Below, piece by piece: positions 1 to 64,000 of a DNA stretch of 64,000 bases. The translations under genes were made by a program, and so were the position numbers. Origin of the DNA: Acutalibacteraceae bacterium (lineage in GTDB: Bacteria; Bacillota; Clostridia; Oscillospirales; Acutalibacteraceae); assembly GCA_036309045.1 (NCBI GenBank), contig JAXJUM010000042.1, positions 48,744-112,743 on the forward strand, in the 5' to 3' direction. How positions within the stretch are numbered: position 1 is the first letter of the stretch; every line of letters starts with the position of its first letter. Below the pieces are notes generated by a model. It ran no database searches. It had not been told where the DNA came from and saw only the letters and a program-made list of their open reading frames with translations.

Positions 1-1
1 G

Positions 2-343
2 GGCTTTTCATTCAGAATTGTAGGCGAGAACTACGATGAAACTTTCAAAACTGATAAAAACGGTGAAATTCTTGTTGAAGGCTTACGTATTGGTAAGTAT
101 GTAGTGTCTGAGGTAAATGACGAAGTATCAGCAGGATATATTCTTCCTGAAGATGCGAGCGTTGAAATTGAGTTTGACAAAACCTCTGAGGTGAAGATGC
201 ACAACGAAAAAATTAAAACACCAAAGACAGGTGATAACAGAAATATGCTTCCTGTTTATGCAACAGCAGGTGCTTCTCTTTCAGGTGTAATCGCTTGTGT
301 GGTGTTAGCTCTTAAAAAGAGAAAAGGTAAGGAGGCAGCTTGA
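2..343 (+). CDS. C-terminal end of a cell-wall-anchored surface protein (Cna-B/SpaA-like repeat plus sorting signal); 5-prime end outside window
   Basis: The frame is open from the window edge (GFSFRIVGENYDETFKTDKNGEILVEGLRIGKYVVSE). It has a TPKTG motif, then a hydrophobic stretch and a KKRKGK tail, which is a classic sortase signal. Confidence 0.7.
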   Translation, partial: GFSFRIVGENYDETFKTDKNGEILVEGLRIGKYVVSEVNDEVSAGYILPEDASVEIEFDKTSEVKMHNEKIKTPKTGDNRNMLPVYATAGASLSGVIACVVLALKKRKGKEAA

Positions 344-432
344 TGAAAACGATTGTTGCAATAGCACTTCTCTTGTTTATCGCAGGAGGTTTTATCTTTT
401 TACAGATAAGGAAACACAACAAAAAGAAATAA
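343..432 (+). CDS. 29-aa single-pass membrane peptide (hypothetical)
   Basis: ATG overlaps the upstream TGA. AAGGAGG at 329-335 sits 7 nt upstream. Product MKTIVAIALLLFIAGGFIFLQIRKHNKKK is below the ORF-track length cutoff. Confidence 0.4.
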   Translation: MKTIVAIALLLFIAGGFIFLQIRKHNKKK

Positions 433-490
433 GGAAAGACAAGGGCGGCTTTTATGTTAAAGTCGCCTTGATCAAAAGGGAGAGTTACGA

Positions 491-724
491 ATGAATAATA
501 ATAACTTCACAACTGCACAGAAAACAAAGGTTTTGACAAAGCTTTTTGAAGCAGGCATAAACACTGAAAAAGAGTTACTTGCCTTAAATCTTCAAAGTAT
601 TCTACAGATTAAAAACATAACGATTCAGGATATGTCTATCATAACTGAGTTGCAGACATATATAAAGAGCAACAAGCTCTACTCATATTTAGGAGGTAAA
701 AAGAATGATACAGACAACGAATAA
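491..724 (+). CDS. Hypothetical ICE protein
   Basis: 77-aa ORF with GGGAGAG upstream, co-oriented with neighbouring genes. No motif recognised. Confidence 0.5.
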   Translation: MNNNNFTTAQKTKVLTKLFEAGINTEKELLALNLQSILQIKNITIQDMSIITELQTYIKSNKLYSYLGGKKNDTDNE

Positions 725-1283
725 TGACCGCACAATTATTTGGTCAACTATAAACCGAAAGCCTGATTACGAATTAAGAAGGGAAATCAGCGAAAACTAC
801 GAAAACATTACAGAAGACCCACTTACAGTTGAAGAAATTCGATGTCAATTTAATAAGCTTGAAAACATAAAAGACAGGCTCAATAAGATAAGCTTCGTCA
901 AGCCAATTCTTGTTATTGATATATTCGAGGACTTAATACATAACGACTCTTCAAGAAAAGTAAGAGTGATTGATTCAGGTAATTTAGCGGATTGCTTTGA
1001 AGATGAAACCTTTGACCTTGTAGAGTGGTATGTTAATAAAGACGGAGACTTGTTTTCGTATGGTGTTGACCGTGAACGAGCACAATATTCAGCATACTTT
1101 GGTCTTAAAGCAGATGCACCTCTTAGTCTTATTCAGTGCTTCTTTGAAGATGTTGAGATGGAATGTGATGAAATTGAATATATGGATGAGATTGTTTTCA
1201 GTATAGGCAACACCGTCTTAGATGTTCTTGGACTTTCAGAGGTGAATCCATTGGGTAAGTTGATGTTTGATTACTGTGAATAA
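705..1283 (+). CDS. Hypothetical acidic ICE protein
   Basis: 192-aa ORF with AGGAGG upstream that overlaps the previous ORF's end. No motif recognised. Confidence 0.5.
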   Translation: MIQTTNNDRTIIWSTINRKPDYELRREISENYENITEDPLTVEEIRCQFNKLENIKDRLNKISFVKPILVIDIFEDLIHNDSSRKVRVIDSGNLADCFEDETFDLVEWYVNKDGDLFSYGVDRERAQYSAYFGLKADAPLSLIQCFFEDVEMECDEIEYMDEIVFSIGNTVLDVLGLSEVNPLGKLMFDYCE

Positions 1284-2153
1284 TCCCATACTTGACATTA
1301 AGCGAATAAAAGATAGGAGGTGCTTTAATGGCGAGAAAATTTGACCTAATCAATAATCTTTATGATGATACAGTAACGAAAGTATCTTCGCCTGAGAATT
1401 GGACAAGTTTTCTTAAAACGGCTTGTTATAACTACAGGCTGAGATTTGATGAACAGCTTTTGATTTATGCTCAAAAGCCGGAAGCAACTGCTGTTCTTGA
1501 GATAGAAAGATGGAATAAACATTTTGGCAGATGGGTTAATCGTGGAGCTAAAGGTATTGCAGTATTTGAAAAACTGGATGGTTCAACTCAGAGATTACTT
1601 CATTATTTTGATATATCCGATACACACGAGAGTAGTGGTTCTCGTCCTATTCCTTTGTGGAATAGGAAAGAAGAGTACACAGAGGAAATTATAGATACAC
1701 TTGATAATAACTTCGGTATGCTTGATAATAAGGCAACACTTGAAGAAGCAATATTTAGTGCGGCACAAAATGCTTGCGAAGATAATATTCCTGACTATGT
1801 AGGAGATTTAATTACTACTGTTGAGGATAGCTTTTTAGAAGGGTTATCGGAAGAAGCTGTTGGTGTTATGTATCGCCAGCTTGTTACAAACAGTGTAGCG
1901 TATATGATTATGTCACGACTCGGACTTGATACTGAGAGATATTTTGAGTCTGACGATTTTAGAGACATTGTAAATTTCAATACAAGAGCTTCTCTCAATG
2001 CTCTTGGCTTTGCTACAAGTGATATAGCAGAAATGGGACTTGCTGAAATTGCAAAGACTATTTTATCTCTGCAAAAAGAAAATCGCACAATTGCCCATAA
2101 TAAAGAAAGTGACTACAATAAAAGTGAAAACGAAACCGAAAGGAGTTATGACA

Positions 2154-2507
2154 ATGGCAGAATTGACTTACACAATGCAGGGCGATTACAATCTCCCGAA
2201 TTTGATACTACCGGAACAGCCGAAAGTGGAACTCGGATTGTACGCACAGATGAGAAAGAATTATCTTCTGAATCATCACAAGATAATCTATTACAACTAC
2301 CTGACCAGCGGAACACTGACGAACCATCTGTCGGAAGTACAGCAGAGAGCATTGCAGATGGAAGAAACTCTGATGAAGCAGATGTCAGCTCAGGAGGGCT
2401 TGACCGAAGAGCTGAAAGCACAGGATATGATGACTTGGGTTCGCAGGATGAACAATCTGAGGAACAGAGTTCAGGAAATCGTGAAAGCGGAAGTGATATT
2501 CAATTAG
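2154..2507 (+). CDS. TnpV-family protein encoded in an alternative frame inside the polyvalent gene
   Basis: GAAAGGAG at 2138-2145 lies 8 nt before the ATG. The 117 codons are collinear with the transposon tnpV at 9878 (GDY, LTSG, G-x-TEELK, DMM-x-W, MNN-x-R, EIV). Confidence 0.6.
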   Translation: MAELTYTMQGDYNLPNLILPEQPKVELGLYAQMRKNYLLNHHKIIYYNYLTSGTLTNHLSEVQQRALQMEETLMKQMSAQEGLTEELKAQDMMTWVRRMNNLRNRVQEIVKAEVIFN

Positions 2508-5500
2508 AATATTTTGACCGTAAGAATGAGGATAGAAGTATAGCTTTTCTTCACAGCGATAGCGATATAAAAGCTATACTTCTTAACACACCTTATCTTA
2601 AAGCTTCTAAATCTGAAATAGTTGATTACTATGAAAATGTTCGAGATAGAAGCGAACAGACAGAATATATCAAGAGTATTTTTAACAATGACCTAACGGA
2701 GATAACTGTTCCTGATGGAAGAAGAATGGGATACAAAACGTATCAGAATGTTCTTCATTTGTGGGAGGGCAGTTACGATAATATAACAAAACAAGGCTAC
2801 TATGATTGGCGAGTTATCGCAGGATACTTTGAGGGGATGCGATTACTTAAAGAGCTTACCGATACTGTAAAGCCTTTGCCGTCAATGGAAGGTCAGCTCA
2901 ATTTTTTAAACGAGGCAGGAGAACAAAAAGCTCCTGTCTTTACTTTTTCTCAGGAGATTATTGACACTGTACTTACTCGTGGAAGTGGTGTTTCAGAGGG
3001 TAAGTTAAGGATATATGAGCAGTTCCAAAAGTCACTTTCTAAAAAGGAGAACATTGCTTTTCTTAAAAATGAATATGGCTGGGGTGGTTCATATCCTATA
3101 ATCACAGGCACAGGAATAGATGAAATGCACGATGGTAAAGGTATACGTCTTTCTAAAGGTTTAGGTGGTGATGCACCTAAAATAGTTTTAGCGTGGTCAC
3201 AAGTCGAAAAACGACTTAGTGAGCTTATAAAACTTGACAGATACCTTAACCCTAAAGAAAAGGCATACTATCCTCAGTGGCTTGAAGAACAGGAACGCGG
3301 ACGTGCTGAAATAGCTATTGAACGAGAGCGTAGAGAATTACTTTCAAAAGCTCCCGAAGAACCCAAGGAATATAAGTATCAATATCATCTTGGTGATAAG
3401 GTGTATATCGGTGCAAGTGAGTATGAAATAACATCTTTTGATGATAACAGGGTAACATTGTTTGATAGCAAATTTCCTCTATTTAATACCGAAATGCCAC
3501 GAGTTGAGTTTGATACTAAGGTTAAAGAGAACCCAATGAATGACCATCTTAAAGTGGTTGTTGAAAAAGCTGTAGATAAAGCCGAAGTAGTCAAATCAGA
3601 AGATACGGAAAATAAGTCTATTGTAGAGCAGTATCGTGAGCTTAAAGCTGAAAATGCTGATAAGATTTTACTCTTTCAGGTTGGTGATTTTTTTGAGGTT
3701 ATGGATGATGATGCTACAAAGGTTGCAGAGGCTCTGAGTTTAACATTAACAAGTCGCAGTAATGGTGATGAAAGACTTCCTATGTGTGGCTTTTCAAATA
3801 AACTGCTTGAAACATACACAGATATGCTTCTTGACAGAGGTTATGATGTTGCGATAGCGACTGATGATAACGAAAAGGTTGTCAACCTAAACTCTGATAG
3901 AAAACACGAGCCTATTAACTCATATCCTGTTGGCAGAATTGATTACTATAATGCAAACGGAGAGATTACAAACTCTATTGAGTATGTTAATCCTACAAGT
4001 CTTAGAAGAGATTTACTCAATGATAGTCCTTTTGAAACAATGGGATTAGTGCTTTATAAATATGCACAGGGCGAGGTTGTACCTCACGACTTCGTAGATA
4101 ATCTTCCTAAACCGCTTAAAACTTTTGAAGTTGTTGAGTTTGAAACCAAAGAATATGTGCAGGAGAATATACAGGAAGAAACAGATAATTCTGACCTTAT
4201 AGGTAAGAAGCTGACTTTAGATGACCGTAACTTTGAAGTCGAAAAAGTAAGCAAATTAGGTGATGTATCACTTCGTGATATTACATTTGAAAATGCTAAC
4301 GGATTCCCAATTTCAAGAGTTGAAAAGGTTGAGTTTGTACGAAAAGAGTTAGAAACTCAACAGACAAAGGAAGAAAAAATCATTCCTGTATGGGAGAAAT
4401 CTGTAAAGAAACACACACAAACCTTTGACTTGCATCCTAATGTTCCTATGGCTGAACGTAACACTTTTGACCTCAAAAACTTTACGCTTGATGAAGTAGG
4501 TAAAAAAGCTCGTTACAAACGAAATGTTGAGGCAATACGAATATTAAAAGAGTGCGAGTTTGAAAACAGATTTGCAACAGCAGAAGAGCAACAGAAACTT
4601 GCACAGTATGTTGGTTGGGGCGGTATTCCCGAAGCCTTTGATGAAGAAAATTCAGCTTGGGCAGATGAATTTGTAGAGTTATATGGGTTGCTATCTCCCG
4701 AAGAATACAAATCCGCAAAAGAAAGTACGCTCACAGCCTTTTATACTCCGCCACAAGTTATTTCAGCTATTTACAAAACAATGGAACGTATGGGCTTTAA
4801 GGAAGGAAACATTTTAGAGCCTTCGTGTGGTATTGGTAATTTCATTGGTATGTTACCTGAGTCAATGGGAAACAGCAGAGTTTATGGTGTTGAGATTGAT
4901 AAGATTTCAGCTGGTATAGCACAGCAGTTGTATCAGAAAACATCAATAGCTCCACAGCCTTTTGAAGAAGCAAGTGTCCCTGATAGCTTTTTTGATGCAG
5001 TAGTTGGTAATGTGCCTTTTGGTGATTTTAAAGTTGCCGACAAGAGGTATGATAAGAATAATTTCTTAATTCACGATTATTTCTTTGCCAAGTCACTTGA
5101 TAAGCTTCGCCCCGGTGGTGTAATGGCTCTTGTAACTTCAAAAGGTACAATGGATAAGAAAAACTCAGCAGTCAGGAAATACATTGCACAGAGAGCAGAG
5201 CTTTTAGGTGCAATAAGACTTCCGAATAATACCTTTAAAGGTAATGCAGGAACTGAGGTTGTTTCGGATATTCTGTTCTTACAGAAGCGTGACCGAATTA
5301 TAGATATTGAACCTGATTGGGTGCATCTTGGTAAGGATGAAAATGGCTTTGAAATGAATAGCTATTTTGCCGAGCATCCCGAAATGATACTTGGTGAAAT
5401 GAAGATGACATCAGGTAGATTTGGTGATGAACTAACTTGTGAACCTTATGAAAATGCAGACCTCAATGAATTGCTTGATGAAGCTATCGTTAATATCCAC

Positions 5501-7636
5501 GGCGAGATTACCGAGTATGAAAGAGATGATGAACTTTCCGAAGAAGATAATTCAATCCCTGCTGACCCTAATGTGAGAAACTACTCTTATACAGTTGTGG
5601 ACGATACAATTTACTTCAGAGAGAACTCACGAATGACACCTGTAGATGTGTCTGCTACAGCTGAAAACAGAATTAAAGGCTTGATAAAAATCCGTGATTC
5701 TGTTCGTCAGTTAATTGAGTTACAAACTGAAAATTATCCTGACGAAGCTATTAAGGAAGAACAGAAAAACCTTAATAAACTGTATGATGATTTTACAAAG
5801 AAATACGGATTGATAAATAGCAGAGCAAATACATCTGCTTTCTCTCAGGATAGTTCATATTCTTTAGTGTCAGCCTTAGAGGTTATAAATAACGAGGGTG
5901 AGCTTGAACGCAAAGCAGATATGTTTTTTAAGCGTACAATCAAACCTCATATTCCTGTTACCTCTGTAGATACAGCATCGGAAGCATTGGCAGTATCAAT
6001 AGCAGAAAAAGCAAAAATTGATATGGCTTATATGTGTAAGCTCACAGGTAAAACAGAGCAGGAATTGTTTGCAGAGTTGCAGGGTGTTATATTCTTAAAT
6101 CCTTTACACGAATACGGCAATATGAATACAGAAAAGTATCTTATGGCTGATGAATATCTTTCAGGTAACGTAAGAGATAAGCTACGTATTGCTAAAAATT
6201 CTGCAAAGCTATATCCTGATGACTATAACATCAATGTTGAAGCACTTCAGAAAGTTCAGCCAAAGGACTTAACTGCAAGTGAGATTTCAGTAAGACTTGG
6301 TGCTACTTGGGTACCACCTGAAATGATTCAACAGTTTATTTTTGAAACTCTTGATACACCTTACTACAAAAGATACAGTATCAAGTTGCATTATTCTGCA
6401 CTTACTAACGAATGGAATATCGAGGGTAAGTCCTTAGATAAAAGTAATATCAAGGCGTATCAGACCTATGGTACAGGAAGAATAAACGGATATAAAATCA
6501 TTGAAGAAACACTTAATCTTCGTGATGTTCGTATCTTTGATTACATTGAAGATGAAAACGGAAATCGCAAGGCTGTACTTAACAAAAAAGAAACAGCGAT
6601 TGCTGTATCAAAGCAGGAACTTATCAAACAGGCTTTTCAGGATTGGATATGGAAAGACCCTGACAGACGACATAAGTTGTGCGAGCTTTATAACGAAAAA
6701 TTCAATAGCACTCGTCCTCGTGAGTATGACGGAAGCCATATAACTTTTAATGGAATGAATCCTGAAATCAATCTGAGGACACATCAAAAGAACGCAGTAG
6801 CACATATTCTTTACGGAGGAAACACCTTACTTGCACACACAGTGGGAGCCGGCAAAACCTTCAGTATGGTATCTGCGGCAATGGAATCGAAGCGACTTGG
6901 TTTATGTAACAAGTCGCTTTTTGTTGTCCCTAATCACCTTACTGAGCAGTGGGCAGCTGAGTTTTTACAGTTGTATCCTGCGGCAAATATCCTTGTTGCA
7001 ACAAAGAAAGATTTTGAGAAGAAAAACCGAAAACGTTTTTGCGGACGAATTGCAACAGGTGATTATGATGCGATTATTATCGGTCATTCTCAGTTTGAGA
7101 AAATCCCTATGAGTGTCGAAAGACAGAAACTTATTCTTGAAAGACAGATGGATGAGATTCTGTCAGGTATCAATGAGCTTAAACAAAATCGAGGTGACAG
7201 ATTCTCGGTAAAACAGCTTGAAAGAACACGAAAATCTTTACAGGTAAAGCTTAATAAATTAAATGACCAGAGCCGTAAGGATGATGTTGTTACCTTTGAA
7301 GAGTTGGGTGTTGACCGCTTATTTGTAGATGAGAGCCATTATTATAAAAATCTTTTCTTATATACAAAGATGCGTAATGTAAGTGGTATTGCACAGACGG
7401 AAGCACAAAAATCTTCTGACTTGTTTATGAAATGTCAGTATCTCGATGAAGTAACAGGCGGACGAGGAACTGTGTTTGCTACAGGTACACCTATCTCAAA
7501 TAGTATGGTTGAGCTTTACACTATACAACGTTATTTGCAGTATGAAACCCTTGTTAATAATGGTTTGCAAAACTTTGATAGCTGGGCTTCAACCTTTGGC
7601 GAAACTATTTCAGCTGTTGAACTTACACCTGAGGGC

Positions 7637-7642
7637 TATACT
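7637..7642 (+). promoter_or_regulatory. -10 half (TATACT) of the promoter formed on transposon circularisation
   Basis: It lies 4 nt inside the left GA. Together with TTGACA at 14238-14243 it gives a 17-nt spacer across the predicted joint, upstream of tnpX. Confidence 0.55.
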
Positions 7643-7832
7643 TTAGTAGGACGATAAATAATGCGTTCCTAAATTGAAAATAGGTTATCAAAGTCGGTTG
7701 CGGAATTTCAAAAAATATTTTTTTGATTCTTTGAAAAACAGTTCCGCTTTGTATCCCTATTTTCTCCTATTGGTAGAGGGAGTAATACTTTTAATACCAA
7801 AACAGATTACATAAGGAAAGGAGGATAAGAGA

Positions 7833-9953
7833 ATGTCAAGGACTTCAAAGATTACAGCACTCTATGAGCGATTATCAAGAGATGATGACCTTAATGGTGA
7901 GTCAAATTCCATCACCAACCAAAAGAAATACTTGGAAGATTATGCTCGCAGAAATGGGTTCACGAATATTCGCCATTTTACTGACGATGGTTTTTCGGGT
8001 GTGAATTTCAATCGTCCGAGTTTTCAAGAGTTGATTAAGGAAGTAGAAGCTGGAAATGTTGCTACGATTATTGTTAAGGATATGAGCCGATTGGGGCGAA
8101 ACTATCTGCAAGTCGGTTTTTATACGGAAGTTCTGTTCCCACAGAAAGATGTCCGTTTTCTTGCAATAAACAACAGTATCGACAGCAACAATGCTTCTGA
8201 TAATGACTTTGCCCCGTTTTTGAATATTATGAACGAGTGGTACGCCAAAGACACAAGCAATAAAATCAAGGCTGTGTTTGATGCCCGTATGAAAGACGGA
8301 AAGCGTTGCAGCGGTTCAATTCCTTATGGATATAACCGATTAGCAACCGACAAACAAACGCTTGTCGTTGACCCTGTGGCTTCTGAGGTGGTAAAGCGTA
8401 TCTTTTTGCTTGCCAACGAGGGCAAAAGTCCGAGAGCAATCGCTGAATTGCTTACCGAAGAAAAGGTTTTAATTCCGGCTGCACACGCAAAGGAATATCA
8501 CCCCGAGCAGTATAACGGAATGAAGTTTTCAGACCCGTATCTTTGGGGAATGTCAACCATAAGAGGGATTTTAAGCAGACAGGAATATCTTGGTCATACC
8601 GTTTTGCGTAAGTCGGTCAGCACGAATTTCAAACTGCACAAAAGGAAGAATACCGATGAAGATGAACAGTATGTATTTTATCATACGCACGAGCCTATCA
8701 TTTCGCAGGAACTTTGGGACAGCGTTCAGAAGCGAAAGAAACGAGCGAACAGAACAGCGGCAAAAGGTACGCATAGCAACCGTTTAAGCGGTTATCTGTA
8801 CTGTGCGGATTGTGGCAGAAGAATGACCCTGCAAACACATTACAGCAAAAAAGACCGTTCGGTGCAGTATTCTTACCGCTGCGGTGGATATGCAAGCAGA
8901 GTAAACTCCTGCACTGCCCATTCGATTAGTGCTGATAATGTTGAAGCCTTGATATTATCGACTGTCAAACGATTATCAAGATTTGTCCTGAATGACGAAG
9001 AAGCCTTTGCAAAAGAGCTTCAAGCGTTGTGGAATGAGAAGCAGACAGAAAAGCCAAAGCACAATAAATCGGAATTGCTCCGTTTTCAGAAGCGATACGA
9101 TGAACTTTCCAAACTTATTCGTGGTCTGTATGAAAATCTTGTTTCGGGATTACTGCCCGAAAGACAGTATAAGCAACTAATGAAGCAGTATGATAATGAG
9201 CAGGCTGAACTGGAAACGAAAATTGAGGAAATGCAAAAGGAACTGACCGAAGAAAAGGCGAATACGGTTGATATTAAGCATTTCATTTCTTTGATACGCA
9301 AGTGCAAAGAGCCGACAGAAATTTCCGATTTGATGTTTGCCGAACTCATTGACAAGATTGTGGTTTATGAAGCAGAGGGTGTGGGAAAAGCAAGGACACA
9401 AAAGGTTGATATTTATTTCAACTATGTGGGGCAGGTCGATATTGCCTATACAGAAGAAGAACTTGCTGAAATAAAGGCACAGGAAGAACAGATAGAAATG
9501 GAGCGATTGGCAAAACAGCGTGAGCGTGAAAAAGCCTACCGAGAGAAGCGAAAGGCGAAAAAACTCGCTGAAAACGGTGGAGAAATCGTAAAAGCAAAGG
9601 TATGCCCCCATTGTCAAAAGGAGTTTGTGCCTACAAGCAACCGACAGATATTCTGTTCAAAGGATTGTTGCTATCAGGCAAGGCAGGACAAGACAAAAGC
9701 CGACAGAGAAGCAGAAAAAGGAAATCATTATTATCGTCAGCGTGTCTGTGCTGTGTGTGGCAGTACCTACTGGCCTACACACAGTCAGCAGAAATTCTGT
9801 TCCGAAGAATGTCAAAAACAAAATCACAACGAGAAATCTTTGGAATTTTACCACAAGAAGCAAAAGGAGAAATCAGGATGCAACGATTTATTACAGACGA
9901 AAGAACTGGTATCCAGTACGAACTCATCGGAGATTATTACTATCCCTGCTTGA
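7833..9953 (+). CDS. tnpX: Large serine recombinase (TnpX-like)
   Basis: 706 aa with an N-terminal resolvase catalytic domain (YERLSRDD, VKDMSRLGRN) and a long C-terminal extension with Cys-rich zinc-ribbon motifs. AAGGAGGA RBS present. Confidence 0.9.
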   Translation: MSRTSKITALYERLSRDDDLNGESNSITNQKKYLEDYARRNGFTNIRHFTDDGFSGVNFNRPSFQELIKEVEAGNVATIIVKDMSRLGRNYLQVGFYTEVLFPQKDVRFLAINNSIDSNNASDNDFAPFLNIMNEWYAKDTSNKIKAVFDARMKDGKRCSGSIPYGYNRLATDKQTLVVDPVASEVVKRIFLLANEGKSPRAIAELLTEEKVLIPAAHAKEYHPEQYNGMKFSDPYLWGMSTIRGILSRQEYLGHTVLRKSVSTNFKLHKRKNTDEDEQYVFYHTHEPIISQELWDSVQKRKKRANRTAAKGTHSNRLSGYLYCADCGRRMTLQTHYSKKDRSVQYSYRCGGYASRVNSCTAHSISADNVEALILSTVKRLSRFVLNDEEAFAKELQALWNEKQTEKPKHNKSELLRFQKRYDELSKLIRGLYENLVSGLLPERQYKQLMKQYDNEQAELETKIEEMQKELTEEKANTVDIKHFISLIRKCKEPTEISDLMFAELIDKIVVYEAEGVGKARTQKVDIYFNYVGQVDIAYTEEELAEIKAQEEQIEMERLAKQREREKAYREKRKAKKLAENGGEIVKAKVCPHCQKEFVPTSNRQIFCSKDCCYQARQDKTKADREAEKGNHYYRQRVCAVCGSTYWPTHSQQKFCSEECQKQNHNEKSLEFYHKKQKEKSGCNDLLQTKELVSSTNSSEIITIPA

Positions 9954-10255
9954 CGATAGAAAACGAAGAACCGCCCACTCTCACAAAATACGGAAGAATG
10001 AGGGAAAGATATTTAAGGGAACACAGGAAAATCTTGTATATCAATCTGCTTACAAGCGGAAAGTTATATGAACACCTTGCCGATATTGATACTTCGGCGT
10101 GTGATATGGCGGAGTATCTGATAAAGGAAATGGCAAGAAAGCAGGGTGTGACGGAAGAACTGAAAGGAAAGGATATGATGAAATGGATAGGATTGATGAA
10201 CAATATCCGAGCCTGTGCAGATGAGATTGTATTGAACGATATTGTGTATTCCTAA
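9878..10255 (+). CDS. tnpV: TnpV-family protein
   Basis: Start chosen at the ATG after AAAGGAGA (9863-9870), overlapping the tnpX 3-prime end. Product MQRFITDERTGIQYELIGDYYYP...NLLTSGKL...GVTEELKGKDMMKW. Confidence 0.8.
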   Translation: MQRFITDERTGIQYELIGDYYYPCLTIENEEPPTLTKYGRMRERYLREHRKILYINLLTSGKLYEHLADIDTSACDMAEYLIKEMARKQGVTEELKGKDMMKWIGLMNNIRACADEIVLNDIVYS

Positions 10256-10528
10256 TAGCATACCAGCCGAAAAGGAACTGCTGTCTTAACGGATGGCAGT
10301 TTTTCTTTTTCGGGAAGTATTTAAGAAGTTATTAAGTCGTGAGTATAATCGAAGTGGCTAAGTTGAAAAATTCACAAAAATATGGTACAATACGTCTAAA
10401 TCAGCGAGATAAATCGGAATTTTAAAAAGGAGTGTGATGACCATGATTTTTGATTTTGAGCCTTGGCAATTAGATATTGATATTGACTTAACTAAACAAT
10501 TATATAGAAGTTGTAAAGGAGACTTTGT

Positions 10529-11020
10529 ATGGGTAGAAAAGAAATAACAACAAAAGAAGATTTAATGAAAGTAATAGAATTATTCGAAAATACTGGAATT
10601 ACATACTGGTTGGATGGCGGATGGGGTGTAGATATTTTAGCTGGTAAACAAACAAGAATTCATAGAGATATAGATATAAATTTTGATGCTCAACATACGG
10701 AAAAATTGTTAAATGTGCTTTTGAATCTGGGCTATAAAATTGATACAGACTGGAAACCGGTTAGAATAGAGTTATATAGTGATGAACTTGGTTACTTAGA
10801 CATTCACCCGTTCGTTTTAAATGAGGACGGAACTTCAAAACAAGCTGATTTAGAGGGTGGATGGTATGAGTTTGAAAAAGATTACTTTGGTAGTGTTTTT
10901 TTTGAAGGCAAAACAATTCCTTGTATATCTTTAAAAGGCCAAAAAGTTTTCCATTCAGGTTATGAATTAAGAGATAAAGATAAGCATGATATTTCAATTC
11001 TTGAAAGTTTATCAAAATAA
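10529..11020 (+). CDS. lnu: Lincosamide nucleotidyltransferase, Lnu(A)/LinA-like
   Basis: 163 aa with motifs YWLDGGWGVD, HRDIDINFDAQHT, GYLDIHP, IPCIS and HSGY. These are collinear with Lnu(A) as I recall it. It occupies the catP slot of Tn4451. Confidence 0.8.
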   Translation: MGRKEITTKEDLMKVIELFENTGITYWLDGGWGVDILAGKQTRIHRDIDINFDAQHTEKLLNVLLNLGYKIDTDWKPVRIELYSDELGYLDIHPFVLNEDGTSKQADLEGGWYEFEKDYFGSVFFEGKTIPCISLKGQKVFHSGYELRDKDKHDISILESLSK

Positions 11021-11086
11021 CATCGCTGTAATTTCTAAGATAAATTGCAGTTTGTCAGTATCTTAAATAGAATATATGTGACAGAA

Positions 11087-11112
11087 AACATCGTAGAAAT
11101 ACGGTGTTTTTT
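11087..11112 (+). terminator. Rho-independent terminator after lnu
   Basis: 9-bp stem AACATCGTA/TACGGTGTT (one G-U pair), GAAA loop and a T-run. Confidence 0.6.
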
Positions 11113-11291
11113 GTTACCCAAAACCCCACAATTTCATACATAACCACAGGTTAGTACAAATACCTTGCGTGATTTTTTGATAGGCTTAGCAAGGGTTTTT
11201 TACCCGATTTTCGCCCCCGAGAAATGACAGAAACAAGGCAGTAAGTATCTTCCCTGTGGTTTTTTATTTTCAGACGGAAAGGTGGATTGAT

Positions 11292-11483
11292 ATGCCGAGA
11301 ATGAGCAAGAAACGGAAACAGGAGTGGGCGTTGTTTCTGAATGAAAGAAATCGCATTACCTACAACGAACTTTGCAGAAAGTGCAGTAATGACTGCAAGC
11401 AGAGTTTCCGCTGTATCGTAGTGCTTTGCCCGAAGTATTTATCGAAAAGGAGAACGAAGAACAATGAAGCAGACGGAAAATGA
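11292..11483 (+). CDS. Small cysteine-rich protein (KTR-like)
   Basis: 63 aa (MPRMSKKRKQEWALF...CRKCSNDCKQSFRC) with GAAAGGTGG upstream. Confidence 0.55.
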   Translation: MPRMSKKRKQEWALFLNERNRITYNELCRKCSNDCKQSFRCIVVLCPKYLSKRRTKNNEADGK

Positions 11484-12483
11484 AATGAATGTAAATGTAC
11501 CTCTTGAAGTTATCAAGGCAAGTGAAATCGAACCGAAAGAAGTGAAATGGTTGTGGTATCCGTATATTCCATTCGGCAAGGTTACGCTGTTGCAGGGCGA
11601 TCCGGGCGATGGAAAAAGCAAGTTAATGCTTTCCATTGCCGCCCTGCTTTCAAAGGGAGAAGCCTTACCCTTTACCGATGAAGAAATAGAACCTATGACT
11701 ATCATCTATCAGACAACGGAAGATGATGCAGACGATACGGTAGTACCCCGATTTAACTCTGCCGGTGGGAATGGAGAAAATCTTATCTTCATCAAGGAAG
11801 ATGAAAAGTCTTTATCCTTTGGAGATAACCGTATTGCTGAAGCAATCGAAAAGTATCACGCAAAACTTTTAATTCTTGACCCGATGAGTTCCTATATCGG
11901 AGAGAACTGTTCAATGAACAATGCCAACGAAACAAGGGCAGAGTTTAATCACTTGATTGCAGTTGCAAAAAATACTGGCTGTGCCATCGTGATTATCGCC
12001 CATATGAACAAGATGAGAGATATAAATCCTCTTTATCGCACCAACGGTTCGATTGATATTGCGGGTGCTGCAAGAAGTATTCTTGCAATCACACGCACAC
12101 CGAACAAAGAAGCACCAGCGGAACGATATATGGTGCAAGTGAAATCCAACCTTGCCCCGACAGGCTCGGCAATTCTTTTTGAGGTGGCAGAAAAGGGAGT
12201 GGACTTTATTTCTGAAATGGAAATGACCGCAGAAGAAGCGTTCCAATCCCTTGCCCCTAAAATGGGCAGACCGAACGAAAAGGAAATCAAGGCGAAGGAA
12301 TTTCTTTTGGAAATTCTGAAAGACGGAGAAATGCTTTCTTCGGATTGCGAAGAAAGACTTGAAGCCGCAGGGTTCAAGAAATCGACCATCAAAAAGGCAA
12401 AGAAGAAAGCAGGAGTTATCTCCAAAAAGAAAGGATTTCTGTGGTACTGGTCTTTGCCGATGGGCGATATACCGAGAGAATAA
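11464..12483 (+). CDS. tnpY: RecA-fold AAA ATPase (TnpY-like)
   Basis: Walker A GDPGDGKS and Walker B LLILDP, in the same position as tnpY of Tn4451. Confidence 0.75.
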   Translation: MKQTENEMNVNVPLEVIKASEIEPKEVKWLWYPYIPFGKVTLLQGDPGDGKSKLMLSIAALLSKGEALPFTDEEIEPMTIIYQTTEDDADDTVVPRFNSAGGNGENLIFIKEDEKSLSFGDNRIAEAIEKYHAKLLILDPMSSYIGENCSMNNANETRAEFNHLIAVAKNTGCAIVIIAHMNKMRDINPLYRTNGSIDIAGAARSILAITRTPNKEAPAERYMVQVKSNLAPTGSAILFEVAEKGVDFISEMEMTAEEAFQSLAPKMGRPNEKEIKAKEFLLEILKDGEMLSSDCEERLEAAGFKKSTIKKAKKKAGVISKKKGFLWYWSLPMGDIPRE

Positions 12484-12664
12484 AAGCAGGCTGTCTGATG
12501 GTGGGACAGTCTGTTTTTATGATTGAGGTATCAAAAGGAGGTCAAGGGGGAACACCCTTGCCCACGACATCTTTGCAGACGAAGTCTGAAAGTGTCATAG
12601 TGGGTTACACACATTCAAAGAATGTTGTGTAATGGCTTCGCCCTGCCGAGAAAGGAGAACGAAA

Positions 12665-13930
12665 ATGGCAAAAGACAACAAGGCGGATATGAGTTGTGCA
12701 AGGGTAAAACAGTACACCGCTTCCGATGTGAGTAAGGCAGAAAGGCACAACGAACGCAAGAATGAAACCTACGAAAATATGAACGTGATTGTGGAACGAA
12801 TACCCTTTAATGTGCATTTCAAAAAGCCTACTGCCCCGACCTATATGGAGCAGTTAAAGCAGATGGAAACAGACGGTCAGGTGTCGCTTCGTGGGTTGAG
12901 GAAAGACGCAACTTTGTTTGATGAGATTGTGATTGATGTGAACACGATGTACTTCGAGCGTAACGGTGGCTACGAATACGCAAAGCAGTTTTATGAAGAA
13001 GCCTACCATTTCATTGTAGAAAAATTCGGTGCTGACAATGTTATATCGGCAGTAATGCACGCTGATGAAATCAATATAGCAGCAAGCGAGGAACTGGGAA
13101 AAGAGGTTTACCATTATCATCTTCACGCTATGGTTCTTCCTGTGGTGGAGAAAGAAATTCTATGGAGCAAGCGTTGTAAAGATGAAAAACTGCGAGGAAC
13201 GGTCAAGGAAGTAGTCAATCAGATTAGCCATTCAAAGAAATGGAAATCGGATATTCCGATGACCGATGAAAAAGGAAATCCGTTGTTAAGGAAGAACGGT
13301 AAGCCGATGTTTCGTGCTTCGTATAGCATACTGCAAGATGAATTGTTTAACTATATGACGGAACAAGGGTTCAAAGGCTTTCAGCGTGGCGAATACGGAA
13401 GTACAGCAGAGCATTTGACTTCCCTGCAATATCAAATCCAACAGGACAAAGAGCGATTGGAGAAGTTGCAGAAGCGTATTCAAAAGGAACAGGTTAAGTA
13501 TGAGCCTGCCCGTCATATTTCCAAAACCTTAAACGAGATTGACAGTATGGGGCAGAAAACAATCACAGGTAAAATGGCAATCTCCAAGGAGGATTATTCC
13601 CAACTGACTGCCCTTGCCAAAGAGGGTATTACCAGTCGTGCGGAAATTCACAGTTTGGAGCAGAGTGCGAATTATTACCGACAGAAATATTTTGACAGTG
13701 CAAACGCATTGGAAAGAATGAAAACTAAATACAACGAACTGAAAGAAAAGTGCAGACCTTTTCTTGAAGCGTTAGAGCATTTCCCCGAAGTTGCTAAACT
13801 TTTTACCGAAAAAGTGAAGCAACTTTTTTCTTTTAAGGAAGCACAGGAACGAGCCGAAAAAGAAGCAAGGGAAAAAGAAAGGCAGGAGCGTATCAAGGCA
13901 CGAAGAAACAAGCGAGGTATGGAAAGATAA
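12665..13930 (+). CDS. tnpZ: Mob/Pre (MOBV) relaxase (TnpZ-like)
   Basis: Motifs HNERK and HADE...HYHLHAMVLP, with a coiled-coil C-terminus. Start set at the ATG after AAAGGAGA. Confidence 0.85.
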   Translation: MAKDNKADMSCARVKQYTASDVSKAERHNERKNETYENMNVIVERIPFNVHFKKPTAPTYMEQLKQMETDGQVSLRGLRKDATLFDEIVIDVNTMYFERNGGYEYAKQFYEEAYHFIVEKFGADNVISAVMHADEINIAASEELGKEVYHYHLHAMVLPVVEKEILWSKRCKDEKLRGTVKEVVNQISHSKKWKSDIPMTDEKGNPLLRKNGKPMFRASYSILQDELFNYMTEQGFKGFQRGEYGSTAEHLTSLQYQIQQDKERLEKLQKRIQKEQVKYEPARHISKTLNEIDSMGQKTITGKMAISKEDYSQLTALAKEGITSRAEIHSLEQSANYYRQKYFDSANALERMKTKYNELKEKCRPFLEALEHFPEVAKLFTEKVKQLFSFKEAQERAEKEAREKERQERIKARRNKRGMER

Positions 13931-14052
13931 CCACTTCCATTATACCTACAACTTAATGACTTCTTGATATGTTCTGATGAAATAGGTGCATTTGTGGGGC
14001 GTTCCAAACGGAATGCCCCACAGTCAATTTAGGAAAAGGAGAAAATGACGAT

Positions 14053-14241
14053 ATGAAAGAAAACCCTTTATCTTATACAACACGAATAGGCAAAACAACT
14101 TTTATTGTCAATGTGAAGCAGTCGGAAAGTGCGAAGAAGCCTTTGAATACGGTGTTTCAAGAGATATGCAGACACGAGATGTTAGGAGATTTTTCAGCAG
14201 ATAAATATTTGAATTTAGAAAACTTGCAAAAATCGTCTTGA
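14053..14241 (+). CDS. tnpW: TnpW-like small protein
   Basis: 62 aa and the last gene of the element, as in Tn4451 (RIGKTTFIVNVKQSESAKKP). Confidence 0.6.
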   Translation: MKENPLSYTTRIGKTTFIVNVKQSESAKKPLNTVFQEICRHEMLGDFSADKYLNLENLQKSS

Positions 14242-14243
14242 CA
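14238..14243 (+). promoter_or_regulatory. -35 half (TTGACA) of the circular-joint promoter, at the transposon right end
   Basis: It lies 11 nt before the right-end GA and pairs with TATACT at 7637-7642. Confidence 0.55.
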
Positions 14244-14254
14244 AACTCGCCCCC

Positions 14255-15871
14255 GAAGGTTCAGGTTATCGTCAGAAAACTCGATTCGCAAAATTCTATA
14301 ACTTGCCTGAGCTTATGGCTATGTTTAAAGAAGTTGCAGACATACAAACAGCTGATATGTTAAAGCTACCTGTTCCACAGGCTCACTATCATAATGTTGC
14401 TGTTAAGCCATCTGAATTGCAAAAAGATATGGTCAAAGGACTTGGTGAACGAGCTGAAAAAGTAAGGGCAGGTAGTGTGGACCCAAGCACTGATAATATG
14501 CTGAAAATTACAAACGATGGCAGAAAACTTGCTCTTGACCAGCGAATAATTAACCCAATGTCACCTGACTTTGAGGGCAGTAAGGTTAATGCTTGTGTTG
14601 ATAACATCTACAGAATATGGCAACAAACAGCAGATAAAAAGTCTGCACAGCTTGTTTTCTGTGACTTATCAACTCCAAAAAATGAAACAGAATTTTCAGT
14701 ATATACAGATATTCGCAGAAAGTTAATTGAGCGTGGTGTTCCTGAAAGTGAGGTTTGCTTTATACACGATGCCAATACCGAAGCGAAGAAACAAGAACTG
14801 TTTGCTAAAACCCGAAAAGGTGATGTAAGAGTGTTGCTTGGCTCAACACAAAAGATGGGTGCAGGCACAAATGTTCAGGACAAACTCATTGCATTGCACG
14901 ACCTTGATTGTCCTTGGCGACCTTCAGATTTGGAGCAAAGGTCGGGAAGAATTATCCGTCAGGGTAATGAAAATAAGGAGGTTGAGATATTCCGATATGT
15001 TACGGAGGAAACCTTTGACGCTTATCTTTATCAGCTTGTTGAGGGTAAGCAGAAGTTTTCAGCACAAATTATGACAAGTAAATCTCCTGTCCGTTCTGCT
15101 GAAGATATTGATGAAACAGCACTCTCATACGCAGAGATAAAAATGCTTGCAACAGGAAATCCATACATCAAAGAGAAGATGGATTTGGACATTCAGGTGC
15201 AGAAACTACAACTTTTAAAATCTAACTATTTATCAGAAAAATATGCTCTTGAAGATAAGGTTATAAAGTTTTATCCACAGGAAATTAACCGATTAACTGG
15301 CAGAATTGATTGCTTGAAGTTTGATATGGAACTTGCAAAAAATAATCCTAAATCTACAGCGGATGAGTTTGTCGGTATGAAAATCGGAGATAAGTTTGTA
15401 TCTGATAAAGAGCAAGCTGGCTTGTTATTACTTGAAGCCTGTAAGACGAAAACTCAGTCTGATGCAACACCTCTTGGTGAATATAGAGGCTTTAAGACAG
15501 AGCTGTCTTTTGATAGTTTCTCAAGGGAATACAAGGTTTGTTTGAAAGGCAGATACAGTCACTACGTAACACTTGGTACTGATGTTTATGGTAATATCAC
15601 TCGAATGGATAACACACTTGATGGTATTGCAAAGCAGTTAGAACTTGCAGAAAACGACCTTGAAAATACAAAGACTCAGCTTGAAACGGCAAAGTCAGAA
15701 CTTGATAAACCGTTTTCAAAAGAGGATGAATTAAAACAGAAAACTGCTCGTTTAGCAGAGTTAAATGCTTTGCTTGATGTTGATAAGCGAGATAATGAAA
15801 TTGTTGGTGGTGAACCTGATGAGGGTGATAATCTGCCTGATAAAAACAGAACAAAAGATAAGGAAAGGTGA
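14255..15871 (+). pseudogene. 3-prime part of the interrupted polyvalent gene (SNF2 helicase C-lobe plus coiled-coil tail)
   Basis: The frame is open from the junction (EGSGYRQKTRFAKFYNLPELMAMF). Helicase C motifs are STQKMGAGTNVQ and QRSGRIIRQGN. Confidence 0.85.
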
Positions 15872-15878
15872 TGATAAA

Positions 15879-16205
15879 ATGACAAGTAAAAACTACAAGG
15901 AACTTCTTAAAAAGCGATGTGAGAACGAGTATGACCAGCTTATGGAGGAAATGAAACAGCTTCCCACGGATGTAATAATCAAGCGTTCATATGAAAGAAT
16001 TATCAAGTCTGATATGCTAGCGTGTATTGTTGAGGGCTTCCTCTCTCAGGAAGAGTCAGAGGCTCTTCTTTGTTATGAAAAGCCTCTTGAGTATATCTAC
16101 GCAGAGTGGTTGCACAATAGTCTTTCGTGTCTTGATGTAATGAGAACATCGCTTAATCTTTGTGCAAATGTCGCTGTGAAAGAAATGAAATCACGACGCA
16201 AGTAA
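15879..16205 (+). CDS. DUF3848-like ICE protein
   Basis: Start set at the ATG after GGAAAGGTG. It is a paralogue of the next gene (YAEWL vs YQEWL, KEMK tail). Confidence 0.6.
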   Translation: MTSKNYKELLKKRCENEYDQLMEEMKQLPTDVIIKRSYERIIKSDMLACIVEGFLSQEESEALLCYEKPLEYIYAEWLHNSLSCLDVMRTSLNLCANVAVKEMKSRRK

Positions 16206-16217
16206 AGAAGGTGAACT

Positions 16218-16553
16218 ATGATAAAGAAAGATTACAACACAATTTTGTATGACAAAATGAAAGCTGAACTTGATAAATTTATCGCAGAGTTAAAGACAAA
16301 AACTCCGGAAGAAATTATAGAGTTAGCTTATGAACTTACTATCAAAGAAGATTTACTGTCTATTTTTGAAAATACAGATTTTACACAGGAGGAAGCTAAG
16401 GCTTTAAATAATCAAAAGTACCCGCTTGATTCTTTGTATCAGGAATGGCTTAGCAATGACCTCACATATATGGATCAGTTAAGAGAAACTGTCGATGATA
16501 AAATCAAGTCGGCAGTTAAAGAGATGAAAGAAAAACAGCGTGAAAGTAGGTGA
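16218..16553 (+). CDS. DUF3848-like ICE protein (tandem paralogue)
   Basis: 111 aa sharing its layout with 15879-16205. Confidence 0.6.
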   Translation: MIKKDYNTILYDKMKAELDKFIAELKTKTPEEIIELAYELTIKEDLLSIFENTDFTQEEAKALNNQKYPLDSLYQEWLSNDLTYMDQLRETVDDKIKSAVKEMKEKQRESR

Positions 16554-16558
16554 ACATA

Positions 16559-17524
16559 ATGCCTTATGTTGACCCACAGGCTGTGCTTGAAGCAAGAGAA
16601 ATGGACTTGCTTACATATCTGAAAAACTATGAACCACAGGAACTTGTGAGAGTTTCAGGTGATACTTATTGCACGAGAACTCACGATAGTTTAAAAATAT
16701 CTAATGGCAAATGGATGTGGTGGTCACAGGGATTCGGGGGTTATAATGCCCTCGATTACCTTGTGAAAGTTCGTGGTATGAGCTTTGTAGAAGCTGTTGA
16801 AACTGTGCTTGGCAGACAAGCAGTGAAACCACCTGTGCATATTAAAAATCGTAATAAGTATGAGCCAAAGACACTTCTTTTACCAGACAAAAGTACAACA
16901 AATAGCAAAGTAATAAGCTATCTTTGTAGTAGAGGAATTGACAAAGAAATTGTAAAAGATTGCATCCGCAAAGGGAAAATATTTGAGAGTCTGCCCTATC
17001 ATAATGTGGTGTTTGTAGGCTTTGATAATGAGAATGTTCCTCGATATGCATCGTACAGGTCGGCGAATAAAATCAGGCTGTTAGGCGATTGTTCGGGAAG
17101 TGATAAGCACTATTCTTTCAGGCTTGGTGATGAAAACAGAAGTGAGAATGTACACATCTTTGAATGTGCGATTGACTTACTCTCTTACGCAACTTTGCTT
17201 AAGCAACAGGGCAAGGAATATAAAAAGTCGAGTCTTGTTTCACTTGCAGGAGTGTACTCTCCAAACAAAGATACTAACAAAATTAAAGTGCCTGTAGCTC
17301 TTGAAAAATATCTTACAGAGCATCCTGAAACTAAAAAAATATATATTCATTTTGATAATGACAGAATAGGAAAACAGGCAGCAACAGCACTAAAAAACAA
17401 ACTAAATAACCTATATGAAGTCGTTAATTCTCCGCCACCAAGTGGTAAGGATTTTAATGACTTTCTTTGTTTTAAAAACAAATTTCATAGCAGAAAAATC
17501 ATTGGGAGGAGTGAAGAAAGATAA
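16559..17524 (+). CDS. Toprim-domain primase-like protein (DUF3991-type)
   Basis: The IFECAIDLLSY (Toprim Glu) and IHFDNDRIGKQAA (DxD) motifs are present. Confidence 0.7.
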   Translation: MPYVDPQAVLEAREMDLLTYLKNYEPQELVRVSGDTYCTRTHDSLKISNGKWMWWSQGFGGYNALDYLVKVRGMSFVEAVETVLGRQAVKPPVHIKNRNKYEPKTLLLPDKSTTNSKVISYLCSRGIDKEIVKDCIRKGKIFESLPYHNVVFVGFDNENVPRYASYRSANKIRLLGDCSGSDKHYSFRLGDENRSENVHIFECAIDLLSYATLLKQQGKEYKKSSLVSLAGVYSPNKDTNKIKVPVALEKYLTEHPETKKIYIHFDNDRIGKQAATALKNKLNNLYEVVNSPPPSGKDFNDFLCFKNKFHSRKIIGRSEER

Positions 17525-18267
17525 TGGAAATTAACGTTTATCAGGTTAATTCTGACAGAGATAAGAACCGTGTGTTGTTTATGGATTTACAGCATTTAGA
17601 AAAATATCAGGGTGATCCTGATGTTGATTGTGAGATTTACGATAAGGTGTTTTCTGGTAAGGTTGATTGCAAAACACTTGAAGATGTTTATGTTTTATTT
17701 AACACAAAGCTCGTAGAAAATCATCACGGACACTCACTTTCTGTTTCGGATATTGTAGAGGTGGTTGATGATTCGAATGTCGATGAAGGCTTTTATTTTT
17801 GCAACAACTTTGGATTTACAAGAGTTGAGTTTAGTCCTGAACTTACTACAGACAGGACACATGATGAGCAGATAAAAGTTATTTTAGTGCAGGAAGGAAA
17901 GCTTGCAAAATCAGTAAGCATAGAGAATAAATTGGAGACGATGCAGGAACTTGTCGGTGGTCAAATTGAAGAATATATGCCCTTTGAAGATGAGGTTGCA
18001 ATCATTTGTAACGAGGAAGGTAAGATGTGTGGTTTGCCATTAAACAGAGCTATCTATGCCGAAGATACTAACGAAATGATTGAGATTATCACAGGTGATT
18101 TCTTTATTGCTTATGCTCCTATCGACTCTGAAAAGTTTGAGAGTTTACCAAAGGAGTTAGAGGAAAAATATCTTAAAAGATTTAAGAAACCTGAGAGGTT
18201 TATCAAGCTCAATAATGAGATTAAGGCTATTCCATATACACTAAAGAGTAAAGATTTAGAGAGATAA
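17524..18267 (+). CDS. YodL-like / DUF3846-like ICE protein
   Basis: 247-aa ORF translationally coupled to the upstream gene (ATAATG). The family call is by resemblance only. Confidence 0.5.
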   Translation: MEINVYQVNSDRDKNRVLFMDLQHLEKYQGDPDVDCEIYDKVFSGKVDCKTLEDVYVLFNTKLVENHHGHSLSVSDIVEVVDDSNVDEGFYFCNNFGFTRVEFSPELTTDRTHDEQIKVILVQEGKLAKSVSIENKLETMQELVGGQIEEYMPFEDEVAIICNEEGKMCGLPLNRAIYAEDTNEMIEIITGDFFIAYAPIDSEKFESLPKELEEKYLKRFKKPERFIKLNNEIKAIPYTLKSKDLER

Positions 18268-18398
18268 ATGTAACACTAATAAGGGGAGAAAAGTATCTGT
18301 ACAATCTTAGCAAGCAGACTGTTTGTACTCCCACAGGAGTCACACAGTAAAAGCTTGTTAGGGAGACCCTAAAACCCCGTGAAGAAAGGACTGATTAT

Positions 18399-18545
18399 TT
18401 GAACGGATTTATCATATTTATGCTTGGTTGTATGGTAGGCGGATTTGTTGGAGTAACCGTTATGAGCTTGCTTCAAATTAACCGCATAAATCAGTATGAG
18501 CAGAAAGCAAAGAAAGAAGATGTTACCGATGAGAAAGGGGATTAA
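18399..18545 (+). CDS. Small membrane protein (DUF3789-like)
   Basis: TTG (or ATG at 18420) after GAAAGGA. Product LNGFIIFMLGCMVGGFVGVTVMSLLQ.... Preferred over the 74-aa minus-strand ORF 18369-18593. Confidence 0.45.
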   Translation: MNGFIIFMLGCMVGGFVGVTVMSLLQINRINQYEQKAKKEDVTDEKGD

Positions 18546-18858
18546 AAAACAGTTTTGGTTATCTAAAGAAGAAAGCAGTGAGCTTCGTCGCAAAGCACAA
18601 GCATCGTGCTTAACAGAGTCAGCTTTGATTCGCCATTTGATAATGGGATTTACTCCTAAAGAAAAACCTGACGACAGATTTTATGATGTTATGCGTGAGC
18701 TTTCGTCCATCAGTAATAATATCAATCAGCTTGCGACTAAAGCGAATACTCTGAATTTTATAGATGCACCAATGCTTGAAAAGGAAGTGTTGCGATGGCA
18801 TAAATTTCAGTCTGATGTAGAGCGTACCTTTCTTCAGCCTGACAGGAGCAGTGAGTAG
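18496..18858 (+). CDS. MobC-family relaxosome accessory protein
   Basis: FWLSKEESSELRRKAQASCLTESALIRHLI (ribbon-helix-helix) and INQLATKAN motifs. The real start may be an internal Met at 18520 or 18529. Confidence 0.75.
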   Translation: MSRKQRKKMLPMRKGIKKQFWLSKEESSELRRKAQASCLTESALIRHLIMGFTPKEKPDDRFYDVMRELSSISNNINQLATKANTLNFIDAPMLEKEVLRWHKFQSDVERTFLQPDRSSE

Positions 18859-20234
18859 TGGCAGTTACAAAACTTTGGTCGGTAACTCATAGTTTGAAGC
18901 ACGTTATTGATTACGCAAACGACCCTGAAAAAACTTCTATGAAGAATTTTTCAGAGGAGCAGTATCAAGCTCTTGCAGATGTTTTAACCTATGCTAAAGA
19001 TGAAGAAAAAACTGAGAAAGTATTTTATGCACAAGGGGTAAATTGCAATGTTACCTACGCTCGTGATGAGTTTGTTTATGTAAAAGATTTGTATAACAAA
19101 CAAGGTGGTGTACAAGCCTACCACGGATATATGAGTTTCAGGGAGCAAAACATTACGCCTGAGTTAGCTCAGAAAATCGGGATGGAATTTGCACAGCGAG
19201 TTTGGGGTAAACGATTTCAAGTTGTTGTAACAACGCATCTTAATACAAGACATTTGCATTGTCATTTTGTTATAAACTCTGTTTCTTTTGTTGACGGATA
19301 TAAATTACAGAACAACGAAAAATTGTGGTATAGGTTCAGGCATATAGCCGATGAAATTTGTAAGGAATATGGTTTGTATTATGACCCTAAGCCTGAGCTT
19401 GGAAAGACGAATAATTATCATTATTATCAACTTGAAAAGGCAGGTATGCCTACTCGATATTCACAGTTGCGTGAAGCAATTGATGAAGCAATTTCAAAGA
19501 GTAAAAGTAAAACTCAATTTGCAAAAGAGCTTGATAAACTGGGATACAAATATCAGCTTGACGATAACAGAAAGTATTGGACGATAGTGCCTCTTGGTTT
19601 TAATAAGCCAATCAGACTGAAACGACTTGGCGACAATTACACTAATGAAGCTATCATAAAAAGGTTATATGAAAATTACTATAACCGTAGGTTTAAACCT
19701 TTCCAACCACGAACAGTTGTTATTCGTCAATATAGGTTGCAGACCAGAGAACATAAAATCAAAAAGATTGGTGGACTTTACGGATTGTATCTTCATTATT
19801 GTTATAAGCTCGGATATTTACCTAAATATAAAAAGCAAAACTCAGCCCGACTTCATTATCTGCTCAGGGACGATTTGCTGAAACTGGATAAGATTACTGC
19901 CGAGGTCAGGTTGTTAGGTTTAAATAAAATTCAAACAGAAGAACAGCTTCTGATATACAAAGAAAAAGTGCTTAATCAAATTGAAACTCTTACATCAGAC
20001 AGAACTGAGCTTAGAAAGAAATCAAGAAGAAAACTAAGTAATGAAGAACTCTCAAAAACAAAAGAAGAAATATATCAGATTACTGATAAGCTAAAGGAAC
20101 TTCGTAAAGAAGTTAAACTCTGTGACAGTATCGAGGAAAGGTCAAAGAGTATCCACTCTAATCTTTCACAGGTATTGGCAGACGAAGAAAAAATCAAAGG
20201 AAAGGAGACAAAGATTTATGAACAACAGCGGTGA
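18858..20234 (+). CDS. Relaxase/mobilisation nuclease
   Basis: VTTHLNTRHLHCHFVINSV (histidine triad) with a coiled-coil C-terminus, directly after MobC. Confidence 0.85.
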   Translation: MAVTKLWSVTHSLKHVIDYANDPEKTSMKNFSEEQYQALADVLTYAKDEEKTEKVFYAQGVNCNVTYARDEFVYVKDLYNKQGGVQAYHGYMSFREQNITPELAQKIGMEFAQRVWGKRFQVVVTTHLNTRHLHCHFVINSVSFVDGYKLQNNEKLWYRFRHIADEICKEYGLYYDPKPELGKTNNYHYYQLEKAGMPTRYSQLREAIDEAISKSKSKTQFAKELDKLGYKYQLDDNRKYWTIVPLGFNKPIRLKRLGDNYTNEAIIKRLYENYYNRRFKPFQPRTVVIRQYRLQTREHKIKKIGGLYGLYLHYCYKLGYLPKYKKQNSARLHYLLRDDLLKLDKITAEVRLLGLNKIQTEEQLLIYKEKVLNQIETLTSDRTELRKKSRRKLSNEELSKTKEEIYQITDKLKELRKEVKLCDSIEERSKSIHSNLSQVLADEEKIKGKETKIYEQQR

Positions 20235-21018
20235 TGCAGCAGAGCAGGTTGTGCGATTATCCCTTGAGGGATTTGAAGTAGCCGCAAAGCTGACAGGTTC
20301 AGCGGCGAAAGAAGTTGCTGTTTTACTTATATCTGTTTTAAAACAGGAACACAAAACAAAAGGTAAGGCACGACTTACAAATATGATTAAGTCAGGCAAA
20401 GAACTTAAAGTGTTTTCAATTCAGCAAAAAGATTTAAAACAGTTTGTTCAGCAAGCAAAGCGTTATGGTGTTTTATATAATGTCCTGCGTGACAGAAACT
20501 CCAACAGTTCAAGTGCCGAGGTTGATATTATCGCTCGTGCTGAAGATGCTTCAAAAATACAGAGAATTGTTGAACGCTTTAATATGGGAGCAACTGTTGA
20601 TAAGGCTTCTATCGTAAGCGAAATTGAAAAATCTAAAGCGGAACGTAGTGAAACAGAAATCGAAAGACCAACTAAAACAAAAGGTCAGTTATTGTTAGAA
20701 GAGGCTATGGGTAAAGCGATAAATAAAGACGGGGTTAGCGAAAACCCTATCGTTGCCAAAACGGACAAAGACCCTCCGTTAAGGCAAAACTCAGACCTGA
20801 TATCAGCTGATAAGGGTGGTAGCGTGAAAGAAGCAGATAGACCATCTGTTAGAGAAAAGCTTGAACGATTTAAGGTACAAGCTCAAAAGCGTAAAGAAGC
20901 AGCTGAGCCTGAGAAAACTTCCGGATCTAAGAGTAAATCTAAGAATGGCAAAACTACCCATAAGCAACCAAAGAAGAAAAGATATAAACCTAAACATAGT
21001 AAATCGAAAGTGAGGTAA
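20218..21018 (+). CDS. PcfB-family (DUF3801) protein
   Basis: Start at the ATG after AAAGGAGA. Product MNNSGDAAEQVVRLSLEGFEVAAKLTG... with a Lys-rich tail. Confidence 0.7.
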   Translation: MNNSGDAAEQVVRLSLEGFEVAAKLTGSAAKEVAVLLISVLKQEHKTKGKARLTNMIKSGKELKVFSIQQKDLKQFVQQAKRYGVLYNVLRDRNSNSSSAEVDIIARAEDASKIQRIVERFNMGATVDKASIVSEIEKSKAERSETEIERPTKTKGQLLLEEAMGKAINKDGVSENPIVAKTDKDPPLRQNSDLISADKGGSVKEADRPSVREKLERFKVQAQKRKEAAEPEKTSGSKSKSKNGKTTHKQPKKKRYKPKHSKSKVR

Positions 21019-21024
21019 TAATTT

Positions 21025-21918
21025 ATGACGAACAATTTTACACCTAAGAGAAATGGTTATAACAAAAACAGCAAACCTAAATACACACCGGCAGAGTATG
21101 CCGATCATAAGCAGAATGAGAAGGACAAGGTCTTTCAGTTGATTGATGATACAGCTGTAGCAGTTGTATCAAATTCTGATAAGTTTATGTCTTTCCTTGA
21201 TACTCAGGCTCGTATGGACAGATATTCAACCGCAAATGCACTTCTTATCAACGCACAGCTCCCCGAAGCTACTCAGTTGAAAGACTTTGCAGGTTGGGGT
21301 GAAGATAATATCCGTGTAAAGAAAGGCTCTAAAAGTATTTCTATTCTAGAACCCGTTGAATACAGCAAGAATGATGGTACGTCCGGTATTTCTTATAATG
21401 TTAAGAAGGTATTTGATGTATCTCAGACTAATGGCAAGCGTAAGCCTGCACCAACAGCAAATCACAATCCTAAAGAGCTTGTATCAGTAATGATTGACAG
21501 TTCTCCTGTGAATGTTGAAATTGCAGATTCTCTATCAATGCCTAATCTTATGGCACAGTACGACAATGAGAAACAGACTATCTATATTTTAAGAGGTGTG
21601 CAGGACAGTGTAGCTCTTGCTCAGAGTATGGCATTAGAACTTGCCTTTGCACAGCTATCAATCGACAGCGATACATATAATCGCAGAGAACTTGGTCATA
21701 CTGCCGCTTGCGTTGCGTATATGTTATGCAAAAAGTTTGGTGTAGATTCAAAGGTGTTTACTGTTGACCGTATTCCCGTACCTCTTAAAAATGCAGAGGC
21801 AAAAGATATTCGTACAGAACTTGGCAGGATGAGGTCAGCGACTACGGAAATTTACAATCGTGTGGCAAATGAGCTTTACAGACAGAAACAGGCTCGTTCA
21901 AAAGATATGGAAAGATAA
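21025..21918 (+). CDS. ArdC-N-like ssDNA-binding domain protein (putative antirestriction)
   Basis: 297 aa. The segment ANALLINAQLPEATQLKDFAGWGEDNIRVKKGSKSISI resembles the N-terminus of the polyvalent protein at 1328. Confidence 0.4.
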   Translation: MTNNFTPKRNGYNKNSKPKYTPAEYADHKQNEKDKVFQLIDDTAVAVVSNSDKFMSFLDTQARMDRYSTANALLINAQLPEATQLKDFAGWGEDNIRVKKGSKSISILEPVEYSKNDGTSGISYNVKKVFDVSQTNGKRKPAPTANHNPKELVSVMIDSSPVNVEIADSLSMPNLMAQYDNEKQTIYILRGVQDSVALAQSMALELAFAQLSIDSDTYNRRELGHTAACVAYMLCKKFGVDSKVFTVDRIPVPLKNAEAKDIRTELGRMRSATTEIYNRVANELYRQKQARSKDMER

Positions 21919-21931
21919 GGCGGTGTTTTAA

Positions 21932-22129
21932 ATGTGGGAAGAACGCTATCACTTATACATAACAGAAAGCGAGCTTAACACTTTGCTCCGTCTGCTTAAC
22001 GACAATCGAAACGATTTGATAAGTCAGGGACTATATAGCGATGTTCTTGATGATTTGGTTTTGAAAGTAGCTAAAGCACCCAAGAAAAAGATGAAAACTA
22101 TCGAGGGAGGAAATCGTGGTGCAAGGTAA
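21932..22129 (+). CDS. Hypothetical small protein
   Basis: 65-aa ORF that overlaps the start of the coupling protein gene. Confidence 0.4.
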   Translation: MWEERYHLYITESELNTLLRLLNDNRNDLISQGLYSDVLDDLVLKVAKAPKKKMKTIEGGNRGAR

Positions 22130-23918
22130 CAGTAAAAAATCTGTTTTAATTTTTGCATCAATAGGATTGCTACCTGTAATTTGGTTTTCGCTTCTTGTAG
22201 CTCCGTATGCACATGACGGATTGATTGGAATATTAAGTGGAGTGTCAACAGCACTTTCAAATCCGATAAAAATAACTTTATGTGAGGACAGCTTAAAAAC
22301 TGTCCTCATTTTTATACTCGGCTACTTTATAGCTATCGGTGTCTATTTATCCACAAGGAGAAACTATCGTCGTAAAGAAGAACACGGTTCTGCTAAGTGG
22401 GGTGATGCAAGTAGTATTGATAAGAAGTACAGACAAAAGCCACAAAGCAATAATAAGCTGATGACACAAAATGTTCGTATAGGTATTAACGCACAAAAGC
22501 ATAGACGAAACCTTAACACTCTTGTGTGTGGTGGTTCGGGTGCAGGTAAGACACGATTTTACTGTAAACCTAATCTTATGCAGGCAAACACTTCTTTTGT
22601 TATCCTTGACCCAAAGGGCGAGATATTAAGAGATACTGGTTATTTGCTTGAAAACAAAGGTTATGAAGTTCGTGTGCTCGATTTAATATCTATGGATAAA
22701 AGTCATTGCTATAATCCGTTTGTTTATTTACAGAACGATAATGATGTACAAAGACTGGTAACAAACTTGTTCAAAAGTACAACTCCGAAAGGTTCGCAAA
22801 GTAATGATCCGTTTTGGGATACGGCGGCTTCAATGCTTTTGCTATCTCTGATTTTTTATCTTCATTATTTTGCTCCGCCTGAAGAACAGAATTTCCCTAT
22901 GGTAATGGAAATGCTTCGTGCAGGTGCTATTCAAGATGAAGAAGGAAACTTTGATACGCCATTAGATGATTTGTTTGGGGAGTTGGAAGAATACGACCCT
23001 GAGCATATAGCAGTAAAGTATTATCGAAACTATCACTCAGGTTCAGCCAAGACTTTGAAATCAATTCAGATCACACTTGCTTCAAGGTTAGAAAAGTTTA
23101 ACCTTGATAGTCTTGCTTCGCTTACAAATACAGATGAACTTGACTTACCTTCTATGGGAGAGAAAAAGGTAGCTTTATTCGCTTTAATTCCTGATAACGA
23201 TTCAAGTTTTAATTTCCTTGTATCAATTCTTTATACTCAGCTGTTTCAGCAGTTGTTTTATTCAGCTGACCATATTCACGGTGGAGCGTTACCTGTACCT
23301 GTTCATTTTCTGATGGATGAGTTTGCGAATGTATCCTTACCTGATGATTTTGATAAGATACTTTCTGTTATGCGTTCTCGTGGTGTATCTGTAAGTATTA
23401 TCTTACAGAATTTAGCACAGCTAAAAACACTCTTTGAAAAGCAATGGGAAAGTATTGTAGGTAACTGTGATGAGTTTTTATATCTCGGTGGAAATGAGCA
23501 AAGCACTCATAAATATGTTTCTGAACTGTTAGGTAAAGAAACTATTGATACAAATACCTATGGAAAATCATCAGGACGAAGCGGTAACTATTCTACCAAT
23601 TATCAGATTAGCGGTAGAGAACTTATGACACCTGATGAAGTAAGATTGCTTGATAATCAGTATGCAATTTTATTTATAAGAGGTGAACGACCTATAAAGG
23701 ATTTTAAATACGATATTTTAAAGCATCCGAATGTAGCATTAACAACTGACGGCAGTTCAAAGCCTTACTTACACGGAGAAGTAAATGATGATGTAGCTAC
23801 AATTCAGTTGCTTAATATTGATGCAGAAAAAATAGCGGATATGGATGTATCCGACACAGACTATGAGCTTCTATCCAATGAGGAATTAGAAGCTCTTTAT
23901 TTAACTAAGGAGGAATAA
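22116..23918 (+). CDS. Type IV coupling protein (VirD4/TraG-like)
   Basis: Two N-terminal TM segments, Walker A VCGGSGAGKT and Walker B FLMDEF. Confidence 0.9.
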   Translation: MVQGNSKKSVLIFASIGLLPVIWFSLLVAPYAHDGLIGILSGVSTALSNPIKITLCEDSLKTVLIFILGYFIAIGVYLSTRRNYRRKEEHGSAKWGDASSIDKKYRQKPQSNNKLMTQNVRIGINAQKHRRNLNTLVCGGSGAGKTRFYCKPNLMQANTSFVILDPKGEILRDTGYLLENKGYEVRVLDLISMDKSHCYNPFVYLQNDNDVQRLVTNLFKSTTPKGSQSNDPFWDTAASMLLLSLIFYLHYFAPPEEQNFPMVMEMLRAGAIQDEEGNFDTPLDDLFGELEEYDPEHIAVKYYRNYHSGSAKTLKSIQITLASRLEKFNLDSLASLTNTDELDLPSMGEKKVALFALIPDNDSSFNFLVSILYTQLFQQLFYSADHIHGGALPVPVHFLMDEFANVSLPDDFDKILSVMRSRGVSVSIILQNLAQLKTLFEKQWESIVGNCDEFLYLGGNEQSTHKYVSELLGKETIDTNTYGKSSGRSGNYSTNYQISGRELMTPDEVRLLDNQYAILFIRGERPIKDFKYDILKHPNVALTTDGSSKPYLHGEVNDDVATIQLLNIDAEKIADMDVSDTDYELLSNEELEALYLTKEE

Positions 23919-23923
23919 TTTAT

Positions 23924-24277
23924 ATGAAATTTTTAAGAAACAAAAAGAAAAATACTCTTATGACAAACAAGAAGGCAAGAAAAGGTTTTGCTGTGTATTG
24001 CTCAGTGGTACTTGCTGTAGTGATGATGTTTACAATGTCGATTACAGTATTTGCCGCAGACAATAGTGCTCTTACTGCTATTAACAACTTATCAGACTTT
24101 ATCTTTGGACTTATCCGTGCTATTGGTCTTATTCTGCTTGGCTTCGGTGTTGTTCAGATTGGTCTTTCTCTTAAATCACACGACCCATCACAGCGAGCTA
24201 ATGGTTTCCTTACTCTTGCAGGCGGTGTAGTTATCACTTTTGCAAAGGAAATCCTTGACCTGATTGTCGGAGGCTAA
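23924..24277 (+). CDS. Maff2-family small membrane protein
   Basis: 117 aa with a signal/TM segment plus two TM segments (LIRAIGLILLGFGVVQIGLSLKSHDPSQ). Confidence 0.65.
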   Translation: MKFLRNKKKNTLMTNKKARKGFAVYCSVVLAVVMMFTMSITVFAADNSALTAINNLSDFIFGLIRAIGLILLGFGVVQIGLSLKSHDPSQRANGFLTLAGGVVITFAKEILDLIVGG

Positions 24278-24340
24278 TAGAAATAAAGCAGGGTATGAAC
24301 TTAAAAGCTCATACCCTGAAAATTTTAAGGAGGTGCAAAA

Positions 24341-25177
24341 ATGTCCGATAACTGGGTTGTTGGTAATTTACAAAATGCCTTAGACACTTGGAATAACAAG
24401 CTTGCTGAGATATGGTTGCTCCTTTTAGAAACTCCCGAAAACTTTAAGGGCGGTGGAATTTGGTCCGTAATTACAAATATCAATAGTGCAGTTCAAGCTA
24501 TTGCCCTTGGTTTGCTTGTGCTTTTCTTTGTTGTGGGAATGGTCAAAACCTGTGGTAGTTTTGCAGAAGTTAAAAAGCCTGAACACGCAGTAAAGTTGTT
24601 TGTGCGATTTATTCTTGCTAAAGCTGCTGTTACACACGGAATGGAGCTTATGTCAGCTATATTTACAATTATTCAGAATACTATTTCTACAATTATGGTG
24701 GCATCGGGAATCGGTACGTCAACTATGACTTCATTACCTGGTGAAATGATAACAACAATAGAAAACTGTGGATTTTGGGAGAGTATTCCGCTTTGGGCAG
24801 TAACCTTGATTGGTAGTCTGTTTATTACGGTACTTTCATTCATTATGATTATGACAGTTTATGGCAGATTCTTTAAACTGTACATCTACACAGCTATCGC
24901 CCCTGTTCCGTTATCAACCTTTGCAGGTGAGCCATCACAGAATGTTGGCAAAACATTTATAAAGAGTTATGCGGCTGTTTGTCTTGAAGGAGCAGTAATT
25001 GTATTGGCTTGTGTCATCTTCTCATTATTTGCTTCATCACCACCTGCTGTGGATGCTTCACTTCCGGCAGTTAATCAGGTGTGGGCATACGTTGGCGAGA
25101 TAGTATTCAATATGCTTGTGCTTGTTGGCACAGTTAAGATGTCTGACCGCATCATTCGTGAAATGATGGGGTTGTAA
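24341..25177 (+). CDS. VirB6/TrbL-like polytopic membrane protein
   Basis: 278 aa with multiple TM helices, located between Maff2 and the PrgI/VirB4 genes. Confidence 0.65.
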   Translation: MSDNWVVGNLQNALDTWNNKLAEIWLLLLETPENFKGGGIWSVITNINSAVQAIALGLLVLFFVVGMVKTCGSFAEVKKPEHAVKLFVRFILAKAAVTHGMELMSAIFTIIQNTISTIMVASGIGTSTMTSLPGEMITTIENCGFWESIPLWAVTLIGSLFITVLSFIMIMTVYGRFFKLYIYTAIAPVPLSTFAGEPSQNVGKTFIKSYAAVCLEGAVIVLACVIFSLFASSPPAVDASLPAVNQVWAYVGEIVFNMLVLVGTVKMSDRIIREMMGL

Positions 25178-25272
25178 TTTTTGAAATTTCCCGAAAAACA
25201 AAAAGTGGTATCGGTTTTTGCCGACACCACAAGTGAAAATCAAACTCTACTGATTTTTTCTAAAATTCTTAG

Positions 25273-26894
25273 TTAAAATAATTTATTTATTTTTTTAAAT
25301 AACTTTTCAAAATTATCTTTTGTTTCTTCAGATAATGTAATTGATGAAATGTTTTTTGCCAGGTAATTTGCAGGAGTGTAGTGATTAAAATCTTTACCAC
25401 CGTTTAACTTTTTTAATTGTTGCAATATGGGAGCATCTGTTTTGATATCAGTGATGGCAATATTCTTACTAAAGGCACCATTGTATATTGCGAGATAATC
25501 CTCAACAGTAAACATATCCTCGACATCGGCAAATTTTTTGCCTAAAATGTCGTGATAAAAAACTATTTTTTTATCTTTTATAATGTTTTGTACTACTAAA
25601 TTATTTAAACGTGCCTGAGCAGATTTGTCAGTAAATGTATCCAATAAGCACACCATATTTAAATCATTGCCTCTTAAAAGTGAAACAAAGGTTACAATTT
25701 TATCTGCACCTCCAGTTGGAACAATAGTTATATCATCTTTTAATGTAGTTTTTGAGGTTTCATCAAGTATAGTTGAAAGTATAGTTAAATAAGTTAAGTC
25801 GGCAATTCCTTCAACCAATAAGTTTTTCTTGGAAACAAAAAGGTTTTGTGCTAAATCATACCCCAACGCTGCTTGGAGAGGGAAAAGTGTATTTGGATCT
25901 TTTTCCTGTACGCTTTCAGAAATATGAGTACCATCATCTTTTTCTAACACAGTTCTAACTTGGTTCAGATTTTCTGTTTCAATCATAAACGGAGAGTGAG
26001 TTGTATATATAATCTGATAGTTTTCAGAAAGGTCACACAAAAATTTAAGTAAATCATTTTGAGCTTTCGCATGGAGATTTAATCCCGGTTCATCAAGCAA
26101 CAGAATGTATGTATCATTTCTGTTTTCCTGAATTTTCATAAACCATACCAAGAATGAAAAGAACCAGTTAAACCCCTTACTTCTGTTAGATAAAGGTAAC
26201 GAAACCCCACTTCTTTGGTTTTGTACACGGATGTCTAAAATATGATCAACAATTTTAGTGTTTCTGTTATCTGTTTGCTCGACTTTATCTATATTGAATA
26301 AAATCTTTAAATTTTTATTTGTCGTCCAATATTTAAATAATTCATCTGTTATTGTTAACTGAGTAGCTTCCAACTCTGCAATAAAATCTTCATAATCAGT
26401 TGATTTTATAACTTTGTCAATGTCAATATCAGCCAATTCTAACAAAGCTTTAGCTGTTTTATCAGAACTGGAGTTTAATGATTTTGTTGATATACCATTA
26501 AGTGAAACCCTTGAAGGCAACATATAATAGTCATCGTAATACATAAATTTAGGTAAATTAGGCACTAAATATGTTATAGTAATATATTCATCAATACAAT
26601 TGCTCCAACTATTTTTATTAACGAAGTAATTTTTCAACGATTTAATTTTCTCTATAGTTTCAGTGTTTTCGCTAGTTGTTACACTATTAATAAAAGCATC
26701 GAATTCAGAGGTGCTTGAAACAGATACAAGTGATTCTGAAATTTCTTTATCTTTTATGCCTAACTCTTTGAATTTTGCTTTAACAAAAGCACTTTCATAC
26801 CAACTAATACAGTTATGTCCTTTTCAACTGCAAAAGATTGTTCTTGCTCAATACATTTGTATTTGTGTACAGTAGCTTTAAGTAAGCGAATCAT
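25273..26894 (-). pseudogene. OLD-family (ABC-type ATPase + Toprim) nuclease gene with frameshift and lost Walker A
   Basis: A 5-prime fragment (26894-26760) has AAGGAGGA upstream and encodes MIRLLKATVHKYKCIEQEQSFAVEKDITVLVGM, then goes out of frame exactly where GxxGK[ST] is expected. The main frame has LLLDEPGLNLH, TTHSP and LVEG...LLDTFTD (Toprim). Confidence 0.6.
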
Positions 26895-26911
26895 TTTTAA
26901 ATCCTCCTTAA

Positions 26912-27733
26912 TTATTTATTAAATCCTAAATAAGAACCAAAACCAAGCATATATGCAGCCATAGCAATAGATAAATCTTCAGATTCCATATCATATTCAG
27001 AAGCTAAAATCTTTAATTCATCAATAACAGTATCACGAGGAACAATAGACCCCTCAAGTTCTTTGACAGCTTTCTCGATAACAGAGGGTAAAGCCATACA
27101 CATTTGATAAAAGGCATCCTCTTGTCCTGTTACCAAAGCATAAAATTGGTCAAGACTAACTCTACGAATCAGTTTATGACCGACTTTTCTCTTGTCAACA
27201 GTAGTTTCCCACTTGATATTCTGTGAGCGTTGAGCAATCGCTTCAACTAAAAAACAAGCACAATCATCGTCATTTAATAACTGATTTTGCATTTTGATAA
27301 ATGTTTTTCCTGCCGAAGCAGAGTTCATTGTGTTATGTTTGTTTTTCATTTCAACATATACGGTATGAACACTGCCAGCATTGGGGATTTCAATACCATC
27401 TGCGTTTTCATATATTACATCCCAGCCGCCTTCTTCACCATTTGGGGGAACATGACAGTTAGCGATATATTGGAAAATTCTCTGATAAAAGTAACCTATA
27501 TCATTGTTGTTAGATTTATCTCTCTGACGAAATATTTCGTTGCTTACGATTTCATCCCAAGAAGATTGATAAACTGTTTTATCAAAAATCAATTTAATAG
27601 GGTCAATTATATTTTTGTTAAATCTTTTAAGGTCAAAAGATTCCAGTTTTTCGCCATATTTTTCAATAGTAGCTTTAACATGATTTGTAAAGTCCTCTTC
27701 ACTTATAAAAGATAATTTCCACATCATAAACAC
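26912..27733 (-). CDS. Type II restriction endonuclease (Eco47II/Sau96I-like by recollection)
   Basis: 273 aa with a PD-(D/E)XK-like GWDV...VYVEMKNKHN motif. It overlaps the stop of the upstream C5 methyltransferase gene. Confidence 0.55.
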   Translation of the reverse strand: MFMMWKLSFISEEDFTNHVKATIEKYGEKLESFDLKRFNKNIIDPIKLIFDKTVYQSSWDEIVSNEIFRQRDKSNNNDIGYFYQRIFQYIANCHVPPNGEEGGWDVIYENADGIEIPNAGSVHTVYVEMKNKHNTMNSASAGKTFIKMQNQLLNDDDCACFLVEAIAQRSQNIKWETTVDKRKVGHKLIRRVSLDQFYALVTGQEDAFYQMCMALPSVIEKAVKELEGSIVPRDTVIDELKILASEYDMESEDLSIAMAAYMLGFGSYLGFNK

Positions 27734-28953
27734 TCCAATGCTTCTTTAATTTTTATAGCTACATCATAAGCCAAGTTTACAGGCACTGCATTTCCAACTT
27801 GTTTATATTGCTGACCTACACTACCACAAAACTGCCAGTCATCAGGAAAACTTTGACAACGTGCGTTTTCCCGAACTGTAAACGGACGAGCTTCTAATGG
27901 ATGACAACGGTCAGTTTGTTTTTGACTAGGTGATGTTAAAACTGTAAGAGAGGGTTCGTCAAGACTCAATCTTCTTAATATACCAGTTCTGCCGCCTTCC
28001 ATATACCAACAACTTTTCATATATTCTTTTGCAATGTCTTCAGGAATATCTCTCCAATATCCACCTGGAGGTACTAATTCAAATATTTTCTTTTTGTATT
28101 TAGAATATGGTGTTCCTTCACTTTTTGGACAATCTAGCAAAATATCTCTTAAAACAGGTTTATATTTATGAGGGGTCGGAAAATCAAACGTAATCTTTTT
28201 AGCCAAATCATTTCTGATACCAATTGTAATTAAACGCTCTCGTTTTTGTGCTACCCCATAATCCCATGCATTTAGAACTTTCTTTTGAATTGAGTATCCA
28301 GCATTTTTAAAAATGTCACATATGGTTTTATATGTACGTCCTTTATCATGAGTAAGTAACCCTTTTACATTTTCGAACAAAAACATTTTTGGTTGAAGTT
28401 GCTCCAAAAATTTTGCATAATGGTAAAAAAGTGTTCCTCGAGCATCCTCAAGGCCAAGACGTTTGCCAGCGTAGGAAAAGCTCTGACAAGGTGCTCCGCC
28501 TGACAGTAAGTCTAATTTTCCTTCGGCAATGCCAAAGAATTCTTTCAAATCAAGACAAGAAATATTAGCAATATCGTCATTAATAACTCTCCAATTAGGA
28601 CGATTACATTTAAGAGTATCCGATGCATCTTTATCAAATTCTATAAGACCAATAGTGTCAAATCCAGCTTTTTCAATTCCAAGAGCTAATCCACCTGCTC
28701 CTGCAAAAAGTTCAATAGTAGTAAATGATGCACGTTCATCATTATCTGCTTTTTCTTGAACCACTTCTATAATATCACCTATATTGCAGTCAAGAGCGGC
28801 ACAAATTTTTTCAATGCTCTCAAATGAAATGGTTTCATTTTTTCCCATTCGAGCCATAACATTAAAACTGATTCCTGCCGCTTCCTTGAGTTCAGTTTTA
28901 TTCATATTTCTATCAATTAGAAGTTTCCAAAGATTGTTATAACAAACAGCCAT
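27724..28953 (-). CDS. DNA (cytosine-5) methyltransferase with N-terminal XRE-type HTH
   Basis: Motifs ELFAGAGGL (I), GGAPCQSFS (IV), ENVKGL (VI), QKRERL (VIII) and GNAVPV (X). Start set at the ATG after GGAGG. The HTH is NKTELKEAAGISFNVMARM. Confidence 0.9.
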   Translation of the reverse strand: MAVCYNNLWKLLIDRNMNKTELKEAAGISFNVMARMGKNETISFESIEKICAALDCNIGDIIEVVQEKADNDERASFTTIELFAGAGGLALGIEKAGFDTIGLIEFDKDASDTLKCNRPNWRVINDDIANISCLDLKEFFGIAEGKLDLLSGGAPCQSFSYAGKRLGLEDARGTLFYHYAKFLEQLQPKMFLFENVKGLLTHDKGRTYKTICDIFKNAGYSIQKKVLNAWDYGVAQKRERLITIGIRNDLAKKITFDFPTPHKYKPVLRDILLDCPKSEGTPYSKYKKKIFELVPPGGYWRDIPEDIAKEYMKSCWYMEGGRTGILRRLSLDEPSLTVLTSPSQKQTDRCHPLEARPFTVRENARCQSFPDDWQFCGSVGQQYKQVGNAVPVNLAYDVAIKIKEALECL

Positions 28954-29261
28954 TAGCTTACCTCCAAGCACAATAATAAAATTACACAAAATTGGGTTAT
29001 TAAAATAATAGCATAATAGGCTTTAAAAATCAAGTTATCTCACGTTTTCGTTAGAAATTCTTTGGATTTGTAAAATTTTTTGAAAACTGTTGATACGTAA
29101 TGATAATATAATTATAAATTAGATACATTTTGAATGGGATAATAAAAAACTCTATCAATAAAAAGAAGCACAAACTATTCTTAGGAGAAGCTTTAGTAAT
29201 TGATGACCCTGAACATTCATAGGAGGAAAAAAGATTTATCATTTTAGTACTCAGTAACAGA

Positions 29262-29373
29262 GCTAATTTGCTTGTGATTATTCATTGTTATAGAGCCTCT
29301 GACAGACATTATCATACGCATCATTTCTGCAAGAAAGGCAACAAAAACTGAGAGCAGACAGTATGAAGAATAG
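29262..29373 (+). pseudogene. BrnT-like toxin remnant (5-prime truncated, frameshifted)
   Basis: Frames give LLVIIHCYRASDR then IIRIISARKATKTESRQYEE*, which is the characteristic BrnT C-terminus. Confidence 0.5.
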
Positions 29374-29567
29374 GGTGAAAGAAAAATACAATTTCATAAA
29401 CGCAAGAAAAAATACTTATGCAAAAAGACTAAAATACAATTCACAATCAATATCGACAGGGAGATAATTGATTGTTTTAGAAGCAATCTAAAGTTTCAGG
29501 CATACTATATCAAACGTTGATTAACCTGCATCTTGTGGATTGTGTCGAAAACAAGAAAAATCTCTAA
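29363..29567 (+). pseudogene. BrnA-like antitoxin remnant (two frameshifts)
   Basis: Three frames read KYNFINARKNTYAKRLK, then FTINIDREIIDCFRS, then GILYQTLINLHLVDCVENKKNL*. Its ATG overlaps the toxin stop. Confidence 0.5.
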
Positions 29568-29603
29568 CTTTCATGGACTTAAAATTTAATAAACATTAAC
29601 ACT

Positions 29604-29634
29604 AAATCGTCATCTTAACTGATGGCGATTTTTA
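29604..29634 (+). terminator. Rho-independent terminator
   Basis: 11-bp stem AAATCGTCATC/GATGGCGATTT (one G-U pair), 6-nt loop and a T-run. Confidence 0.6.
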
Positions 29635-29662
29635 TTGCAAAAATTATCAGGAGGTTATATAT

Positions 29663-30028
29663 TTGGAAGTGAAAATTAATAGAGAAATCCGCAACTATAC
29701 AGAAGCGGTGTTCTTTGGTCTGTCTCTTCGACAGATCATTTTTTCTGCCTGTGCCTGCGGTGTAGCAGTCCTTATTTTCTTTATGCTAAAGCCGTATCTT
29801 GGTACAGAAACAGTTTCTTGGCTGTGTATGCTTGGTGCTTTTCCTTTTGCCATTCTTGGCTTTGTGAAGTACAACGGCATGACGGCTGAAAAATTTATTA
29901 TGGCTTGGATTAAGTCTGAGCTTTTAACACCTAAAAAACTGATGTTTAAATCTACAAATACTTACTATGAACTTATGAAACAGAACATTGAAAAGAACGA
30001 AAAGGAGGCAATGAAAGTTAATGATTAA
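29663..30028 (+). CDS. PrgI-family (VirB3-like) T4SS membrane protein
   Basis: TTG start 7 nt after AGGAGG, two TM helices, immediately upstream of VirB4-like. Confidence 0.7.
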   Translation: MEVKINREIRNYTEAVFFGLSLRQIIFSACACGVAVLIFFMLKPYLGTETVSWLCMLGAFPFAILGFVKYNGMTAEKFIMAWIKSELLTPKKLMFKSTNTYYELMKQNIEKNEKEAMKVND

Positions 30029-32345
30029 AACCTTAAGAAATTTATTTAAGCAGGACAAGAAAAAGTTTACTGTTCCAAAAGGTGTTCAGGATGTAATTCC
30101 TGTTCAGGCTATTTACGATGATGGTGTTTTCCTTGTTGGTAAGGACAAGTATTCAAAAACTTATAAGTTTACAGATATTAACTATGCAGTAGCGGCTCGT
30201 GAAGATAAGGAAGAAATGTTCCTTGAATACTCAGAACTGCTCAATTCATTCGATAGTGGTGCTACCACTAAAATCACAATCAACAATCGCAGACTTAATC
30301 GTCTAGATTTTGAAAAGTCGATTCTTATTCCTGAAGCTGACGATAACCTTGATGTTTATCGTAAAGAGTACAATAAGATGTTGCTTGAAAAAGCGACAGG
30401 TGCAAATGCTATGGTACAGGACAAGTACATAACAGTTTCGGTATGTAAGAAAAGCATTGAGGATGCACGAAACTATTTCTCTCGTGTAGGTGCAGAGTTT
30501 GCAACTCATCTTAACAAGCTCGGTAGTAGCTGTGTTGAAATGGATACAGATGAACGACTTCGTGTATTCCACGATTTTTATCGTACAGGAGAAGAAAGCT
30601 CTTTCCATTTTGATATTAAAGAGAGCCGAAAGAAAGGTCATAGCTTTAAGGATTATATTTGTCCTGATTCAATGGAGTTTGAAAAGGACTATATCAAAAT
30701 CGGCGACAGATATGCAAGAATCCTTTTTATGAGAGATTACGCATCATATATCAAAGACAGTATGATTGCTGAGATTACCGACCTTAACAGAAATCTTATG
30801 CTTTCCATTGATGTTGTGCCTGTGCCTACCGATGAAGCAGTGCGAGAAGCTGAAAGCCGATTGCTTGGTGTTGAAACAAATATCACTAACTGGCAACGCA
30901 GACAGAACGCAAACAATAACTTCTCTGCAACAGTACCTTATGATATGGAACAGCAGAAGCGAGAGATGAAAGAGTTTCTTGATGACCTTACTACTCGTGA
31001 CCAGCGAATGATGTTTGCTGTTTTAACTATGGTGCATACAGCAGATACAAAAGAACAGCTTGATAGTGATACTGAAGCACTTTTAACTACAGCGAGAAAA
31101 CATCTTTGTCAGTTTGCTGCGCTTAAATTCCAACAGCTTGATGGTTTAAATACTGTAATGCCTTTTGGTGTACGCAAGATTGACAGTTTCCGTACATTGA
31201 CTACGGAATCACTTTCAGTTCTTATGCCTTTCAGAGTGCAGGATGTATTTCATCAGAATGGTATCTACTATGGTCAGAATGTCATTTCAAAGAATATGAT
31301 TGTTGCTGACCGCAGACAGCTTCTTAATGGTAATGCCTTTGTATTAGGTGTATCAGGTGGCGGTAAGTCGTTCTTTGCAAAGGGTGACCTTACTAACTTA
31401 ATGCTTGCAACAGATGCAGATATTATTGTTATTGACCCTGAGCGAGAATACAGTCCTCTCATCAAGGCTCTGGGCGGAGAGGTTATTGATATTTCGGCAA
31501 CGTCAAAGAATCATATCAATGCAATGGATATGTCAAAGGAATATGGTGATGGTGCAAACCCTGTTATTCTTAAATCTGAGTTCATTATGTCATTATGCGA
31601 ACAGTTTATTCCGCTTGGTGCAAAAGAGAAGTCAATCATTGACCGATGTACTGCAAGTGTGTATCGTACATATCAGCAGAATAACTACACAGGCAGAGTT
31701 CCTACTCTTAAAGATTTTAGACAGGAGCTTCTTAATCAGAATGAGCCTGAAGCACAGGCTATTGCTCTTGCTATTGAGTTGTTCACAAATGGTTCTCTCA
31801 ACACATTTGCAAAGCATACCAATGTAGATACAGATAACCGACTTATCTGTTACGATATTCTTGATTTGGGTAAACAGCTTATGCCAATCGGTATGCTTGT
31901 TATCCTTGATAGTATTCTAAACAGAATTACAGAGAACAGAGCAAAAAATAAGACAACATATATCTTTATCGACGAGATTTACTTACTGTTCCAGCACGAG
32001 TATTCAGCAAACTTCTTGTTTACTCTTTGGAAGCGTGTCCGTAAGTATGGTGCTTATGCAACTGGTATTACCCAGAATGTCGAAGACCTTTTACAGAGTC
32101 ACACAGCGAGAACTATGCTCGCAAACTCTGAATTTATCGCTATGCTCAATCAGGCATCAACCGATAGAATTGAGCTTGCAAATCTTCTGAATATTTCAGA
32201 ACAGCAGATGTCGTATATTACGAATGTTGAAGCAGGTTGTGGTCTTATTAAAATCGGTAGTTCGCTTGTGCCGTTTGAGAATAAGTTCCCTAAAAATACA
32301 AAGTTATACAAGTTAATGACAACAAAGCCCGGAGAGAGTGCATAA
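30021..32345 (+). CDS. VirB4-like conjugative ATPase
   Basis: 774 aa with Walker A GVSGGGKS and Walker B IFIDEIY. Confidence 0.9.
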   Translation: MIKTLRNLFKQDKKKFTVPKGVQDVIPVQAIYDDGVFLVGKDKYSKTYKFTDINYAVAAREDKEEMFLEYSELLNSFDSGATTKITINNRRLNRLDFEKSILIPEADDNLDVYRKEYNKMLLEKATGANAMVQDKYITVSVCKKSIEDARNYFSRVGAEFATHLNKLGSSCVEMDTDERLRVFHDFYRTGEESSFHFDIKESRKKGHSFKDYICPDSMEFEKDYIKIGDRYARILFMRDYASYIKDSMIAEITDLNRNLMLSIDVVPVPTDEAVREAESRLLGVETNITNWQRRQNANNNFSATVPYDMEQQKREMKEFLDDLTTRDQRMMFAVLTMVHTADTKEQLDSDTEALLTTARKHLCQFAALKFQQLDGLNTVMPFGVRKIDSFRTLTTESLSVLMPFRVQDVFHQNGIYYGQNVISKNMIVADRRQLLNGNAFVLGVSGGGKSFFAKGDLTNLMLATDADIIVIDPEREYSPLIKALGGEVIDISATSKNHINAMDMSKEYGDGANPVILKSEFIMSLCEQFIPLGAKEKSIIDRCTASVYRTYQQNNYTGRVPTLKDFRQELLNQNEPEAQAIALAIELFTNGSLNTFAKHTNVDTDNRLICYDILDLGKQLMPIGMLVILDSILNRITENRAKNKTTYIFIDEIYLLFQHEYSANFLFTLWKRVRKYGAYATGITQNVEDLLQSHTARTMLANSEFIAMLNQASTDRIELANLLNISEQQMSYITNVEAGCGLIKIGSSLVPFENKFPKNTKLYKLMTTKPGESA

Positions 32346-32370
32346 CTCTCTTTGGGATAATGGAGGTAAA

Positions 32371-33192
32371 ATGAATAAGAAAATTTTAATCGTTATTGTA
32401 GTGCTTACTGTGATTTTCTCAGTAAGTACATTTTTTATTATTAAGTATCATTATCAGTCAAATGCGACTGAAAAGCTTTATCAGGAGGTGTACGAGAGTA
32501 TGACCGAACCTGAAACAAAGCAGACATTAGCTACTGAAAATGCTGATGTAGATAAGAATACAAACCCTTATGCAAATATTCCTGAGAATAGCGGTGTAAC
32601 TACAAGTGATACATCAACAAGCACTAATGTGTTGAGTGCTGAGAAAAACGAAGATATGGTAGGTTGGATTAAGATAGAGGGTACTAAAATTAACTATCCT
32701 GTTATGTTTACACCAAGCAATCCTGACTTTTATCTTAACCACGATTTCTATAAGAATGAGAACATCTATGGTTGTCCCTACGTTCAGGCAAACTGCAATG
32801 TTGTAGCTCCGTCAGACAATGTAATTATCTATGGTCATCATATGAATGATGGTGCTATGTTCGCTGACCTTGAAAAGTTCAGAAGCAAAGATTTCTGGAA
32901 ATCTCACAAGAAAATCAGCTTTGACACCTTAAATAAGAAAGGTACATACGAAGTTATGGCTGTGTTTGCTGTGTCTGTAGATGAAACAGATGATAACAAC
33001 TTCAAGTTCTATGAGTTTGTAAACTCTTATGACCCTCAACATTTTAGAGATTTTGTGAATAAATGCAAAAACCTTTCTTTTTACAATACTGGAGTTAATG
33101 CAGAATACGGTGATAAGCTCCTTACACTATCCACTTGTGATTATACCTATAACAACGGCAGACTTGTTGTTGTAGCTAAAAGAATATCTTGA
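32371..33192 (+). CDS. Class B sortase
   Basis: N-terminal TM segment, plus YGHHM, TLSTC (catalytic Cys) and RLVVVAKR motifs. Confidence 0.8.
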   Translation: MNKKILIVIVVLTVIFSVSTFFIIKYHYQSNATEKLYQEVYESMTEPETKQTLATENADVDKNTNPYANIPENSGVTTSDTSTSTNVLSAEKNEDMVGWIKIEGTKINYPVMFTPSNPDFYLNHDFYKNENIYGCPYVQANCNVVAPSDNVIIYGHHMNDGAMFADLEKFRSKDFWKSHKKISFDTLNKKGTYEVMAVFAVSVDETDDNNFKFYEFVNSYDPQHFRDFVNKCKNLSFYNTGVNAEYGDKLLTLSTCDYTYNNGRLVVVAKRIS

Positions 33193-33198
33193 TAAACA

Positions 33199-33567
33199 AT
33201 GTTACCGAGAATGAATAAGGAGCAACAGCACCAAGCTAAAAAGCTAATTAAGAGCTTATGTTGTAATTACCAAGATGGTAACTGCCTATTATTAGACGAT
33301 GGTGAACCTTGTGTTTGTGTTCAAAGTATATCATATTCTCTATGTTGTAATTATTTCAGGGTTGCGGTACTACCAACGAAGCCTGTTCTTGAAGCAGAGT
33401 TAATAGCACCCGATAAATTGAGCTTGTGTAAGGATTGTAAAAGACCGTATGTAAAGAAAAGATACAATCAGTTGTTTTGTAAAGAATGTTCCAAACTCAG
33501 ATATAAAAAACAGCAGGCAGAATACTCTTTAAAAAGACGTTTGGAAAGTCGAAAAAGTGTTATCTAA
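33199..33567 (+). CDS. Cysteine-rich VLP-type protein
   Basis: Product carries LCCNYQDGNCLLLDDGEPCVCVQ and SLCCNYFRVAVLP. Confidence 0.6.
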   Translation: MLPRMNKEQQHQAKKLIKSLCCNYQDGNCLLLDDGEPCVCVQSISYSLCCNYFRVAVLPTKPVLEAELIAPDKLSLCKDCKRPYVKKRYNQLFCKECSKLRYKKQQAEYSLKRRLESRKSVI

Positions 33568-33753
33568 AACCCTAGTGTTTATGCGGTTTTTAAAGTGCAA
33601 AATTGAGTGGTAAAGGTAATTATACCTTTACCCTCGTTTTGCACAAATATGCCTCATACGGGCATTTTAAGCGATAGACAAAATGAAGAACGAGTAGTAT
33701 AATTACAGAAAGATAAACTTGAATTTGATGGTCTTAGTACGAAAGGATTTATT

Positions 33754-34677
33754 ATGAACAAAGGATATTCAAATGATACAATCTGGAAACAAATTCAGGA
33801 GTATTTACCTGAAGAAAATAGACTTAATGATAATAATATGCCAAATGAAGAAATGATTGAATTTGGGAATAATACAATTCATGTTGACCATTACTTGTGT
33901 CCCAATGAAAAAGGTGTGATTGCTATATATCATGGTGTTGGTGGTAATGGAAGACTCCTTTCTTTTATTGCTGTGCCTTTGTGCAAAGCAGGATATGAGG
34001 TAGTGTGCCCTGATTTGCCGCTATATGGTCATACTATATGTAACAATACAGTTGCTTATTCTGATTGGGTAGATTCCGGAGTTGAGGTTGCAAAGAAATA
34101 TCGTAAAGAAAACAAACCGCTGTACCTGTTTGGATTAAGTGCAGGAGGAATGCTTGCATACCAGGTTTCTTGTAAGTTGGAAAATTTAGATGGACTCATA
34201 GTAACTTGTTTATTAGACCAAAGAATCAATAAAGTTACTAAAGAAACTGCATCTTCAAAGTTATTGGTAACCTTAGGAAAGCCAATTCTTAAAGCGACAC
34301 ACCACATAATAGGTAAGATGAAAATTCCGATGAAATTTGTATGCAATATGAAAGCTATCGTGAACAATGAAAACTTGGCAAAACTTCTTATGAGTGACCC
34401 GATTTCATCGGGAACAAAAGTAAGCTTAGAATTTCTAAATGGAATGTTAAATCCGAATATAGAAATTGAGCCTGAAGATTATCAAAAATGTCCTGTGTTA
34501 CTTGTTCATCCGCAGGAGGATTATTGGACGGATGTATCTTTAAGCGAACTGTTTTTTGACAAGATAAAAGCTGCGAAAGAATTAGAAATGCTTTGCGGTG
34601 CAGGACATTTTCCGATTGAAGATAAAGGCTTGAAACAGTTAGAAAAATTTTGCTTAAACTTTATGGAGTCAAATTGA
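33754..34677 (+). CDS. Alpha/beta hydrolase (lysophospholipase-like), cargo
   Basis: HGVGG oxyanion region, GLSAGG nucleophile elbow and a C-terminal GAGHF. Confidence 0.7.
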   Translation: MNKGYSNDTIWKQIQEYLPEENRLNDNNMPNEEMIEFGNNTIHVDHYLCPNEKGVIAIYHGVGGNGRLLSFIAVPLCKAGYEVVCPDLPLYGHTICNNTVAYSDWVDSGVEVAKKYRKENKPLYLFGLSAGGMLAYQVSCKLENLDGLIVTCLLDQRINKVTKETASSKLLVTLGKPILKATHHIIGKMKIPMKFVCNMKAIVNNENLAKLLMSDPISSGTKVSLEFLNGMLNPNIEIEPEDYQKCPVLLVHPQEDYWTDVSLSELFFDKIKAAKELEMLCGAGHFPIEDKGLKQLEKFCLNFMESN

Positions 34678-34777
34678 TAAATGATAATTTATCGAACTAA
34701 ATATTAATAATTTAACTCTGATTGGAGAACCCAGTCAGAGTTTTTCTTTGCGTAAAAATTTTGAAAGGAGGTAGAAA

Positions 34778-36529
34778 ATGCCTGATATTAAAACAAGAGA
34801 TTTAGTGAAAGGAACTATTAAAACGCTTGATAAAGCTGTTGTAACATCAGAGCGTATGAAACAAGCGTACATTCAAACAAAAGATAAATCAACAGAATCA
34901 GTAAGCTCACAAGATTACTCACCCGAAGATTATGCTTTAACAAAAATTGAAGGAGCCGTTGAAAGCACTGTTAGAGAGACTACACATCAATCTGTTAATC
35001 TCGGTAAAAAGGCGATGAATAAAACTAAAAATGAAGTTAAAAGGCACTTTGAAAACAAAGCAAATAATAATACTCAGGAGATGGGACGTAATACCGCTAA
35101 AAAAACTACAGTTCAAAAGAGTAAACAAGCCCATTCCCAAAAAATTCGTACCGCTGAACAGACTACAAAAGGTGTGAAACAGACGGCAAAAAGCACAGGT
35201 TCAAAGGCGATAAAGACAGCACAGAAAGGTACGGTCAAAACTGCAAAAACAAGTGTTAAGACAGCCGAAAAGACCTCAAAGGCAGCTATTAAAACTGCCG
35301 AAAAATCCGCAAAGGCGGCTAAAGAAGCGGCAAAAGCATCAGCAAAAGCCGCAGAAAAAGCAGCTCAGGCTGCAAAGGCTACAGCACAAGCAGCTGTCAG
35401 GGCTACAAAGATTGCAATTAAAGCTGTTATTGCGGCTATAAAAGCAATTATCGCAGGTGTTAAGGCTTTAGGTGCGGCGATTGCCGCAGGTGGTTGGGTT
35501 GCAGTTATTATAATTATTGTTATTTGCCTGATTGCTCTTATTGTCGGTTCTTGTTACGGAATATTTTTTGCAGGAGAGGACTCAGGTTCGGGTATTACAT
35601 TACCATCAGCTATAAGCGAAATTAACGGAGAATACAATCAACAGATTGAACAGTTAAAAAGTGATAATCCACACGATATTCTTGAAATGTCAGGAACAAA
35701 AGCCGAGTGGAAAGAGGTTATTGCAATTTATGCTGTTGATAAAACTATGGCTGACCTTAACCCTGCTAACCCTGATGAAGCTCAGCAGGTTGCCACTATG
35801 GATGAAGAGAAAAAGGAATACCTGAAAAATCTCTTTTGGGAAATGAATAAAATCGAGCATCGCACCGAAACGAAAACAGTTACGGAAACTGTTGAGGAAG
35901 TTCGGGATGATGGTAGTGTAGAGTTGGTTGAAAGGGAGGTTGAAAAAACCACTTTATATATTACTGTTACACACATCAGCCTTGAAGAAATGATGTCTCA
36001 GAAAAATTTCACGGATGTACAAAGAGATATGGTATATGAACTTCTCGCTGATGAAAACAATATCTTATGGCTTGATGCACTGCACGGAATTACCAGCTCA
36101 GATACAGAAATTGTAAGCGTTGCTCAAGCACAGATAGGTAACGTTGGCGGACAACCTTACTGGAGTTGGTACGGATTCGGTTCTCGTGTAGAATGGTGTG
36201 CCTGTTTTGTTTCTTGGTGTGCAAATGAGTGTGGATACATTGATGCAGGACTTATTCCAAAATACGCAGTGTGTGATACAGGTGTATATTGGTTTAAGGA
36301 GAGAGGTGAATGGGTTGAGGGTACTGAAGAACCTAAACCCGGTATGATAATCTTCTTTGATTGGGAATACGATGGTTTGGATGGAAACTCCGACCACACA
36401 GGTATTGTAGAAAAAGTTGAAGGTGGTAGAGTATATACGATAGAGGGCAATGCGAGTGACTCTTGTATGGAGTGTTCCTACCCTGTAGGTTATTATGAGA
36501 TATTAGGCTATGGAGCCCCTGCGTATTAA
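34778..36529 (+). CDS. T4SS-associated peptidoglycan hydrolase with C-terminal CHAP domain
   Basis: Lys/Ala-rich repeats, one TM segment and CHAP motifs (WCACFVSWC and DHTGIV...IEGN). Confidence 0.8.
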   Translation: MPDIKTRDLVKGTIKTLDKAVVTSERMKQAYIQTKDKSTESVSSQDYSPEDYALTKIEGAVESTVRETTHQSVNLGKKAMNKTKNEVKRHFENKANNNTQEMGRNTAKKTTVQKSKQAHSQKIRTAEQTTKGVKQTAKSTGSKAIKTAQKGTVKTAKTSVKTAEKTSKAAIKTAEKSAKAAKEAAKASAKAAEKAAQAAKATAQAAVRATKIAIKAVIAAIKAIIAGVKALGAAIAAGGWVAVIIIIVICLIALIVGSCYGIFFAGEDSGSGITLPSAISEINGEYNQQIEQLKSDNPHDILEMSGTKAEWKEVIAIYAVDKTMADLNPANPDEAQQVATMDEEKKEYLKNLFWEMNKIEHRTETKTVTETVEEVRDDGSVELVEREVEKTTLYITVTHISLEEMMSQKNFTDVQRDMVYELLADENNILWLDALHGITSSDTEIVSVAQAQIGNVGGQPYWSWYGFGSRVEWCACFVSWCANECGYIDAGLIPKYAVCDTGVYWFKERGEWVEGTEEPKPGMIIFFDWEYDGLDGNSDHTGIVEKVEGGRVYTIEGNASDSCMECSYPVGYYEILGYGAPAY

Positions 36530-36537
36530 AATAGTTT

Positions 36538-36567
36538 GAGGTCGTCCTTCGGGGCGACCTCTTTTTT
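36538..36567 (+). terminator. Rho-independent terminator
   Basis: GAGGTCGTCC-TTCG-GGGCGACCTC followed by TTTTTT. Confidence 0.75.
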
Positions 36568-36635
36568 CGTTATAGCGATTTGTTGACAGTGCTCAAGACT
36601 AATTCTATAATATTAATATAAAGATTTAATGGTGG

Positions 36636-37337
36636 ATGATTAGTATGATATATGTAATATCTGATTTGCACGGCTATCCTTTTGATAAATTCCAAGAGCT
36701 ACTGAATAAAGCGAACTTTTCAAAGGATGATTATTTGTTTATACTCGGTGATGTAATTGATAGAGGAATGTATGGCACAGAATATTTAAAGTGGCTTTTG
36801 TATCAAGAAAATGTTGAATTGCTTCTTGGAAATCACGAAGCTATGTTACTTTCGTGCAGTTTCCTTTTTGAAGAGGTTAATGAAGAAAATTTGCAAAATC
36901 TAACTCCTGAGAGTTTAGAACTTCTTGCTAATTGGAAGGATAATGGTGCTAAGTGGACTTTAGAGGGCTTTTATGCTATGGAACAGGAAGATAGGATTAG
37001 TATTATTGAATATCTTCGTGAAGCACCTTTGCATGAGATTGTGTCTGTGAATAATAAAGATTATATGCTAACTCATAGTGGCTTGGGTGGTTTTGCAGTT
37101 GGTAAGAAAATATCTTCTTATACAGCCGATGAACTACTATGGAACAGACCAAAACTTAGTGATAGGTATTATGACAATATGACAACCATTTTCGGTCACT
37201 CACCTACGTTTATGTATGGTGATGAGCATAACGGTAAGATTATAAAAACAGACACTTGGATAAACATTGATGTCGGTACAGGTTACGGATATTCTCCTGT
37301 ATTATTACGATTAGATGATATGAAAGAATTTAGATGA
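36636..37337 (+). CDS. PPP-family metallophosphoesterase (Ser/Thr phosphatase or ApaH-like), cargo
   Basis: The DLHG, GDVIDRG and GNHE motifs are present. Confidence 0.75.
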   Translation: MISMIYVISDLHGYPFDKFQELLNKANFSKDDYLFILGDVIDRGMYGTEYLKWLLYQENVELLLGNHEAMLLSCSFLFEEVNEENLQNLTPESLELLANWKDNGAKWTLEGFYAMEQEDRISIIEYLREAPLHEIVSVNNKDYMLTHSGLGGFAVGKKISSYTADELLWNRPKLSDRYYDNMTTIFGHSPTFMYGDEHNGKIIKTDTWINIDVGTGYGYSPVLLRLDDMKEFR

Positions 37338-37367
37338 AATAAAAACTAAGATATAGGAAAACTCCGC

Positions 37368-37718
37368 TCACTTTTCTGTGGGCGGAGTTTTTTCGCTGAA
37401 AAGACCATTACATTGGTCAACAATGCTTTCGATTATTCTTATTTGTGCCGGTTCTAAATTTCTTAATTTGTCGGATAAAATCAGTAAGTCTTTATCTACA
37501 ATATCTCCTGTTAGTAAATAGTCAGCACTGACATTCAATGCTTTTGACAATTTCAATAAATTCTCTGGACGCATTGCACGTTTTCCTGATTCAGCATAGG
37601 ATACAAATTGAGGTGTTAAATCGGCATTTTCTGCAAGTTCTTCTTGTGTCCAGCCAAGTCGCTTTCTTAATTCCGTGATTCTGACACCTATTTCCTGTAA
37701 ACAAATATCAGTTTCCAT
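37368..37718 (-). CDS. XRE-family HTH transcriptional regulator
   Basis: Start set at METD. The HTH is WTQEELAENADLTPQFVSYAESGKR. Confidence 0.75.
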   Translation of the reverse strand: METDICLQEIGVRITELRKRLGWTQEELAENADLTPQFVSYAESGKRAMRPENLLKLSKALNVSADYLLTGDIVDKDLLILSDKLRNLEPAQIRIIESIVDQCNGLFSEKTPPTEK

Positions 37719-37857
37719 AATAGCACCCCTACCTTTCAATATCGTCTTGTTAAATTATATCCACAAATCAAGAAATATTTAATCGTTAATTGTTGATTTA
37801 TGTACACAACACGATATATAATATAGATGCTATTTACTATAAGTGTGGTGGATAAAA

Positions 37858-38298
37858 ATGAGCACGAATGAAAGAGCTTGTTGTTTTTTGGGACATAGGG
37901 TTGTGACGGAGGATATATATGATAGATTGAAAGAAGAAATCGAAAATTTGATAATAAATGAAAAAGTAACAACTTTTTATATAGGTCATCAGGGAGCTTT
38001 TGATGGGATGGTGCTGTCGGTATTAAAATCAATGAAAGATAAGCACCCACAAATAAAATATAGTGTTGTACTTGCATATTTGCCAAATAGTGTAGATTCT
38101 TTGTTGGACGAAAAAAACACCCTCTATCCAGAAGGAATAGAGAGCGTACCTAAACGTTTTGCTATATCATGGCGTAATGATTGGCTGATAAGCCATTCTG
38201 ATTATGTGATTTGTTACATAACACATATAACAGGAGGTGCTGTGAAATATGTCACAAAAGCTAAAAATAAAGGGAAATACATTATAAATCTTTCGTAG
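37858..38298 (+). CDS. SLOG-fold DUF1273 (YoqJ-like) protein
   Basis: Start at the ATG at 37858. Product carries CCFLGHR, HQGAFDGM and WRNDWLISHSDYVICY. Its last codons lie inside the left inverted repeat. Confidence 0.6.
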   Translation: MSTNERACCFLGHRVVTEDIYDRLKEEIENLIINEKVTTFYIGHQGAFDGMVLSVLKSMKDKHPQIKYSVVLAYLPNSVDSLLDEKNTLYPEGIESVPKRFAISWRNDWLISHSDYVICYITHITGGAVKYVTKAKNKGKYIINLS

Positions 38299-38316
38299 AG
38301 TATTCCCCTTAACGAA
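38291..38316. repeat. Left 26-bp inverted repeat of a recombinase-bearing invertible segment
   Basis: TTTCGTAGAGTATTCCCCTTAACGAA. Its reverse complement matches 39686-39711 with 1 mismatch. Confidence 0.8.
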
Positions 38317-38344
38317 CATAAACATAACAATTATTATGCTTAAA

Positions 38345-38373
38345 ATTATACATCTTGTTGCTAGATTTGTCAA
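38345..38373 (-). promoter_or_regulatory. Consensus sigma-70 promoter (TTGACA-17 nt-TATAAT) firing leftward out of the invertible segment
   Basis: On the minus strand TTGACA is at 38373-38368 and TATAAT at 38350-38345, with a spacer of exactly 17 nt. It lies 28 nt from the inner edge of the left repeat. Confidence 0.65.
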
Positions 38374-38507
38374 CGAGTTTTGATGAGTTTTGTATAATAA
38401 TATCAGTTTATGTTTAAATGCTTTGTACATGATGTCTGTAATTGTAATGTTTTTGTTTTATTAGCCGTCAAAATTGTCGTCACTTGATATTTAGAAAGGA
38501 TGGTAAG

Positions 38508-39623
38508 ATGTCAAGAAAAGGTGAAAATATATACAAAAGGAAAGATGGACGATGGGAAGGAAGGTTTATAAAGAGGTATGAGCCTACTGGGAAAGCCAAA
38601 TATGGGTATGTTTATGCTAGAACATATAGGGATGTAAAGAGCAAATTGGAGGTCGCAAAAACAAATCATTCACGGTTTAACGATACCAACGATGCAACAT
38701 ATTGTGAACTACTTGATAAATGGTTAGCTTGCAAAAAGCGAGAAGTGAAATATTCGTCTTATATAAGATATAAAAATACGATTGAAAATCATATTAAGCC
38801 AGAACTCGGAAATATGAAAGTAAAAAGTATTTCAGCTGAAATACTTCAAGAGTATTTAAAAGTAAAATCTGAAAATGGACGGATTGATAGGACAGGAGGT
38901 TTATCTAACAAGTCTTTATCAGACATTCTAGTAATAATAAAAGAAACACTTAAATTTGGTAATGTGTACGATACAAGCATTATCAATTTAAAAGCCACTG
39001 CTTCGCAAAAGCATAAATCAATGAGAGTATTGAACGAAAAAGAGCAAACTAACTTAACAATAACTTTATTAAACGATACTGATATATACAAAATGGGAGT
39101 TTTGATATGTCTTTATACTGGCATTAGAATAGGTGAACTCTGTGCTTTAAAATGGTCTGATATTTCTTTAGAAAACAAAGTGATTAACATTAATAAAACT
39201 CTACAAAGACTTCCTAACACCAATCCAGAAGCTAATGCAAAAACTACTCTTTTTACATCAGAACCTAAAAGTGACTCTGGAAACAGAATTATCCCAATAC
39301 CGGAATTTCTATATACTATAATTCTCCCCTTTAGGAAACAGGACGAAATGAATGTGATATCTACAGATAAAAAACCTTTGATTGAGCCAAGAACAATGCA
39401 AAACTACTTCAAAAAGTATTTAGCAGAAAGTAATATATCGGATGCTAATTTTCATTCATTAAGGCACACCTTTGCAACGAGGTGCATAGAAGTGGGATTT
39501 GATATAAAAACGCTAAGTGAAATTCTTGGTCATTCTAGTGTAAAAATCACACTAGATAGATATGTTCATTCATCTTTAAATCTAAAAAAGCTAAATATGC
39601 AAAAACTAAAATTTGCAATCTAA
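38508..39623 (+). CDS. Tyrosine recombinase (phage-integrase family) inside the invertible segment
   Basis: N-terminus MSRKGENIYKRKDGRWEGRF, plus C-terminal HSLRHTFATR and LGHSSVKITLDRYVH catalytic motifs. Confidence 0.85.
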   Translation: MSRKGENIYKRKDGRWEGRFIKRYEPTGKAKYGYVYARTYRDVKSKLEVAKTNHSRFNDTNDATYCELLDKWLACKKREVKYSSYIRYKNTIENHIKPELGNMKVKSISAEILQEYLKVKSENGRIDRTGGLSNKSLSDILVIIKETLKFGNVYDTSIINLKATASQKHKSMRVLNEKEQTNLTITLLNDTDIYKMGVLICLYTGIRIGELCALKWSDISLENKVININKTLQRLPNTNPEANAKTTLFTSEPKSDSGNRIIPIPEFLYTIILPFRKQDEMNVISTDKKPLIEPRTMQNYFKKYLAESNISDANFHSLRHTFATRCIEVGFDIKTLSEILGHSSVKITLDRYVHSSLNLKKLNMQKLKFAI

Positions 39624-39647
39624 TAGCCGTCAAAAATATAGTCAACG

Positions 39648-39688
39648 AAGCAACAACTCCTCTATAAATGCTGAGTTGTTGCTTTTTC
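39648..39688 (+). terminator. Rho-independent terminator after the recombinase gene
   Basis: 11-bp perfect stem AGCAACAACTC/GAGTTGTTGCT followed by TTTTT, abutting the right repeat. Confidence 0.7.
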
Positions 39689-39711
39689 GTCAAGGGGAAT
39701 ACTCTACGAAA
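39686..39711. repeat. Right 26-bp inverted repeat
   Basis: TTCGTCAAGGGGAATACTCTACGAAA, the partner of 38291-38316. Confidence 0.8.
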
Positions 39712-39732
39712 ATAATGTGAAGGAAAAATCAA

Positions 39733-40074
39733 ATGGACAATACTGGCAGAAAAAATTATATGAATTATTGGAATTTTTCTAAAGAAGAAAAAAATCAACT
39801 GATTGCACACCTAACAAAAGAACTTCCCACATTAAGGGGAGCCGCTAAAGCTACCCAGGATGAAATTGCGAATATAATTGGAGTATCCCGACAAACATAC
39901 AATGCAATTGAAATGCAAAAAAGAAAAATGAGTTGGAATACATATATGTCATTGATATTGTTTTTCGATTATAATCCCAATACGCATTATACAATTAGAC
40001 AATTGGATGTTTTTCCATATCAGTTAGATGAGTGCTGGCTGTCAGGTAAACTTGAACAGTATAACGGAGAATAA
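39733..40074 (+). CDS. HTH (XRE-like) regulator, first gene of the large locus
   Basis: Product carries ATQDEIANIIGVSRQTYNAIEMQKR. Confidence 0.6.
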   Translation: MDNTGRKNYMNYWNFSKEEKNQLIAHLTKELPTLRGAAKATQDEIANIIGVSRQTYNAIEMQKRKMSWNTYMSLILFFDYNPNTHYTIRQLDVFPYQLDECWLSGKLEQYNGE

Positions 40075-40077
40075 TTT

Positions 40078-40305
40078 ATGGGAATTGAAGTTATAAAAAA
40101 AGATATACAAATTTTCCAGTCTTCTATCAAAAATTTAAGTGCTGGAATAAGTCGTGCTTCATCCTTATGGAAGGATGAAAAATATTCTGAACTTTCAGCT
40201 TCGATAAGAGAAGTTGCTAATAATTCAAAAAATGTTATTGTTACTGGTGACAGGTGTTGCTCAACGGTAGATAAATTTATCAAAATAGCAGCAGAAAAAT
40301 ATTAG
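40078..40305 (+). CDS. WXG100-like small helical protein (W-K-D-x-K-Y family)
   Basis: 75 aa with a central SLWKDEKYSEL. It is a paralogue of 42753 and of the toxin N-terminal domains. Confidence 0.6.
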   Translation: MGIEVIKKDIQIFQSSIKNLSAGISRASSLWKDEKYSELSASIREVANNSKNVIVTGDRCCSTVDKFIKIAAEKY

Positions 40306-40316
40306 GAGGTCATAGT

Positions 40317-41063
40317 GTGGTTGATGTAACAACAGAAGCATTAGAAATGGTAAAAAATGCTTTAACGACCTTTCAATCCGATATAAATGGTTTATCTATG
40401 CGTGCAACTAATCAAGCTGAAAAAATTACAGAAGAATGTAAAAATCATATAAAACAAGCAAAAACTGAAATAGCTCAAATTGAAACACAAATTTCTGCAT
40501 TAAATAAACAAATTTCTGAATTAAACGAGAAGATTGAGCAGGCGACAAGTCAATATAATACTATACTTACAAGGATTCCTCAATTAGAGAATAATATACG
40601 TTCCATAAATTCGAGAATTTCAGTACTGAACTCGCAAATAGCCTCGTTAAGATCTCAACTTGCAAATACAGAAGATGATGATGAACGTCAACAAATACAA
40701 GAACAAATCAATGTGGTAAGTCATCAGGTTGCTCAATACGAATCAGAACGAAATCGGTTAGAAATTGAATTGCAAAATTCTGAGCAACAAAAGAACGAAC
40801 TTCAACAAACTATAAATTCAGCTAAGTCAAAAAAAGCTCAATGTGAAAGTGAATTGTCAGTTCAAAAGAATAGATGTAATAGAATGAAAGACAAGCTTGA
40901 ACGTTTAAAAACAACATTTAGTAGAGTTGAATTGGATTTGAATGCTTATGTTGTTGCTACCCAAAAATTCGAAAGAAATTCAAGTGTAGAAACTCAAAAC
41001 CACAATAATTCCATTGGTAAGTGCATAGATAGTATAGAACAATATTTATCTGCTTCGATTTAG
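40317..41063 (+). CDS. Coiled-coil protein (hypothetical)
   Basis: GTG start 7 nt after AGGAGG. 248 aa with Q/N/E-rich heptad-like sequence. Confidence 0.55.
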   Translation: MVDVTTEALEMVKNALTTFQSDINGLSMRATNQAEKITEECKNHIKQAKTEIAQIETQISALNKQISELNEKIEQATSQYNTILTRIPQLENNIRSINSRISVLNSQIASLRSQLANTEDDDERQQIQEQINVVSHQVAQYESERNRLEIELQNSEQQKNELQQTINSAKSKKAQCESELSVQKNRCNRMKDKLERLKTTFSRVELDLNAYVVATQKFERNSSVETQNHNNSIGKCIDSIEQYLSASI

Positions 41064-41110
41064 AGCGCCTTCGTTAATAATACAGTAATAGACAAAGGGG
41101 AATATATTAG

Positions 41111-42223
41111 GTGAATAAAGAAAAAAACACTTTTAGAAGCAATGATGCTTTTCCGCAATCAGTGAATAATCAGTTTTGGAACGATCTTAGAAAACAGGCT
41201 GCTAATAATTATATACCAATACATGGTCATTTTGAAATTACTCCTCGATGTAATCTGAATTGTAAGATGTGTTACGTACATTTGAATAATACTCAGATGG
41301 GTAAACTAAATGAATTACCATTTTTAAAATGGAAAGAAATCGTGGACCAAGCTATTCACATGGGAATGCTTTTTGCATCAATTTCAGGGGGAGAATGTTT
41401 AACTAGTCCATATTTTGATGAACTATATTTGTATTTGAAATCTAAAGGAATTATTGTCTTTGTTTTAACAAATGGAGTTTTGCTAGATAAAAAAATATCA
41501 TTGTTTGAAAAATATCCGCCTGCATTGATTCAGGTTTCTGTGTATGGTTATGATAAAGCTAGTTATATAGCGGTTACTGAAAAAGATGAATATGATAATG
41601 TTTCAAACTCTATCGAAAAAGCACATAAATTAGGATTGCCTATTAGTGTAGCTGTTACTGCAAGTAGATATTTACCATCTGTTTATGAAATAGTTAAAAA
41701 GTATTATGAAATCGGCATCGGTGTTACTGTAAATAGATGGATAATGCCTCCATACGAATCTACAGGTAGAAAATTTGGTGATATAAATCTATCTCCTGAT
41801 GAGCAGGTTAATATTTCAAAAGAAATACTTCAAGCAACAGAACAAGAATTAATACCTTGTCCAGTTGAACCTCTGCCAAAACCAATTATGTTTTTGAAAG
41901 ACAGAGCACCTAAAAAAGGATTACTTTGTGCTGCTGGAAGAAGTGATTTTAGTATAAATTGGAAAGGAGAAATGAGCTTATGTGTTTCTTTAAATACTCC
42001 TACAGGATACCCTTTGATAGATGGTTTTAAAAAAGCTTGGGAACAAACTGTAATAGCAAGTAAGGAATTCTTAATGCCAGTTGAGTGTTATGAGTGTAAA
42101 TACTTAAAAGTATGCAATCGCTGTCCGGCACAACATTTAATAAATAATCTACCCGGACATTGTAATCCAGCGGTGTGTGAAGAAGGCATACTGATGGTTA
42201 AAAACGGATTAGTTTCTTTATAA
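41111..42223 (+). CDS. Radical SAM enzyme with C-terminal SPASM-like Cys cluster
   Basis: CNLNCKMC (CxxxCxxC) at about 41249-41272, and a C-terminal CYECKYLKVCNRCPAQ. Confidence 0.8.
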   Translation: MNKEKNTFRSNDAFPQSVNNQFWNDLRKQAANNYIPIHGHFEITPRCNLNCKMCYVHLNNTQMGKLNELPFLKWKEIVDQAIHMGMLFASISGGECLTSPYFDELYLYLKSKGIIVFVLTNGVLLDKKISLFEKYPPALIQVSVYGYDKASYIAVTEKDEYDNVSNSIEKAHKLGLPISVAVTASRYLPSVYEIVKKYYEIGIGVTVNRWIMPPYESTGRKFGDINLSPDEQVNISKEILQATEQELIPCPVEPLPKPIMFLKDRAPKKGLLCAAGRSDFSINWKGEMSLCVSLNTPTGYPLIDGFKKAWEQTVIASKEFLMPVECYECKYLKVCNRCPAQHLINNLPGHCNPAVCEEGILMVKNGLVSL

Positions 42224-42237
42224 AGGAGGTGTAAATT

Positions 42238-42354
42238 ATGTATGAAAAGCCTGTAGCTATCAAAGTGGATTTTACTTACGAGATAGCTTTCGCAAAGAAA
42301 TGTCACTTTGCAGATTACGGAGAGTGCTCTCCAAGTGAACAGCAGTATAAATGA
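42238..42354 (+). CDS. 38-aa candidate RiPP precursor peptide
   Basis: AAAGGAGG lies 8 nt upstream. Product MYEKPVAIKVDFTYEIAFAKKCHFADYGECSPSEQQYK. Followed by a hairpin. Below the ORF-track cutoff. Confidence 0.5.
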   Translation: MYEKPVAIKVDFTYEIAFAKKCHFADYGECSPSEQQYK

Positions 42355-42371
42355 TTGCTAAGTTAAAAAAT

Positions 42372-42401
42372 GAGCGGCAAACGCTCGTTAGTTTGTCGCT
42401 C
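42372..42401 (+). terminator. Hairpin (attenuator or partial terminator) after the precursor ORF
   Basis: 11-bp stem GAGCGGCAAAC/GTTTGTCGCTC (one G-U pair), 8-nt loop and a weak T-tract. Confidence 0.45.
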
Positions 42402-42423
42402 ACATTTTTAGGAGAGTTTGAGT

Positions 42424-42702
42424 ATGTGTAAATATTTCAATAGTGAAAATTATATTTGCAGACAATTAGTAGATAATATTTTACTTTTTCCTGTAAGTCA
42501 GGAAGTGAGTGACTTTCAGGGAGGCGTAATTTTAAATAGAGTATCCCATTTTGTGTGGAAGTTATTATCTGTTCCTTGTACAAAAGATGAGATTGTGAAT
42601 GCTGTATCTCAGGAGTTTAATGCGGATATAGCTATGGTAGAAACAGATATTGAAGAACTTTTAAACAGTTTTATAGAAATGAAAATTGTTAAAGTTGAAT
42701 AA
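42424..42702 (+). CDS. PqqD-family (RRE-type) peptide chaperone
   Basis: Product carries ILNRVSHFVWKLLSVPCTKDEIVNAVSQEFNADIAMVETDIEELLNSFIEMKIV. Confidence 0.65.
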   Translation: MCKYFNSENYICRQLVDNILLFPVSQEVSDFQGGVILNRVSHFVWKLLSVPCTKDEIVNAVSQEFNADIAMVETDIEELLNSFIEMKIVKVE

Positions 42703-42752
42703 AGTAAATCGAAGGGCACGTTACCCTAAATGATAAATAAGGAGGTCTATAA

Positions 42753-43034
42753 ATGGCAAATGGTGTATCTGTAGAGAGTGCAGCCATACAGGGCGGAATT
42801 GGATGTTGTAAAACATCAATTCATGAATTAGAGACTGCATCGAGGAATTTGCAAAGAAGCTATCAGCAAGCAGGTTCAGGAGGATGGAAAGACCAAAAGT
42901 ATGCTGCATTAGGTGGTATAGTTGAAGAATGTTGCAGTGCTTTAACAAAACCTATTTCCGAACTACAGGATTGTATGGTTAAACTGAATGATTTGCTTAA
43001 AGCAGTTGGCGATTACGAGCAAGTCAATTTATAA
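42753..43034 (+). CDS. WXG100-like small helical protein (W-K-D-x-K-Y family)
   Basis: 93 aa with a central GGWKDQKYAALGGIVEEC, ending YEQVNL just as the toxin N-domains end. Confidence 0.65.
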   Translation: MANGVSVESAAIQGGIGCCKTSIHELETASRNLQRSYQQAGSGGWKDQKYAALGGIVEECCSALTKPISELQDCMVKLNDLLKAVGDYEQVNL

Positions 43035-43049
43035 GGGAGGTAAAAAAGT

Positions 43050-43319
43050 ATGGCAGTAAAAGCTTCCCCTGAAACAATTAGGGAGATGAAAAAAGAGATT
43101 TCTAATACCATTCGAGATATTGAGAGAATCAGCAGTGGTATTAAGACAGGAATGTCAGCAACATCTAATTGGGATGATGCTAAAGCAGCTCAATTTAACA
43201 TGTTGATGCAACAGATTGCAAGGTTAACATCGACACCTATAGAAACGTTGAATGCAGCTTTACCGAAATTGGAAAAGTTAGCACAGTCATTAGATCAATA
43301 CAATAGAGTTAAATTCTAG
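43050..43319 (+). CDS. WXG100-like small helical protein (W-D-D variant)
   Basis: 89 aa with a central SNWDDAKAAQF. Confidence 0.55.
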   Translation: MAVKASPETIREMKKEISNTIRDIERISSGIKTGMSATSNWDDAKAAQFNMLMQQIARLTSTPIETLNAALPKLEKLAQSLDQYNRVKF

Positions 43320-43338
43320 ATTAAGGAGGAATTATAAA

Positions 43339-44259
43339 ATGGCTAATGAACAAAAGATAACAAATGGCGTGGATGCTATTCCTACATTTACCCCGCCGTC
43401 ATCAAATGAAAATCAAACTGGAGGAAAGAGCGATGCTATTCCTACTTTCACACCTCCAACCCCTACATTTACCCCACCACAGAATGTGAAACCACAATTT
43501 AATGGACCTGCATGCTATTATCACAAGGACGAGCCTGCTGTAGCTAAATGTGCTAGATGCGGTAAATTTATTTGCCAAGATTGTTTTGATAATTATGGTG
43601 TATCAAGTGGAGATTATGCTGGTAAAGCATTGTGTTATGACTGTTGTCAGCAAATTGTAGCAGCAAATGTCGTTGATTTAAAAAAGAACAAAAATAAGAT
43701 TATGTTTCAGTTTATTATATCGATTATTGGTATGGTTTTTGGTATGATAGTTGGTATAGCAAGTGGCGGTGGCTTTGCAGGTGCGGTTATTGGTATAGCT
43801 ATAGGCGGAGTTCTGTTGAGTGCAATAAAAGTATTTTTCTCTTTGGTATGGGATGTTATTAAGATTGCCTTTTCTGGTCAATTTGGTATATTAACGATCT
43901 TCTCAATCATTTTTAACATTATTGTTTTAATAATCAAATGCTTGATAACTACAATTTCTAACACTTTCTATTACATATCTTATTTAATTAAGACGTCGGG
44001 ATTTATTGCCTCTGATGAAGCAGCTTTAAGGCAAATGGCTGACTATATGGAATATACAATGATACGTAATCAAAATAGAGGCGTTGATCTTGAAACCCTT
44101 CTTAATCAAAAGAGCGAACTCGCCGACAACTCTTATGCTCGTATGGTTCAAGAAAAAGGTGAAGAAGGTGCAGAAGCAGCACTTAGAAATTGCGTTGCAA
44201 CAATTAATGAAAATGGTGAAATCATTAGAAACTTCAATATTGCAGGTAGAGCTGCTTAA
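43339..44259 (+). CDS. Membrane protein with N-terminal Cys-rich zinc-binding (B-box-like) module
   Basis: DAIPTFTPP occurs twice. CYYHKDEPAVAKCARCGKFICQDC...CYDCC is followed by 3-4 TM helices. Confidence 0.6.
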   Translation: MANEQKITNGVDAIPTFTPPSSNENQTGGKSDAIPTFTPPTPTFTPPQNVKPQFNGPACYYHKDEPAVAKCARCGKFICQDCFDNYGVSSGDYAGKALCYDCCQQIVAANVVDLKKNKNKIMFQFIISIIGMVFGMIVGIASGGGFAGAVIGIAIGGVLLSAIKVFFSLVWDVIKIAFSGQFGILTIFSIIFNIIVLIIKCLITTISNTFYYISYLIKTSGFIASDEAALRQMADYMEYTMIRNQNRGVDLETLLNQKSELADNSYARMVQEKGEEGAEAALRNCVATINENGEIIRNFNIAGRAA

Positions 44260-44314
44260 AATTTACAAAAGTTATATGAAATTAAAATACTTAATATAAA
44301 CAGGAGGATTAAAT

Positions 44315-44488
44315 ATGGATAACAATATAAATAGCGATGCAGTTGCAGCAAGAAGAAGAGCTTTGGCAGAAGCTTTGCGTACAGGTGAACCCGTTGTAGT
44401 AACCGCAAGTGGTGAAGTTGAAAAAAAGGATGATGCGGTAGACCAAGGCTTATCTGGTATTCAAGTTCCTGAGGGTAAATTAGCGTAA
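44315..44488 (+). CDS. 57-aa protein immediately upstream of the E2-like gene (candidate modifier or adaptor)
   Basis: CAGGAGGA RBS. Product MDNNINSDAVAARRRALAEALRTGEPVVVTASGEVEKKDDAVDQGLSGIQVPEGKLA. Below the ORF-track cutoff. Confidence 0.5.
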   Translation: MDNNINSDAVAARRRALAEALRTGEPVVVTASGEVEKKDDAVDQGLSGIQVPEGKLA

Positions 44489-44500
44489 GGAGGGAATACA

Positions 44501-45046
44501 ATGGCTTATTATTGGTATCAAAGCGACCCACAGCTGTACCAAATGGAAGTTGCAGCTATGAGGAAGTTTTTTCCATCATTCACCATAAATCAGCTCCAAG
44601 ATGGTTCAGGAAGATTGTACTGGAGAGGTAAAGTTCAACCTACAGGAGAAGGTGGTATGGTTTGGGATTTGATGTTGATTTACAAAAACACACATCCTAG
44701 AGCAGAAGGTTATGGTGGCTCTATCCAAATACTTCCTCTGCAACCTAGATTAAAAGATTTAGCTGACAATATAATGCCATCGATTCTGCAACAATATAAT
44801 AACAATATGGATACTTTGTATGCCAAAGGGTTGCAGTTAGGTCTTCCTCATGTATATCATGATAAGTTTGGACGTAATGAAGAATATTTTATTTGTAGTG
44901 CAGATCCTAAGTTTTTTAAAGCGGGACAAAATCAGTCTACTTCAGCAGCTTCAGCTTTGAGTTGGGCTTGCAAATGGATTATTCTTTGTGAGATGTGGTT
45001 GAATGGTGAAATCGGCGATGATGTCGCTTTAGAAGGTAACTATTAA
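44501..45046 (+). CDS. Prokaryotic E2 (UBC-fold)-like protein
   Basis: 181 aa. LPHVYHDKFGRNEEYFICSADP mirrors the HPN...C catalytic arrangement of E2s. Gene context is E2-JAB-E1. Confidence 0.55.
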   Translation: MAYYWYQSDPQLYQMEVAAMRKFFPSFTINQLQDGSGRLYWRGKVQPTGEGGMVWDLMLIYKNTHPRAEGYGGSIQILPLQPRLKDLADNIMPSILQQYNNNMDTLYAKGLQLGLPHVYHDKFGRNEEYFICSADPKFFKAGQNQSTSAASALSWACKWIILCEMWLNGEIGDDVALEGNY

Positions 45047-45047
45047 A

Positions 45048-46133
45048 ATGATTATACCTCCAAACTCTCTTGCAAAGCTAAAGGGAGTTTGGAGGTTTTG
45101 TTATAGGCTGGAGGTTTATCAAATGAGAGTAGTTTTTTCAAACAGAGCATACGCTTCTGTTTTAGCTGAAACAACTGAAAAGATTAAAACGGAAACCGGT
45201 GGTTTGTTTTTAGGAACGGTGCAGGATGATACTTGGTATATTATTGAAGCCATAGACCCCGGCCCAAAGTCAATTTTTCAAGTTGCATATTTTGAATATG
45301 ATCAAAAATATACCCAACACCTAATTAATAAAATTGCGAATCTGTATGATAGTCGACTGTCCTTAATTGGTTTATGGCATCGTCATCCCGGATCATTTGA
45401 TCAATTTTCATCAACAGATGATGGTACTAATGCTCAATATGCATCTATGAGAGAGGAAGGTGCAATTTCAGCTTTAGTAAACATTGATCCAAGTTTTAGA
45501 ATTACGATGTATCAGGTCGAAAGACCTTGCCGTTATAGAAAGATAGCATATGATGTTGGCGATAACCTTATTCCTGATAAGTTTTTGAGATTCAAAACAC
45601 CAGAAAGATATTATTCCATTATGAATAATATTCTTTATCCATCTACAACTGGAGGAGACGTGAATGACGGATACCACAAATCAGTTAGTTTGGCATCTTT
45701 TATGAAATTTATTCTGCCACAGATGAAAGATGACGAATGTACAGATGTTGAAACAAACAATTTACTTGGCGATGAATCTACACAAGAACAGCTTATTGAT
45801 GAAATTGTGGATGATTTGACATTTATGGCGGATACAATTGGTATTGAAACCGCTATGTCGCTTGATAACAATTACCTTACTGTTTATCAAGAAGCAATAG
45901 ATAAAACAACAAAGCTGTATTTTATGCTTTCCATTGTTAAACACGATATTATTCTTTCCTATGAAAATAAGTGCTACATATATCGCAAAGGATTATTTAT
46001 GGAAGCTTTCGGGAAAGCAAAAGCTGAGCAAGATAGAAAAGATAATAGTGAAAACAGAACAAAACATAGAAAAAAAGCAGGAGTCATTGATTCCGTTATT
46101 AAAATAATTAGATTTAACAGAAACGAGGAATAG
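45048..46133 (+). CDS. JAB/MPN (JAMM) metallopeptidase-domain protein
   Basis: Product carries AETTEK...GLWHRHPGSFDQFSSTD (E, HxH, S, D). An alternative start at 45123 follows GGAGG. Confidence 0.75.
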   Translation: MIIPPNSLAKLKGVWRFCYRLEVYQMRVVFSNRAYASVLAETTEKIKTETGGLFLGTVQDDTWYIIEAIDPGPKSIFQVAYFEYDQKYTQHLINKIANLYDSRLSLIGLWHRHPGSFDQFSSTDDGTNAQYASMREEGAISALVNIDPSFRITMYQVERPCRYRKIAYDVGDNLIPDKFLRFKTPERYYSIMNNILYPSTTGGDVNDGYHKSVSLASFMKFILPQMKDDECTDVETNNLLGDESTQEQLIDEIVDDLTFMADTIGIETAMSLDNNYLTVYQEAIDKTTKLYFMLSIVKHDIILSYENKCYIYRKGLFMEAFGKAKAEQDRKDNSENRTKHRKKAGVIDSVIKIIRFNRNEE

Positions 46134-46137
46134 TAAT

Positions 46138-47292
46138 ATGGGAATAAAAAGACCTAAAAATTTCTTCGGTGAGGATATACCGCTTACAGTTTTTATATCC
46201 GAAGAACAGCTCCACAATAGAGAGTGCGTAAAAGTTTTTGGTAAGTATTTTGAAGATACAGGAATTTTCAATGTGCTACCTTCTGAATTATTTGACAAAG
46301 GTAAATATCTGGGTGATGTTCTTCCTGAAGGTAGCTCACCTGCCGAAGACGGCTTCTGCGGTATAATTACCGAAGAGGGTATTGATTTTTATTGGAGTGG
46401 CGAAAAGATCGTAACCGAGTCTTATGGACTTTACCAAAGTATTTTTTCGAGAAATAAGGGGATTCTTGAAACCGATGTTATGAAGAAAAAATGTGCCGTA
46501 ATTATAGGTTGCGGTTCTGTTGGTAGCTTGGTTGCAATGGAATTAGCAAGAGCAGGCGTTGAAAAATATGTGCTGTGTGATGCGGATACTCTTGAGTACC
46601 ACAATGTGTGTCGTCATCAGTGCGGCATTGAGGATGTTGGAGATCTCAAAGTAAATGCACTTAAAAGAAAAATTCTTAATATCAATCCAAAAGCGAATGT
46701 AAAGACTTTTGGAGGTATCATTCAGAATATCCCTAAAGAAATTCTTGATGAAATGTGTACTCCATTTGAAACAATCTTTGTTGGTTGTGGAGATAATCGT
46801 GCGGCTGATGTTTACGCTAACAAAATTGCTGTTTATTTTGATGCTGCATTTATTTCGATTGGCTTTTGGGAAAGAGCTTATGCAGGAGAAATCTTCTACC
46901 ACATTCCCTATAAAAATATGCCGTGCTACCAGTGTGCATTAGGTAGCGGAGATATGTCAGGTCGTGTTGAGGCAAATCACCACGTTTATTCCAACCAAGA
47001 GAACATTGAAAATCTGAAATTCGAACCCGGCATTTCTGTTGATATAAACTTTATTACAAGCGTTGGTATTAAATTGATAATTGATATTCTTAATTCAACA
47101 AATGAAGGATATATTCCTCGCTTGCTTAATAACTTGAAACAGTACACCCTCATTTGTAATACGAGCGATCCTGCCATCGGTGGAGAAATGGTTGAAATCT
47201 TTAGCTATCCGTTACAAGTAACCACTTCACTCGTAGTTGGCTTCGGAAAAGACTGTAACGGTGAGTGCAATTATGAATTGGAAGAAAAGTAA
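46138..47292 (+). CDS. E1-like (ThiF/MoeB/HesA family) adenylating enzyme
   Basis: Product carries VIIGCGSVGSLVAMELARAGV...LCDADTLEYHNVCRHQ and a CYQC zinc motif. Confidence 0.75.
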   Translation: MGIKRPKNFFGEDIPLTVFISEEQLHNRECVKVFGKYFEDTGIFNVLPSELFDKGKYLGDVLPEGSSPAEDGFCGIITEEGIDFYWSGEKIVTESYGLYQSIFSRNKGILETDVMKKKCAVIIGCGSVGSLVAMELARAGVEKYVLCDADTLEYHNVCRHQCGIEDVGDLKVNALKRKILNINPKANVKTFGGIIQNIPKEILDEMCTPFETIFVGCGDNRAADVYANKIAVYFDAAFISIGFWERAYAGEIFYHIPYKNMPCYQCALGSGDMSGRVEANHHVYSNQENIENLKFEPGISVDINFITSVGIKLIIDILNSTNEGYIPRLLNNLKQYTLICNTSDPAIGGEMVEIFSYPLQVTTSLVVGFGKDCNGECNYELEEK

Positions 47293-47319
47293 TCCTATTC
47301 AGGAGAAAGGAAGGCGTTT

Positions 47320-50300
47320 ATGAAGGCTTTAGCTCAAAGCGAAATAATTGCTTTGATTACCGACTTAAATGCATTTGCTGATAGTGCTGAAGCTTTAATC
47401 AACACTACACGGATAAACTATGATAAGGACAAAAGATTGCTTCAAAACAGACACAGTAGTGTCTTATCAAATTTAGATAGTACCTACAAAGCAAACTGTT
47501 CCTCGGTACAAAGCAAATCAAAGCAGACTATTGCTGACGCAAAAAAAATACTCGCTGAAACCAACAAGCTGGACGAAAAGCTCTCAAGCGTAGACAAATA
47601 TTATGTTAAAACCAAAAAGAAAAAAGAGAAACTTTTGTCAGATACCACAAGTGCTGCTTATGATGATGCAACGGACTATTTCAAAACGCTTAGCAAAATA
47701 AAAGATAGTTTCAAGGTTCTTTATAAGAAATATTCCGAGGATATTCTTCCCGGTCTTATTAACGGCTTAAATTATTTATTCTCGAGTCAACGAAAAAAAG
47801 ACTATGAAGAATTAATTATCTTGAGAAATACAGTAGCTGCTTTTGTCAAAGAGATTGAGGAAATGCTACCACAATTAACCGAAGAGAACCTTGCAACCCT
47901 GAAAGAAGATTACTTTACTCAGCGTGGTAGTATGATTGAGCGACAGAAAAACGAAGTTGCAAATTTTGAGAGTAACCATTCTGCAACATTAGATAAAGTG
48001 GCAGATAAGATTTGCACAGAACTCGATAATGTACTTCCTGATGAGTTTGTAGATTACTTGAGTGCAATTATGGCGAACTATGCGAAAGTTGTTCACAAAG
48101 TGAATGCTTCAAATGAAATTCAAGATGAAGTGTTGAATATGTGCTATGTGGATTATCCAGTAGACTTTTTTGTGCAATCTAAGATTGTTGCATCCATCAT
48201 AAAGGAAAAATGTTCAAAGCTATTAGTGAATGGTTCAATTAGACTGCCTGTTATGATGTCTACAAGAAACGCACCTGTTTGGATGATTGCAAACGACAAC
48301 AGTAATAGTTCTATGGTACAAGCGTTTACTCACTCCATTATGTACGGGCTGCTTTCTTCTTGCCCGGTTGAAAAGTTGACCTTTACCATTGTCGATCCTG
48401 AGAACCGTGGCAACAGCATATCACCTTTCTTTGATGCGAAGAAAAAACTTCCTGAACTGTTTGGCGAAAGAATTTACATAAGTAAAGACGAGGTTGCCGC
48501 CAAAGTCAGCAAACTGAATGAAAAAATTGAGAATATTCTTCAAGATAGGCTCGGCAACCAATATGATACCATTTTTGACTATGCAAAGAGTACGCCTGAT
48601 TATAACCTCAATGTCGAGTTTATTATGCTCTATGATTTTCCAAGAGGTTTTGATGAGCGTACCCTTGCTGAACTCAGAAATGTTTTACGCAACGGAAGTA
48701 TGTGTGGAATCTACACGGTAATTTCCTATTTGCCTGAACCTGATAATACTCGTTCAAGAGAATATCAGCAGAACTTACAGTCTATCATTGACCTTTCGAC
48801 TGTAATAAATCAAAATGGTGAAAACTTTGTATTACGTGGACTTCCTCTCGTTTATTACACAATGCCTGAAAAGATTGAATTTGCTAAATTCTTTAGTAAA
48901 TATATGCTTATTTTTGAAGGTATTAAGAATCGTGGTATTGCCTTCTCCCCACTTATCAGAAAGCTCATCGAAGCAAAAGACTCTATGGAGCTTGATGCTC
49001 ACATCGAGCAGATCTGCGAGATGATGAAGAACTACGAAAAAACTTATGCACAAGTACCGGAAATCAAATCCGTGTTCCCTTCATTGGTTACATTAGGAAA
49101 TGTTCTGTATCCTGCTGATGTGTTCTCTGACAGTATCGGCTATAAGCACATTATTGATAAGTTTGGCACTGAACGCAGAGCTGGAACAGAAAACACTTCT
49201 TTTGTTGAATTGCCGCTTACCTTTGACTTGCGAAATTCTTTCAATTTGTTCTTGAATTGTCCTGAAGCAAGCAGTAAAGGAATGCTCGACTTTACACATC
49301 ACGTCATTTGGAGCTTTCTTTCCTTTATGCCTGTCACAAAGGTAAATGTATGTGTATTTGATAGTGAGCAACGAGGAAATAGTATTATTCCTTTCCTTGA
49401 TTTCCGCAAACGCTCACCTGAAACCTTTGATCAGAAGATTTATACAAGTCAGGAACAAATGTATGACCGTCTGCAAAAAATCAACGCTCAGATTGACGAG
49501 TTCATACAAGAAAAATTAGGCAATAGATATAAAGATATTCTTGACTATAACTTAAACACACCGAATAGAGCTGAACCCGTTACACTCTTGGTATTATATG
49601 ATTTCCCAAGTGGAATGGATGGAAGAAGCATTGATTTGTTGAAAAACATCTTGAGAAACGGTAATAAGTGTGGTGTATTCACTTTGATCTGCTACAATCC
49701 AAATATCACATTCTCCCGTTATGAAAGCATTGATGAGCGATTGGAACAGATTTCAAGATATTGTGCATCTATTGATTATAAACATGGGCATTATAGTCTA
49801 TTACCTTATAATTTGCAAATTAACACACCTGAGTTGCTTTCTTACAATGCGACTGATGTGTTTATCGCAGATTATATTGAAAAGAGCGAAACAATTAAGA
49901 AACAAGGACTCTCCTTTAAGGATATTATTTCTAAGGATTTGTTCTCACTTGATTCCTCTAAGTCAATGAAGATACCCGTTGGTGTTGGTGACGGAGATAG
50001 CATCGTCAACATCACTATTGGTGAAGGTTCATCCCATCACGGTCTTATTGCAGGTGCTACCGGTTCAGGTAAATCCACGCTGCTCCATACCCTTATTATG
50101 AGTAGTATGCTTCATTACAGTCCTGACCAACTCCATTTGTATCTTATGGACTTTAAGAGTGGTACTGAATTTAAGATTTACGAATCGGTTAAGCTCCCTC
50201 ACATCCAACTTCTTGCGTTGGATGCCATGCAGGAGTTCGGTGAGAGTATTCTTGAAAACCTTGTAACCGAGATGGAAGCAAGAGCCAAAGCTTTTAAAGA

Positions 50301-51711
50301 AGATGCTGGCGGTGTGTCCAAAATTAAGGATTATATTAAAGTTACCGGAAATCCCATGCCCCGCATCATGGTCATTATGGATGAATTCCAGATACTTTTT
50401 AACGATTCTACTAATAGAAAGGTTGCTAATCGTTGTGCAGAATTAGCAAAGCGTATTGTTACGGAGGGCCGTTCTTTTGGCATTCATCTTTTTATGGCAA
50501 CACAGTCCACAAGAATTATATCTGACCTGACTTTGTCTTCTGGTACAATCGAGCAAATGCGTATTCGTGTCGGCTTAAAATGCGGCGAGAATGATGCAAG
50601 ATATTTGTTCTCGGATCAAAACGACACAAAGGCATTGGCAATGATGAAGGGACCTATCGGTACTGCTGTTATGAACTTAGACTATACCGAACAGTCCAAT
50701 ATCGGATTCAGAGCTGCATACTGTGACGATGCAACACAAAAGTATTATCTTGATTTAATCAGTAAGACCTATGCAGAACAACCGTCTACCTTGCAGACCT
50801 TTGAAGGTAGCAGAACAACTAACTTGGTTGATTATTTTGCGGATGCAAATATCGGTGCAACATCTGAGCTTCCGGCACAAATTCATATGGGTACACTCAT
50901 AAAAGTTGCTCCGCCTTTCGCAATTTGTATCGACAAGAAAAAGAAACACAACCTTTTGGTTTGTGGTTCTAATGAAAGAATGGCTAATACCATTTCTAAT
51001 AACTATATGATTTCGGCCTTGCTTAATCGCAATGCAACCGTCTACTGTATTGACGGCGACAAACTTGTTGGTGATGATGGCTCGGCAGATTTCTATGATG
51101 CTCTTGGTGAGTGTAGCAGCACTCAGTTCAAAGTTGCTCAGGATCGTGCTGATATTATCAAGTTCATCAATGAGATTTATCAAAGTTATCAGACTTGGAA
51201 GAAGCAGAATAGTGATGATGTAATTTTCGTAGTAATCAAGAACCTTCAATTCTTGGATATTGTTAAGTCGATGTTCAAGGGAGATGTAATTGATGAAAGC
51301 GAGTTTATTGATGAAGTTTCTGCTGAACCTGAGTTTAACCCTGCCGATCCGTTTGCAGCAGTAAACAATATGTTTGCAAACAGAGGTAGTGACGATAATA
51401 TGTCGGTTGGTGAAAAACTCATAAAGATGATTGAAGATGGTTCGGGATTTGGTATTCACTTTGTGGTTACATCACTTGAATATCAATCTGTAAGAGAATG
51501 TATGTACTACGGTGAAAATATCCTCACAAAATTCCCTGAACGTATCATCTTTTCTCTTGGATCTAACGATGCTGATAATCTTATTGAAAACGTTTCGGTT
51601 GCAGGCTTGAGAGATAATACGGTTTACTTCACGGATGGAGTTAAAAACACATTCCAAATGAAACCGTATATTACACCTTCTGCAAATGAATTGAAGAAAC
51701 TGTTTGATTAA
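47320..51711 (+). CDS. FtsK/SpoIIIE-family (EssC/EccC-like) multi-domain ATPase without recognisable TM or FHA regions
   Basis: There is one canonical module (GATGSGKST at about 50053, VIMDEFQ, GIHLFMATQS). Two upstream modules and one downstream module have degenerate P-loops. The N-terminus is coiled-coil. Confidence 0.8.
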   Translation: MKALAQSEIIALITDLNAFADSAEALINTTRINYDKDKRLLQNRHSSVLSNLDSTYKANCSSVQSKSKQTIADAKKILAETNKLDEKLSSVDKYYVKTKKKKEKLLSDTTSAAYDDATDYFKTLSKIKDSFKVLYKKYSEDILPGLINGLNYLFSSQRKKDYEELIILRNTVAAFVKEIEEMLPQLTEENLATLKEDYFTQRGSMIERQKNEVANFESNHSATLDKVADKICTELDNVLPDEFVDYLSAIMANYAKVVHKVNASNEIQDEVLNMCYVDYPVDFFVQSKIVASIIKEKCSKLLVNGSIRLPVMMSTRNAPVWMIANDNSNSSMVQAFTHSIMYGLLSSCPVEKLTFTIVDPENRGNSISPFFDAKKKLPELFGERIYISKDEVAAKVSKLNEKIENILQDRLGNQYDTIFDYAKSTPDYNLNVEFIMLYDFPRGFDERTLAELRNVLRNGSMCGIYTVISYLPEPDNTRSREYQQNLQSIIDLSTVINQNGENFVLRGLPLVYYTMPEKIEFAKFFSKYMLIFEGIKNRGIAFSPLIRKLIEAKDSMELDAHIEQICEMMKNYEKTYAQVPEIKSVFPSLVTLGNVLYPADVFSDSIGYKHIIDKFGTERRAGTENTSFVELPLTFDLRNSFNLFLNCPEASSKGMLDFTHHVIWSFLSFMPVTKVNVCVFDSEQRGNSIIPFLDFRKRSPETFDQKIYTSQEQMYDRLQKINAQIDEFIQEKLGNRYKDILDYNLNTPNRAEPVTLLVLYDFPSGMDGRSIDLLKNILRNGNKCGVFTLICYNPNITFSRYESIDERLEQISRYCASIDYKHGHYSLLPYNLQINTPELLSYNATDVFIADYIEKSETIKKQGLSFKDIISKDLFSLDSSKSMKIPVGVGDGDSIVNITIGEGSSHHGLIAGATGSGKSTLLHTLIMSSMLHYSPDQLHLYLMDFKSGTEFKIYESVKLPHIQLLALDAMQEFGESILENLVTEMEARAKAFKEDAGGVSKIKDYIKVTGNPMPRIMVIMDEFQILFNDSTNRKVANRCAELAKRIVTEGRSFGIHLFMATQSTRIISDLTLSSGTIEQMRIRVGLKCGENDARYLFSDQNDTKALAMMKGPIGTAVMNLDYTEQSNIGFRAAYCDDATQKYYLDLISKTYAEQPSTLQTFEGSRTTNLVDYFADANIGATSELPAQIHMGTLIKVAPPFAICIDKKKKHNLLVCGSNERMANTISNNYMISALLNRNATVYCIDGDKLVGDDGSADFYDALGECSSTQFKVAQDRADIIKFINEIYQSYQTWKKQNSDDVIFVVIKNLQFLDIVKSMFKGDVIDESEFIDEVSAEPEFNPADPFAAVNNMFANRGSDDNMSVGEKLIKMIEDGSGFGIHFVVTSLEYQSVRECMYYGENILTKFPERIIFSLGSNDADNLIENVSVAGLRDNTVYFTDGVKNTFQMKPYITPSANELKKLFD

Positions 51712-51788
51712 ATGTGTGGATATGCCATATACACAGAGGTTTACCCCTTTGTGTATATGGCTAATTCCAAAAGAAGGAGCGAGGGAAA

Positions 51789-52580
51789 ATGATTTGTAAG
51801 AAGTGCGGAAAAGAGATAAAAGATACCGCTAAATTTTGCGGTTATTGTGGTTCAGTAAACGAACCTACTATTGGCGTACAGACGCCGGAAATTTCTGAAA
51901 CGGTCAACTATACACCGTCTTGGATGAAACAAGAGGTGAAAACAACAACGAGTACAATTTCTGCTAAGCAGAATGTAGATATTAAGACTGAAATAAGTAA
52001 AAATGCGGGATTGGTTGCGTTGCCGTGCATTTATTTGGTTTGGCAAATTATACGAATATTCTTAAATAGGAATATGATAAGTTATGGCAATGACTCCTAT
52101 ATGACCTATATGTATATCACAATTATTGTAGGGTGTATTCTTTATGGTGCTATAAGCGGCGGATTAGTAATTGCTATAAATAAGTGTTCAAAAAATTTCA
52201 AATGGGTATATTTAATTCCCTATATGATTGTTTGTGCTTACTTTTTGCTTACGAGTATAAACTATTTTGAAAGTGTACTATATTCGATTTTTGAGTTTTT
52301 AGAAATAATCGTTTCTATGGTAGTGATTATTTCTTTGCAAAACACACAATTAGGTAAAGAAAAATCAGCGAAGTCAACTATTACGATTGCCGCTATTTCT
52401 ACCGGCGCCGGAGTGCTTGTGTTCCGTTTCCTTTATTATTTACTTATTAGCATTCTTTTCGGTGGATTTGTAAGTTTTACTCTTTGGAATGTCATCACAA
52501 GTGCAGCTTCCATACTTGGTGCTGTGATTACTTCGGCAGTAATCGTTAATTCCGCTTATATGAAAAACTCACAGAGGTAG
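51789..52580 (+). CDS. Zinc-ribbon + polytopic membrane protein
   Basis: N-terminal CKKCG...CGYCG followed by about 6 TM helices. Confidence 0.6.
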   Translation: MICKKCGKEIKDTAKFCGYCGSVNEPTIGVQTPEISETVNYTPSWMKQEVKTTTSTISAKQNVDIKTEISKNAGLVALPCIYLVWQIIRIFLNRNMISYGNDSYMTYMYITIIVGCILYGAISGGLVIAINKCSKNFKWVYLIPYMIVCAYFLLTSINYFESVLYSIFEFLEIIVSMVVIISLQNTQLGKEKSAKSTITIAAISTGAGVLVFRFLYYLLISILFGGFVSFTLWNVITSAASILGAVITSAVIVNSAYMKNSQR

Positions 52581-52585
52581 ACGTT

Positions 52586-53512
52586 ATGGAATTAGTATGT
52601 TTATTATTAACCGTTTTCGGTTTAATTATTTGTTTTGGCGGTATTTATATTAGAAAATTCTGTTCTTCCATTATGGGTTTAGTGTGGGGAGCTTTCCTTT
52701 CTATTATTCTTATTGTTTTGACTACGGAATCAATATGGCAAATTGATAGCGAGGAATCGTTAGTATGGATTGTAATTGGAGCAATTACACTTGCTATCTT
52801 TTCTGCAATATATGAGAAAGCGTGTGCTTTTCTGAATAGCTTTATACCGACATTTTTTATTGTATGTGTATTATTGCTATTCAACATTCTTTCAAATGAA
52901 GATCTTGAGATATCAGCAGTGGTTATCATTGCTCTAATCGTAGCTTTTATCTCAGGCTTTATTAGTTATAAGATTTACGACATTGCTTTTATGCTCGAAA
53001 CGGCTTTTACAGGAGCGTTTATAGCTTCATTGGGTATATATGGTCTTACAGAAGGAGCAAACGATGTTGGTGATGTGGTTTTCGGCGCAGTAATGGATGA
53101 CGAAGTTATAGGTTATATATTGCTTGGTACTGTTGTTTTAGGCATTATCGGTTTTTGCGTTCAATGGGGCAGATTTAAGACTATCAAGGAAGAAAAAAAC
53201 TTGGAAGATAAAAAAGATACTTCCACTACAGATGGTTGGCAATGCCAATGCGGTAAGTTAAATTCTTTCGAGCATCAATTCTGTGAAGAATGTGGTAAGC
53301 AATTTATTGAACCTGATTTCTCCCAAAAATCTTGGAACTGCAAGTGCGGAGCTTCCAATGCAGACGAGATGTTATTCTGCTCTGAGTGTGGAGCAAATCG
53401 CCTGCAGCAAGAATATTCTAAATGGATATGTTCAACTTGTGGAACAGAAAATGAACACGATATGCTCTATTGCTCTGAGTGTGGCAAGGTTTCCGGAGGT
53501 AAAAAGCAATGA
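52586..53512 (+). CDS. Polytopic membrane protein with three C-terminal RanBP2-type zinc-ribbon repeats
   Basis: About 6-7 TM helices, followed by WQCQCGKLNSFEHQFCEECG, WNCKCGASNADEMLFCSECG and WICSTCGTENEHDMLYCSECG. Confidence 0.65.
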   Translation: MELVCLLLTVFGLIICFGGIYIRKFCSSIMGLVWGAFLSIILIVLTTESIWQIDSEESLVWIVIGAITLAIFSAIYEKACAFLNSFIPTFFIVCVLLLFNILSNEDLEISAVVIIALIVAFISGFISYKIYDIAFMLETAFTGAFIASLGIYGLTEGANDVGDVVFGAVMDDEVIGYILLGTVVLGIIGFCVQWGRFKTIKEEKNLEDKKDTSTTDGWQCQCGKLNSFEHQFCEECGKQFIEPDFSQKSWNCKCGASNADEMLFCSECGANRLQQEYSKWICSTCGTENEHDMLYCSECGKVSGGKKQ

Positions 53513-53787
53513 TTATTGATGGACATAAATCCATAGAAGAACTACAAGAATTGCGATATAACTATCACAAAGATATTGCACAGTTAGAAGAAATGCATTC
53601 TCGACTTAGAGAAAGATATTCAAAACTTTCTGAAATCAATGATAATAGGCACATCTATGAACTTTTGGAACTAACTGTCGATAGCTTAAGAAGTGTCGAA
53701 GAAGCATTACATAAACTACACGAAGCAGATGCAGGTGCCGAGAAACTGATCGAACTTTATCAGGCATACTTAAAGGTTGAACTATAA
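53509..53787 (+). CDS. Small helical protein (hypothetical; possible secretion chaperone or adaptor)
   Basis: 92 aa, start overlaps the upstream stop (ATGA), predicted all-helical. Confidence 0.5.
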   Translation: MIIDGHKSIEELQELRYNYHKDIAQLEEMHSRLRERYSKLSEINDNRHIYELLELTVDSLRSVEEALHKLHEADAGAEKLIELYQAYLKVEL

Positions 53788-53814
53788 TTGATTTTTTGCA
53801 AAGGAGGGATTTGC

Positions 53815-54789
53815 GTGGGAATGGTAAATGCCGATGTTACTGAGTTGTTGCAATCTTGGAATAATATCAAGACAGCAATTACAAGCATCGAAACGACAAG
53901 ATCGTCAATGACAAGAAAATATCAACAACTTAATGGCGAATGGAAAGATAAAAAGTATAAAGAATTAGGCGATGTTGTTCAAGAATGCAGCAAAGCGTTA
54001 AATGAAATATTGAAAATCTTATCCAAAGGCGAAAAATTCATTGGTTCACTTGCAAAAAACTTGCAAGAGTATGAGGAAGTTAATCTTGATAATCGGTTTG
54101 GTAGTTCATATAGCGGCTCTTATTCAGTATCAAGCGAAACGAATTCTACAAACTCCGTTCACAGTGCGATAGCGTCACAAGGACTTACACATACCCGACA
54201 AGAAACCACAAATGTGTTCTTAAATGGAAGAAATTGTACCGTATTTGACCACCCGTTTGACGAAAATTCAGGACGAATTTGCAATCAAGGAAGTGCATAT
54301 CCAACAGGACCACAAAACACTTGCGGTTGTTGTTCAAGTGGCACAATTATAAACAAAGCAGGTGGTAACACCAATGAACACGATATGGTCGCATTTGCTT
54401 GGAATAATGGGTTTTGTGATAATGATGGTTTTACAACAGCAAACACAATAACGGACATCCTAACAACTTCGGGTATTCCTTCAACAAATACCAGCGGCAC
54501 TAGCTTGGAAAATCTTGCTTCCTATGTAGAACAAGGTCGTGGTGTTATTATTGCGGTAAATGCAAGACGTTTTGATCCGGACTTGTATAGGCAATCAGGA
54601 GGACACGCCATAGTTTTGGAAAGCGTTATTAGGGATGCTCAAACACACGAAATATTAGAGTACGTTGTGGTTGACTCAAACAGAGAAAATTCGGTTAATG
54701 CTGCAAGACGAGTTTCTGTACAAAGATTAGAAAGAGCATTTGGAGATTTGGGAAACCAATCAATCTCTACTAACAACATTATTTGGTAG
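53815..54789 (+). CDS. Polymorphic-toxin-like protein: W-K-D-x-K-Y N-domain + papain-like Cys peptidase-like C-domain
   Basis: GTG start 6 nt after AAGGAGGG (an ATG at 53821 is also possible). The N-domain is nearly identical to that of 55304. The C-domain has NTCGCCSSG, GGHAIVLE and VVDSN in Cys/His/Asp order. Confidence 0.6.
   Translation: MGMVNADVTELLQSWNNIKTAITSIETTRSSMTRKYQQLNGEWKDKKYKELGDVVQECSKALNEILKILSKGEKFIGSLAKNLQEYEEVNLDNRFGSSYSGSYSVSSETNSTNSVHSAIASQGLTHTRQETTNVFLNGRNCTVFDHPFDENSGRICNQGSAYPTGPQNTCGCCSSGTIINKAGGNTNEHDMVAFAWNNGFCDNDGFTTANTITDILTTSGIPSTNTSGTSLENLASYVEQGRGVIIAVNARRFDPDLYRQSGGHAIVLESVIRDAQTHEILEYVVVDSNRENSVNAARRVSVQRLERAFGDLGNQSISTNNIIW
53823..54058. repeat. Direct repeat copy A (shared toxin N-terminal domain)
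   Basis: Manual alignment to 55312-55547 gives 9 mismatches over 236 nt with no gaps. Confidence 0.85.
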
Positions 54790-54797
54790 GTGCAGTG

Positions 54798-55271
54798 ATG
54801 AATATTAACGATAAATTTAGCAAAGTTTTGTCATCAATAGAATTTCAATTAGCAAGATCATTACCAATATTTAATGATGGTAACGAAATACTTTTCTTCT
54901 ATAAGACTGATGAAATAAACAAAACAGAATATAGAGTATCCGAAGTACGATATGTTGTTTTCAGAAATATTGATAATGGGCATATAGAAGTTATAAAAGC
55001 AGTCGATGCTCTTCCAAAGGAATTGATAGATGCACTTGTTGAAAGTACGAATATGCATATATTAAGTGTCGAGCAAGAACTGAAAAATGAAGATGATTAT
55101 TTAGAACTATATGAAAAAATAACGGAAGAATATTGTACCAAAAACTACAGTGCTTCTGAATTGCAAACACTTTCAGCGTTATTTTTGAAATTAACAGAAG
55201 GAACGAGCCTTCTCCCACTATATAGATATTTGGGCAAAGAATTTTTCGAACTGATTTCTTTGGATATATGA
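54798..55271 (+). CDS. Putative cognate immunity protein 1
   Basis: About 158-aa acidic protein that overlaps the toxin stop. No motif recognised; the call is positional. Confidence 0.45.
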   Translation: MNINDKFSKVLSSIEFQLARSLPIFNDGNEILFFYKTDEINKTEYRVSEVRYVVFRNIDNGHIEVIKAVDALPKELIDALVESTNMHILSVEQELKNEDDYLELYEKITEEYCTKNYSASELQTLSALFLKLTEGTSLLPLYRYLGKEFFELISLDI

Positions 55272-55303
55272 GAAATATCATCGCTTAAAGGAGGTGTAAG
55301 CTA

Positions 55304-56356
55304 TTGAGTTTGGTAAATGCCGATGTTACCGAGCTATTGCAATCTTGGAATAATATCAAGACGGCAATTACAAGTATCGAAACGACAAGATCGTCAATGG
55401 CAAGAAAATATCAACAACTTAATGGCGAATGGAAAGATAAAAAGTATAAAGAATTAGGCGATGTTGTTCAAGAATGTAGCAAAGCCTTAAATGAAATATT
55501 GAAAATCTTATCCAAAGGCGAAAAATTCATAGGTTCACTTGCAAAAAGTTTGCAGGAATATGATAATGTTAACTTAGATGGAAGTATGGGCGCAGATAAT
55601 GCCTTTGTTCAAAACCTGAGAAATATGACATATTCCGCAGGTGAAACACCTTCCTATCAGTATTGTCTTGGCGTGTTGACAAGGGGTAATATTCCTGAAG
55701 GTTATCTCAATGTAATATCTGAAAGACACCAAAACGGTGAAACGGGAGTACGCAGAGTATTCGATCATTTTACAAATCAAATGTTGATACAAGATGCGAA
55801 TTATCCACCTAACCAAACGGCACATTACTCACCGATGAATTATGAGGGACATCGTAGGGGTGTTTATTACAATGCAACTTCGGATATGACTAATCCGAGA
55901 GGTGCAGGAACTACATATTTTCACGAGCTTGCACATATGATCGACCACGCATCAACGGGTTATCAAGGGAACTTGTCAAATACACCTGAATTTGGAAATG
56001 CGTTAATGCAAGACGGTCAACGAATATTGCAATTATATAACAATCTGCCCCCTGAACAGCAGAACGCTTTTTTAACACGCATACGGTCTGACTCAGCTCA
56101 TTCTTTTTCAGACTTGATAGATGCAACAACTAACGGGCAATTACACGGAAGTTACGGTCACTCAAGAGAATATTGGACTCGTTCCGGTAATCTACAAGCC
56201 GAAGCATTTGCACACTTTTTTGAAGCATCTATGGGTAGTGAGGAAAAGCTTGAAATGCTTGCAAACTTTTTCCCAACTGCATTTGGCGTGTTTTCAACAC
56301 TTATTGAATCAATCCAACCCGACCAATATGTTCGGGTATTAGAAAGGAGCAGATAA
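55304..56356 (+). CDS. Polymorphic-toxin-like protein: W-K-D-x-K-Y N-domain + HExxH zinc metallopeptidase-like C-domain
   Basis: TTG start 8 nt after AAAGGAGG. The motif TYFHELAHMIDH is at about 55918-55950. Confidence 0.6.
   Translation: MSLVNADVTELLQSWNNIKTAITSIETTRSSMARKYQQLNGEWKDKKYKELGDVVQECSKALNEILKILSKGEKFIGSLAKSLQEYDNVNLDGSMGADNAFVQNLRNMTYSAGETPSYQYCLGVLTRGNIPEGYLNVISERHQNGETGVRRVFDHFTNQMLIQDANYPPNQTAHYSPMNYEGHRRGVYYNATSDMTNPRGAGTTYFHELAHMIDHASTGYQGNLSNTPEFGNALMQDGQRILQLYNNLPPEQQNAFLTRIRSDSAHSFSDLIDATTNGQLHGSYGHSREYWTRSGNLQAEAFAHFFEASMGSEEKLEMLANFFPTAFGVFSTLIESIQPDQYVRVLERSR
55312..55547. repeat. Direct repeat copy B (shared toxin N-terminal domain)
   Basis: The partner of 53823-54058. 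Confidence 0.85.
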
Positions 56357-56359
56357 CTT

Positions 56360-56614
56360 ATGAGTATAAATAAAAAGGTTTCAGATTTTATGAATGCTTT
56401 TCTTGACACTCCTGAACCTGATATAGATCAGGAATACTATCAAATTGAAGAACAATACAAGGCAATGTTCGGTCATACTGTGCCGAGAGCTATGTTGCCT
56501 GACGGTATTTCTATGGACAGTATCAAATCCGCTATGAAAACTTGTATTGAAAACAAGAAAGATACTCTATTTGAATTGCTCGGTGTTGAACTGAATGACG
56601 AGTATCTATACTAA
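56360..56614 (+). CDS. Putative cognate immunity protein 2
   Basis: 84-aa ORF starting 3 nt after the toxin stop. The call is positional. Confidence 0.45.
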   Translation: MSINKKVSDFMNAFLDTPEPDIDQEYYQIEEQYKAMFGHTVPRAMLPDGISMDSIKSAMKTCIENKKDTLFELLGVELNDEYLY

Positions 56615-56624
56615 GGAGAAGCAA

Positions 56625-56891
56625 ATGGAGAACGATAACATAATTGTTTTGAACGATGATGACGGTAATGAGGTGGAGTTCGAATTTTTGGATCTCATAC
56701 CGTATCGTGGAAAAGAATATGTAGTATTGCTCCCCGTTTCTGATGAAGCAGATGAAGTTGTTATCCTACAACTTGAAGAAGCAGATGATGAAACAGAGAG
56801 TTATATTAGTGTTGATAATGAATTAACATTGCAAGCAGTTTTTGAGATATTCAAAGAACGTGCAAAAGATACATTTAATTTTGTAGATTGA
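56625..56891 (+). CDS. DUF1292-like small acidic protein
   Basis: Start at the ATG after AAGGAGAA. Product MENDNIIVLNDDDGNEVEFEFLDLIPYRGKEYVVLLP. Confidence 0.55.
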   Translation: MENDNIIVLNDDDGNEVEFEFLDLIPYRGKEYVVLLPVSDEADEVVILQLEEADDETESYISVDNELTLQAVFEIFKERAKDTFNFVD

Positions 56892-56918
56892 TATATACGA
56901 AAAGAAGGAGGTGGCGCA

Positions 56919-57800
56919 ATGGATATATGGCATAAATTAGGAAGAATATTTAGAATCTCAAATTTAGGCACGTTAATATTTTTCTTGTTAAATATAGGAC
57001 TAATATTAGCTTTATTCTGTCCCTATGGCATTACCTTTGAAGCGGCAGCTCCTTTGGTTGTTTGTTACATAGTTACAGTTTTAATTAGTTTATCACCAAT
57101 CGGAGAATGGACTCTTGCTGCTCTTGCGGGAGCAAAGGAAATCAAGCGTAAAGATATTAAAATTCGTTTGATACCGTTGTTAGAGATTGTATTTGAACAA
57201 GCAAAAGCAAGAACTCCATATATGGTTAATTCCATTCGCTTAAAGATAATTCACGACCAGTCGCCAAATGCTTTTGCGATAGGTCGAAGAACTATATGCG
57301 TTACAGATGGCTTGCTCAATCTCTCTGACGAAGAAATAATGGCAGTGTTTGCCCACGAAGTAGGTCATCTTGCATACCAGCATTCAGCGATACAACTATT
57401 AATAGGCGGTGGCAATGTATTTATCTCTGGATGTTTATTAATAATTAAGGGTATATGCTGGTTGATTACTGGCTTGTTTACCGTGATTGGGTTAGCATCA
57501 AGAAGCTGTGCTGTTGGTTTTTTAGTAATGATTGTTGGTGGTTTTTCATCTGCTTTAATTTGGTTATGGACTAAATTTTGTATGATTTTTTTAATGTGGT
57601 CTATGCGACAAAATGAATTTGTTGCAGACGAGTATGCGTATAGGCTAGGATATGGTACAATATTAGCAAGTGTGTTAGATAGACATATGTGTACCGTGCC
57701 TGAAAACGGATTGTTGAGAGCGTTATACTCCACGCATCCTTATAGTGATGATCGTGTGGCAAGGTTACAAAATTTAGGAGCAAATTATAGTAGGTATTAA
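56919..57800 (+). CDS. M48-family (HtpX-like) membrane zinc metalloprotease
   Basis: Multiple TM helices, an AHEVGHL (HExxH) motif and a distal THPYSDDR. Confidence 0.7.
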   Translation: MDIWHKLGRIFRISNLGTLIFFLLNIGLILALFCPYGITFEAAAPLVVCYIVTVLISLSPIGEWTLAALAGAKEIKRKDIKIRLIPLLEIVFEQAKARTPYMVNSIRLKIIHDQSPNAFAIGRRTICVTDGLLNLSDEEIMAVFAHEVGHLAYQHSAIQLLIGGGNVFISGCLLIIKGICWLITGLFTVIGLASRSCAVGFLVMIVGGFSSALIWLWTKFCMIFLMWSMRQNEFVADEYAYRLGYGTILASVLDRHMCTVPENGLLRALYSTHPYSDDRVARLQNLGANYSRY

Positions 57801-57988
57801 ACTAAAAAACACTTAAATTACTGGTTGTTTGTCTTATTTTTTGGAAAGATATTTAGATATGATATCAATAGAATGAGAAATAGAAGCGTTGTATATAAGA
57901 GTGCGAATAGTTTAATAGAACAAAAAGGTCAAAATTTCATAAAAACATATTGCGTTTTTATTGTATTTGATGTATTTGATTTAATCAC

Positions 57989-58018
57989 TTGACAGTTGAA
58001 TAAAGTTTATGTTACAAT
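57989..58018 (+). promoter_or_regulatory. Promoter TTGACA-18 nt-TACAAT upstream of the ImmA-like regulatory module
   Basis: The -10 overlaps the left arm of a 12-bp perfect inverted repeat (58017-58028 and 58046-57). Confidence 0.5.
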
Positions 58019-58062
58019 CTTGTTGCTATCGAACAGATGTTCTAGTAGCAACAAGATTTTTT
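58017..58062 (+). terminator. 12-bp perfect inverted repeat + T-run (terminator of the upstream locus and/or operator)
   Basis: ATCTTGTTGCTA, 17 nt, TAGCAACAAGAT, then TTTTT. Confidence 0.5.
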
Positions 58063-58132
58063 ATGTACATAAAATTTAAAAGACGAATAAGTGTTGAGGA
58101 AAAATTAGGAACACAATTAGGAGGAATGGTAG

Positions 58133-58858
58133 TTGAAATACTTGTCACGGCAAGGTATTGAACAAATTGGTGAAAGAGTGATTAAGGCATACAGAAATTT
58201 ACCTGATAACAAAAAATCAACTCTGTATAGAGTTGACCCGATTAAACTTATAGAAGAAGTTTTAAAAGTTAATTTAGAATATCATCATTTATCTTTATAT
58301 GGAACTGTTCTCGGTGTGACTACTCCGTTTAGTGGGATAGGTTATAAGATTTTTGACCACGATGATACAGAAGAATACTTTTATTTTGATGGAAACACAA
58401 TTTTAGTTGAGTCTGAGTTGAAAAATGATATATCGCAAAAAGGAAGATTTAACTTTACGCTTGCTCACGAAGCAGGACATCAGATACTAAAGGTGTTGTT
58501 TCCGAATGATTATGTGGGAGGATATAGAAAGCTTTATTATAGTTTATCGCAACCCGAATATAGAACGTACATTAAGGATTGGGAGGAATGGCAGGCTAAT
58601 ACATTGGCATCTGTTTTACTTATGCCAAAAGAGTTGTTGATGCAAGCTATGTTCCTTTTCGGGTTCGAGGGTAAAATTGATATGATAAATAAAGTGTATG
58701 CAACTAAGGTGTATGAACGATTTTCTAATATGGCGACCTTTTTAGGAGTATCAAAGAAAGCGTTGTCAATTAGATTGAAACAACTTGGGTTAGTAGAAAG
58801 AGATTATTTAGATAATCCTTATGAGCTAACGGATGTTTATTGTGAAGGAGGATCTTGA
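58133..58858 (+). CDS. ImmA/IrrE-family metallopeptidase
   Basis: TTG start after AGGAGG, with an LAHEAGHQIL (HExxH) motif. Confidence 0.7.
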   Translation: MKYLSRQGIEQIGERVIKAYRNLPDNKKSTLYRVDPIKLIEEVLKVNLEYHHLSLYGTVLGVTTPFSGIGYKIFDHDDTEEYFYFDGNTILVESELKNDISQKGRFNFTLAHEAGHQILKVLFPNDYVGGYRKLYYSLSQPEYRTYIKDWEEWQANTLASVLLMPKELLMQAMFLFGFEGKIDMINKVYATKVYERFSNMATFLGVSKKALSIRLKQLGLVERDYLDNPYELTDVYCEGGS

Positions 58859-58859
58859 A

Positions 58860-59105
58860 ATGGCAAAGATAAATATTCGAGAACGAAATCCTGAACACTA
58901 TGCAAAGGTTAAGGTAGAGCAAGAAGCCTTAATTAAAAAATGTTCAGCACAACTAGGGATAGCCAGACTGTGCCCTTATTGTGAACATAAAGTATCTATT
59001 GTTTTGAGGGGCGAACACAGTTACTCTAAAGAGAAATGCCCTAACTGCGGAGAGAACGTGATTTTTCCGCCAATATCTTTTAGATTAGCTCATAACGTGA
59101 GTTAA
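58860..59105 (+). CDS. Small zinc-ribbon protein
   Basis: CPYCEH...CPNCG motifs, with a GAAGGAGGA RBS. Confidence 0.55.
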   Translation: MAKINIRERNPEHYAKVKVEQEALIKKCSAQLGIARLCPYCEHKVSIVLRGEHSYSKEKCPNCGENVIFPPISFRLAHNVS

Positions 59106-59293
59106 TACATATAAAATTAAATAAAAATAAAACAAGCTTTGTGCTTTGGAGCCGCTTGATGCGTTGACTTCCTATATGCCACTTGATTTAGAATTTATTC
59201 CCTTATAGGGAAATTCTATTTCGTGGCATCGTCAACACATCAAGTGGCTCATTTTTTTGTTTTCCATCAGCGGTTTCAGGAAAGGAACTACTG

Positions 59294-59869
59294 ATGAGAA
59301 AAATTTATAATTCAATCGTTTTACAAACAAAAGACTATTGCATAGTTGATTTAGAAAAAGAATACAGCGATTTTGCCGGTGGAAATAAGTATGTTATTGT
59401 TACAGAGTACGATGAGCAAGAGTTTATTGTTAAATTCAAAGATGAAGTTAAACAGTATGAGCCATATATTGTAACAGGTATGTGGTACTTTGACTTTATT
59501 CAACAGGAATACGCAAAGGAAAGGTCTAAAGCGTATGCAGATTCAGTGTATATAACACCATATGTTGTTGATGATAGTACCGATTCTGATTTTGCGATTG
59601 ATATGACTTTAGACTTTGAAGCAAGAATGAAAGAGAAAGAAATACTTGAAGAGGAGTATGAAAATGTCAGAAAAGCACTTTTGAAAATTAAAGATGAGAA
59701 AATGAGATGTAGATTAGTAAAATATTTTTGGTACAACAAAACGCAAGAAGAAATAGCTTTAGAGGAGGGGATTTGTCAGTCAAGTGTGTGTAGAGGAATA
59801 AATGCTGGGATTAAAAAAATAAAAAAATTTATAAAAATATGCATAATTGACCTCTTTTTTTTGCATTAA
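59294..59869 (+). CDS. Sigma-70 region-4-like ICE regulator
   Basis: C-terminal KTQEEIALEEGICQSSVCRGINAGIKKIKKF (HTH). Confidence 0.6.
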   Translation: MRKIYNSIVLQTKDYCIVDLEKEYSDFAGGNKYVIVTEYDEQEFIVKFKDEVKQYEPYIVTGMWYFDFIQQEYAKERSKAYADSVYITPYVVDDSTDSDFAIDMTLDFEARMKEKEILEEEYENVRKALLKIKDEKMRCRLVKYFWYNKTQEEIALEEGICQSSVCRGINAGIKKIKKFIKICIIDLFFLH

Positions 59870-59922
59870 GGGTGAGGGGGTTATTTAACAGCCTCGAAAA
59901 AATAATGAAAAGAGGAAATTAT

Positions 59923-60483
59923 ATGAACAATAAGATTATCAAAAAAGGTGATATTTTTCTTTATGATTTCGGTGTGAACAAAGGCTCAGTGCAAAATAGC
60001 TTTAGACCTGCTGTTGTTTTACAGACTAATGCTATCAATAACTATTCAACGACTTTCATAATTGCACCTATAACAACAGTGATTAAGAAATCATCTAAAT
60101 TTTTTCATGTCTACTTAGGACAGTGCTTTGGTTTGGATATGCCATCTATGGTGTTAGTTGAGCAAATAACTACGGTTAGTGGGTCAGAATTGAAGAATTA
60201 CATAGGCACGATTAACGATTGGCGTGTTTTGCGTACATTAGACGAAGCACTGTTAAAGATTTTTGGTTTACAAAAAAAGAATCAAGAACCAACATCTGAT
60301 GTTCGTTGTTTGTGTAAAAAACACTGTGATGAGTATAGAATGACTGACAAGTACATTCTTAAGAGATTAAATCCTGAACAGGTTGTAAAAGAAAAGTGCG
60401 ATAAATGCGGTAACTTAGGCTATGATTATATGCTCATAGACAAGAAAATTGCATTTAGAAGGAGGAATACCTATGGCGGATAA
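59923..60483 (+). CDS. PemK/MazF-fold protein fused to a C-terminal Cys-rich zinc-ribbon
   Basis: Start at the ATG after AGAGGAAA. N-domain KKGDIFLYDFG...RPAVVLQ...IIAPITT...VLVEQITTV. C-terminus has CLCKKHC and CDKCG. Confidence 0.6.
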   Translation: MNNKIIKKGDIFLYDFGVNKGSVQNSFRPAVVLQTNAINNYSTTFIIAPITTVIKKSSKFFHVYLGQCFGLDMPSMVLVEQITTVSGSELKNYIGTINDWRVLRTLDEALLKIFGLQKKNQEPTSDVRCLCKKHCDEYRMTDKYILKRLNPEQVVKEKCDKCGNLGYDYMLIDKKIAFRRRNTYGG

Positions 60484-60685
60484 TGAATCAATTATCAATC
60501 GAAACAATGAAATGTTTGCTGACTACGATGATATAGTTTCCATTAACGATATTATGAAGATGCTTCATATTGGAAGGTCAAATGTATATAAGTTGCTTAG
60601 AGAAAAAGAAATCAAATGTGTTAGAGTAGGTGTTAAATATATTATCCCGAAAAAGAGTGTGATTGAATTTTTATCAAAGTATTAA
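60473..60685 (+). CDS. xis: Excisionase-type (MerR-like HTH_17) DNA-binding protein
   Basis: Product carries IMKMLHIGRSNVYKLLREKEIKCVRVGVKYIIPKKSV. It sits immediately upstream of the integrase. Confidence 0.7.
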   Translation: MADNESIINRNNEMFADYDDIVSINDIMKMLHIGRSNVYKLLREKEIKCVRVGVKYIIPKKSVIEFLSKY

Positions 60686-60765
60686 ATTGCATAATTTTAA
60701 AAGGCTGACCATTGTGATATACTTATTGTGTTGAACATTGGTCGGCTTTGACGAAAGGAGATATT

Positions 60766-61905
60766 ATGCCGACAACAGGATTTTTAGCAGTAAAAAACGG
60801 AAAATATTATGCTGTACTTAATTTATATGATAGCTCAGGTAAACGTAAGCCTAAATGGATTTCAACTGGTTATGCGGAAAAGAACAATAAGAGAAAAGCT
60901 GAAAAAGTTTTAAGAGAGCTATGTATTGAATGGGACAATAAGAACGTTAAGTATTATTCAAGCATTAAAGTGTATGAATATTTTACAAAATGGTTAAGTG
61001 AAATCAAAGACCAAGTTCGCCCTAACACATACAGAAGCTATAAAGGAAATATGGAAAATCATATTATCCCGTACTTCAAGACATTAAATGTTGAGTTGCA
61101 GGAACTAAAACCTTTTCAGCTGAGTGATTATTATAAGTCGAAAGTTGGAACGATTAGCGTTACAACAATAAAGCATCATCATCAAAATATATCTAAGGCT
61201 CTTAGCGATGCTGTTGAAAAAGGCTTAATTAGTGTGAATCCGGCTACAGCAGCTAAAACACCAAAAGCAACAGAAAAATTCAAAGCGGAGTTTTTAAATC
61301 GTAGTGAAATAAAGCTGTTAATAGATGAGGTGAAAGATACTCCGATTTATTTACCTACATTTTTAGCTTCTGTATATGGTTTTAGACGCAGTGAAGTGTT
61401 GGGCTTAAAGTGGCACAACATTGATTTTGAGAATGAAACAATATGGATTAGAGAAACCTTGCAACAATCCACAAAGGCATTGACGGGTGAATGTAATTAT
61501 ACTTCTGAAACTAAAACAGAGAGCAGTAATCGTACATTACCGATGACTCCACAGGTTAAAGAGGTTTTATTGGAACAAAAAAGACTCCAACAAGAACATA
61601 AAAATCTTCTTGATGGAGCTTATTATTTGAATGATTATGTTTGCACGTTTGATAACGGTAAGGAGATTACTCCTAATTATCTAAGTAGAACTTTTCATAA
61701 AATAATTAAGAAAACGAATTTGCCGATGATTCGTTTTCACGATTTAAGACATAGTGTTGCAAGTAATTTGCTAAATGATGGCTTTACAACTGTTCAGGTT
61801 GCAGAGTGGTTAGGACATAGTAGTTCGACAACTACATTAAAATTTTATGCTCATATTGATAAAACTTCAAAAATGGCGATTGCAAATAGCCTTGCCAGAG
61901 TATAA
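60766..61905 (+). CDS. int: Tyrosine integrase of the ICE
   Basis: Start at the ATG after AAAGGAGA, with catalytic HDLRHSVAS and LGHSSSTTTLKFYAH motifs. Confidence 0.9.
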   Translation: MPTTGFLAVKNGKYYAVLNLYDSSGKRKPKWISTGYAEKNNKRKAEKVLRELCIEWDNKNVKYYSSIKVYEYFTKWLSEIKDQVRPNTYRSYKGNMENHIIPYFKTLNVELQELKPFQLSDYYKSKVGTISVTTIKHHHQNISKALSDAVEKGLISVNPATAAKTPKATEKFKAEFLNRSEIKLLIDEVKDTPIYLPTFLASVYGFRRSEVLGLKWHNIDFENETIWIRETLQQSTKALTGECNYTSETKTESSNRTLPMTPQVKEVLLEQKRLQQEHKNLLDGAYYLNDYVCTFDNGKEITPNYLSRTFHKIIKKTNLPMIRFHDLRHSVASNLLNDGFTTVQVAEWLGHSSSTTTLKFYAHIDKTSKMAIANSLARV

Positions 61906-61999
61906 CTTCTACAATCTTTCTATAACTGCGAAATAGATAAAGCGATAGAAAAATGATAGATACTCAGTGCATTTTATGAGGAGTAAAACTTATAAAATA

Positions 62000-62051
62000 A
62001 AAGAAACATCTCAAAAATGGCTTTCTAAAGCCGTTTCTAAGATGTTTCTTT
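62000..62051 (-). terminator. Stem-loop terminator directly 3-prime of the tRNA fragment
   Basis: 12-bp perfect stem AAAGAAACATCT/AGATGTTTCTTT with an inner GGCTTT/AAGCC hairpin. A T-run follows on the minus strand. Confidence 0.6.
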
Positions 62052-62095
62052 GGCAGGGGCAGAAGGACTTGAACCCTCGGCACGCGGTTTTGGAG
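62051..62095 (-). tRNA. Truncated tRNA-Trp(CCA): anticodon loop to CCA end only (att core / tRNA 3-prime half)
   Basis: The minus strand reads CTCCAAA-ACCGC-GTGCC-GAGGGTTCAAGTCCTTC-TGCCCCT-G-CCA. No complementary 5-prime anticodon stem, D-arm or acceptor strand lies upstream. Confidence 0.65.
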
Positions 62096-62478
62096 AAGAT
62101 GTTGAAGTATAAAAATCGCATAAACAAGCCAATATTTAAGCCAAAGTTAAAGCATCAAAATTGCTTTTCTGCAGTTTTGATGCTTTATTGATGTTATTGA
62201 AAAAGCATCTCAAATTTATGATATATCCAAAGGAATATAAGAACTGCAACTTCAAAAAAGAACATAATAAAAACAACCGTACCCCAAATTATTAAGAAAA
62301 AAAATGATTGTCTTGTACTTTAATATCCTGAACTTGGACATTAAAATATTTATAATAACTGCTCTTATATGTAAAAATCAAGTAGTTAACAAATGTTGAC
62401 AGTAAAATCGTTATACTGGACAGTATAATGGGTGTTTACTTGATAACTTTTATCTTGATAAAATTGTTATGAATTGGC

Positions 62479-62885
62479 TTGGTTCATAATTTATTTACTC
62501 ATTCAAAATCCCTGGTTGTCTTAGTTCTTCTGATCGCATATATTTCAAACGCTCAAAAGCAATTAATTAAATGGATTACTTCTGCTTCTGTCTGTGGTAT
62601 AGAACCTTTTGAAAAGTGTGCTAAAACTATGCTCTCACTTGGATTAATGGTATTCTTAATTCTTTCAACTACTAAATACACTAATGGCTTCACAGAAGGC
62701 TGTAATAACAAAATAAAAGGTATTCAAACGCAATGCGTATGGTTATCGTAACTTCAATCGCTTTAGAAATAGAATTCTACATATTTTCTCTAACCAGCGA
62801 CAGGCAACAGCTTAGTTGCCGTTGCCTGTTTTTGCTGTTTTTGCTTTTCTAATTTTGGGATTATCCCAACTACTCACATAGAGCC
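62479..62885 (+). mobile_element. ISL3-family IS remnant (frameshifted transposase 3-prime end + right terminal inverted repeat)
   Basis: TNGFTEGCNNKIK is followed out of frame by KRNAYGYRNFNRFRNRILH. The terminal CCCAACTACTCACATAGAGCC ends at 62885. Confidence 0.6.
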
Positions 62886-62984
62886 AGTTTTTCTACAGTC
62901 TAAAGCAACTTCTTAGTTTGCTGTTGCCTTTTTAGATTTTCTCATTCCGATTTATCTCAACTTATTGATAAAAGTAATTTCAAA

Positions 62985-64000
62985 TTACCAAAACCAATAC
63001 TTCTTCTTAGTAAATATATATATAACAGATAAAATAAGAATGACTCCCATTGCACTTAAAATCCAAATAATATTAATTCTAAATGGATTTAAGTTTTTAG
63101 TTGAAAGTAAATATTCACCAATACTATTTACTTTGATTTCATTATCAGATAATGAATTAATTTTCTTATATTCATTTGAACTTTTATCTAATATATAAAA
63201 ATACTTGTATTTTTCAAAATTATTCTTCATTTTAATACTAATTGTACCAGGTAATTTATTTTTTTCGTTAAACTTTATAAGAGCACTATTCTCAGTTAAA
63301 GAAATATCTAATTTTGTATTCAGATCATTTTGAGCATTAAATATATCCTGTCCCTTAATACTAATATCATAATCTTCACATTCTATGATAATTTCTTTAT
63401 CTGTCCCATAAATTTCTTTTAATACTGCTGAAGTTAATACATCTAAATTTTTCAAAACAATTTTATTATTTTTGGAATTTCTTACTTGCTTTACAAGAGC
63501 ATCAACTACTGGTAAGCTTTCCGTATTTTTATTTGAATTATCATCAGTAGTTGTACTACTATTTTTAGCACTAACAACAACATTTACTGAAATAGTAGTA
63601 TCTCCATTAGATACGATAATTGCTGTATTTCCTATTGATTTGGCTTCAATAACACCAATATTACTAACTATTGCAATCGATTCATCACTAGATTTATAAT
63701 TCAAATTTTGTGAAGCCTCGAGTGGCTGAACTACTGCTTCAAGATTATGCTTCTGACCAGGTTTTAAAACTATAAACTTATTTTTAACATCTATGGATTC
63801 CGTCTTAACTTTTACATTTAAATCATAGTAAACGCTAAAACCATCACACGTTACACATATTTGACAAAAACCTTTACCAACAGCTGTTAATTTTCCTAAC
63901 TGGTTTATTGTTGCAATATTTGTATTAGTTGAAGAATATTGAACAGTTTGGTTAGTTGCATTTTGTGGAAACACTGTTACCGAAAGATCTTGGGTATCAT
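62985..64000 (-). CDS. Surface protein with bacterial Ig-like (Big_2) domains and C-terminal TM anchor; 5-prime end outside window
   Basis: The frame is open to the window edge. Repeated NATNQTVQYSSTN...IATI...G.LTAVGKG-type segments and a C-terminal IIWILSAMGVILILSVIYIF. Confidence 0.65.
   Translation of the reverse strand, partial: DTQDLSVTVFPQNATNQTVQYSSTNTNIATINQLGKLTAVGKGFCQICVTCDGFSVYYDLNVKVKTESIDVKNKFIVLKPGQKHNLEAVVQPLEASQNLNYKSSDESIAIVSNIGVIEAKSIGNTAIIVSNGDTTISVNVVVSAKNSSTTTDDNSNKNTESLPVVDALVKQVRNSKNNKIVLKNLDVLTSAVLKEIYGTDKEIIIECEDYDISIKGQDIFNAQNDLNTKLDISLTENSALIKFNEKNKLPGTISIKMKNNFEKYKYFYILDKSSNEYKKINSLSDNEIKVNSIGEYLLSTKNLNPFRINIIWILSAMGVILILSVIYIFTKKKYWFW

Follow-up and report, generated by a model that had tools for sequence, protein, structure and literature searches.

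A probable self-inverting promoter cassette beside a secretion and toxin locus on a clostridial conjugative element

Positions 38291-39711 of the window, as we call the whole stretch of 64,000 nucleotides of Acutalibacteraceae DNA analysed here, very probably constitute an autonomous invertible promoter cassette that serves as an ON/OFF switch for the neighbouring cargo locus. In this 1.4-kb segment 26-nt inverted repeats enclose an intact recombinase gene, a terminator hairpin, an outward promoter and a pair of direct repeats, and the cassette lies on a chromosomal integrative conjugative element, where the conserved backbone gives way to a variable cargo locus (Table 1). We base this reading on the anatomy of the segment, on related assemblies in which the same junctions carry the segment in one or the other orientation, and on the conservation of its elements across a wider group of loci. 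A preliminary description of the same DNA had reported the recombinase gene, its terminator and a minus-strand promoter between the repeats, and every one of these features was recovered at the coordinates given there.

Results

Table 1. Features of the cassette and its surroundings (window coordinates).
Feature	Position	Strand	Remarks
XRE repressor gene	37368-37739	-	downstream of the outward promoter
YpsA/SLOG-like gene	37843..38298	+	end of the conserved conjugative-element backbone; its last 8 nt lie within the left repeat
Terminator-like hairpin	38117..38147	-	13 pairs, then TTTTTTT; inside the YpsA-like gene
Left inverted repeat	38291..38316	+	putative complete core recombination site
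Predicted outward-facing sigma-70-type promoter	38345..38373	-	TTGACA-17-TATAAT; 12/12 consensus match
Candidate upstream accessory site	38459..38482	+	tandem CCGTCA (38465-38470) and TCGTCA (38477-38482), 12 nt apart
Tyrosine recombinase gene	38508..39623	+	371 aa; Pfam domains, alignment, structure model
Candidate downstream accessory site	39621..39644	+	tandem CCGTCA (39627-39632) and TAGTCA (39639-39644), 12 nt apart
Intrinsic-terminator-like hairpin	39647..39689	+	13-bp stem; T-run reaches into the right repeat
Right inverted repeat	39686..39711	-	putative second core site
First target gene, small helix-turn-helix (HTH) protein	39733..40074	+	113 aa; ATG 21 nt past the right repeat
Cargo locus, co-directional	40078..57800	+	apparent secretion and toxin genes

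The inverted repeats had been described as matching with one mismatch, and indeed the two 26-nt copies are 25/26 complementary and form a unique pair: with up to 3 mismatches allowed, they are the only copies in the 64-kb window, compared to 0 expected from 100 shuffles. Each repeat has the build of a full core site, in which two binding half-sites of ~10 nt would flank a 7-nt crossover region. In the left repeat these parts correspond to the outer half-site TTTCGTAGAG (38291-38300), a central region of 7 nt (TATTCCC, 38301-38307) and the inner half-site CTTAACGAA (38308-38316). The single mismatch between the left and right repeat (G vs A) falls into the inner half-site, outside the central 7 nt, and is not present in relatives. 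The same organization recurs in homologous loci of Clostridia drawn from genome and metagenome scans, where repeats bracket the recombinase gene in about 59 of 77 evaluable loci and form a 10-7-10 core site, i.e. a dyad with a 7-nt spacer, in 50 of 56; the bases of the central spacer differ among loci, but within a locus the two arms agree at 96-98%. Since the two core sites are mutually inverted, recombination between them would flip the 1.4-kb segment rather than excise it, and because the accessory repeats, the recombinase gene and the terminator all lie inside, the geometry of the segment would stay constant after each flip.

The enzyme encoded in the segment carries the R-K-H-R-H/W-Y catalytic domain of the tyrosine recombinase superfamily, and an alignment of 29 homologues shows no variation at R207, K254, H316, R319, H342 or Y352. 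A Pfam scan returned Phage_int_SAM_3 and Phage_integrase (PF00589, E = 1.6e-27), that is, tyrosine recombinase domains alone, which sets the protein apart from serine recombinases such as Hin and Gin. It is built of an N-terminal beta3-alpha domain, a SAM-like core-binding domain and a catalytic domain; in the AlphaFold model (mean pLDDT 79.5) strands 8-10, 16-24 and 30-37 and helix 40-53 make up the N-terminal arm-binding fold seen in the lambda, Tn916 and Tn1549 integrases. The top Foldseek matches of the model are Tn1549 Int and full-length lambda Int, and the best match by sequence is 6EN0 with E = 1e-19. Judged by sequence and model, the recombinase is a three-domain relative of lambda/Tn1549-type integrases. 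The segment had previously been called fimS-like, a comparison that stands as an analogy of mechanism and falls as a statement of family: the FimB/FimE models NF007370 and NF007371 scored 27.1 and 19.7 bits against NCBIfam cutoffs of 221 and 222, with ~40 residues matched, and the gene lies inside the repeats, so that we rejected membership in the FimB/FimE family. The conjugative element's own integrase is encoded by a separate gene (60748-61905) and is 29% identical to the cassette recombinase.

A consensus scan of positions 37300-40400 returned a single 12/12 promoter match, the minus-strand pair of boxes (TTGACA 38373-38368, 17 nt, TATAAT 38350-38345) that the preliminary description had noticed 28 nt from the left repeat. 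The promoter sequence is unchanged in the related loci L002-L006, and L089, a member of a second lineage, also scores 12/12; in the wider group 46 of the 62 homologous loci have an outward-strand match of at least 10/12, in most cases at a distance of 20-40 nt to the repeat. The consensus match and the conserved position together suggest that this promoter is active. In the orientation as sequenced, the predicted promoter is aimed at the backbone, which we read as the OFF state: transcription would enter the convergent YpsA-like gene from its 3' end and run toward the hairpin at 38117-38147, ~200 nt downstream, where OFF-state transcripts may end, and the recombinase terminator would stand between the segment and the cargo. 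In the inverted (ON) state the promoter would lie ~75 nt upstream of the HTH ATG at 39733 and read into the ~18-kb secretion/toxin locus; counted from the end of the -10 box this distance is 28 + 26 + 21 = 75 nt, in agreement with the earlier estimate. Because the HTH ATG is just 21 nt past the right repeat, a promoter could not fit outside the segment. A plus-strand search from the outward promoter to the recombinase ATG turned up no convincing promoter for the recombinase gene, only weak matches of unconserved position.

The cargo locus encodes WXG100-like proteins, a radical SAM protein with a PqqD-like partner, a JAB protein, a ThiF/E1-like protein, a 1463-aa FtsK/EssC-like ATPase, LXG-like toxins and an M48 peptidase, and its strand and spacing suggest that it is co-transcribed with the HTH gene. 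A homologous HTH gene stands at the head of the cargo in all near relatives. An HMM built from three HTH target proteins found such a gene beside the cassette in nearer relatives only, so the module does not always come with the HTH gene. Promoters may also exist within the cargo locus, and OFF need therefore not equal silent.

Folding bore out the recombinase terminator proposed earlier: a 13-bp stem (39647-39685) is followed by TTTTT, and for the 95-nt region the folding energy is -24.7 kcal/mol (z = -4.2). A simple terminator scan had missed this hairpin because its loop limit was 8 nt, and folding was used in its place. The hairpin is predicted to stop transcripts of the recombinase gene and, in the OFF state, to insulate the cargo. 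In both lineages, folding revealed hairpins of -14 to -25 kcal/mol at the corresponding segment end. Across the group, tested in fixed windows with imprecise repeat boundaries, a hairpin of -12 kcal/mol or lower occurs at the terminator end of 21 of 58 loci versus 2 of 58 at the promoter end, which shows that the terminator is enriched without being universal; it is conserved in the nearer relatives only.

The promoter could instead have a real target in the backbone in the sequenced state, for example by giving rise to an antisense RNA of the YpsA-like gene or by read-through into the XRE gene, in which case flipping would alternate a regulatory state of the backbone with expression of the cargo. 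The XRE gene does lie on the minus strand downstream of the promoter, and an OFF transcript running from the promoter to the hairpin (38147-38117) would cover, in antisense, the final ~180 nt of the YpsA-like gene. However, terminator-like hairpins with T-runs face the promoter before any gene in both lineages (those of the second lineage occupy the equivalent backbone position, L089 7190-7210 and 7257-7276), the gene next to the segment on the backbone side is convergent both in the window and in every near relative, and the XRE gene is >600 nt away with a divergent intergenic region of its own. We consider such a two-way selector unlikely for the window. A rough census of neighbour orientation, made with ATG-only ORFs, counted about 20 of 62 loci across the wider group where the genes on either side point away from the segment; this hints that some members may alternate between two targets and not between ON and OFF.

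Returning to the ON/OFF cassette of the window, its interior holds further elements that recur across the group. The 12-nt direct repeat TAGCCGTCAAAA (38462-38473 and 39623-39634), which had been guessed to provide accessory sites, is part of a longer 24-nt repeat (38459-38482 and 39621-39644). The upstream copy lies 26-49 nt 5' of the recombinase ATG, and the downstream copy overlaps the recombinase stop codon in the same orientation. Group-wide, tandem (C/A/G)(C/A/G)GTCA repeats, on one strand only and 12 nt apart, are found at both gene ends: the upstream motif occurs 101 times on the plus strand versus 3 times on the minus strand (56 of 58 loci) and keeps the 12-nt spacing in 59 of 69 pairs, and the downstream motif shows 71 versus 1 occurrences by strand (47 of 58 loci). 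This conservation supports the guess. The tandem repeats at the gene ends are probably arm-type sites, candidates for binding by the N-terminal domain of the recombinase, and the motif is partly like the inner half-site CGTCAA.

Inspection of related assemblies for both orientations had been proposed in the preliminary description, and both were found, between the same flanks and with junctions at the repeats. First, L002 and L003 have an identical recombinase, backbone flank and cargo flank and carry the segment in opposite orientation, L002 in the state of the window and L003 flipped, with the break at the repeats. Second, the segment is also flipped in L005 (an NCBI assembly), where the perfect promoter is directed at the small HTH gene standing first in the cargo locus of L005; the DNA identity of the YpsA-like flank in L002 and L005 is 93%. 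Third, a second lineage has an identical 26-nt repeat, with recombinases only ~53% identical between the lineages, and occurs in the OFF state in L088, L089, L090, L093, L097, L099 and L102 and in the ON state in L091, and L094 and L103 represent the two alternative backbone-side junctions. Remnants with one repeat are frozen, some in each state. The claim that the segment inverts and thereby brings the promoter before the cargo is thus borne out by L002/L003, L005 and L089/L091. Both orientations between the same flanks, the mark of an inverton, were found across related assemblies and not for the exact sequence of the window: an exact-protein look-up of the window recombinase yielded one 1780-nt contig (L001), which matches the window letter for letter, orientation included, and is thus uninformative on flipping; the one run with sequence identical to the window is SRR24599528. 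On the basis that both orientations occur in related gut-bacterial assemblies, the segment is most likely an on/off switch for the adjacent cluster, and we would expect it to flip in this strain as well.

Contig ends point in the same direction. In 27 of the best 120 homologues the longest contig measures 1420-1490 nt, and five of the six short-read contigs of that size that we examined contain nothing but the segment, both of their ends falling at the repeats. The offsets of these segment-only contig ends, 0 nt or 30 minus the repeat length, are what a k = 31 assembly graph that branches at both repeats gives; the same cassette in different contexts within one sample could alternatively produce this pattern. 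As inverted repeats can mislead assemblers and metagenome assemblies are error-prone, the orientation differences might be thought to be assembly artefacts. We give this next to no credence: repeats of 26-27 nt are shorter than usual k-mers and should not by themselves break or flip a unique path, the orientation states recur across independent assemblies from different sources (Logan, ENA, NCBI and JGI), and the frozen one-repeat remnants include both states.

A small mobile or transposable element, the orientations of which would reflect independent insertions and not inversion in place, would share several traits with the cassette, namely terminal inverted repeats around one recombinase gene, element-only contigs (also typical of multi-copy insertion sequences) and a position beside many unrelated genes, such as the cassette has in the wider group. 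By contrast, the two orientations share the same junctions to the base, the flanks of the segment (ATAAATC and ATAATGT) lack a target-site duplication, and the window contains one copy and no solo ends. Moreover, the repeats are built as crossover sites whose otherwise free 7-nt spacer is identical from arm to arm, and insertion at the same base both ways in several lineages is far less likely than inversion. We therefore hold transposition to be very improbable; an assignment to insertion sequences or transposons was rejected for lack of a target-site duplication and in view of the single window copy and the shared junctions.

With inversion in place as the preferred reading, the cargo-side repeat might additionally act as a docking or exchange point in the manner of an integron platform, at which whole cargo loci are swapped between elements. 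Recombinases that are 91-95% identical, on backbones that are 93% identical, are nonetheless followed by three unrelated cargo loci, the DNA similarity ends at the outer edge of the cargo-side repeat, and the two lineages share the 26-nt repeat including its variable 7-nt spacer despite their divergent recombinases. The ON geometry (recombinase gene, divergent promoter, site, variable genes) is integron-like as well. However, a second site at the far end of the cargo was never seen, the window holds no further copy, and homologous recombination in the flanking backbone could also swap cargo. The integron-integrase model TIGR02249 scored 53 bits with the recombinase, far under its cutoff of 265, and no cassette-like repeats were found in the window, on which grounds an integron platform was rejected. 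A docking function of the repeat seems improbable to us.

A broader possibility, which we put forward tentatively, is that portable self-flipping promoter modules, derived from a domesticated lambda/Tn916-type integrase, form a large undescribed class in gut Clostridia in which the cargo-side site serves as an exchange junction. An attL/attR-like layout, with arm sites inside and cores at the ends, would have been made inverting by turning one core site round, and on conjugative elements the cargo-side site might also be a fixed junction for the swapping of whole conflict or secretion loci. Cargo that differs past the repeat, and a 26-nt site that is identical despite 53% recombinase identity, would follow from such junction exchange. 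In Lachnospiraceae, Oscillospiraceae and Ruminococcaceae the module appears ahead of many kinds of genes, among them those for regulators, surface proteins and further conflict systems. We found no description of it in the literature, in a search that covered subscription-journal papers thinly, so that an earlier description may exist.

Discussion

If the switch is confirmed, a conjugative element would be able to turn its 18-kb apparent secretion/toxin locus ON and OFF in a heritable yet reversible manner. The host population could then hedge between the cost of the system and its silence, and the switch would travel with the element to new hosts. Because the same module is found upstream of many kinds of genes in three families, confirmation would also imply that phase variation in gut Clostridia may exceed what surveys of short invertons suggest. 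Such large surveys focus on short elements: the DeepInverton authors report that more than 75% of their invertons are shorter than 300 bases and that training was on those only (PMC11602134), a size range that a 1.4-kb cassette would exceed. Since it measures only about 1.4 kb, with apparently everything required on board, a confirmed cassette would be a candidate compact, self-contained genetic switch for Gram-positive anaerobes, as well as a natural example of an integrase system rewired from excision to inversion.

Among invertons reported from Clostridia, 'inverton group 139' has been linked to the tyrosine recombinase 'invertase group 35' (Microbiome 2025, PMC11892184). It comprises gut Clostridia invertons of ~250 nt, one example having 26-nt repeats, and their orientation ratios shift in culture (PMC11892184). 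Compared by description and not by sequence, the recombinase of group 139 is nearby, whereas that of the cassette is inside (PMC11892184).

In architecture the closest match is the Salmonella H segment (hixL - hin - promoter - hixR, upstream of fljBA), to which the Gin, Cin and Pin systems are related. Like the Hin segment, the cassette is self-contained and of the order of ~1 kb, carries the recombinase gene and an outward promoter inside and would drive the adjacent operon in one orientation, and its recombination sites span 26 bp, as they do in the Hin segment. Hin has been cited as the example of a recombinase encoded inside the segment that it inverts (PMC5903667). By contrast, Hin is a serine recombinase that relies on a Fis-bound enhancer, whereas the enzyme of the cassette is a three-domain tyrosine recombinase and its candidate accessory sites are tandem repeats at both gene ends.

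As in E. coli fimS, a tyrosine recombinase would invert a promoter element to turn a downstream operon ON or OFF. The fimS element measures 314 bp and has 9-bp repeats, and FimB and FimE (~200 aa) are encoded outside it, whereas the cassette recombinase has 371 aa and is encoded inside. In the phase-variable Type I restriction loci of the pneumococcal ivr/creX type, the gene of a tyrosine recombinase lies between repeats that are recombined by that enzyme; these loci, however, shuffle hsdS coding segments, while the cassette would reorient a promoter and rearrange no coding sequence.

With lambda Int and the Int proteins of Tn916 and Tn1549 the recombinase shares the N-terminal beta3-alpha, core-binding and catalytic domains, and with their systems the cassette shares core sites of two half-sites around a 7-nt central region. 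Its candidate arm-type repeats lie inside the element, as in attL and attR. These integrases, however, integrate and excise DNA via directly oriented sites, whereas the core sites of the cassette are inverted and bracket the enzyme's own gene, so that the outcome would be inversion, and the products observed among related assemblies are inversions rather than integrations or excisions between direct sites.

Organization of the cassette and its surroundings

The preliminary description of this DNA had proposed a fimS-like phase switch, and all the features on which it drew (repeats, promoter, recombinase gene, terminator and direct repeat) were recovered where it had placed them. The tyrosine recombinase is the sole credible gene between the repeats, of which the window holds no further copy at up to 3 mismatches (chance expectation, none), and the outward promoter is the only 12/12 promoter match within the 3-kb region scanned. 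The hairpin at the right repeat was overlooked by a simple terminator scan owing to the loop-length limit of the latter. A second perfect TTGACA-17-TATAAT lies on the plus strand at 36583-36611 of the window, a short distance ahead of the metallophosphatase gene (36636), and is conserved in the homologous locus L002 at 1769-1797.

Coordinates of the cassette features and of element genes in the window
Feature	Position	Strand	Remarks
Coupling protein	22116-23918		
VirB4-like ATPase	30021-32345		
CHAP hydrolase	34778-36529		
Left repeat	38291-38316	+	26 nt; reverse complement of right repeat, 1 mismatch
Outward promoter TTGACA-17-TATAAT	38373 to 38345	minus	end 28 nt from left repeat
Direct repeat TAGCCGTCAAAA	38459-38482 and 39621-39644		coordinates of the 24-nt repeat that contains it
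Tyrosine recombinase gene	38508-39623		371 aa; Phage_int_SAM_3 and Phage_integrase domains
Terminator-like hairpin	39647-39689		13-bp stem, then T-run; abuts right repeat
Right repeat	39686-39711		pairs with 38291-38316
Element's own integrase	60748-61905		far end of element

The DNA of the window represents an integrative conjugative element from a low-GC Firmicute. Its last backbone genes, encoding a metallophosphatase, an XRE regulator (on the minus strand) and a YpsA-like protein, precede the cassette, which is followed by a same-strand run of cargo genes (39733-~57800) that begins with a small HTH gene. The remainder of the cargo encodes WXG100-like proteins, a radical SAM protein with a PqqD-like partner, JAB and ThiF/E1-like proteins, a 1463-aa FtsK/EssC-like ATPase, LXG-like toxins and an M48 peptidase, and may constitute an unusual secretion or conflict system; no EssA, EssB or EsaA homologues were recognised in it with Pfam. 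Type VII-like secretion parts are combined here with radical SAM/PqqD, JAB and ThiF/E1-like genes. Small ORFs lie downstream of the LXG-like toxins, and B-box and zinc-ribbon membrane proteins are also encoded in the run. The right end (58133-61905) carries an ImmA/IrrE-like M78 peptidase, a MazF/PemK-like toxin and the element's integrase, of which the cassette recombinase is a distant paralogue (29% identity).

Both orientations of the segment occur in related loci

Inspection of related assemblies, as the preliminary description had suggested, revealed both orientations. The exact recombinase of the window occurs elsewhere on one contig, identical to the window. Locus L002 (recombinase 95% identical to that of the window) has the orientation of the window, whereas in L003, with a recombinase protein and backbone-side and cargo-side flanks identical to those of L002, the segment is flipped, the break in orientation falling at the repeats. 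It is also flipped in the NCBI assembly L005 (recombinase 91% identical to that of the window), where the perfect promoter faces a 99-aa HTH gene heading another cargo locus (DO-GTPase2, GrpE, two HSP70s and a VWA protein; L005 1-7757). Moreover, a metagenome scan with the exact 26-nt repeat uncovered a second lineage whose recombinase is only ~53% identical to that of the window; among its loci, seven complete ones share the state of the window, while L091 is flipped between equal flanks. L005 and L091 as assembled have the promoter-toward-cargo arrangement predicted for the window after inversion, and L094 and L103 display the two alternative junctions on one and the same backbone flank. We conclude with high confidence that the segment inverts.

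An assembly artefact as the source of the orientation differences is disfavoured, because both states recur in independent assemblies and because frozen one-repeat remnants exist: L087 and L101 have the terminator end beside the cargo and no recombinase (frozen OFF), whereas L095 and L100 have the promoter end there, with ~25 recombinase codons kept (frozen ON). Two further one-repeat remnants, L092 and L096, show an unrelated zinc-finger ORF after the promoter end. That the cassette is a transposon is likewise disfavoured, since the junctions are identical in both orientations, there is no target duplication and the repeats have the structure of crossover sites.

Assembly breaks also coincide with the repeats. 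In 27 of the 120 best homologues the longest contig measures 1420-1490 nt, the size of the segment from repeat to repeat, and five of six such contigs examined start and stop at the repeats, with end offsets of 0/4 nt (three contigs) and 0/0 nt where the repeats measure 26 nt, and of 3/0 nt where they measure 27 nt. When the path branches at the outer repeat edge in a de Bruijn graph with k = 31, the value used by Logan, the expected offset is 30 minus the repeat length. This pattern fits the presence of both junction types in those samples, supporting inversion rather than deciding for it, as it is also expected if the cassette sits in several contexts within one sample.

The module is widespread in Clostridia

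Scanning genomes yielded 80 loci in Lachnospiraceae, Oscillospiraceae, Ruminococcaceae and other Clostridia, whose recombinases are 37-54% identical to that of the window. In ~59 of the 77 evaluable loci the gene is bracketed by repeats of 17-32 nt, located 170-280 nt before its start and 40-135 nt past its stop, in segments of 1.38-1.6 kb. A single repeat is a dyad, TTTCG(C/T)AGAG followed by 7 nt and then the complement, and the 7-nt spacing is the best dyad fit in 50/56 loci. Repeat positions 12-16 are near-random between loci (1.4-2.0 bits entropy) but 96-98% identical between the arms of one locus; such a variable but arm-matched spacer reads as the signature of a crossover region needing a match for strand exchange. 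In L037 (5687-5740), L057 (3054-3126) and L071 (5750-5805) the inverted repeats are 54-73 nt long with the core site duplicated in tandem, which could give alternative crossover points.

An outward promoter of at least 10/12 consensus is the top minus-strand match in 46 of 62 loci, in most cases at a distance of 20-40 nt from the repeat; matches on the plus strand are weaker and scattered. The direct repeat of the preliminary description corresponds to a motif made of two tandem copies of (C/A/G)(C/A/G)GTCA spaced 12 nt apart, which is confined to the coding strand (101 versus 3 on the other strand upstream of the gene, 71 versus 1 downstream) and lies 20-100 nt before the start in 56/58 loci and just past the stop in 47/58. 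Strong hairpins occur at the recombinase 3' end in 21/58 loci versus 2/58 at the promoter end, so a terminator is common, not universal. The gene beside the segment varies across this wider group (XRE and TetR regulators, HU, FHA, HSP70, SpaA-like, Wzy_C and dockerin proteins), which would make the module a general-purpose rather than a secretion-specific switch.

The catalytic residues of the recombinase (R207, K254, H316, R319, H342 and Y352) are invariant. The protein stays below the cutoff of every NCBIfam model, and FimB/E membership was rejected (27 bits against a cutoff of 221). Among solved structures Tn1549 Int is the nearest, with full-length lambda Int second. In the predicted model a three-stranded sheet and a helix form the N-terminal part, and core-binding and catalytic domains come after it, the architecture of integrases that engage arm-type and core-type sites simultaneously. 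We infer that the CCGTCA-type repeats are putative arm-type sites. The cassette would resemble an attL/attR pair with internal arm sites and one core site inverted, so that recombination would flip the segment instead of excising it, and every flip would recreate the same geometry.

Predicted read-out of the switch and divergence of the cargo

As sequenced (OFF), transcription from the promoter would enter the convergent YpsA-like gene at its 3' end. About 200 nt downstream of the promoter, the minus strand holds a terminator-like T-run hairpin (38147-38117), and in the second lineage two terminator-like T-run hairpins lie <100 nt from the repeat on the backbone side (L089 7190-7210 and 7257-7276). 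The hairpin at 38117-38147 lies within the YpsA-like coding region, which is on the plus strand, and faces the OFF-state promoter. A two-way selector, with a backbone target for the promoter in this orientation, is possible but disfavoured, as terminators face the promoter. After inversion (ON), the -10 box would end 75 nt from ATG 39733, in agreement with the ~75 nt originally calculated; the right repeat lies just 21 nt from the start codon of the HTH gene, too short a gap to hold a cargo promoter outside the segment. We propose with good confidence, as an unproven reading of the sequence, that the segment switches the cargo ON and OFF through its promoter.

The cargo-side repeat might additionally serve cargo exchange, which we consider improbable, even though among near-identical cassettes the cargo diverges right at the repeat edge and an identical 26-nt site, spacer included, is common to two divergent lineages. 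L002 and L005 have near-identical cassettes and backbones and wholly different cargo, that of L002 (4942-12817) comprising radical SAM and NUDIX genes and one large protein; in both, the first cargo gene is a small HTH gene, homologous between the two, and the similarity at DNA level stops at the outer edge of the repeat. The second lineage (L088-L103) shares with window 38291-38316 the identical repeat including the 7-nt spacer TATTCCC, a spacer otherwise nearly free to vary across the wider group. Identity of the site despite ~53% identical recombinases suggests recent site exchange or selection for compatibility between elements.

Relation to known invertible promoters

Invertible promoters, and recombinases carried within the invertible segment, are already known, Hin being a cited example of the latter (PMC5903667). 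Our literature search returned no description of a self-contained promoter inverton of the tyrosine integrase type with internal arm-type repeats that occurs widely in gut Clostridia and is located at the cargo junction of conjugative elements. The nearest report, compared here by its description only, is of a Clostridia inverton group linked to a nearby tyrosine recombinase (PMC11892184); those invertons are ~250 nt long and, as described, do not contain the recombinase, whereas the cassette of the window spans ~1.4 kb and carries its recombinase inside.

Follow-up and report, generated by a model that had tools for sequence, protein, structure and literature searches.

A conserved gene system of gut Clostridia combining T7SS-like and polymorphic toxin genes with a predicted ubiquitin-type conjugation set

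Within the stretch of 64,000 nt under study (the window), positions 39733–57800 hold 23 ORFs, all on the + strand (Table 1). The original prediction had counted 25 genes here; its picture of tightly packed genes, with gaps of up to about 80 nt and overlapping stops and starts, agrees with our largest intergenic gap of 77 nt (51711–51789) and with start/stop overlaps at several gene junctions. Nearly all items that it listed do lie where it placed them.

Table 1. Features of the locus and of the adjoining invertible segment (window coordinates)
Feature	Position	Strand	Evidence or remark
Inverton, invertible segment of 1,421 bp	38291..39711	.	26-nt inverted repeats 38291-38316 and 39686-39711
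Consensus sigma-70 promoter, outward-facing	38345..38373	-	TTGACA-17-TATAAT, 12/12
Tyrosine recombinase inside the segment	38484..39623	+	Phage_integrase E 1.8e-27
g1, XRE-type HTH protein, first gene past the switch	39733..40074	+	HTH_19/HTH_3, weak matches
g2, WXG-like, 75 aa, W-x-D motif	40078..40305	+	same HMM family as g7 and g8
g3, ~248-aa coiled-coil protein	40317..41063	+	coiled-coil Pfam matches only
Accessory RiPP triad	41111..42702	+	Pfam and NCBIfam matches
Triad: radical SAM/SPASM maturase	41111-42223	+	Radical_SAM E 1.3e-18; SPASM weak (0.021)
Triad: 38-aa precursor ending ...QYK	42238-42354	+	
Triad: PqqD	42418-42702	+	E 1.1e-9
g7, WXG-like, 93 aa, invariant C19, W45, D47	42753..43034	+	alignment A3
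g8, WXG100-like, 89 aa, invariant W41, D43, Y84	43050..43319	+	Pfam WXG100 3.5e-5 (under curated cut-off)
g9, membrane B-box-like protein	43339..44259	+	zf-B_box 8.4e-5; alignment A6; TM scan
g10, 57-aa candidate modifier	44315..44488	+	invariant core; C-terminus ...GKLA
g11, E2-like, CBASS type	44501..45046	+	PADLOC CBASS E2 9.3e-9; alignment A2
g12, JAB/JAMM isopeptidase	45048..46133	+	Prok-JAB 5.8e-7; PADLOC JAB 3.6e-12
g13, E1-like adenylating enzyme, ThiF fold	46138..47292	+	ThiF 7.2e-25; PADLOC Cap2-type E1-E2 4.2e-25
g14, soluble EssC/EccC-like ATPase, 1,463 aa	47320..51711	+	NCBIfam EssC 1.2e-39 (under curated cut-off), EccCa 1.6e-33
g15, g16, g17, accessory cassette	51789..53787	+	Pfam; TM scan
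g18 toxin and downstream g19	53788..55271	+	WXG-like N-domain and Peptidase_C39_2-like C-domain; Pfam
g20 toxin and g21	55304..56614	+	WXG100 4.6e-6 (under curated cut-off); weak M91
g22, DUF1292 protein, frequent accessory	56595..56891	+	Pfam 2.2e-17
g23, membrane M48 metalloprotease, usual last gene	56919..57800	+	Peptidase_M48 4.5e-22

We found the same gene order again in 130 related loci, drawn from genomes as well as metagenomes, with ATPase identities of 33–92%: a set of three small WXG100-like proteins together with a coiled-coil protein, then a B-box zinc-finger protein of the membrane and a protein of ~57 aa, followed by E2, JAB, E1 and an EssC-like ATPase without TM segments; next come polymorphic toxins, each with its cognate downstream gene, and often an M48 protease. 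Among the 41 ATPase-anchored loci with enough upstream DNA, g9, g10, E2 and JAB are each found in 39 and E1 in 38; in the other direction, for an E2-anchored scan that covered close relatives only (71–89% identity), JAB, E1 and the ATPase are present in 57 of 57 loci, and g10, g9, g3 and at least three WXG-like genes in 50 of 51. One intact variant (L041) keeps the WXG-like genes and the ATPase and is missing g9 to g13. Flanking genes vary from locus to locus. Judged by gene content and order, the core is g2, g3, g7 to g14 and the toxins with their cognate downstream genes, usually with the M48 protease, in a fixed order across Clostridia. An arrangement that recurs in 130 independent loci is far beyond chance, and the identity range speaks against a single, recently spread element as their common source. 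The claim that the T7SS-like parts and the E2/JAB/E1 genes form one system is borne out by synteny and by near-total co-occurrence in both directions, as E2/JAB/E1, the TM-less ATPase and the WXG-like proteins also occur together in other genomes and metagenomes.

The small proteins g2, g7 and g8 and the N-domains of the toxins g18 and g20 form one family, with sub-threshold Pfam WXG100 matches (E 3.5e-5 to 4.6e-6; every WXG100 and EssC match in this study falls under the curated family cut-offs). Four or five WXG100-sized helical proteins had been predicted: g2, g7 and g8 are confirmed as relatives, and g17 is helical but not a member. The g7 and g8 families are paralogues (98.3% by hhalign). 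Over its full length g8 matches EsxA (2vs0) in a PDB profile search (E 0.001), and hhalign of g8 with EsxA gives 93.7% with the W residues aligned; matches of g7 to EsxA and EsxB are full-length but weak. A YxxxD/E-type signal is not conserved in the alignments of the WXG-like proteins. The placement of g2 ahead of g3 is conserved among related loci, and g3 (29/32 and 50/51 of the loci whose upstream DNA is long enough) is a core component that possibly acts as a long helical-hairpin partner or substrate. The HTH gene g1 is found in 12 out of 53 genome-anchored sources and carries its label in the majority of longer metagenome loci.

As predicted, a 57-aa ORF is followed by E2-like, JAB and E1-like genes in that order, and all three enzymes retain their catalytic motifs: H117 and C132 are invariant in the E2; the JAB motif H111-x-H113-x7-S121-x2-D124 is kept in at least 97% of 36 homologues; and the E1 has conserved GCGSVGS, CRHQ and DNR motifs and two CxxC-type Cys pairs. 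The Pfam E2-CBASS family gives a faint match in one homologue of g11, and g11 resembles neither human UBE2D2 nor any sequence in the PDB. The true start of g12 is probably M26 (at 45123); its C-terminal half is variable and missing in some relatives. The g10 family (54–63 aa, 314 clusters) has an invariant ...GKLA C-terminus, with 2–4 further residues past the terminal Ala in about a quarter of the members. Its AF2 model (pLDDT 79.6) is alpha-beta-beta-alpha-beta with a free tail; a Foldseek search with this model gave no match, and a beta-grasp is not recognisable in it. By these sequence features g10 behaves like a modifier precursor and is a candidate for a novel 57-residue tag.

The ATPase g14 had been described as being of EssC/EccC type without TM or FHA regions, and we likewise found no hydrophobic or TM segment by TM scan and no FHA match. 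Its PDB matches are EccC (4nh0, 5e-32) and YukB, and its FtsK match is at 9.5e-8. A helical N-domain of ~300 aa is followed by two tandem degenerate D0-like domains (internal duplication E 2e-66; they correspond to EccC D0, equivalence via P0355), then by one active P-loop domain (GATGSGKST at 911–920), closest to EssC and EccC D1, and a degenerate C-terminal domain. Profile searches of the locus detected no equivalents of EssA, EssB, EsaA or YukD, none of which had been recognised earlier either.

Three membrane proteins with zinc motifs had been claimed, and TM segments are indeed found in g9, g15 and g16, with a B-box in g9 and zinc ribbons in the other two. Being present in 39/41 and 50/51 loci, g9 is the sole near-universal membrane protein. 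Its features are IPTFTPP repeats at the N-terminus, 3–4 poorly conserved TM helices, a cytosolic binuclear zinc finger with eight conserved ligands (C59, H62, C71, C74, C79, C82, C99 and C102; PF00643 is present on many homologues) and a conserved C-terminal NGEIIRxF motif before a tail usually ending in AA. We propose g9 as a candidate membrane anchor and E3-like adaptor; since its AF2 model is poor (pLDDT 54.6), the B-box and E3 assignment is drawn from sequence. The cassette of g15 (zinc ribbon, ~6 TM), g16 (7 TM of TM7S3/TM198 type, three zinc ribbons) and g17 (92 aa, directly 5′ of g18) occurs in a few loci only (e.g. L022, L069, L058 and L075) and is accessory, not core. Of the 53 genome-anchored sources, 9 carry g22, as do many metagenome loci. 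The M48 protease, predicted correctly, has 5 TM segments and is found in 19 of 35 loci with at least 4 kb of downstream DNA.

The RiPP triad was also predicted, and its genes are present; its membership in the system did not hold up, as a triad between g3 and g7 is absent in all 130 other loci. A homologous triad lies upstream of the system in L130, and a radical SAM gene with PqqD follows the M48 gene in L048. By its distribution the triad is a recurrent accessory outside the core; we infer that it is antagonism cargo inserted in the operon in this strain.

Both predicted toxin–immunity cassettes were recovered: g18, with its C39-like domain, belongs to toxin cluster 1 (26 members), g20 has an HExxH metallopeptidase-like C-domain, and g19 and g21 (84 aa) are the respective putative immunity proteins. 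All toxins collected (100/100) have an N-terminal WXG-like domain, with 91 distinct C-termini that fall in 11 clusters; the C-domains include ADP-ribosyltransferase (3e-27), Colicin-DNase/WHH (3e-21) and Endonuclease_NS_2 (5e-17). The type of toxin varies together with the gene that follows it: 30 out of 38 cases for the cluster of g20 (same gene family next downstream), 17/18 and 5/7 for others. Within the downstream DNA available, 12 out of 35 loci have no recognised toxin.

Outside the locus, directly upstream of g1, lies the invertible segment, whose inverted repeats are 96% complementary. A homologue of its recombinase is found in 47 of the 130 loci (34 in + and 13 in - orientation), in most of them no more than ~250 bp ahead of the system on its upstream side. 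The inverted repeats and the promoter are present in 22 sources, with the promoter at the same segment end, facing the system in seven and away from it in 15; the segment is oppositely oriented between near-identical loci (L004/L005, L073/L074, L067/L069 and L061/L064). Both findings uphold the predicted phase variability. The window promoter is directed away from the system, which we read as an OFF state; inversion would turn the operon ON. The predicted ICE fits the window, which has VirD4, VirB4 and relaxase genes, and not the system at large: T4SS genes lie within 10 kb in only a minority of the other loci.

On balance, we find it somewhat probable that these genes are inherited together as a single phase-variable system, a T7SS-like exporter of polymorphic antibacterial toxins that includes its own ubiquitin-type conjugation cascade, both export and conjugation being predicted from the genes. 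JAB would trim extended 57-aa precursors to expose the terminal Ala, which E1 would adenylate and E2 would carry as a thioester on Cys132. Membrane-bound g9, as anchor and/or E3-like adaptor, would then help to attach the tag to a machine component or cargo (perhaps the TM-less ATPase, g9 itself or the WXG-like proteins), and JAB could reverse this by removing it. As hypothesised earlier, conjugation might license substrates or the ATPase. The soluble ATPase, with one active D1-type domain between degenerate ones, may dock at the membrane and power the export of WXG-like dimers along with that of toxins bearing the same N-domain; the genes downstream of the toxins would confer self-immunity, and a membrane or exported component may be a substrate of M48.

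The same genes could instead form an intracellular conflict or anti-phage system, in which a CBASS-like Cap2/Cap3 pair and a small primed tag control an FtsK/HerA-type ATPase as sensor or motor, with no export, the toxins being abortive-infection or addiction effectors restrained by antitoxins. E1, E2 and JAB do match CBASS and 6A-MBL Cap2/Cap3 models best, the ATPase is soluble and its P-loop domain also matches the SspH, mad8 and HerA defence models, and the locus is on a mobile element adjoining RM and OLD genes. We nevertheless regard this as unlikely: the ATPase matches EssC/EccC much better than any other family, the N-terminal domain of all 100 toxins is of the kind that serves as a T7SS trafficking module, and swappable C-domains (ART, colicin DNase, EndoNS) with cognate downstream genes are a hallmark of secreted polymorphic toxins. 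Moreover, profile searches found no CD-NTase, sensor or nucleotide-signalling gene in the locus, and PADLOC gave no match for g9, g10 or the WXG-like proteins.

E1-like enzymes also adenylate sulfur carriers and peptide C-termini (e.g. in the microcin C7 and pantocin pathways), so g10 might take part in small-molecule or peptide chemistry (MccB/PaaA or ThiS/MoaD type) as a precursor or as a carrier, its product or thiocarboxylate serving the export system or being exported itself. Matches of the E1 to ThiF and MoeB models, the lack of a beta-grasp match for g10 and a RiPP module inside or beside the system in three loci would fit, but we think it improbable. The E2, whose Cys is invariant, and the JAMM isopeptidase (39/41 ATPase-anchored and 57/57 E2-anchored loci) are typical of systems that attach a tag to target proteins and take it off again rather than of sulfur or peptide chemistry, the closest models (Cap2/Cap3) concern protein conjugation, and among the related loci neither a sulfurtransferase nor a biosynthetic partner is conserved. 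That independent modules (RiPP, Bil-like defence, toxins and FtsK ATPase) were stacked by chance in an ICE cargo hotspot is hardly credible, even though the triad and g15–g17 are accessory and the window, an ICE, carries a good deal of unrelated cargo: for the core genes this is refuted by an order kept in 130 loci from several families of Clostridia and by the near-total co-occurrence, while flanking genes differ.

The predicted T7SS-like exporter is a conserved and apparently undescribed gene system of gut Clostridia; we found no description of T7SS-like parts combined with a ubiquitin-type cascade. Its E1, E2 and JAB are like those of CBASS Cap2/Cap3, and its small proteins have W-x-D where WXG100 proteins have W-x-G. 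To our knowledge, the ubiquitin-like proteins of known type VII systems are never conjugated, whereas here a type VII-like toxin motor would be joined to ubiquitin-style tagging.

All 23 ORFs of the system lie on the + strand behind good Shine-Dalgarno sequences, with short gaps (77 nt at the largest) or overlaps between them (numbered g1 to g23 in the table). The original prediction had counted 25 genes; that number does not hold, but the common strand and the tight, partly overlapping spacing do, and nearly every item of gene content that it listed was borne out by domain searches of the ORFs. For example, g4 to g6 fit an rSAM/SPASM RiPP cluster: a maturase with a weak SPASM match, which an NCBIfam scan relates to AlbA, SkfB and PqqE-type maturases, a PqqD protein and an adjacent short precursor.

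Features of the locus and its surroundings (window positions unless another locus is named; L130 and L048 are two of the 130 related loci)
Feature	Position	Strand	Assignment
Left end of element	1328-7657		2,109-aa protein
Low-GC island	25273-28989	-	GC 0.31-0.35
Genes left of inverton	37368-38298	- and +	three ORFs
Terminator-like hairpin	38117-38147	-	just left of the invertible segment
Inverted repeats	38291-38316 and 39686-39711		26 nt; flank the recombinase gene
Recombinase gene	38484-39623		tyrosine recombinase of the inverton
Hairpin	39648-39690	+	12-bp stem and T run after the recombinase stop (window orientation)
System, g1-g23	39733-57800	+	23 ORFs
g1		+	HTH protein (domain search)
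g2, g7, g8		+	small helical proteins, WXG-like
g3		+	coiled coil
g4-g6		+	radical SAM (E 1.3e-18) with weak SPASM (0.021); 38-aa ORF; PqqD (1.1e-9)
RiPP cassette	41111-42702; L130 5402-7033; L048 15972-17537		
g9	43339-44259	+	B-box-like zinc finger and TM protein, 3-4 TM (hydropathy scan)
g10		+	57-aa ORF
g11		+	E2; no Pfam match; CBASS E2 models in PADLOC (9.3e-9)
g12		+	Prok-JAB (5.8e-7); CBASS JAB models in PADLOC
g13		+	ThiF (7.2e-25); Cap2-type E1 models in PADLOC
g14		+	1,463-aa protein; one FtsK_SpoIIIE match, residues 882-1063
g15, g16		+	zinc-ribbon multi-TM proteins; 6-7 TM in g15, 7 in g16 (hydropathy scan)
g18, g20		+	WXG100-like N-domain, then C39-like domain (g18) or HExxH domain (g20)
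g22		+	DUF1292
g23		+	M48 protease; 5 TM (hydropathy scan)
Genes 3' of M48	58133-61905		five genes

The window is a conjugative element, with genes for a Mob_Pre relaxase, VirD4, VirB4, a sortase, a CHAP hydrolase, a serine recombinase, an Eco47II RM system and an OLD nuclease; Rfam and tRNA scans across it found nothing. In the large protein encoded at the element's left end, MutS domain I is joined to an Eco57I-like methylase region and an SNF2/ResIII helicase. Amid the conjugation genes, on the opposite strand, the low-GC island encodes an OLD-family ATPase/TOPRIM nuclease, the Eco47II restriction enzyme and an HTH-fused C5 methylase. The genes 3' of M48 encode an M78/IrrE-like peptidase, a small zinc-ribbon protein, a sigma-70 region 4-like protein, a MazF/PemK toxin and a second tyrosine recombinase, which is paralogous to that of the inverton (the invertible segment directly upstream of g1); among them only MazF (four loci) and the paralogous recombinase are conserved beside the system elsewhere.

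The ATPase encoded by g14 has at least 251 full-length homologues, named, where named at all, only 'FtsK'. Scanning one genome per species with the ATPase alignment yielded 50 loci (33-92% identity), nearly all in MAGs of gut or rumen Clostridia (Lachnospiraceae, Oscillospiraceae, Ruminococcus, Butyricicoccus, Acutalibacteraceae); two carriers are cultured, Faecalibacterium prausnitzii ATCC 27768 and Lachnospiraceae MGB1. Locus genes were assigned from six-frame ORFs with iterated HMMs built from the window proteins. Their order is nearly constant: (HTH), a WXG-like protein of ~75 aa, a coiled coil of ~248 aa, WXG-like proteins of ~93 and ~89 aa, the B-box TM protein, the ~57-aa protein, E2, JAB, E1 and the ATPase, followed 3' by toxins (one to three) that begin with a WXG-like domain and have small genes behind them, and then often by DUF1292 and M48. 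Where at least 4.2 kb of upstream sequence is available (n=41), g9, g10, E2 and JAB are each found in 39 loci and E1 in 38; where it reaches 7.6 kb or more (n=32), 29 loci have the coiled-coil gene and 28 have three or more small WXG-like genes. The downstream part varies more: with at least 4 kb of sequence (n=35), 23 loci have a toxin and 19 have M48.

The co-occurrence check that the original prediction had proposed was also run in reverse, scanning metagenomes with the E2 family as anchor; the family-specific patterns used reach only 71-89% identity. Among its 80 loci, JAB, E1 and the TM-less ATPase follow the E2 gene in all 57 that have enough downstream DNA, and g10, g9, g3 and three WXG-like genes precede it in 50 out of the 51 with enough upstream DNA. 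The alternative of a mosaic of independent modules is therefore refuted for the core: gene order is conserved and co-occurrence is near total from either anchor, while the flanking genes vary from locus to locus. Taken together, the compared loci support reading these genes as one integrated system that is subject to phase variation.

The mosaic reading does fit some of the remaining genes. The RiPP triad, which the original prediction included as a component, proved to be accessory, as no other locus has it between g3 and g7. In L130 a homologous triad, with a similar precursor that likewise ends in ...QYK, separates the recombinase from the first WXG-like gene, and in L048 an rSAM and PqqD pair is situated after M48. 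As it is found at three different places in the system, the triad is a recurrent accessory, and the occurrence of an rSAM/PqqD/precursor cassette at three positions in three divergent loci suggests a preferred association, not a single accident. An exact-sequence look-up of the window rSAM protein returned only contigs of at most 2.3 kb. The genes g15, g16 and g17 are likewise present in few loci only. In one locus (L041, 7897-13834) an intact 1,454-aa ATPase comes straight after three WXG-like genes and a coiled-coil gene; the B-box protein, tag, E2, JAB and E1 (g9 to g13) are all missing, and no recognised toxin lies downstream. In another variant the ATPase is shorter (~1,110-1,160 aa), with one degenerate D0-like domain in place of two (loci L050, L051 and L052; ATPase representatives P0250, P0253, P0261 and others); these loci keep g9, g10, E2, JAB and E1 upstream and have their small WXG-like genes 3' of the ATPase.

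Searched with tblastn, E2 matched nothing among PLSDB plasmids and INPHARED phages and only two contigs in IMG/VR; plasmids and phages are not the typical carriers of the system. Among gut Clostridia of humans and animals it is common, and one variant of g10 is found on at least 1,000 contigs.

The small WXG-like proteins are mutual paralogues (hhalign 98.3%). Pfam WXG100 scores are 24.4-27.3 bits against a cut-off of 27.3, which g20 reaches and g8 and g18 just miss. The g8 family matches S. aureus EsxA over its full length (PDB profile, E 0.001), and hhalign gives 93.7%, with the tryptophans aligned, against a manually entered EsxA sequence. The invariant motif of the small proteins is W-x-D, not W-x-G. 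The lysines of the W-K-D-x-K-Y motif were considered as possible acceptor sites and dropped: invariance is limited to W and D, and the g8 family lacks Lys at these positions.

A WXG-like domain forms the N-terminus of every one of the 100 downstream proteins that reach 180 aa. They have 91 distinct C-termini, which fall into 11 clusters made with domain-only HMMs; the C-domains include ADP-ribosyltransferase (3.1e-27), Colicin-DNase/WHH (3.4e-21), Endonuclease_NS_2 (5e-17) and a C39-like peptidase. The toxin cluster covaries with the cluster of the next gene (30/38, 17/18 and 5/7). A constant N-domain, variable C-domains and a cognate gene directly downstream, which would provide immunity, are the marks of polymorphic toxins. 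Polymorphic toxins exported via a WXG/LXG-type trafficking domain carry such a signature (Zhang et al. 2012, PMC3482391), and it is mainly this signature that argues for export rather than an intracellular role.

The best curated NCBIfam families for g14 are EssC (1.2e-39) and EccCa (1.6e-33), ahead of FtsK (9.5e-8). The EssC and EccCa matches span residues ~880-1063 only, and being single domain matches they score far under the family cut-offs (136 and 116 bits against 778 and 509). Compared with PDB, the family profile aligns to EccC (4nh0, 5e-32), EccC5 and B. subtilis YukB at their D1 domain. One domain is duplicated in tandem at residues ~301-590 and ~620-875 (E 2e-66 between the sub-alignments), with no P-loop in either copy, and another degenerate copy, with a weak match (E 6e-4), makes up the C-terminal ~290 residues. 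In the homologue library the N-terminal 860 residues match 79 clusters at E < 1e-30. More distant ATPases of 1,300-1,600 aa have a degenerate domain directly before the active one, and in one of them the EccCa model covers both domains, so the duplicated domains of g14 probably correspond to the 'DUF/D0' domain of EccC/EssC. The architecture would then be: helical N-domain, D0, D0, D1 (active) and Dx. A hydropathy scan found no hydrophobic or TM segment in the 1,463 residues, and Pfam gave no FHA match.

The generic enzyme motifs of a Ubl cascade (E1 adenylation, E2 Cys, JAMM) are all intact: E1 has the GCGSVGS Gly-rich loop, CRHQ, DNR and two CxxC-type Cys pairs, H117 and C132 are invariant in E2, and HxHx7Sx2D is conserved in at least 97% of 36 JAB homologues. 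The listed JAB ORF begins 25 codons before conservation sets in (45048-45122), and its true start is probably M26 at 45123. The closest models of E2, E1 and JAB are those of CBASS and 6A-MBL Cap2/Cap3; Pfam and PADLOC found no CD-NTase or effector family among the locus ORFs, where only the E2, E1 and JAB models match. The E2 profile has no match to PDB sequences even at E 10, and hhalign gives 0.6% against a manually entered human UBE2D2 sequence; the E2 assignment thus rests on the PADLOC CBASS E2 models and the conserved His and Cys.

The g10 family is extremely conserved (314 clusters, all of 54-63 aa), with the core AARRRALAEALRxGEPVVVTxxGEVE...IQVPxGKLA, the terminal Ala of which is invariant. 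About a quarter of the members have two to four residues beyond this Ala (e.g. KED, RED, GEA, SSEV or KGGT), a pattern as of a modifier precursor that would be cut back by its peptidase. The AF2 model (pLDDT 79.6) consists of helix, strand, strand, helix, strand and a free tail, and Foldseek gave no PDB match at E < 1. A beta-grasp assignment was therefore not retained: the modelled alpha-beta-beta-alpha-beta order and the Foldseek result could not show that fold, and the C-terminus is Ala, not Gly. In function g10 appears tag-like, with no recognisable beta-grasp.

Eight Cys/His residues in a B-box pattern are invariant in g9. The window copy scores 23.1 bits with Pfam zf-B_box (cut-off 24.1), PF00643 is recorded for many homologues, and the profile has weak B-box matches in PDB (E 0.4-0.8). 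The homologues have one to three N-terminal IPTFTPP repeats and, at the C-terminus, a conserved NGEIIRxF and then a short tail of variable length, usually ending in AA; an Ala end is thus common to this tail and to the modifier g10. The repeats or the Ala-Ala tail could possibly be a docking motif, a degron or a second E1 substrate. We propose that g9 would act as membrane anchor and E3-like adaptor, a role read from its sequence, as the AF2 model from a shallow alignment is poor (pLDDT 54.6) and the PDB matches are weak.

A homologue of the recombinase is found upstream of the system in 47 out of 130 loci (34 in + and 13 in - orientation), mostly within ~250 bp of it and in a few cases 1-2 kb away. 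Exactly this segment (~1.45 kb) is inverted between loci that are otherwise 97-99.9% identical (the pairs L004/L005, L073/L074 and L067/L069), and the same segment is inverted between L061 and L064 (89-97% identity). A perfect TTGACA-17-TATAAT promoter faces outward at the recombinase-upstream end of the segment; it is conserved in 22 sources, pointing into the system in seven and away from it in 15, including the window. The segment thus combines inverted repeats, both natural orientations, an internal promoter and a site-specific recombinase, as invertons do, and the phase-variable character that the original prediction proposed is supported. Like invertons of the fimS/FimBE type it has short inverted repeats, an outward promoter, both orientations in nature and a tyrosine recombinase; unlike them, it holds the recombinase gene inside the 1.4-kb segment and would control a T7SS-like operon. 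In the window the hairpin after the recombinase stop would stop read-through into g1, and the one left of the segment would end transcripts from the away-facing promoter; together they resemble insulation of the switch. Given the promoter facing away, the first hairpin, and the terminator-like site in the path of outward transcripts, the assembled state of the window is most likely OFF, in which transcription of the operon is predicted to be affected. Left of the inverton, two ORFs on the - strand (a 123-aa HTH_3 protein, which adjoins the system in eight loci, and a 116-aa ORF) accompany a YpsA/SLOG-like ORF on the + strand, which terminates within the left inverted repeat.

Export, conjugation and their coupling are what we infer, with good motive, from these sequences. 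In canonical T7SSs an essential ubiquitin-like protein or domain (YukD/EsaB, EccD) plays a role that is unexplained; to our knowledge these parts are never conjugated. Here is a widespread T7SS relative whose ubiquitin-type part is a full enzymatic cascade, which makes the role of ubiquitin-like biology in type VII secretion directly testable. It is possible, though rather doubtful, that the locus encodes a covalent-tagging secretion machine: the non-beta-grasp 57-aa tag would be activated by E1, carried by E2, placed by the membrane B-box E3-like protein and removed by the JAMM peptidase, and would mark cargo or motor for a hexameric EssC-like ATPase, this being either the active state of which the inert YukD/EsaB/EccD are relics or a convergent counterpart. 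If true, such tagging-driven export would parallel ubiquitin and Rpn11 at the proteasome, and the modifier would be a new, very small fold ending in Ala. The bacterial E1/E2/JAB systems that we know of are CBASS, Bil and Bub, with characterised functions in phage defence, so that protein export would be a fourth context. In view of its diverse antibacterial toxins and its phase variation, the system probably shapes strain competition in the gut.

The system resembles T7SSb (EssC, EsxA, LXG toxins with Lap partners, YukD/EsaB) in its FtsK-family ATPase, with an active domain nearest EssC/EccC D1 and D0-like degenerate domains before it, in its WXG100-like small proteins, in polymorphic toxins with a helical N-terminal trafficking module followed by immunity-type genes, in small helical genes (e.g. 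g17) adjoining the toxins, and in its tie to the ubiquitin world. It differs in that the ATPase is without TM helices or FHA and has another domain count (N-helical, D0, D0, D1, Dx), in the W-x-D instead of the W-x-G motif, and in having E1/E2/JAB with a 57-aa candidate tag that is not a recognisable beta-grasp, plus a membrane protein of B-box type, where T7SSb has a non-conjugated Ubl. EssA, EssB (pseudokinase), EsaA and YukD/EsaB have no Pfam or NCBIfam match in the 23 ORFs, where highly divergent analogues are possible. The system would work in a T7SS-like way, yet it falls outside T7SS for want of a membrane ATPase and of recognisable accessory Ess proteins.

The variants T7SSc-j are gene clusters of Bacillota, Clostridia among them (T7SSf, T7SSj), and are recognised by an ATPase together with a WXG100 protein and extras particular to each lineage; all have a membrane-bound TsxC ATPase, and most a YukD-like TsxB without a conjugatable C-terminus (Garrett, Higginson and Palmer 2024, PMC11217815). 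Neither 'ThiF' nor 'JAB' occurs as a word in that survey. Our system is likewise a variant cluster with an ATPase and WXG100-like protein, but its ATPase is soluble and it has conjugation genes. YukD has been tied to ESX solely as a non-conjugated component (Iyer et al. 2006, PMC1779556). Zhang et al. (2012, PMC3482391) describe 'mobile versions of T7SS' in other phyla, with solo WXG domains and a YueA-like ATPase of three FtsK/HerA domains, the middle one alone active. By this description they are alike in being mobile and in pairing WXG-type proteins with an FtsK-like ATPase of several domains, only one of them active; E1/E2/JAB, a B-box protein or a small tag are not mentioned there.

On the side of conjugation, Cap2 (E2-E1) and Cap3 (JAB) of type II CBASS provide the best-matching models for E2, E1 and JAB. 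In that system a C-terminus is adenylated and passed on as a thioester, and a JAMM peptidase undoes the conjugation; the conjugated C-terminus need not be that of a beta-grasp Ubl. Our locus differs in having no CD-NTase and no nucleotide-activated effector, separate E2 and E1 genes and the context of a secretion-type ATPase; its conjugation enzymes are Cap2/Cap3-like, and by its gene content the system is not a CBASS. Unlike in CBASS, the conjugated species is likely the 57-aa protein, which has a dedicated gene. The order small protein, E2, JAB, E1 mirrors BilA-B-C-D of the Bil system (BilABCD; compared together with Bub), and the candidate modifier has precursor-like C-terminal extensions; the modifiers of Bil and Bub, however, are beta-grasp Ubls ending in Gly, here replaced by an alpha/beta mini-protein ending in Ala. 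Bil serves phage defence and has no EssC-like ATPase partner; an NCBIfam scan returned no Bil-named models for the locus proteins, and 'FtsK', 'secretion', 'WXG' and 'ATPase' are absent from one paper on ubiquitination-like operons (CBASS II, Bil, Bub). In the freely accessible literature searched, there is no description of E1/E2/JAB combined with T7SS, WXG or FtsK. Since neither the literature on T7SS variants, YukD, mobile T7SS and ubiquitination-like operons nor targeted searches gave a matching description, we treat the system as an undescribed variant that unites two known kinds.

Follow-up and report, generated by a model that had tools for sequence, protein, structure and literature searches.

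A type-VII-like gene cluster of gut Clostridia in which a diverged WXG100 hairpin forms small free-standing proteins and also heads putative polymorphic toxins as their N-terminal domain

The cassette described here lies on the forward strand of a 64,000-nucleotide stretch of Acutalibacteraceae DNA (the whole stretch analysed, referred to hereafter as the window), with operon-like packing (gaps of −20 to +77 nt, GGAGG ribosome-binding sites). Its features are as follows (L-numbers denote the loci compared):

39733–40074, +: putative 113-aa HTH regulator at the operon head, read from sequence (HTH/TetR-type Pfam matches at the same position in L015 and L011)
40078–40305, +: 75-aa free W-x-D hairpin, a short paralogue that aligns with the family
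40317–41063, +: 248-aa coiled-coil protein (coiled-coil Pfam and NCBIfam matches only)
42753–43034, +: 93-aa free W-x-D hairpin, EsxA-like core member (AlphaFold2 hairpin; TM-scores to EsxB and EsxA)
43050–43319, +: 89-aa free hairpin paralogue with W-D-D-A-K-A (Pfam WXG100, E 3.5e-5, positions 2–83 of 86)
43339–44259, +: 306-aa membrane protein (TM scan; zf-B_box, E 8e-5, and 1.5e-5 for the L035 counterpart)
44315–44488, +: 57-aa small protein ending ...GKLA, directly 5′ of the E2 gene (63–93% identity in related loci)
44501–45046, +: 181-aa E2-like protein (PADLOC E2 models, E 9e-9; H-x-x...C motif read in the sequence)
45048–46133, +: 361-aa JAB/JAMM metallopeptidase (Prok-JAB, E 6e-7; PADLOC JAB, E 4e-12)
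46138–47292, +: 384-aa ThiF-type E1-like adenylating enzyme (ThiF, E 7e-25; PADLOC E1-E2 models, E 4e-25)
47320–51711, +: 1,463-aa soluble EccC/EssC-like ATPase (TIGR03928, PDB sequence search, Foldseek)
51789–53512, +: accessory module of two multi-pass membrane proteins with zinc ribbons, 263 and 308 aa long (Pfam Zn_Ribbon_1, DZR, TM7S3_TM198)
53509–53787, +: 92-aa helical protein ending YLKVEL, without W, a possible divergent partner (in-register alignment with the family; hhalign probability only 13%)
53815–54789, +: putative toxin 1, W-x-D N-domain (~93 aa), linker and papain-like Peptidase_C39_2 (WXG100 26.4 bits; Peptidase_C39_2 30.5 bits, cut-off 24)
54783–55271, +: candidate toxin 1 immunity protein, ~157–162 aa, start probably ATG 54798 (position only)
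55304–56356, +: putative toxin 2, W-x-D N-domain and HExxH (FHELAHMIDH) putative metallopeptidase (WXG100 27.3 bits; weak M91 match)
56360–56614, +: 84-aa candidate toxin 2 immunity protein (3 nt 3′ of the toxin gene; co-occurrence)
56919–57800, +: 293-aa membrane M48 metallopeptidase at the cassette end (Peptidase_M48, E 4.5e-22)

This gene order recurs in ~20 distinct loci, which span about ten genera and families of Clostridia and include some whose members are just 36–45% identical to the 93-aa protein; Blautia glucerasea LFYP119 and Lachnospiraceae MGB1 are isolates with the cassette; the cluster is common in gut Clostridia and is usually accompanied by ubiquitin-type E1, E2 and JAB. Three free hairpins, the coiled-coil protein, the B-box membrane protein and the ATPase constitute a constant set in all loci examined, to which most add the 57-aa protein, E2, JAB, E1, toxin genes and the M48 peptidase, with a small candidate immunity gene usually lying behind each toxin gene. 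Synteny is strict: the 113-aa gene, which in the window ends 3 nt before the 75-aa gene, keeps its position in L001–L003, L005, L008 and L009; the 248-aa gene is always immediately 3′ of the 75-aa gene and remains syntenic in all loci, the minimal Blautia locus included; and the 89-aa gene everywhere follows the 93-aa gene at 10–25 nt. The 75-aa protein is kept at 44–85% identity in all loci with enough flank except L035 (Blautia glucerasea), where a very weak 72-aa counterpart alone was found. The 306-aa protein (N-terminal B-box zinc finger, ~4 TM helices, conserved C-terminus with a cytoplasmic tail ending Ala-Ala) belongs to the minimal core, being kept in L035. The M48 gene lies 3′ of the toxin genes in L001–L009 and L014, and was not detected in L035 or in ~4.5 kb downstream of the L011 ATPase.

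The hairpin proteins were recognized by a motif that the initial annotation had given as W-K-D-x-K-Y, and a six-frame scan recovered in place every string quoted there. The window contains WKDxKY four times (at 40168 in the 75-aa ORF, 42885 in the 93-aa ORF, 53941 in toxin 1 and 55430 in toxin 2) against an expectation of 0.01 (mean over window shuffles), and the variant SNWDDAKAAQF lies at 43170, inside the 89-aa ORF (WDDAKA having one occurrence in the window). W-x-D is present in 137 of 141 family representatives and W-x-G in none of them; because only the Trp and Asp are invariant across the family, we define the motif as W-x-D, the Lys and Tyr of the longer version being near-invariant and failing in the 89-aa class. 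Helix 2 holds a near-invariant Cys and is closed by the family tail E-Y-[ED]-x-[VT]-x-[LF]; Y[ED]xVNL, with a chance expectation of 0.095 matches in the window, comes last in the 93-aa protein (43014) and occupies residues ~88–93 of toxins 1 and 2 (54070, 55559).

Alignments place the 93-aa protein end to end on the first ~93 residues of both toxins, its stop codon coinciding exactly with D-N/G in each, with divergence from there on. This coincidence, and a family profile spanning residues 1–91/93 in 78 longer relatives, lead us to equate free protein and delivery domain for the 93- and 89-aa proteins; the equation does not extend to the 75-aa protein, a shorter paralogue whose N-terminus is ~13 residues short and whose last residue is the conserved Tyr. 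Scanning of the hairpin proteins and toxins revealed neither signal peptides nor TM helices. An exhaustive search yielded 595 cluster representatives of the W-x-D domain; the 90%-identity cluster of the 93-aa protein has 313 members, none named, and that of toxin 2 has 209, all named “hypothetical”.

Among the best 150 of the 595 representatives, 78 are at least 180 aa long and carry the W-x-D domain at residues 1–92. Their C-domains include ADPrib_exo_Tox, Gln_amidase, Peptidase_C39_2, Endonuclea_NS_2, WHH, LHH and Colicin-DNase, such that ADP-ribosyltransferase, deamidase, papain-like peptidase and nuclease classes are represented; we read the hairpin as a putative delivery domain for polymorphic toxins because about half of the best 150 bear toxin-type C-terminal domains. 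Together with the two window toxins, the 78 relatives supply 80 C-terminal regions that fall into 23 sequence clusters, and many genomes link the domain to variable toxins, in agreement with the dual use (free protein and toxin N-domain) proposed from the window alone. The arrangement resembles that of WXG-/LXG-/LDXD-headed T7SS toxins (Zhang et al. 2012, PMC3482391) in its constant helical N-terminal trafficking domain, recombining C-terminal toxin and downstream immunity gene, and shares with them ART, deamidase, HNH/WHH/LHH nuclease and peptidase types; it differs in its N-domain, one ~92-aa hairpin of the same extent as the free proteins rather than a ~200-aa LXG domain, and in that the apparatus is no canonical T7SS. 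Within the window, an AAGGAGG ribosome-binding site precedes the GTG start of toxin 1 at 53815, and homologues likewise support this start. The candidate immunity gene of toxin 1 overlaps the toxin stop codon and its product has no family match in profile searches, while homologues of the 84-aa protein occur only at loci with a toxin-2 type C-domain (L007, L008, L009).

We consider it probable that the locus represents a diverged WXG100 clade, used as free proteins and as polymorphic-toxin N-domains, within a T7SS-like export operon served by an EccC/EssC-type ATPase. A point against this reading is that E2/JAB/E1 modules of such type are otherwise known from anti-phage systems (PADLOC comparison). 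The order small protein–E2–JAB–E1 mirrors BilA-B-C-D, and, as in the E1-E2-JAB operons of Bil and CBASS (Cap2/Cap3), the E2 Cys, the ThiF fold and the JAMM motif (H-x-H-x7-S-x-x-D, HRHPGSFDQFSSTD) are all intact at the sequence level. The cassette could be an intracellular conflict or abortive-infection system, in which the ATPase and E2-JAB-E1 sense or signal infection in the manner of CBASS or Bil, hairpin-fused enzymes are internal effectors and the “immunity” proteins are antitoxins; such an account would suit an ATPase that has no TM segment and contains an FtsK domain with further matches to the defence models SspH and mad8, the matches of E2, JAB and E1 to PADLOC CBASS-type models (with weak PF26395 E2-CBASS matches among E2 homologues), and a position on mobile DNA adjoining an OLD-like nuclease and a methylase. 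We nevertheless regard it as unlikely, given a polymorphic-toxin architecture in which one constant N-domain is joined to no fewer than 23 exchanged C-domains from classical interbacterial toxin families, with cognate genes 3′ of them, the T7SS likeness of both N-domain and ATPase, and two conserved membrane proteins in the cassette. Furthermore, L035 retains the hairpins, B-box protein and ATPase, and the 57-aa protein, E2, JAB and E1 are missing there together; E2-JAB-E1 is therefore an accessory module, dispensable for the core. The module also departs from Bil and CBASS in its placement, flanked by the genes of a membrane protein and of a T7-like ATPase, and in having no recognized beta-grasp Ubl, the 57-aa partner (no family match in Pfam or PADLOC profile searches) being too short and ending GKLA; the CD-NTase of CBASS is absent, and profile searches of the window found neither a CBASS-typical cyclase nor another sensor.

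The reading of the hairpins as diverged WXG100 proteins draws on both profile and fold. Pfam WXG100 (PF06013) scores 27.3, 26.4 and 24.4 bits in the window with nearly the whole model covered, the first of these (toxin 2) equalling the gathering score exactly, and no other Pfam family comes near it: WXG100 matches 29 of 50 family members at E ≤ 0.1, as well as 12 of the 78 long members at E ≤ 1e-3; most members fall below the gathering threshold and are annotated “hypothetical”. The PF06013 match sets the Trp of WxD on that of WxG, and the family profile aligns at full length to EsxB and EsxA, again W on W. AlphaFold2 predicts the 93-aa protein (pLDDT 91) as two helices (9–42 and 48–92) about a GGWKD turn at 43–47, as had been supposed of the motif, and the best reciprocal TM-scores (0.79–0.87) are to B. 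anthracis EsxB, S. aureus EsxA and EsxEF. The W-K-D-x-K-Y proteins are thus a diverged WXG100/ESAT-6 branch in which Asp replaces the turn Gly, and the fold is not new. The earlier placement of the motif outside WXG, LXG and LDXD holds insofar as LXG (PF04740) and TIGR04197 have no match to the hairpin proteins or toxins in profile searches; it does not hold as a claim of a separate class, and the mapping leads to WXG100 rather than to a described non-secretion family. Like WXG100/ESAT-6 proteins (EsxA, EsxB, YukE), these are ~90–100 aa hairpins with Trp at the turn and no signal peptide, encoded by two adjacent small genes in one operon with an EccC/EssC-type ATPase; they differ in the W-x-D-x-K-Y turn with its invariant Asp for Gly, and in the tail E-Y-[ED]-x-V-x-L, which is neither YxxxD/E nor HxxxD/ExxhxxxH.

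Could this likeness be convergent, the hairpins being generic coiled-coil adaptors (in the manner of ATPase assembly factors or chaperones) that are never exported and merely tether enzymes to a complex? The bare hairpin gives Foldseek E-values of 0.1–0.6, which are not significant, and does not separate WXG100 from ESCRT-III, FadA or designed hairpins; the family profile reaches only E ~0.08 against the PDB, beside syntaxin and chemoreceptor helices; the 93-aa or 75-aa protein alone has no Pfam match, WXG100 included; and the defining Gly is absent. Against this stand WXG100 as the sole Pfam family matched consistently, over its full extent and with the Trp aligned, a length, turn position and bicistronic ~90-aa gene pair that mirror esxA/esxB, linkage to the EccC-like ATPase gene, and fusion to enzymes of toxin families needing export or immunity, and we hold convergence to be improbable.

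Kinship of the ATPase to EccC/EssC of the T7SS, the other support for a diverged WXG100 export operon, is evident by HMM, PDB sequence and fold, in keeping with the EsxA/LXG-like logic suggested at the outset. The protein begins with a coiled coil, continues with two degenerate alpha/beta repeats that are homologous to each other (R1~R2, hhalign probability 100) and ends with a predicted active FtsK-type domain and a degenerate C-terminal domain, with a Walker A (residue 912) in just one of its four alpha/beta domains; TM and domain scans found neither a TM helix nor an FHA domain. It matches TIGR03928 (EssC) at E 1e-39, far below the family cut-off, and EccC 4nh0 at 2e-29 in the PDB sequence search, versus 6e-9 for FtsK; in Foldseek, using a structure model of moderate confidence (pLDDT 70, pTM 0.41), EccC 4nh0 leads at 2.6e-22 over 968 columns, followed by EssC and EccC D2-D3. 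That the cassette might instead be an accessory of the surrounding conjugative element, with the ATPase as a coupling-type motor passing hairpin-tagged effectors through a type IV channel to recipients, is hardly credible: TcpA-type coupling proteins are among the fold matches (E ~1e-7) and a relaxase, T4 coupling protein, VirB4-like ATPase and CHAP hydrolase are encoded upstream in the window, but EccC/EssC score far above coupling proteins, the element has its own T4CP, a putative tyrosine recombinase gene (38484–39623, read from sequence) separates the cassette from the transfer genes, the L011 core is preceded by an integrase only, and the L035 core has genes for a methylase, a fucose isomerase and an AraC regulator as neighbours, the flanking ORFs scanned there including none for conjugation.

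Ten T7SS subtypes, a–j, have been described, the ATPase being membrane-bound in all ten and a YukD-like protein present in most (Garrett, Higginson & Palmer 2024, PMC11217815). Like them, the cassette has small WXG100-like proteins, a multi-domain ATPase of FtsK type that is closest to EccC/EssC, and toxin substrates whose genes adjoin those of additional small hairpin proteins; it is distinguished by a soluble ATPase with an N-terminal coiled coil and one Walker A domain. No YukD-like, EssA/B, EsaA or EccB/D/E protein was detected in Pfam and NCBIfam profile searches of the window, no kinase component was found in the cassette, and FHA was likewise missing; conversely, none of the subtypes has E1, E2, JAB, a B-box membrane protein or M48, and the text of PMC11217815 makes no mention of ThiF, E1-like, JAB or zinc. 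The missing T7SS components, the single Walker A domain and the soluble state of the ATPase count against the export reading. We conclude that this is an undescribed type-VII-like gene cluster whose layout lies outside subtypes a–j.

Analogy with the T7SS suggests how such a machine might operate. The free hairpins would pair mutually and with the toxin N-domain into four-helix bundles. The EsxB tail docks on EccC D3, and the conserved C-terminal tail here may likewise dock on the ATPase, which, as a soluble hexamer tethered to the membrane through the B-box protein, would drive export of hairpins and toxins. Exported toxins would act on competing gut Clostridia, the candidate immunity proteins protecting the producer, and the E2-JAB-E1 module, probably partnered by the 57-aa protein, may regulate the machine reversibly from outside the core.

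The zinc-ribbon module has a narrow distribution. Both of its genes are complete only in the window and L009 among the loci compared, L014 encoding at an unrelated position a 292-aa protein with faint zinc-ribbon matches only, and the 92-aa protein ending YLKVEL occurs only beside this module.

A W-K-D-x-K-Y helical hairpin, proposed in the initial annotation to serve both as small free proteins and as toxin N-terminal domains, occurs at four sites in the window (WKDxKY at 40168, 42885, 53941 and 55430), all on the plus strand and within open reading frames, against 0.01 matches expected on average from window shuffles; a variant, WDDAKA, lies at 43170. The six-frame scan and alignments bear out the earlier description of motif and reading frames, and the family is used in both ways, by the following proteins:

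40078–40305, plus strand, 75-aa hairpin protein
42753–43034, plus strand, 93-aa hairpin protein
43050–43319, plus strand, 89-aa hairpin protein
53815–54789, plus strand, toxin 1
55304–56356, plus strand, toxin 2

Y[ED]xVNL closes the 93-aa frame and, in both toxins, marks the domain boundary; the 93-aa frame stops at the exact point where both toxins run on into divergent sequence. The suggestion that the free protein equals the delivery domain thus stands for the 93-aa protein; the 75-aa protein is a shorter paralogue, terminating at the conserved Tyr. The Trp and Asp of the motif are invariant across all three paralogue classes, and the third motif position is Asp in 137 of 141 cluster representatives, none of which carries W-x-G. 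A near-invariant Cys is present in helix 2 (V-x-E/D-C) of the free 93-aa class and the toxin heads, and within the 93-aa class Cys is conserved at 18/19 and 74 as well, two sites that should be opposed across the hairpin; for WXG100 proteins such Cys conservation is unusual.

An exhaustive profile search over 1.84 billion representatives recovered 595 proteins at E ≤ 1e-3 (259 at E ≤ 1e-10). Among the best 150 of these 595, 40 are at most 100 aa long and 78 are at least 180 aa long with the domain at residues 1–91/93. The C-terminal regions of those 78 long relatives and both window toxins (n = 80) fall into 23 sequence clusters, and Pfam identifies seven classical toxin families among the long members (ADP-ribosyltransferase, glutamine deamidase, Peptidase_C39_2, Endonuclease_NS_2, WHH, LHH and colicin-DNase). 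Toxin 1 carries a papain-like C39_2 domain (30.5 bits, cut-off 24) and toxin 2 an HExxH motif; a PDB sequence search with both toxin C-domains returned nothing useful. Toxin and candidate immunity genes co-occur: a small frame directly follows each window toxin gene, and homologues of the 84-aa frame after toxin 2 are confined to three loci with the same toxin C-domain. A constant N-domain, variable C-domains and a downstream candidate immunity gene together identify, at the level of sequence, a putative polymorphic toxin system. [quoted passage not shown] 2012 (PMC3482391).

Many database relatives of the family are truncated or chimeric (metagenome proteins P0048, P0025 and P0037–P0050). One chimera joins a toxin head to a piece of the downstream M48 gene, another fuses the 93-aa and 89-aa genes in frame, and a further set shares identical heads with divergence starting at differing points; genuine recombination and decay of cassettes may account for these, as may errors of assembly.

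The hairpin and toxin genes belong to an operon whose genes all lie on one strand (39733–57800), spaced by −20 to +77 nt and preceded by GGAGG ribosome-binding sites. It encodes, in order, an HTH regulator, the 75-aa hairpin, a 248-aa coiled coil, the 93-aa and 89-aa hairpins and a B-box membrane protein (~4 TM segments); then come a 57-aa protein, E2, JAB (JAMM intact), a ThiF-type E1, a 1,463-aa FtsK-type ATPase, the toxins, each with its candidate immunity gene, and a membrane peptidase of the M48 family. Public sources hold no informative names for the cassette proteins. The gene order is repeated in ~20 distinct loci (from Oscillospiraceae, Acutalibacteraceae, Ruminiclostridium, Ruminococcus, Faecalibacterium, Butyricicoccus, Lachnospiraceae, Marvinbryantia, Anaerotignum and Congzhengia) and is kept also near family members only 36–45% identical to the 93-aa protein; because of this recurrence, the W-x-D family is specifically tied to the cassette, with strict linkage to the EccC-like ATPase and the B-box protein. 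Among gut Clostridia the cassette is both mobile and widely distributed.

The window has further genes within this order. Inserted between the coiled-coil and 93-aa genes are:

41111–42223, radical-SAM/SPASM enzyme
42238–42354, 38-aa Cys-containing frame with a strong ribosome-binding site
42418–42702, PqqD-like protein

The radical-SAM and PqqD genes were rejected as system components, since the related loci all lack them and the window alone has them; the layout of 41111–42702 resembles a small cassette for RiPP maturation, landed at a variable position in the operon. Between ATPase and toxins, an optional three-gene module (51789–53787) encodes a pair of multi-pass membrane proteins with zinc ribbons and a helical protein of 92 aa whose C-terminus reads YLKVEL; all three genes together were seen in the window and one other locus only (L009, 14465–16438, whose toxin has the toxin-2 type C-domain). 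At an hhalign probability of 13%, the 92-aa protein (at 53509) was not assigned to the hairpin family.

The composition of the core is delimited by a locus from an isolate of Blautia glucerasea (L035, 7984–14665), which adjoins a fucose isomerase gene and comprises a 72-aa protein, coiled coil, 95-aa and 89-aa proteins, B-box membrane protein and ATPase; missing from this cluster are the 57-aa protein, the enzymes E2, JAB and E1, M48 and any toxin gene next to it. The core of the system is therefore made up of the ATPase, the B-box membrane protein, the coiled coil and three hairpins, with E2-JAB-E1 as an accessory module. In the window, family searches and motifs read from the translations show E1 (ThiF), E2 with its catalytic Cys and JAB with its JAMM motif all to be present. 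The 57-aa protein (44315–44488) is 63–93% identical in other loci, keeps a constant GKLA end and is lost together with E2-JAB-E1, which makes it the best candidate for the partner of these enzymes. The B-box membrane protein (43339–44259) nearly always ends in Ala-Ala (RAA, NAA, FAA); such conserved small C-termini beside E1/E2/JAB could be adenylation substrates or ssrA-like degrons. As a conjugation site we relied neither on an invariant Lys, which is missing from the 89-aa class, nor on the near-invariant Cys, which is retained in the Blautia locus devoid of E1 and E2.

The E1, E2 and JAB set is shared with Bil and CBASS modules, and would speak for reading the cassette as an intracellular defence system instead of a secretion system. 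Bil and CBASS conjugate a Ubl or a CD-NTase C-terminus; family searches detected neither a beta-grasp Ubl nor a CD-NTase in the cassette, whose only candidate is the 57-aa protein. The module is absent from the Blautia core, and we consider the defence reading unlikely. Export is favored instead; the hairpins and the ATPase both point to T7SS.

Against PF06013 (WXG100), toxin 2 scores 27.3 bits (equal to the gathering score), toxin 1 26.4 and the 89-aa protein 24.4, with near-complete model coverage. Pfam searches with the 93-aa and 75-aa proteins singly gave no WXG100 match; when 50 family members were searched, no other Pfam family came near WXG100 (29 of 50 at E ≤ 0.1, best E 3.5e-7). Matches to TIGR03930 lie far under that model's cut-off. 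LXG (PF04740) and TIGR04197, the other models named in the initial annotation, matched neither the hairpin proteins nor the toxins at E ≤ 1, and the N-domain spans ~92 aa as against the ~200-aa L-x-G domain of LXG toxins. The family profile aligns with EsxB and EsxA from the PDB over the full length, weakly (E ~0.08), with the Trp in register ("geWkDk" over "gqWaGa"). AlphaFold2 models the 93-aa protein (pLDDT 91) as helices 9–42 and 48–92 joined by a GGWKD turn, and Foldseek gives its best reciprocal TM-scores (0.79–0.87) for B. anthracis EsxB, S. aureus EsxA and mycobacterial EsxEF, the E-values of the bare hairpin being non-significant.

The W-x-D proteins are thus predicted to share the ~100-residue helix-turn-helix hairpin of WXG100/ESAT-6 proteins, keeping the Trp of the W-x-G turn and bearing Asp instead of Gly; Asp is a good helix N-cap residue. 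We infer, as the simplest reading, a WXG100 clade in which Asp replaces Gly. The motif had not been recognised in the initial annotation as WXG, LXG or LDXD: W-x-G is indeed absent and the LXG and TIGR04197 models are silent, but the family is very probably a WXG100 variant and no new class. Taken alone, membership of the WXG100 superfamily together with the toxin-head role is very probable. That the hairpin is convergent and not secreted would sit with the modest profile and Foldseek E-values; the in-register Trp, the lead of WXG100 across 50 members and the linkage to an EccC-like motor speak for common descent, and we hold convergence to be quite improbable.

Kinship with WXG100 is matched by that of the ATPase. 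TIGR03928 (EssC) matches it at E 1e-39, though far under the NCBIfam equivalog cut-off, and a PDB sequence search ranks EccC first (4nh0, 2e-29), then EccC5 and YukB, with FtsK at 6e-9. The sequence match is limited to residues ~880–1065, which hold the sole Walker A (residue 912); residues 291–590 and 591–875 are homologous tandem repeats without Walker A (hhalign probability 100), and a PDB search of the flanks (residues 281–880 and 1081–1463) found nothing useful. The AlphaFold2 model of residues 291–1463 (pLDDT 70) has four alpha/beta domains, and in Foldseek its first match is the cytoplasmic part of EccC with its three ATPases (968 columns, E 2.6e-22), followed by EssC and EccC D2–D3 at ~1e-13 and by FtsK and TcpA at only ~1e-7. 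Sequence and model together argue for an EccC/EssC-family ATPase with tandem FtsK-like domains; of the four alpha/beta domains the third alone looks catalytic. The arrangement differs from that of EccC: there a DUF domain precedes D1, and P-loops are retained in both D2 and D3. A hydropathy scan of all 1,463 residues found no TM segment and no FHA domain was matched, whereas all EccC/EssC proteins described so far are anchored by TM helices, whether or not they carry FHA; a length of ~1,460 aa is common to over 250 clusters of homologues. The EsxA/LXG-like logic proposed for the family accordingly holds, in that a WXG100-type hairpin serves as toxin head and is linked to an EccC-like ATPase.

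At the sequence level, a scan of the operon proteins gave no Pfam or NCBIfam match to a YukD/EsaB-like Ubl, EssA/EssB/EsaA, EccB/D/E or MycP. In the paper defining T7SS subtypes c–j (Garrett, Higginson & Palmer 2024; PMC11217815), ATPases are membrane-bound throughout and the partners are YukD-like proteins, kinases, phosphatases and FHA proteins; we found no mention of ThiF, E1-like, JAB or zinc in its text. Literature on T7SS combined with E1/E2/JAB yielded nothing describing the cassette. The W-x-D clade and its apparatus (soluble EccC-like motor, B-box membrane protein, usually E2-JAB-E1 and M48) appear to be undescribed, and the ATPase breaks the membrane-anchored rule.

In established T7SS biology, EsxAB form bundles and the EsxB tail is bound by EccC D3. 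By analogy, the hairpins would pair mutually and with the heads of the toxins, the ATPase would read the E-Y-E-x-V-x-L tail, which is conserved, as its signal, the soluble ATPase would dock on the membrane protein, toxins would reach competitors by export, and E2-JAB-E1 would modulate the process; this composite mechanism, as a whole, we consider likely. A bolder formulation is tentative and rather doubtful: gut Clostridia would possess a type-VII-like export system, undescribed and distinct from subtypes a–j, in which the soluble EccC-like motor and B-box protein export W-x-D hairpins and toxins and E2-JAB-E1 covalently and reversibly gates assembly or substrate loading in most lineages, the 57-aa protein serving as modifier or target. 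If true, it would be the first secretion machine under control of ubiquitin-type chemistry. Burroughs and colleagues reportedly predicted in 2011 that E1/E2/JAB operons conjugate some of the YukD-like proteins, and this prediction, of conjugated T7-associated small proteins, would then gain a functional context.

Toxin delivery between bacteria is poorly understood in the dominant gut Clostridia (Oscillospiraceae, Lachnospiraceae, Ruminococcus, Faecalibacterium, Blautia), canonical T7SSb having been studied mostly in bacilli and cocci, and the present findings point to a mobile, widely shared export cassette there. The sequence handle W-x-D-x-K-Y...C...E-Y-E-x-V-x-L should make hundreds of unannotated toxins and immunity genes findable in gut metagenomes, and the frequent E1-E2-JAB insert offers a tractable entry to bacterial ubiquitin-like conjugation beyond phage defence. 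Cultured carriers, Blautia glucerasea LFYP119 (core only) and Lachnospiraceae MGB1 (full cassette), make the proposals testable.

Upstream of the cassette, positions 1–36529 are occupied by a conjugative element; features of the region preceding the cassette are:

within 1–36529, Mob_Pre and MobA/VirD2 relaxases
1328–7657, 2,109-aa MutS_I/SNF2-like protein
7833–9953, large serine recombinase
22116–23918, T4 coupling protein
25273–26637, minus strand, OLD-like AAA/TOPRIM nuclease
27724–28989, minus strand, HTH-fused C5 cytosine methylase
30021–32345, VirB4-like ATPase
34778–36529, CHAP hydrolase
38484–39623, 379-aa putative tyrosine recombinase (read from sequence), directly before the cassette

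That the cassette is an accessory of this surrounding element is highly improbable: EccC/EssC fit its ATPase far better than coupling proteins such as TcpA do, the element has a T4 coupling protein of its own, and the Blautia core lies beside a fucose isomerase. Close relatives of the 93-aa protein were not found in viral contigs. Within the element, 25273–28989 lies on the opposite strand, with low GC and reversed skew, and is probably a defence islet.
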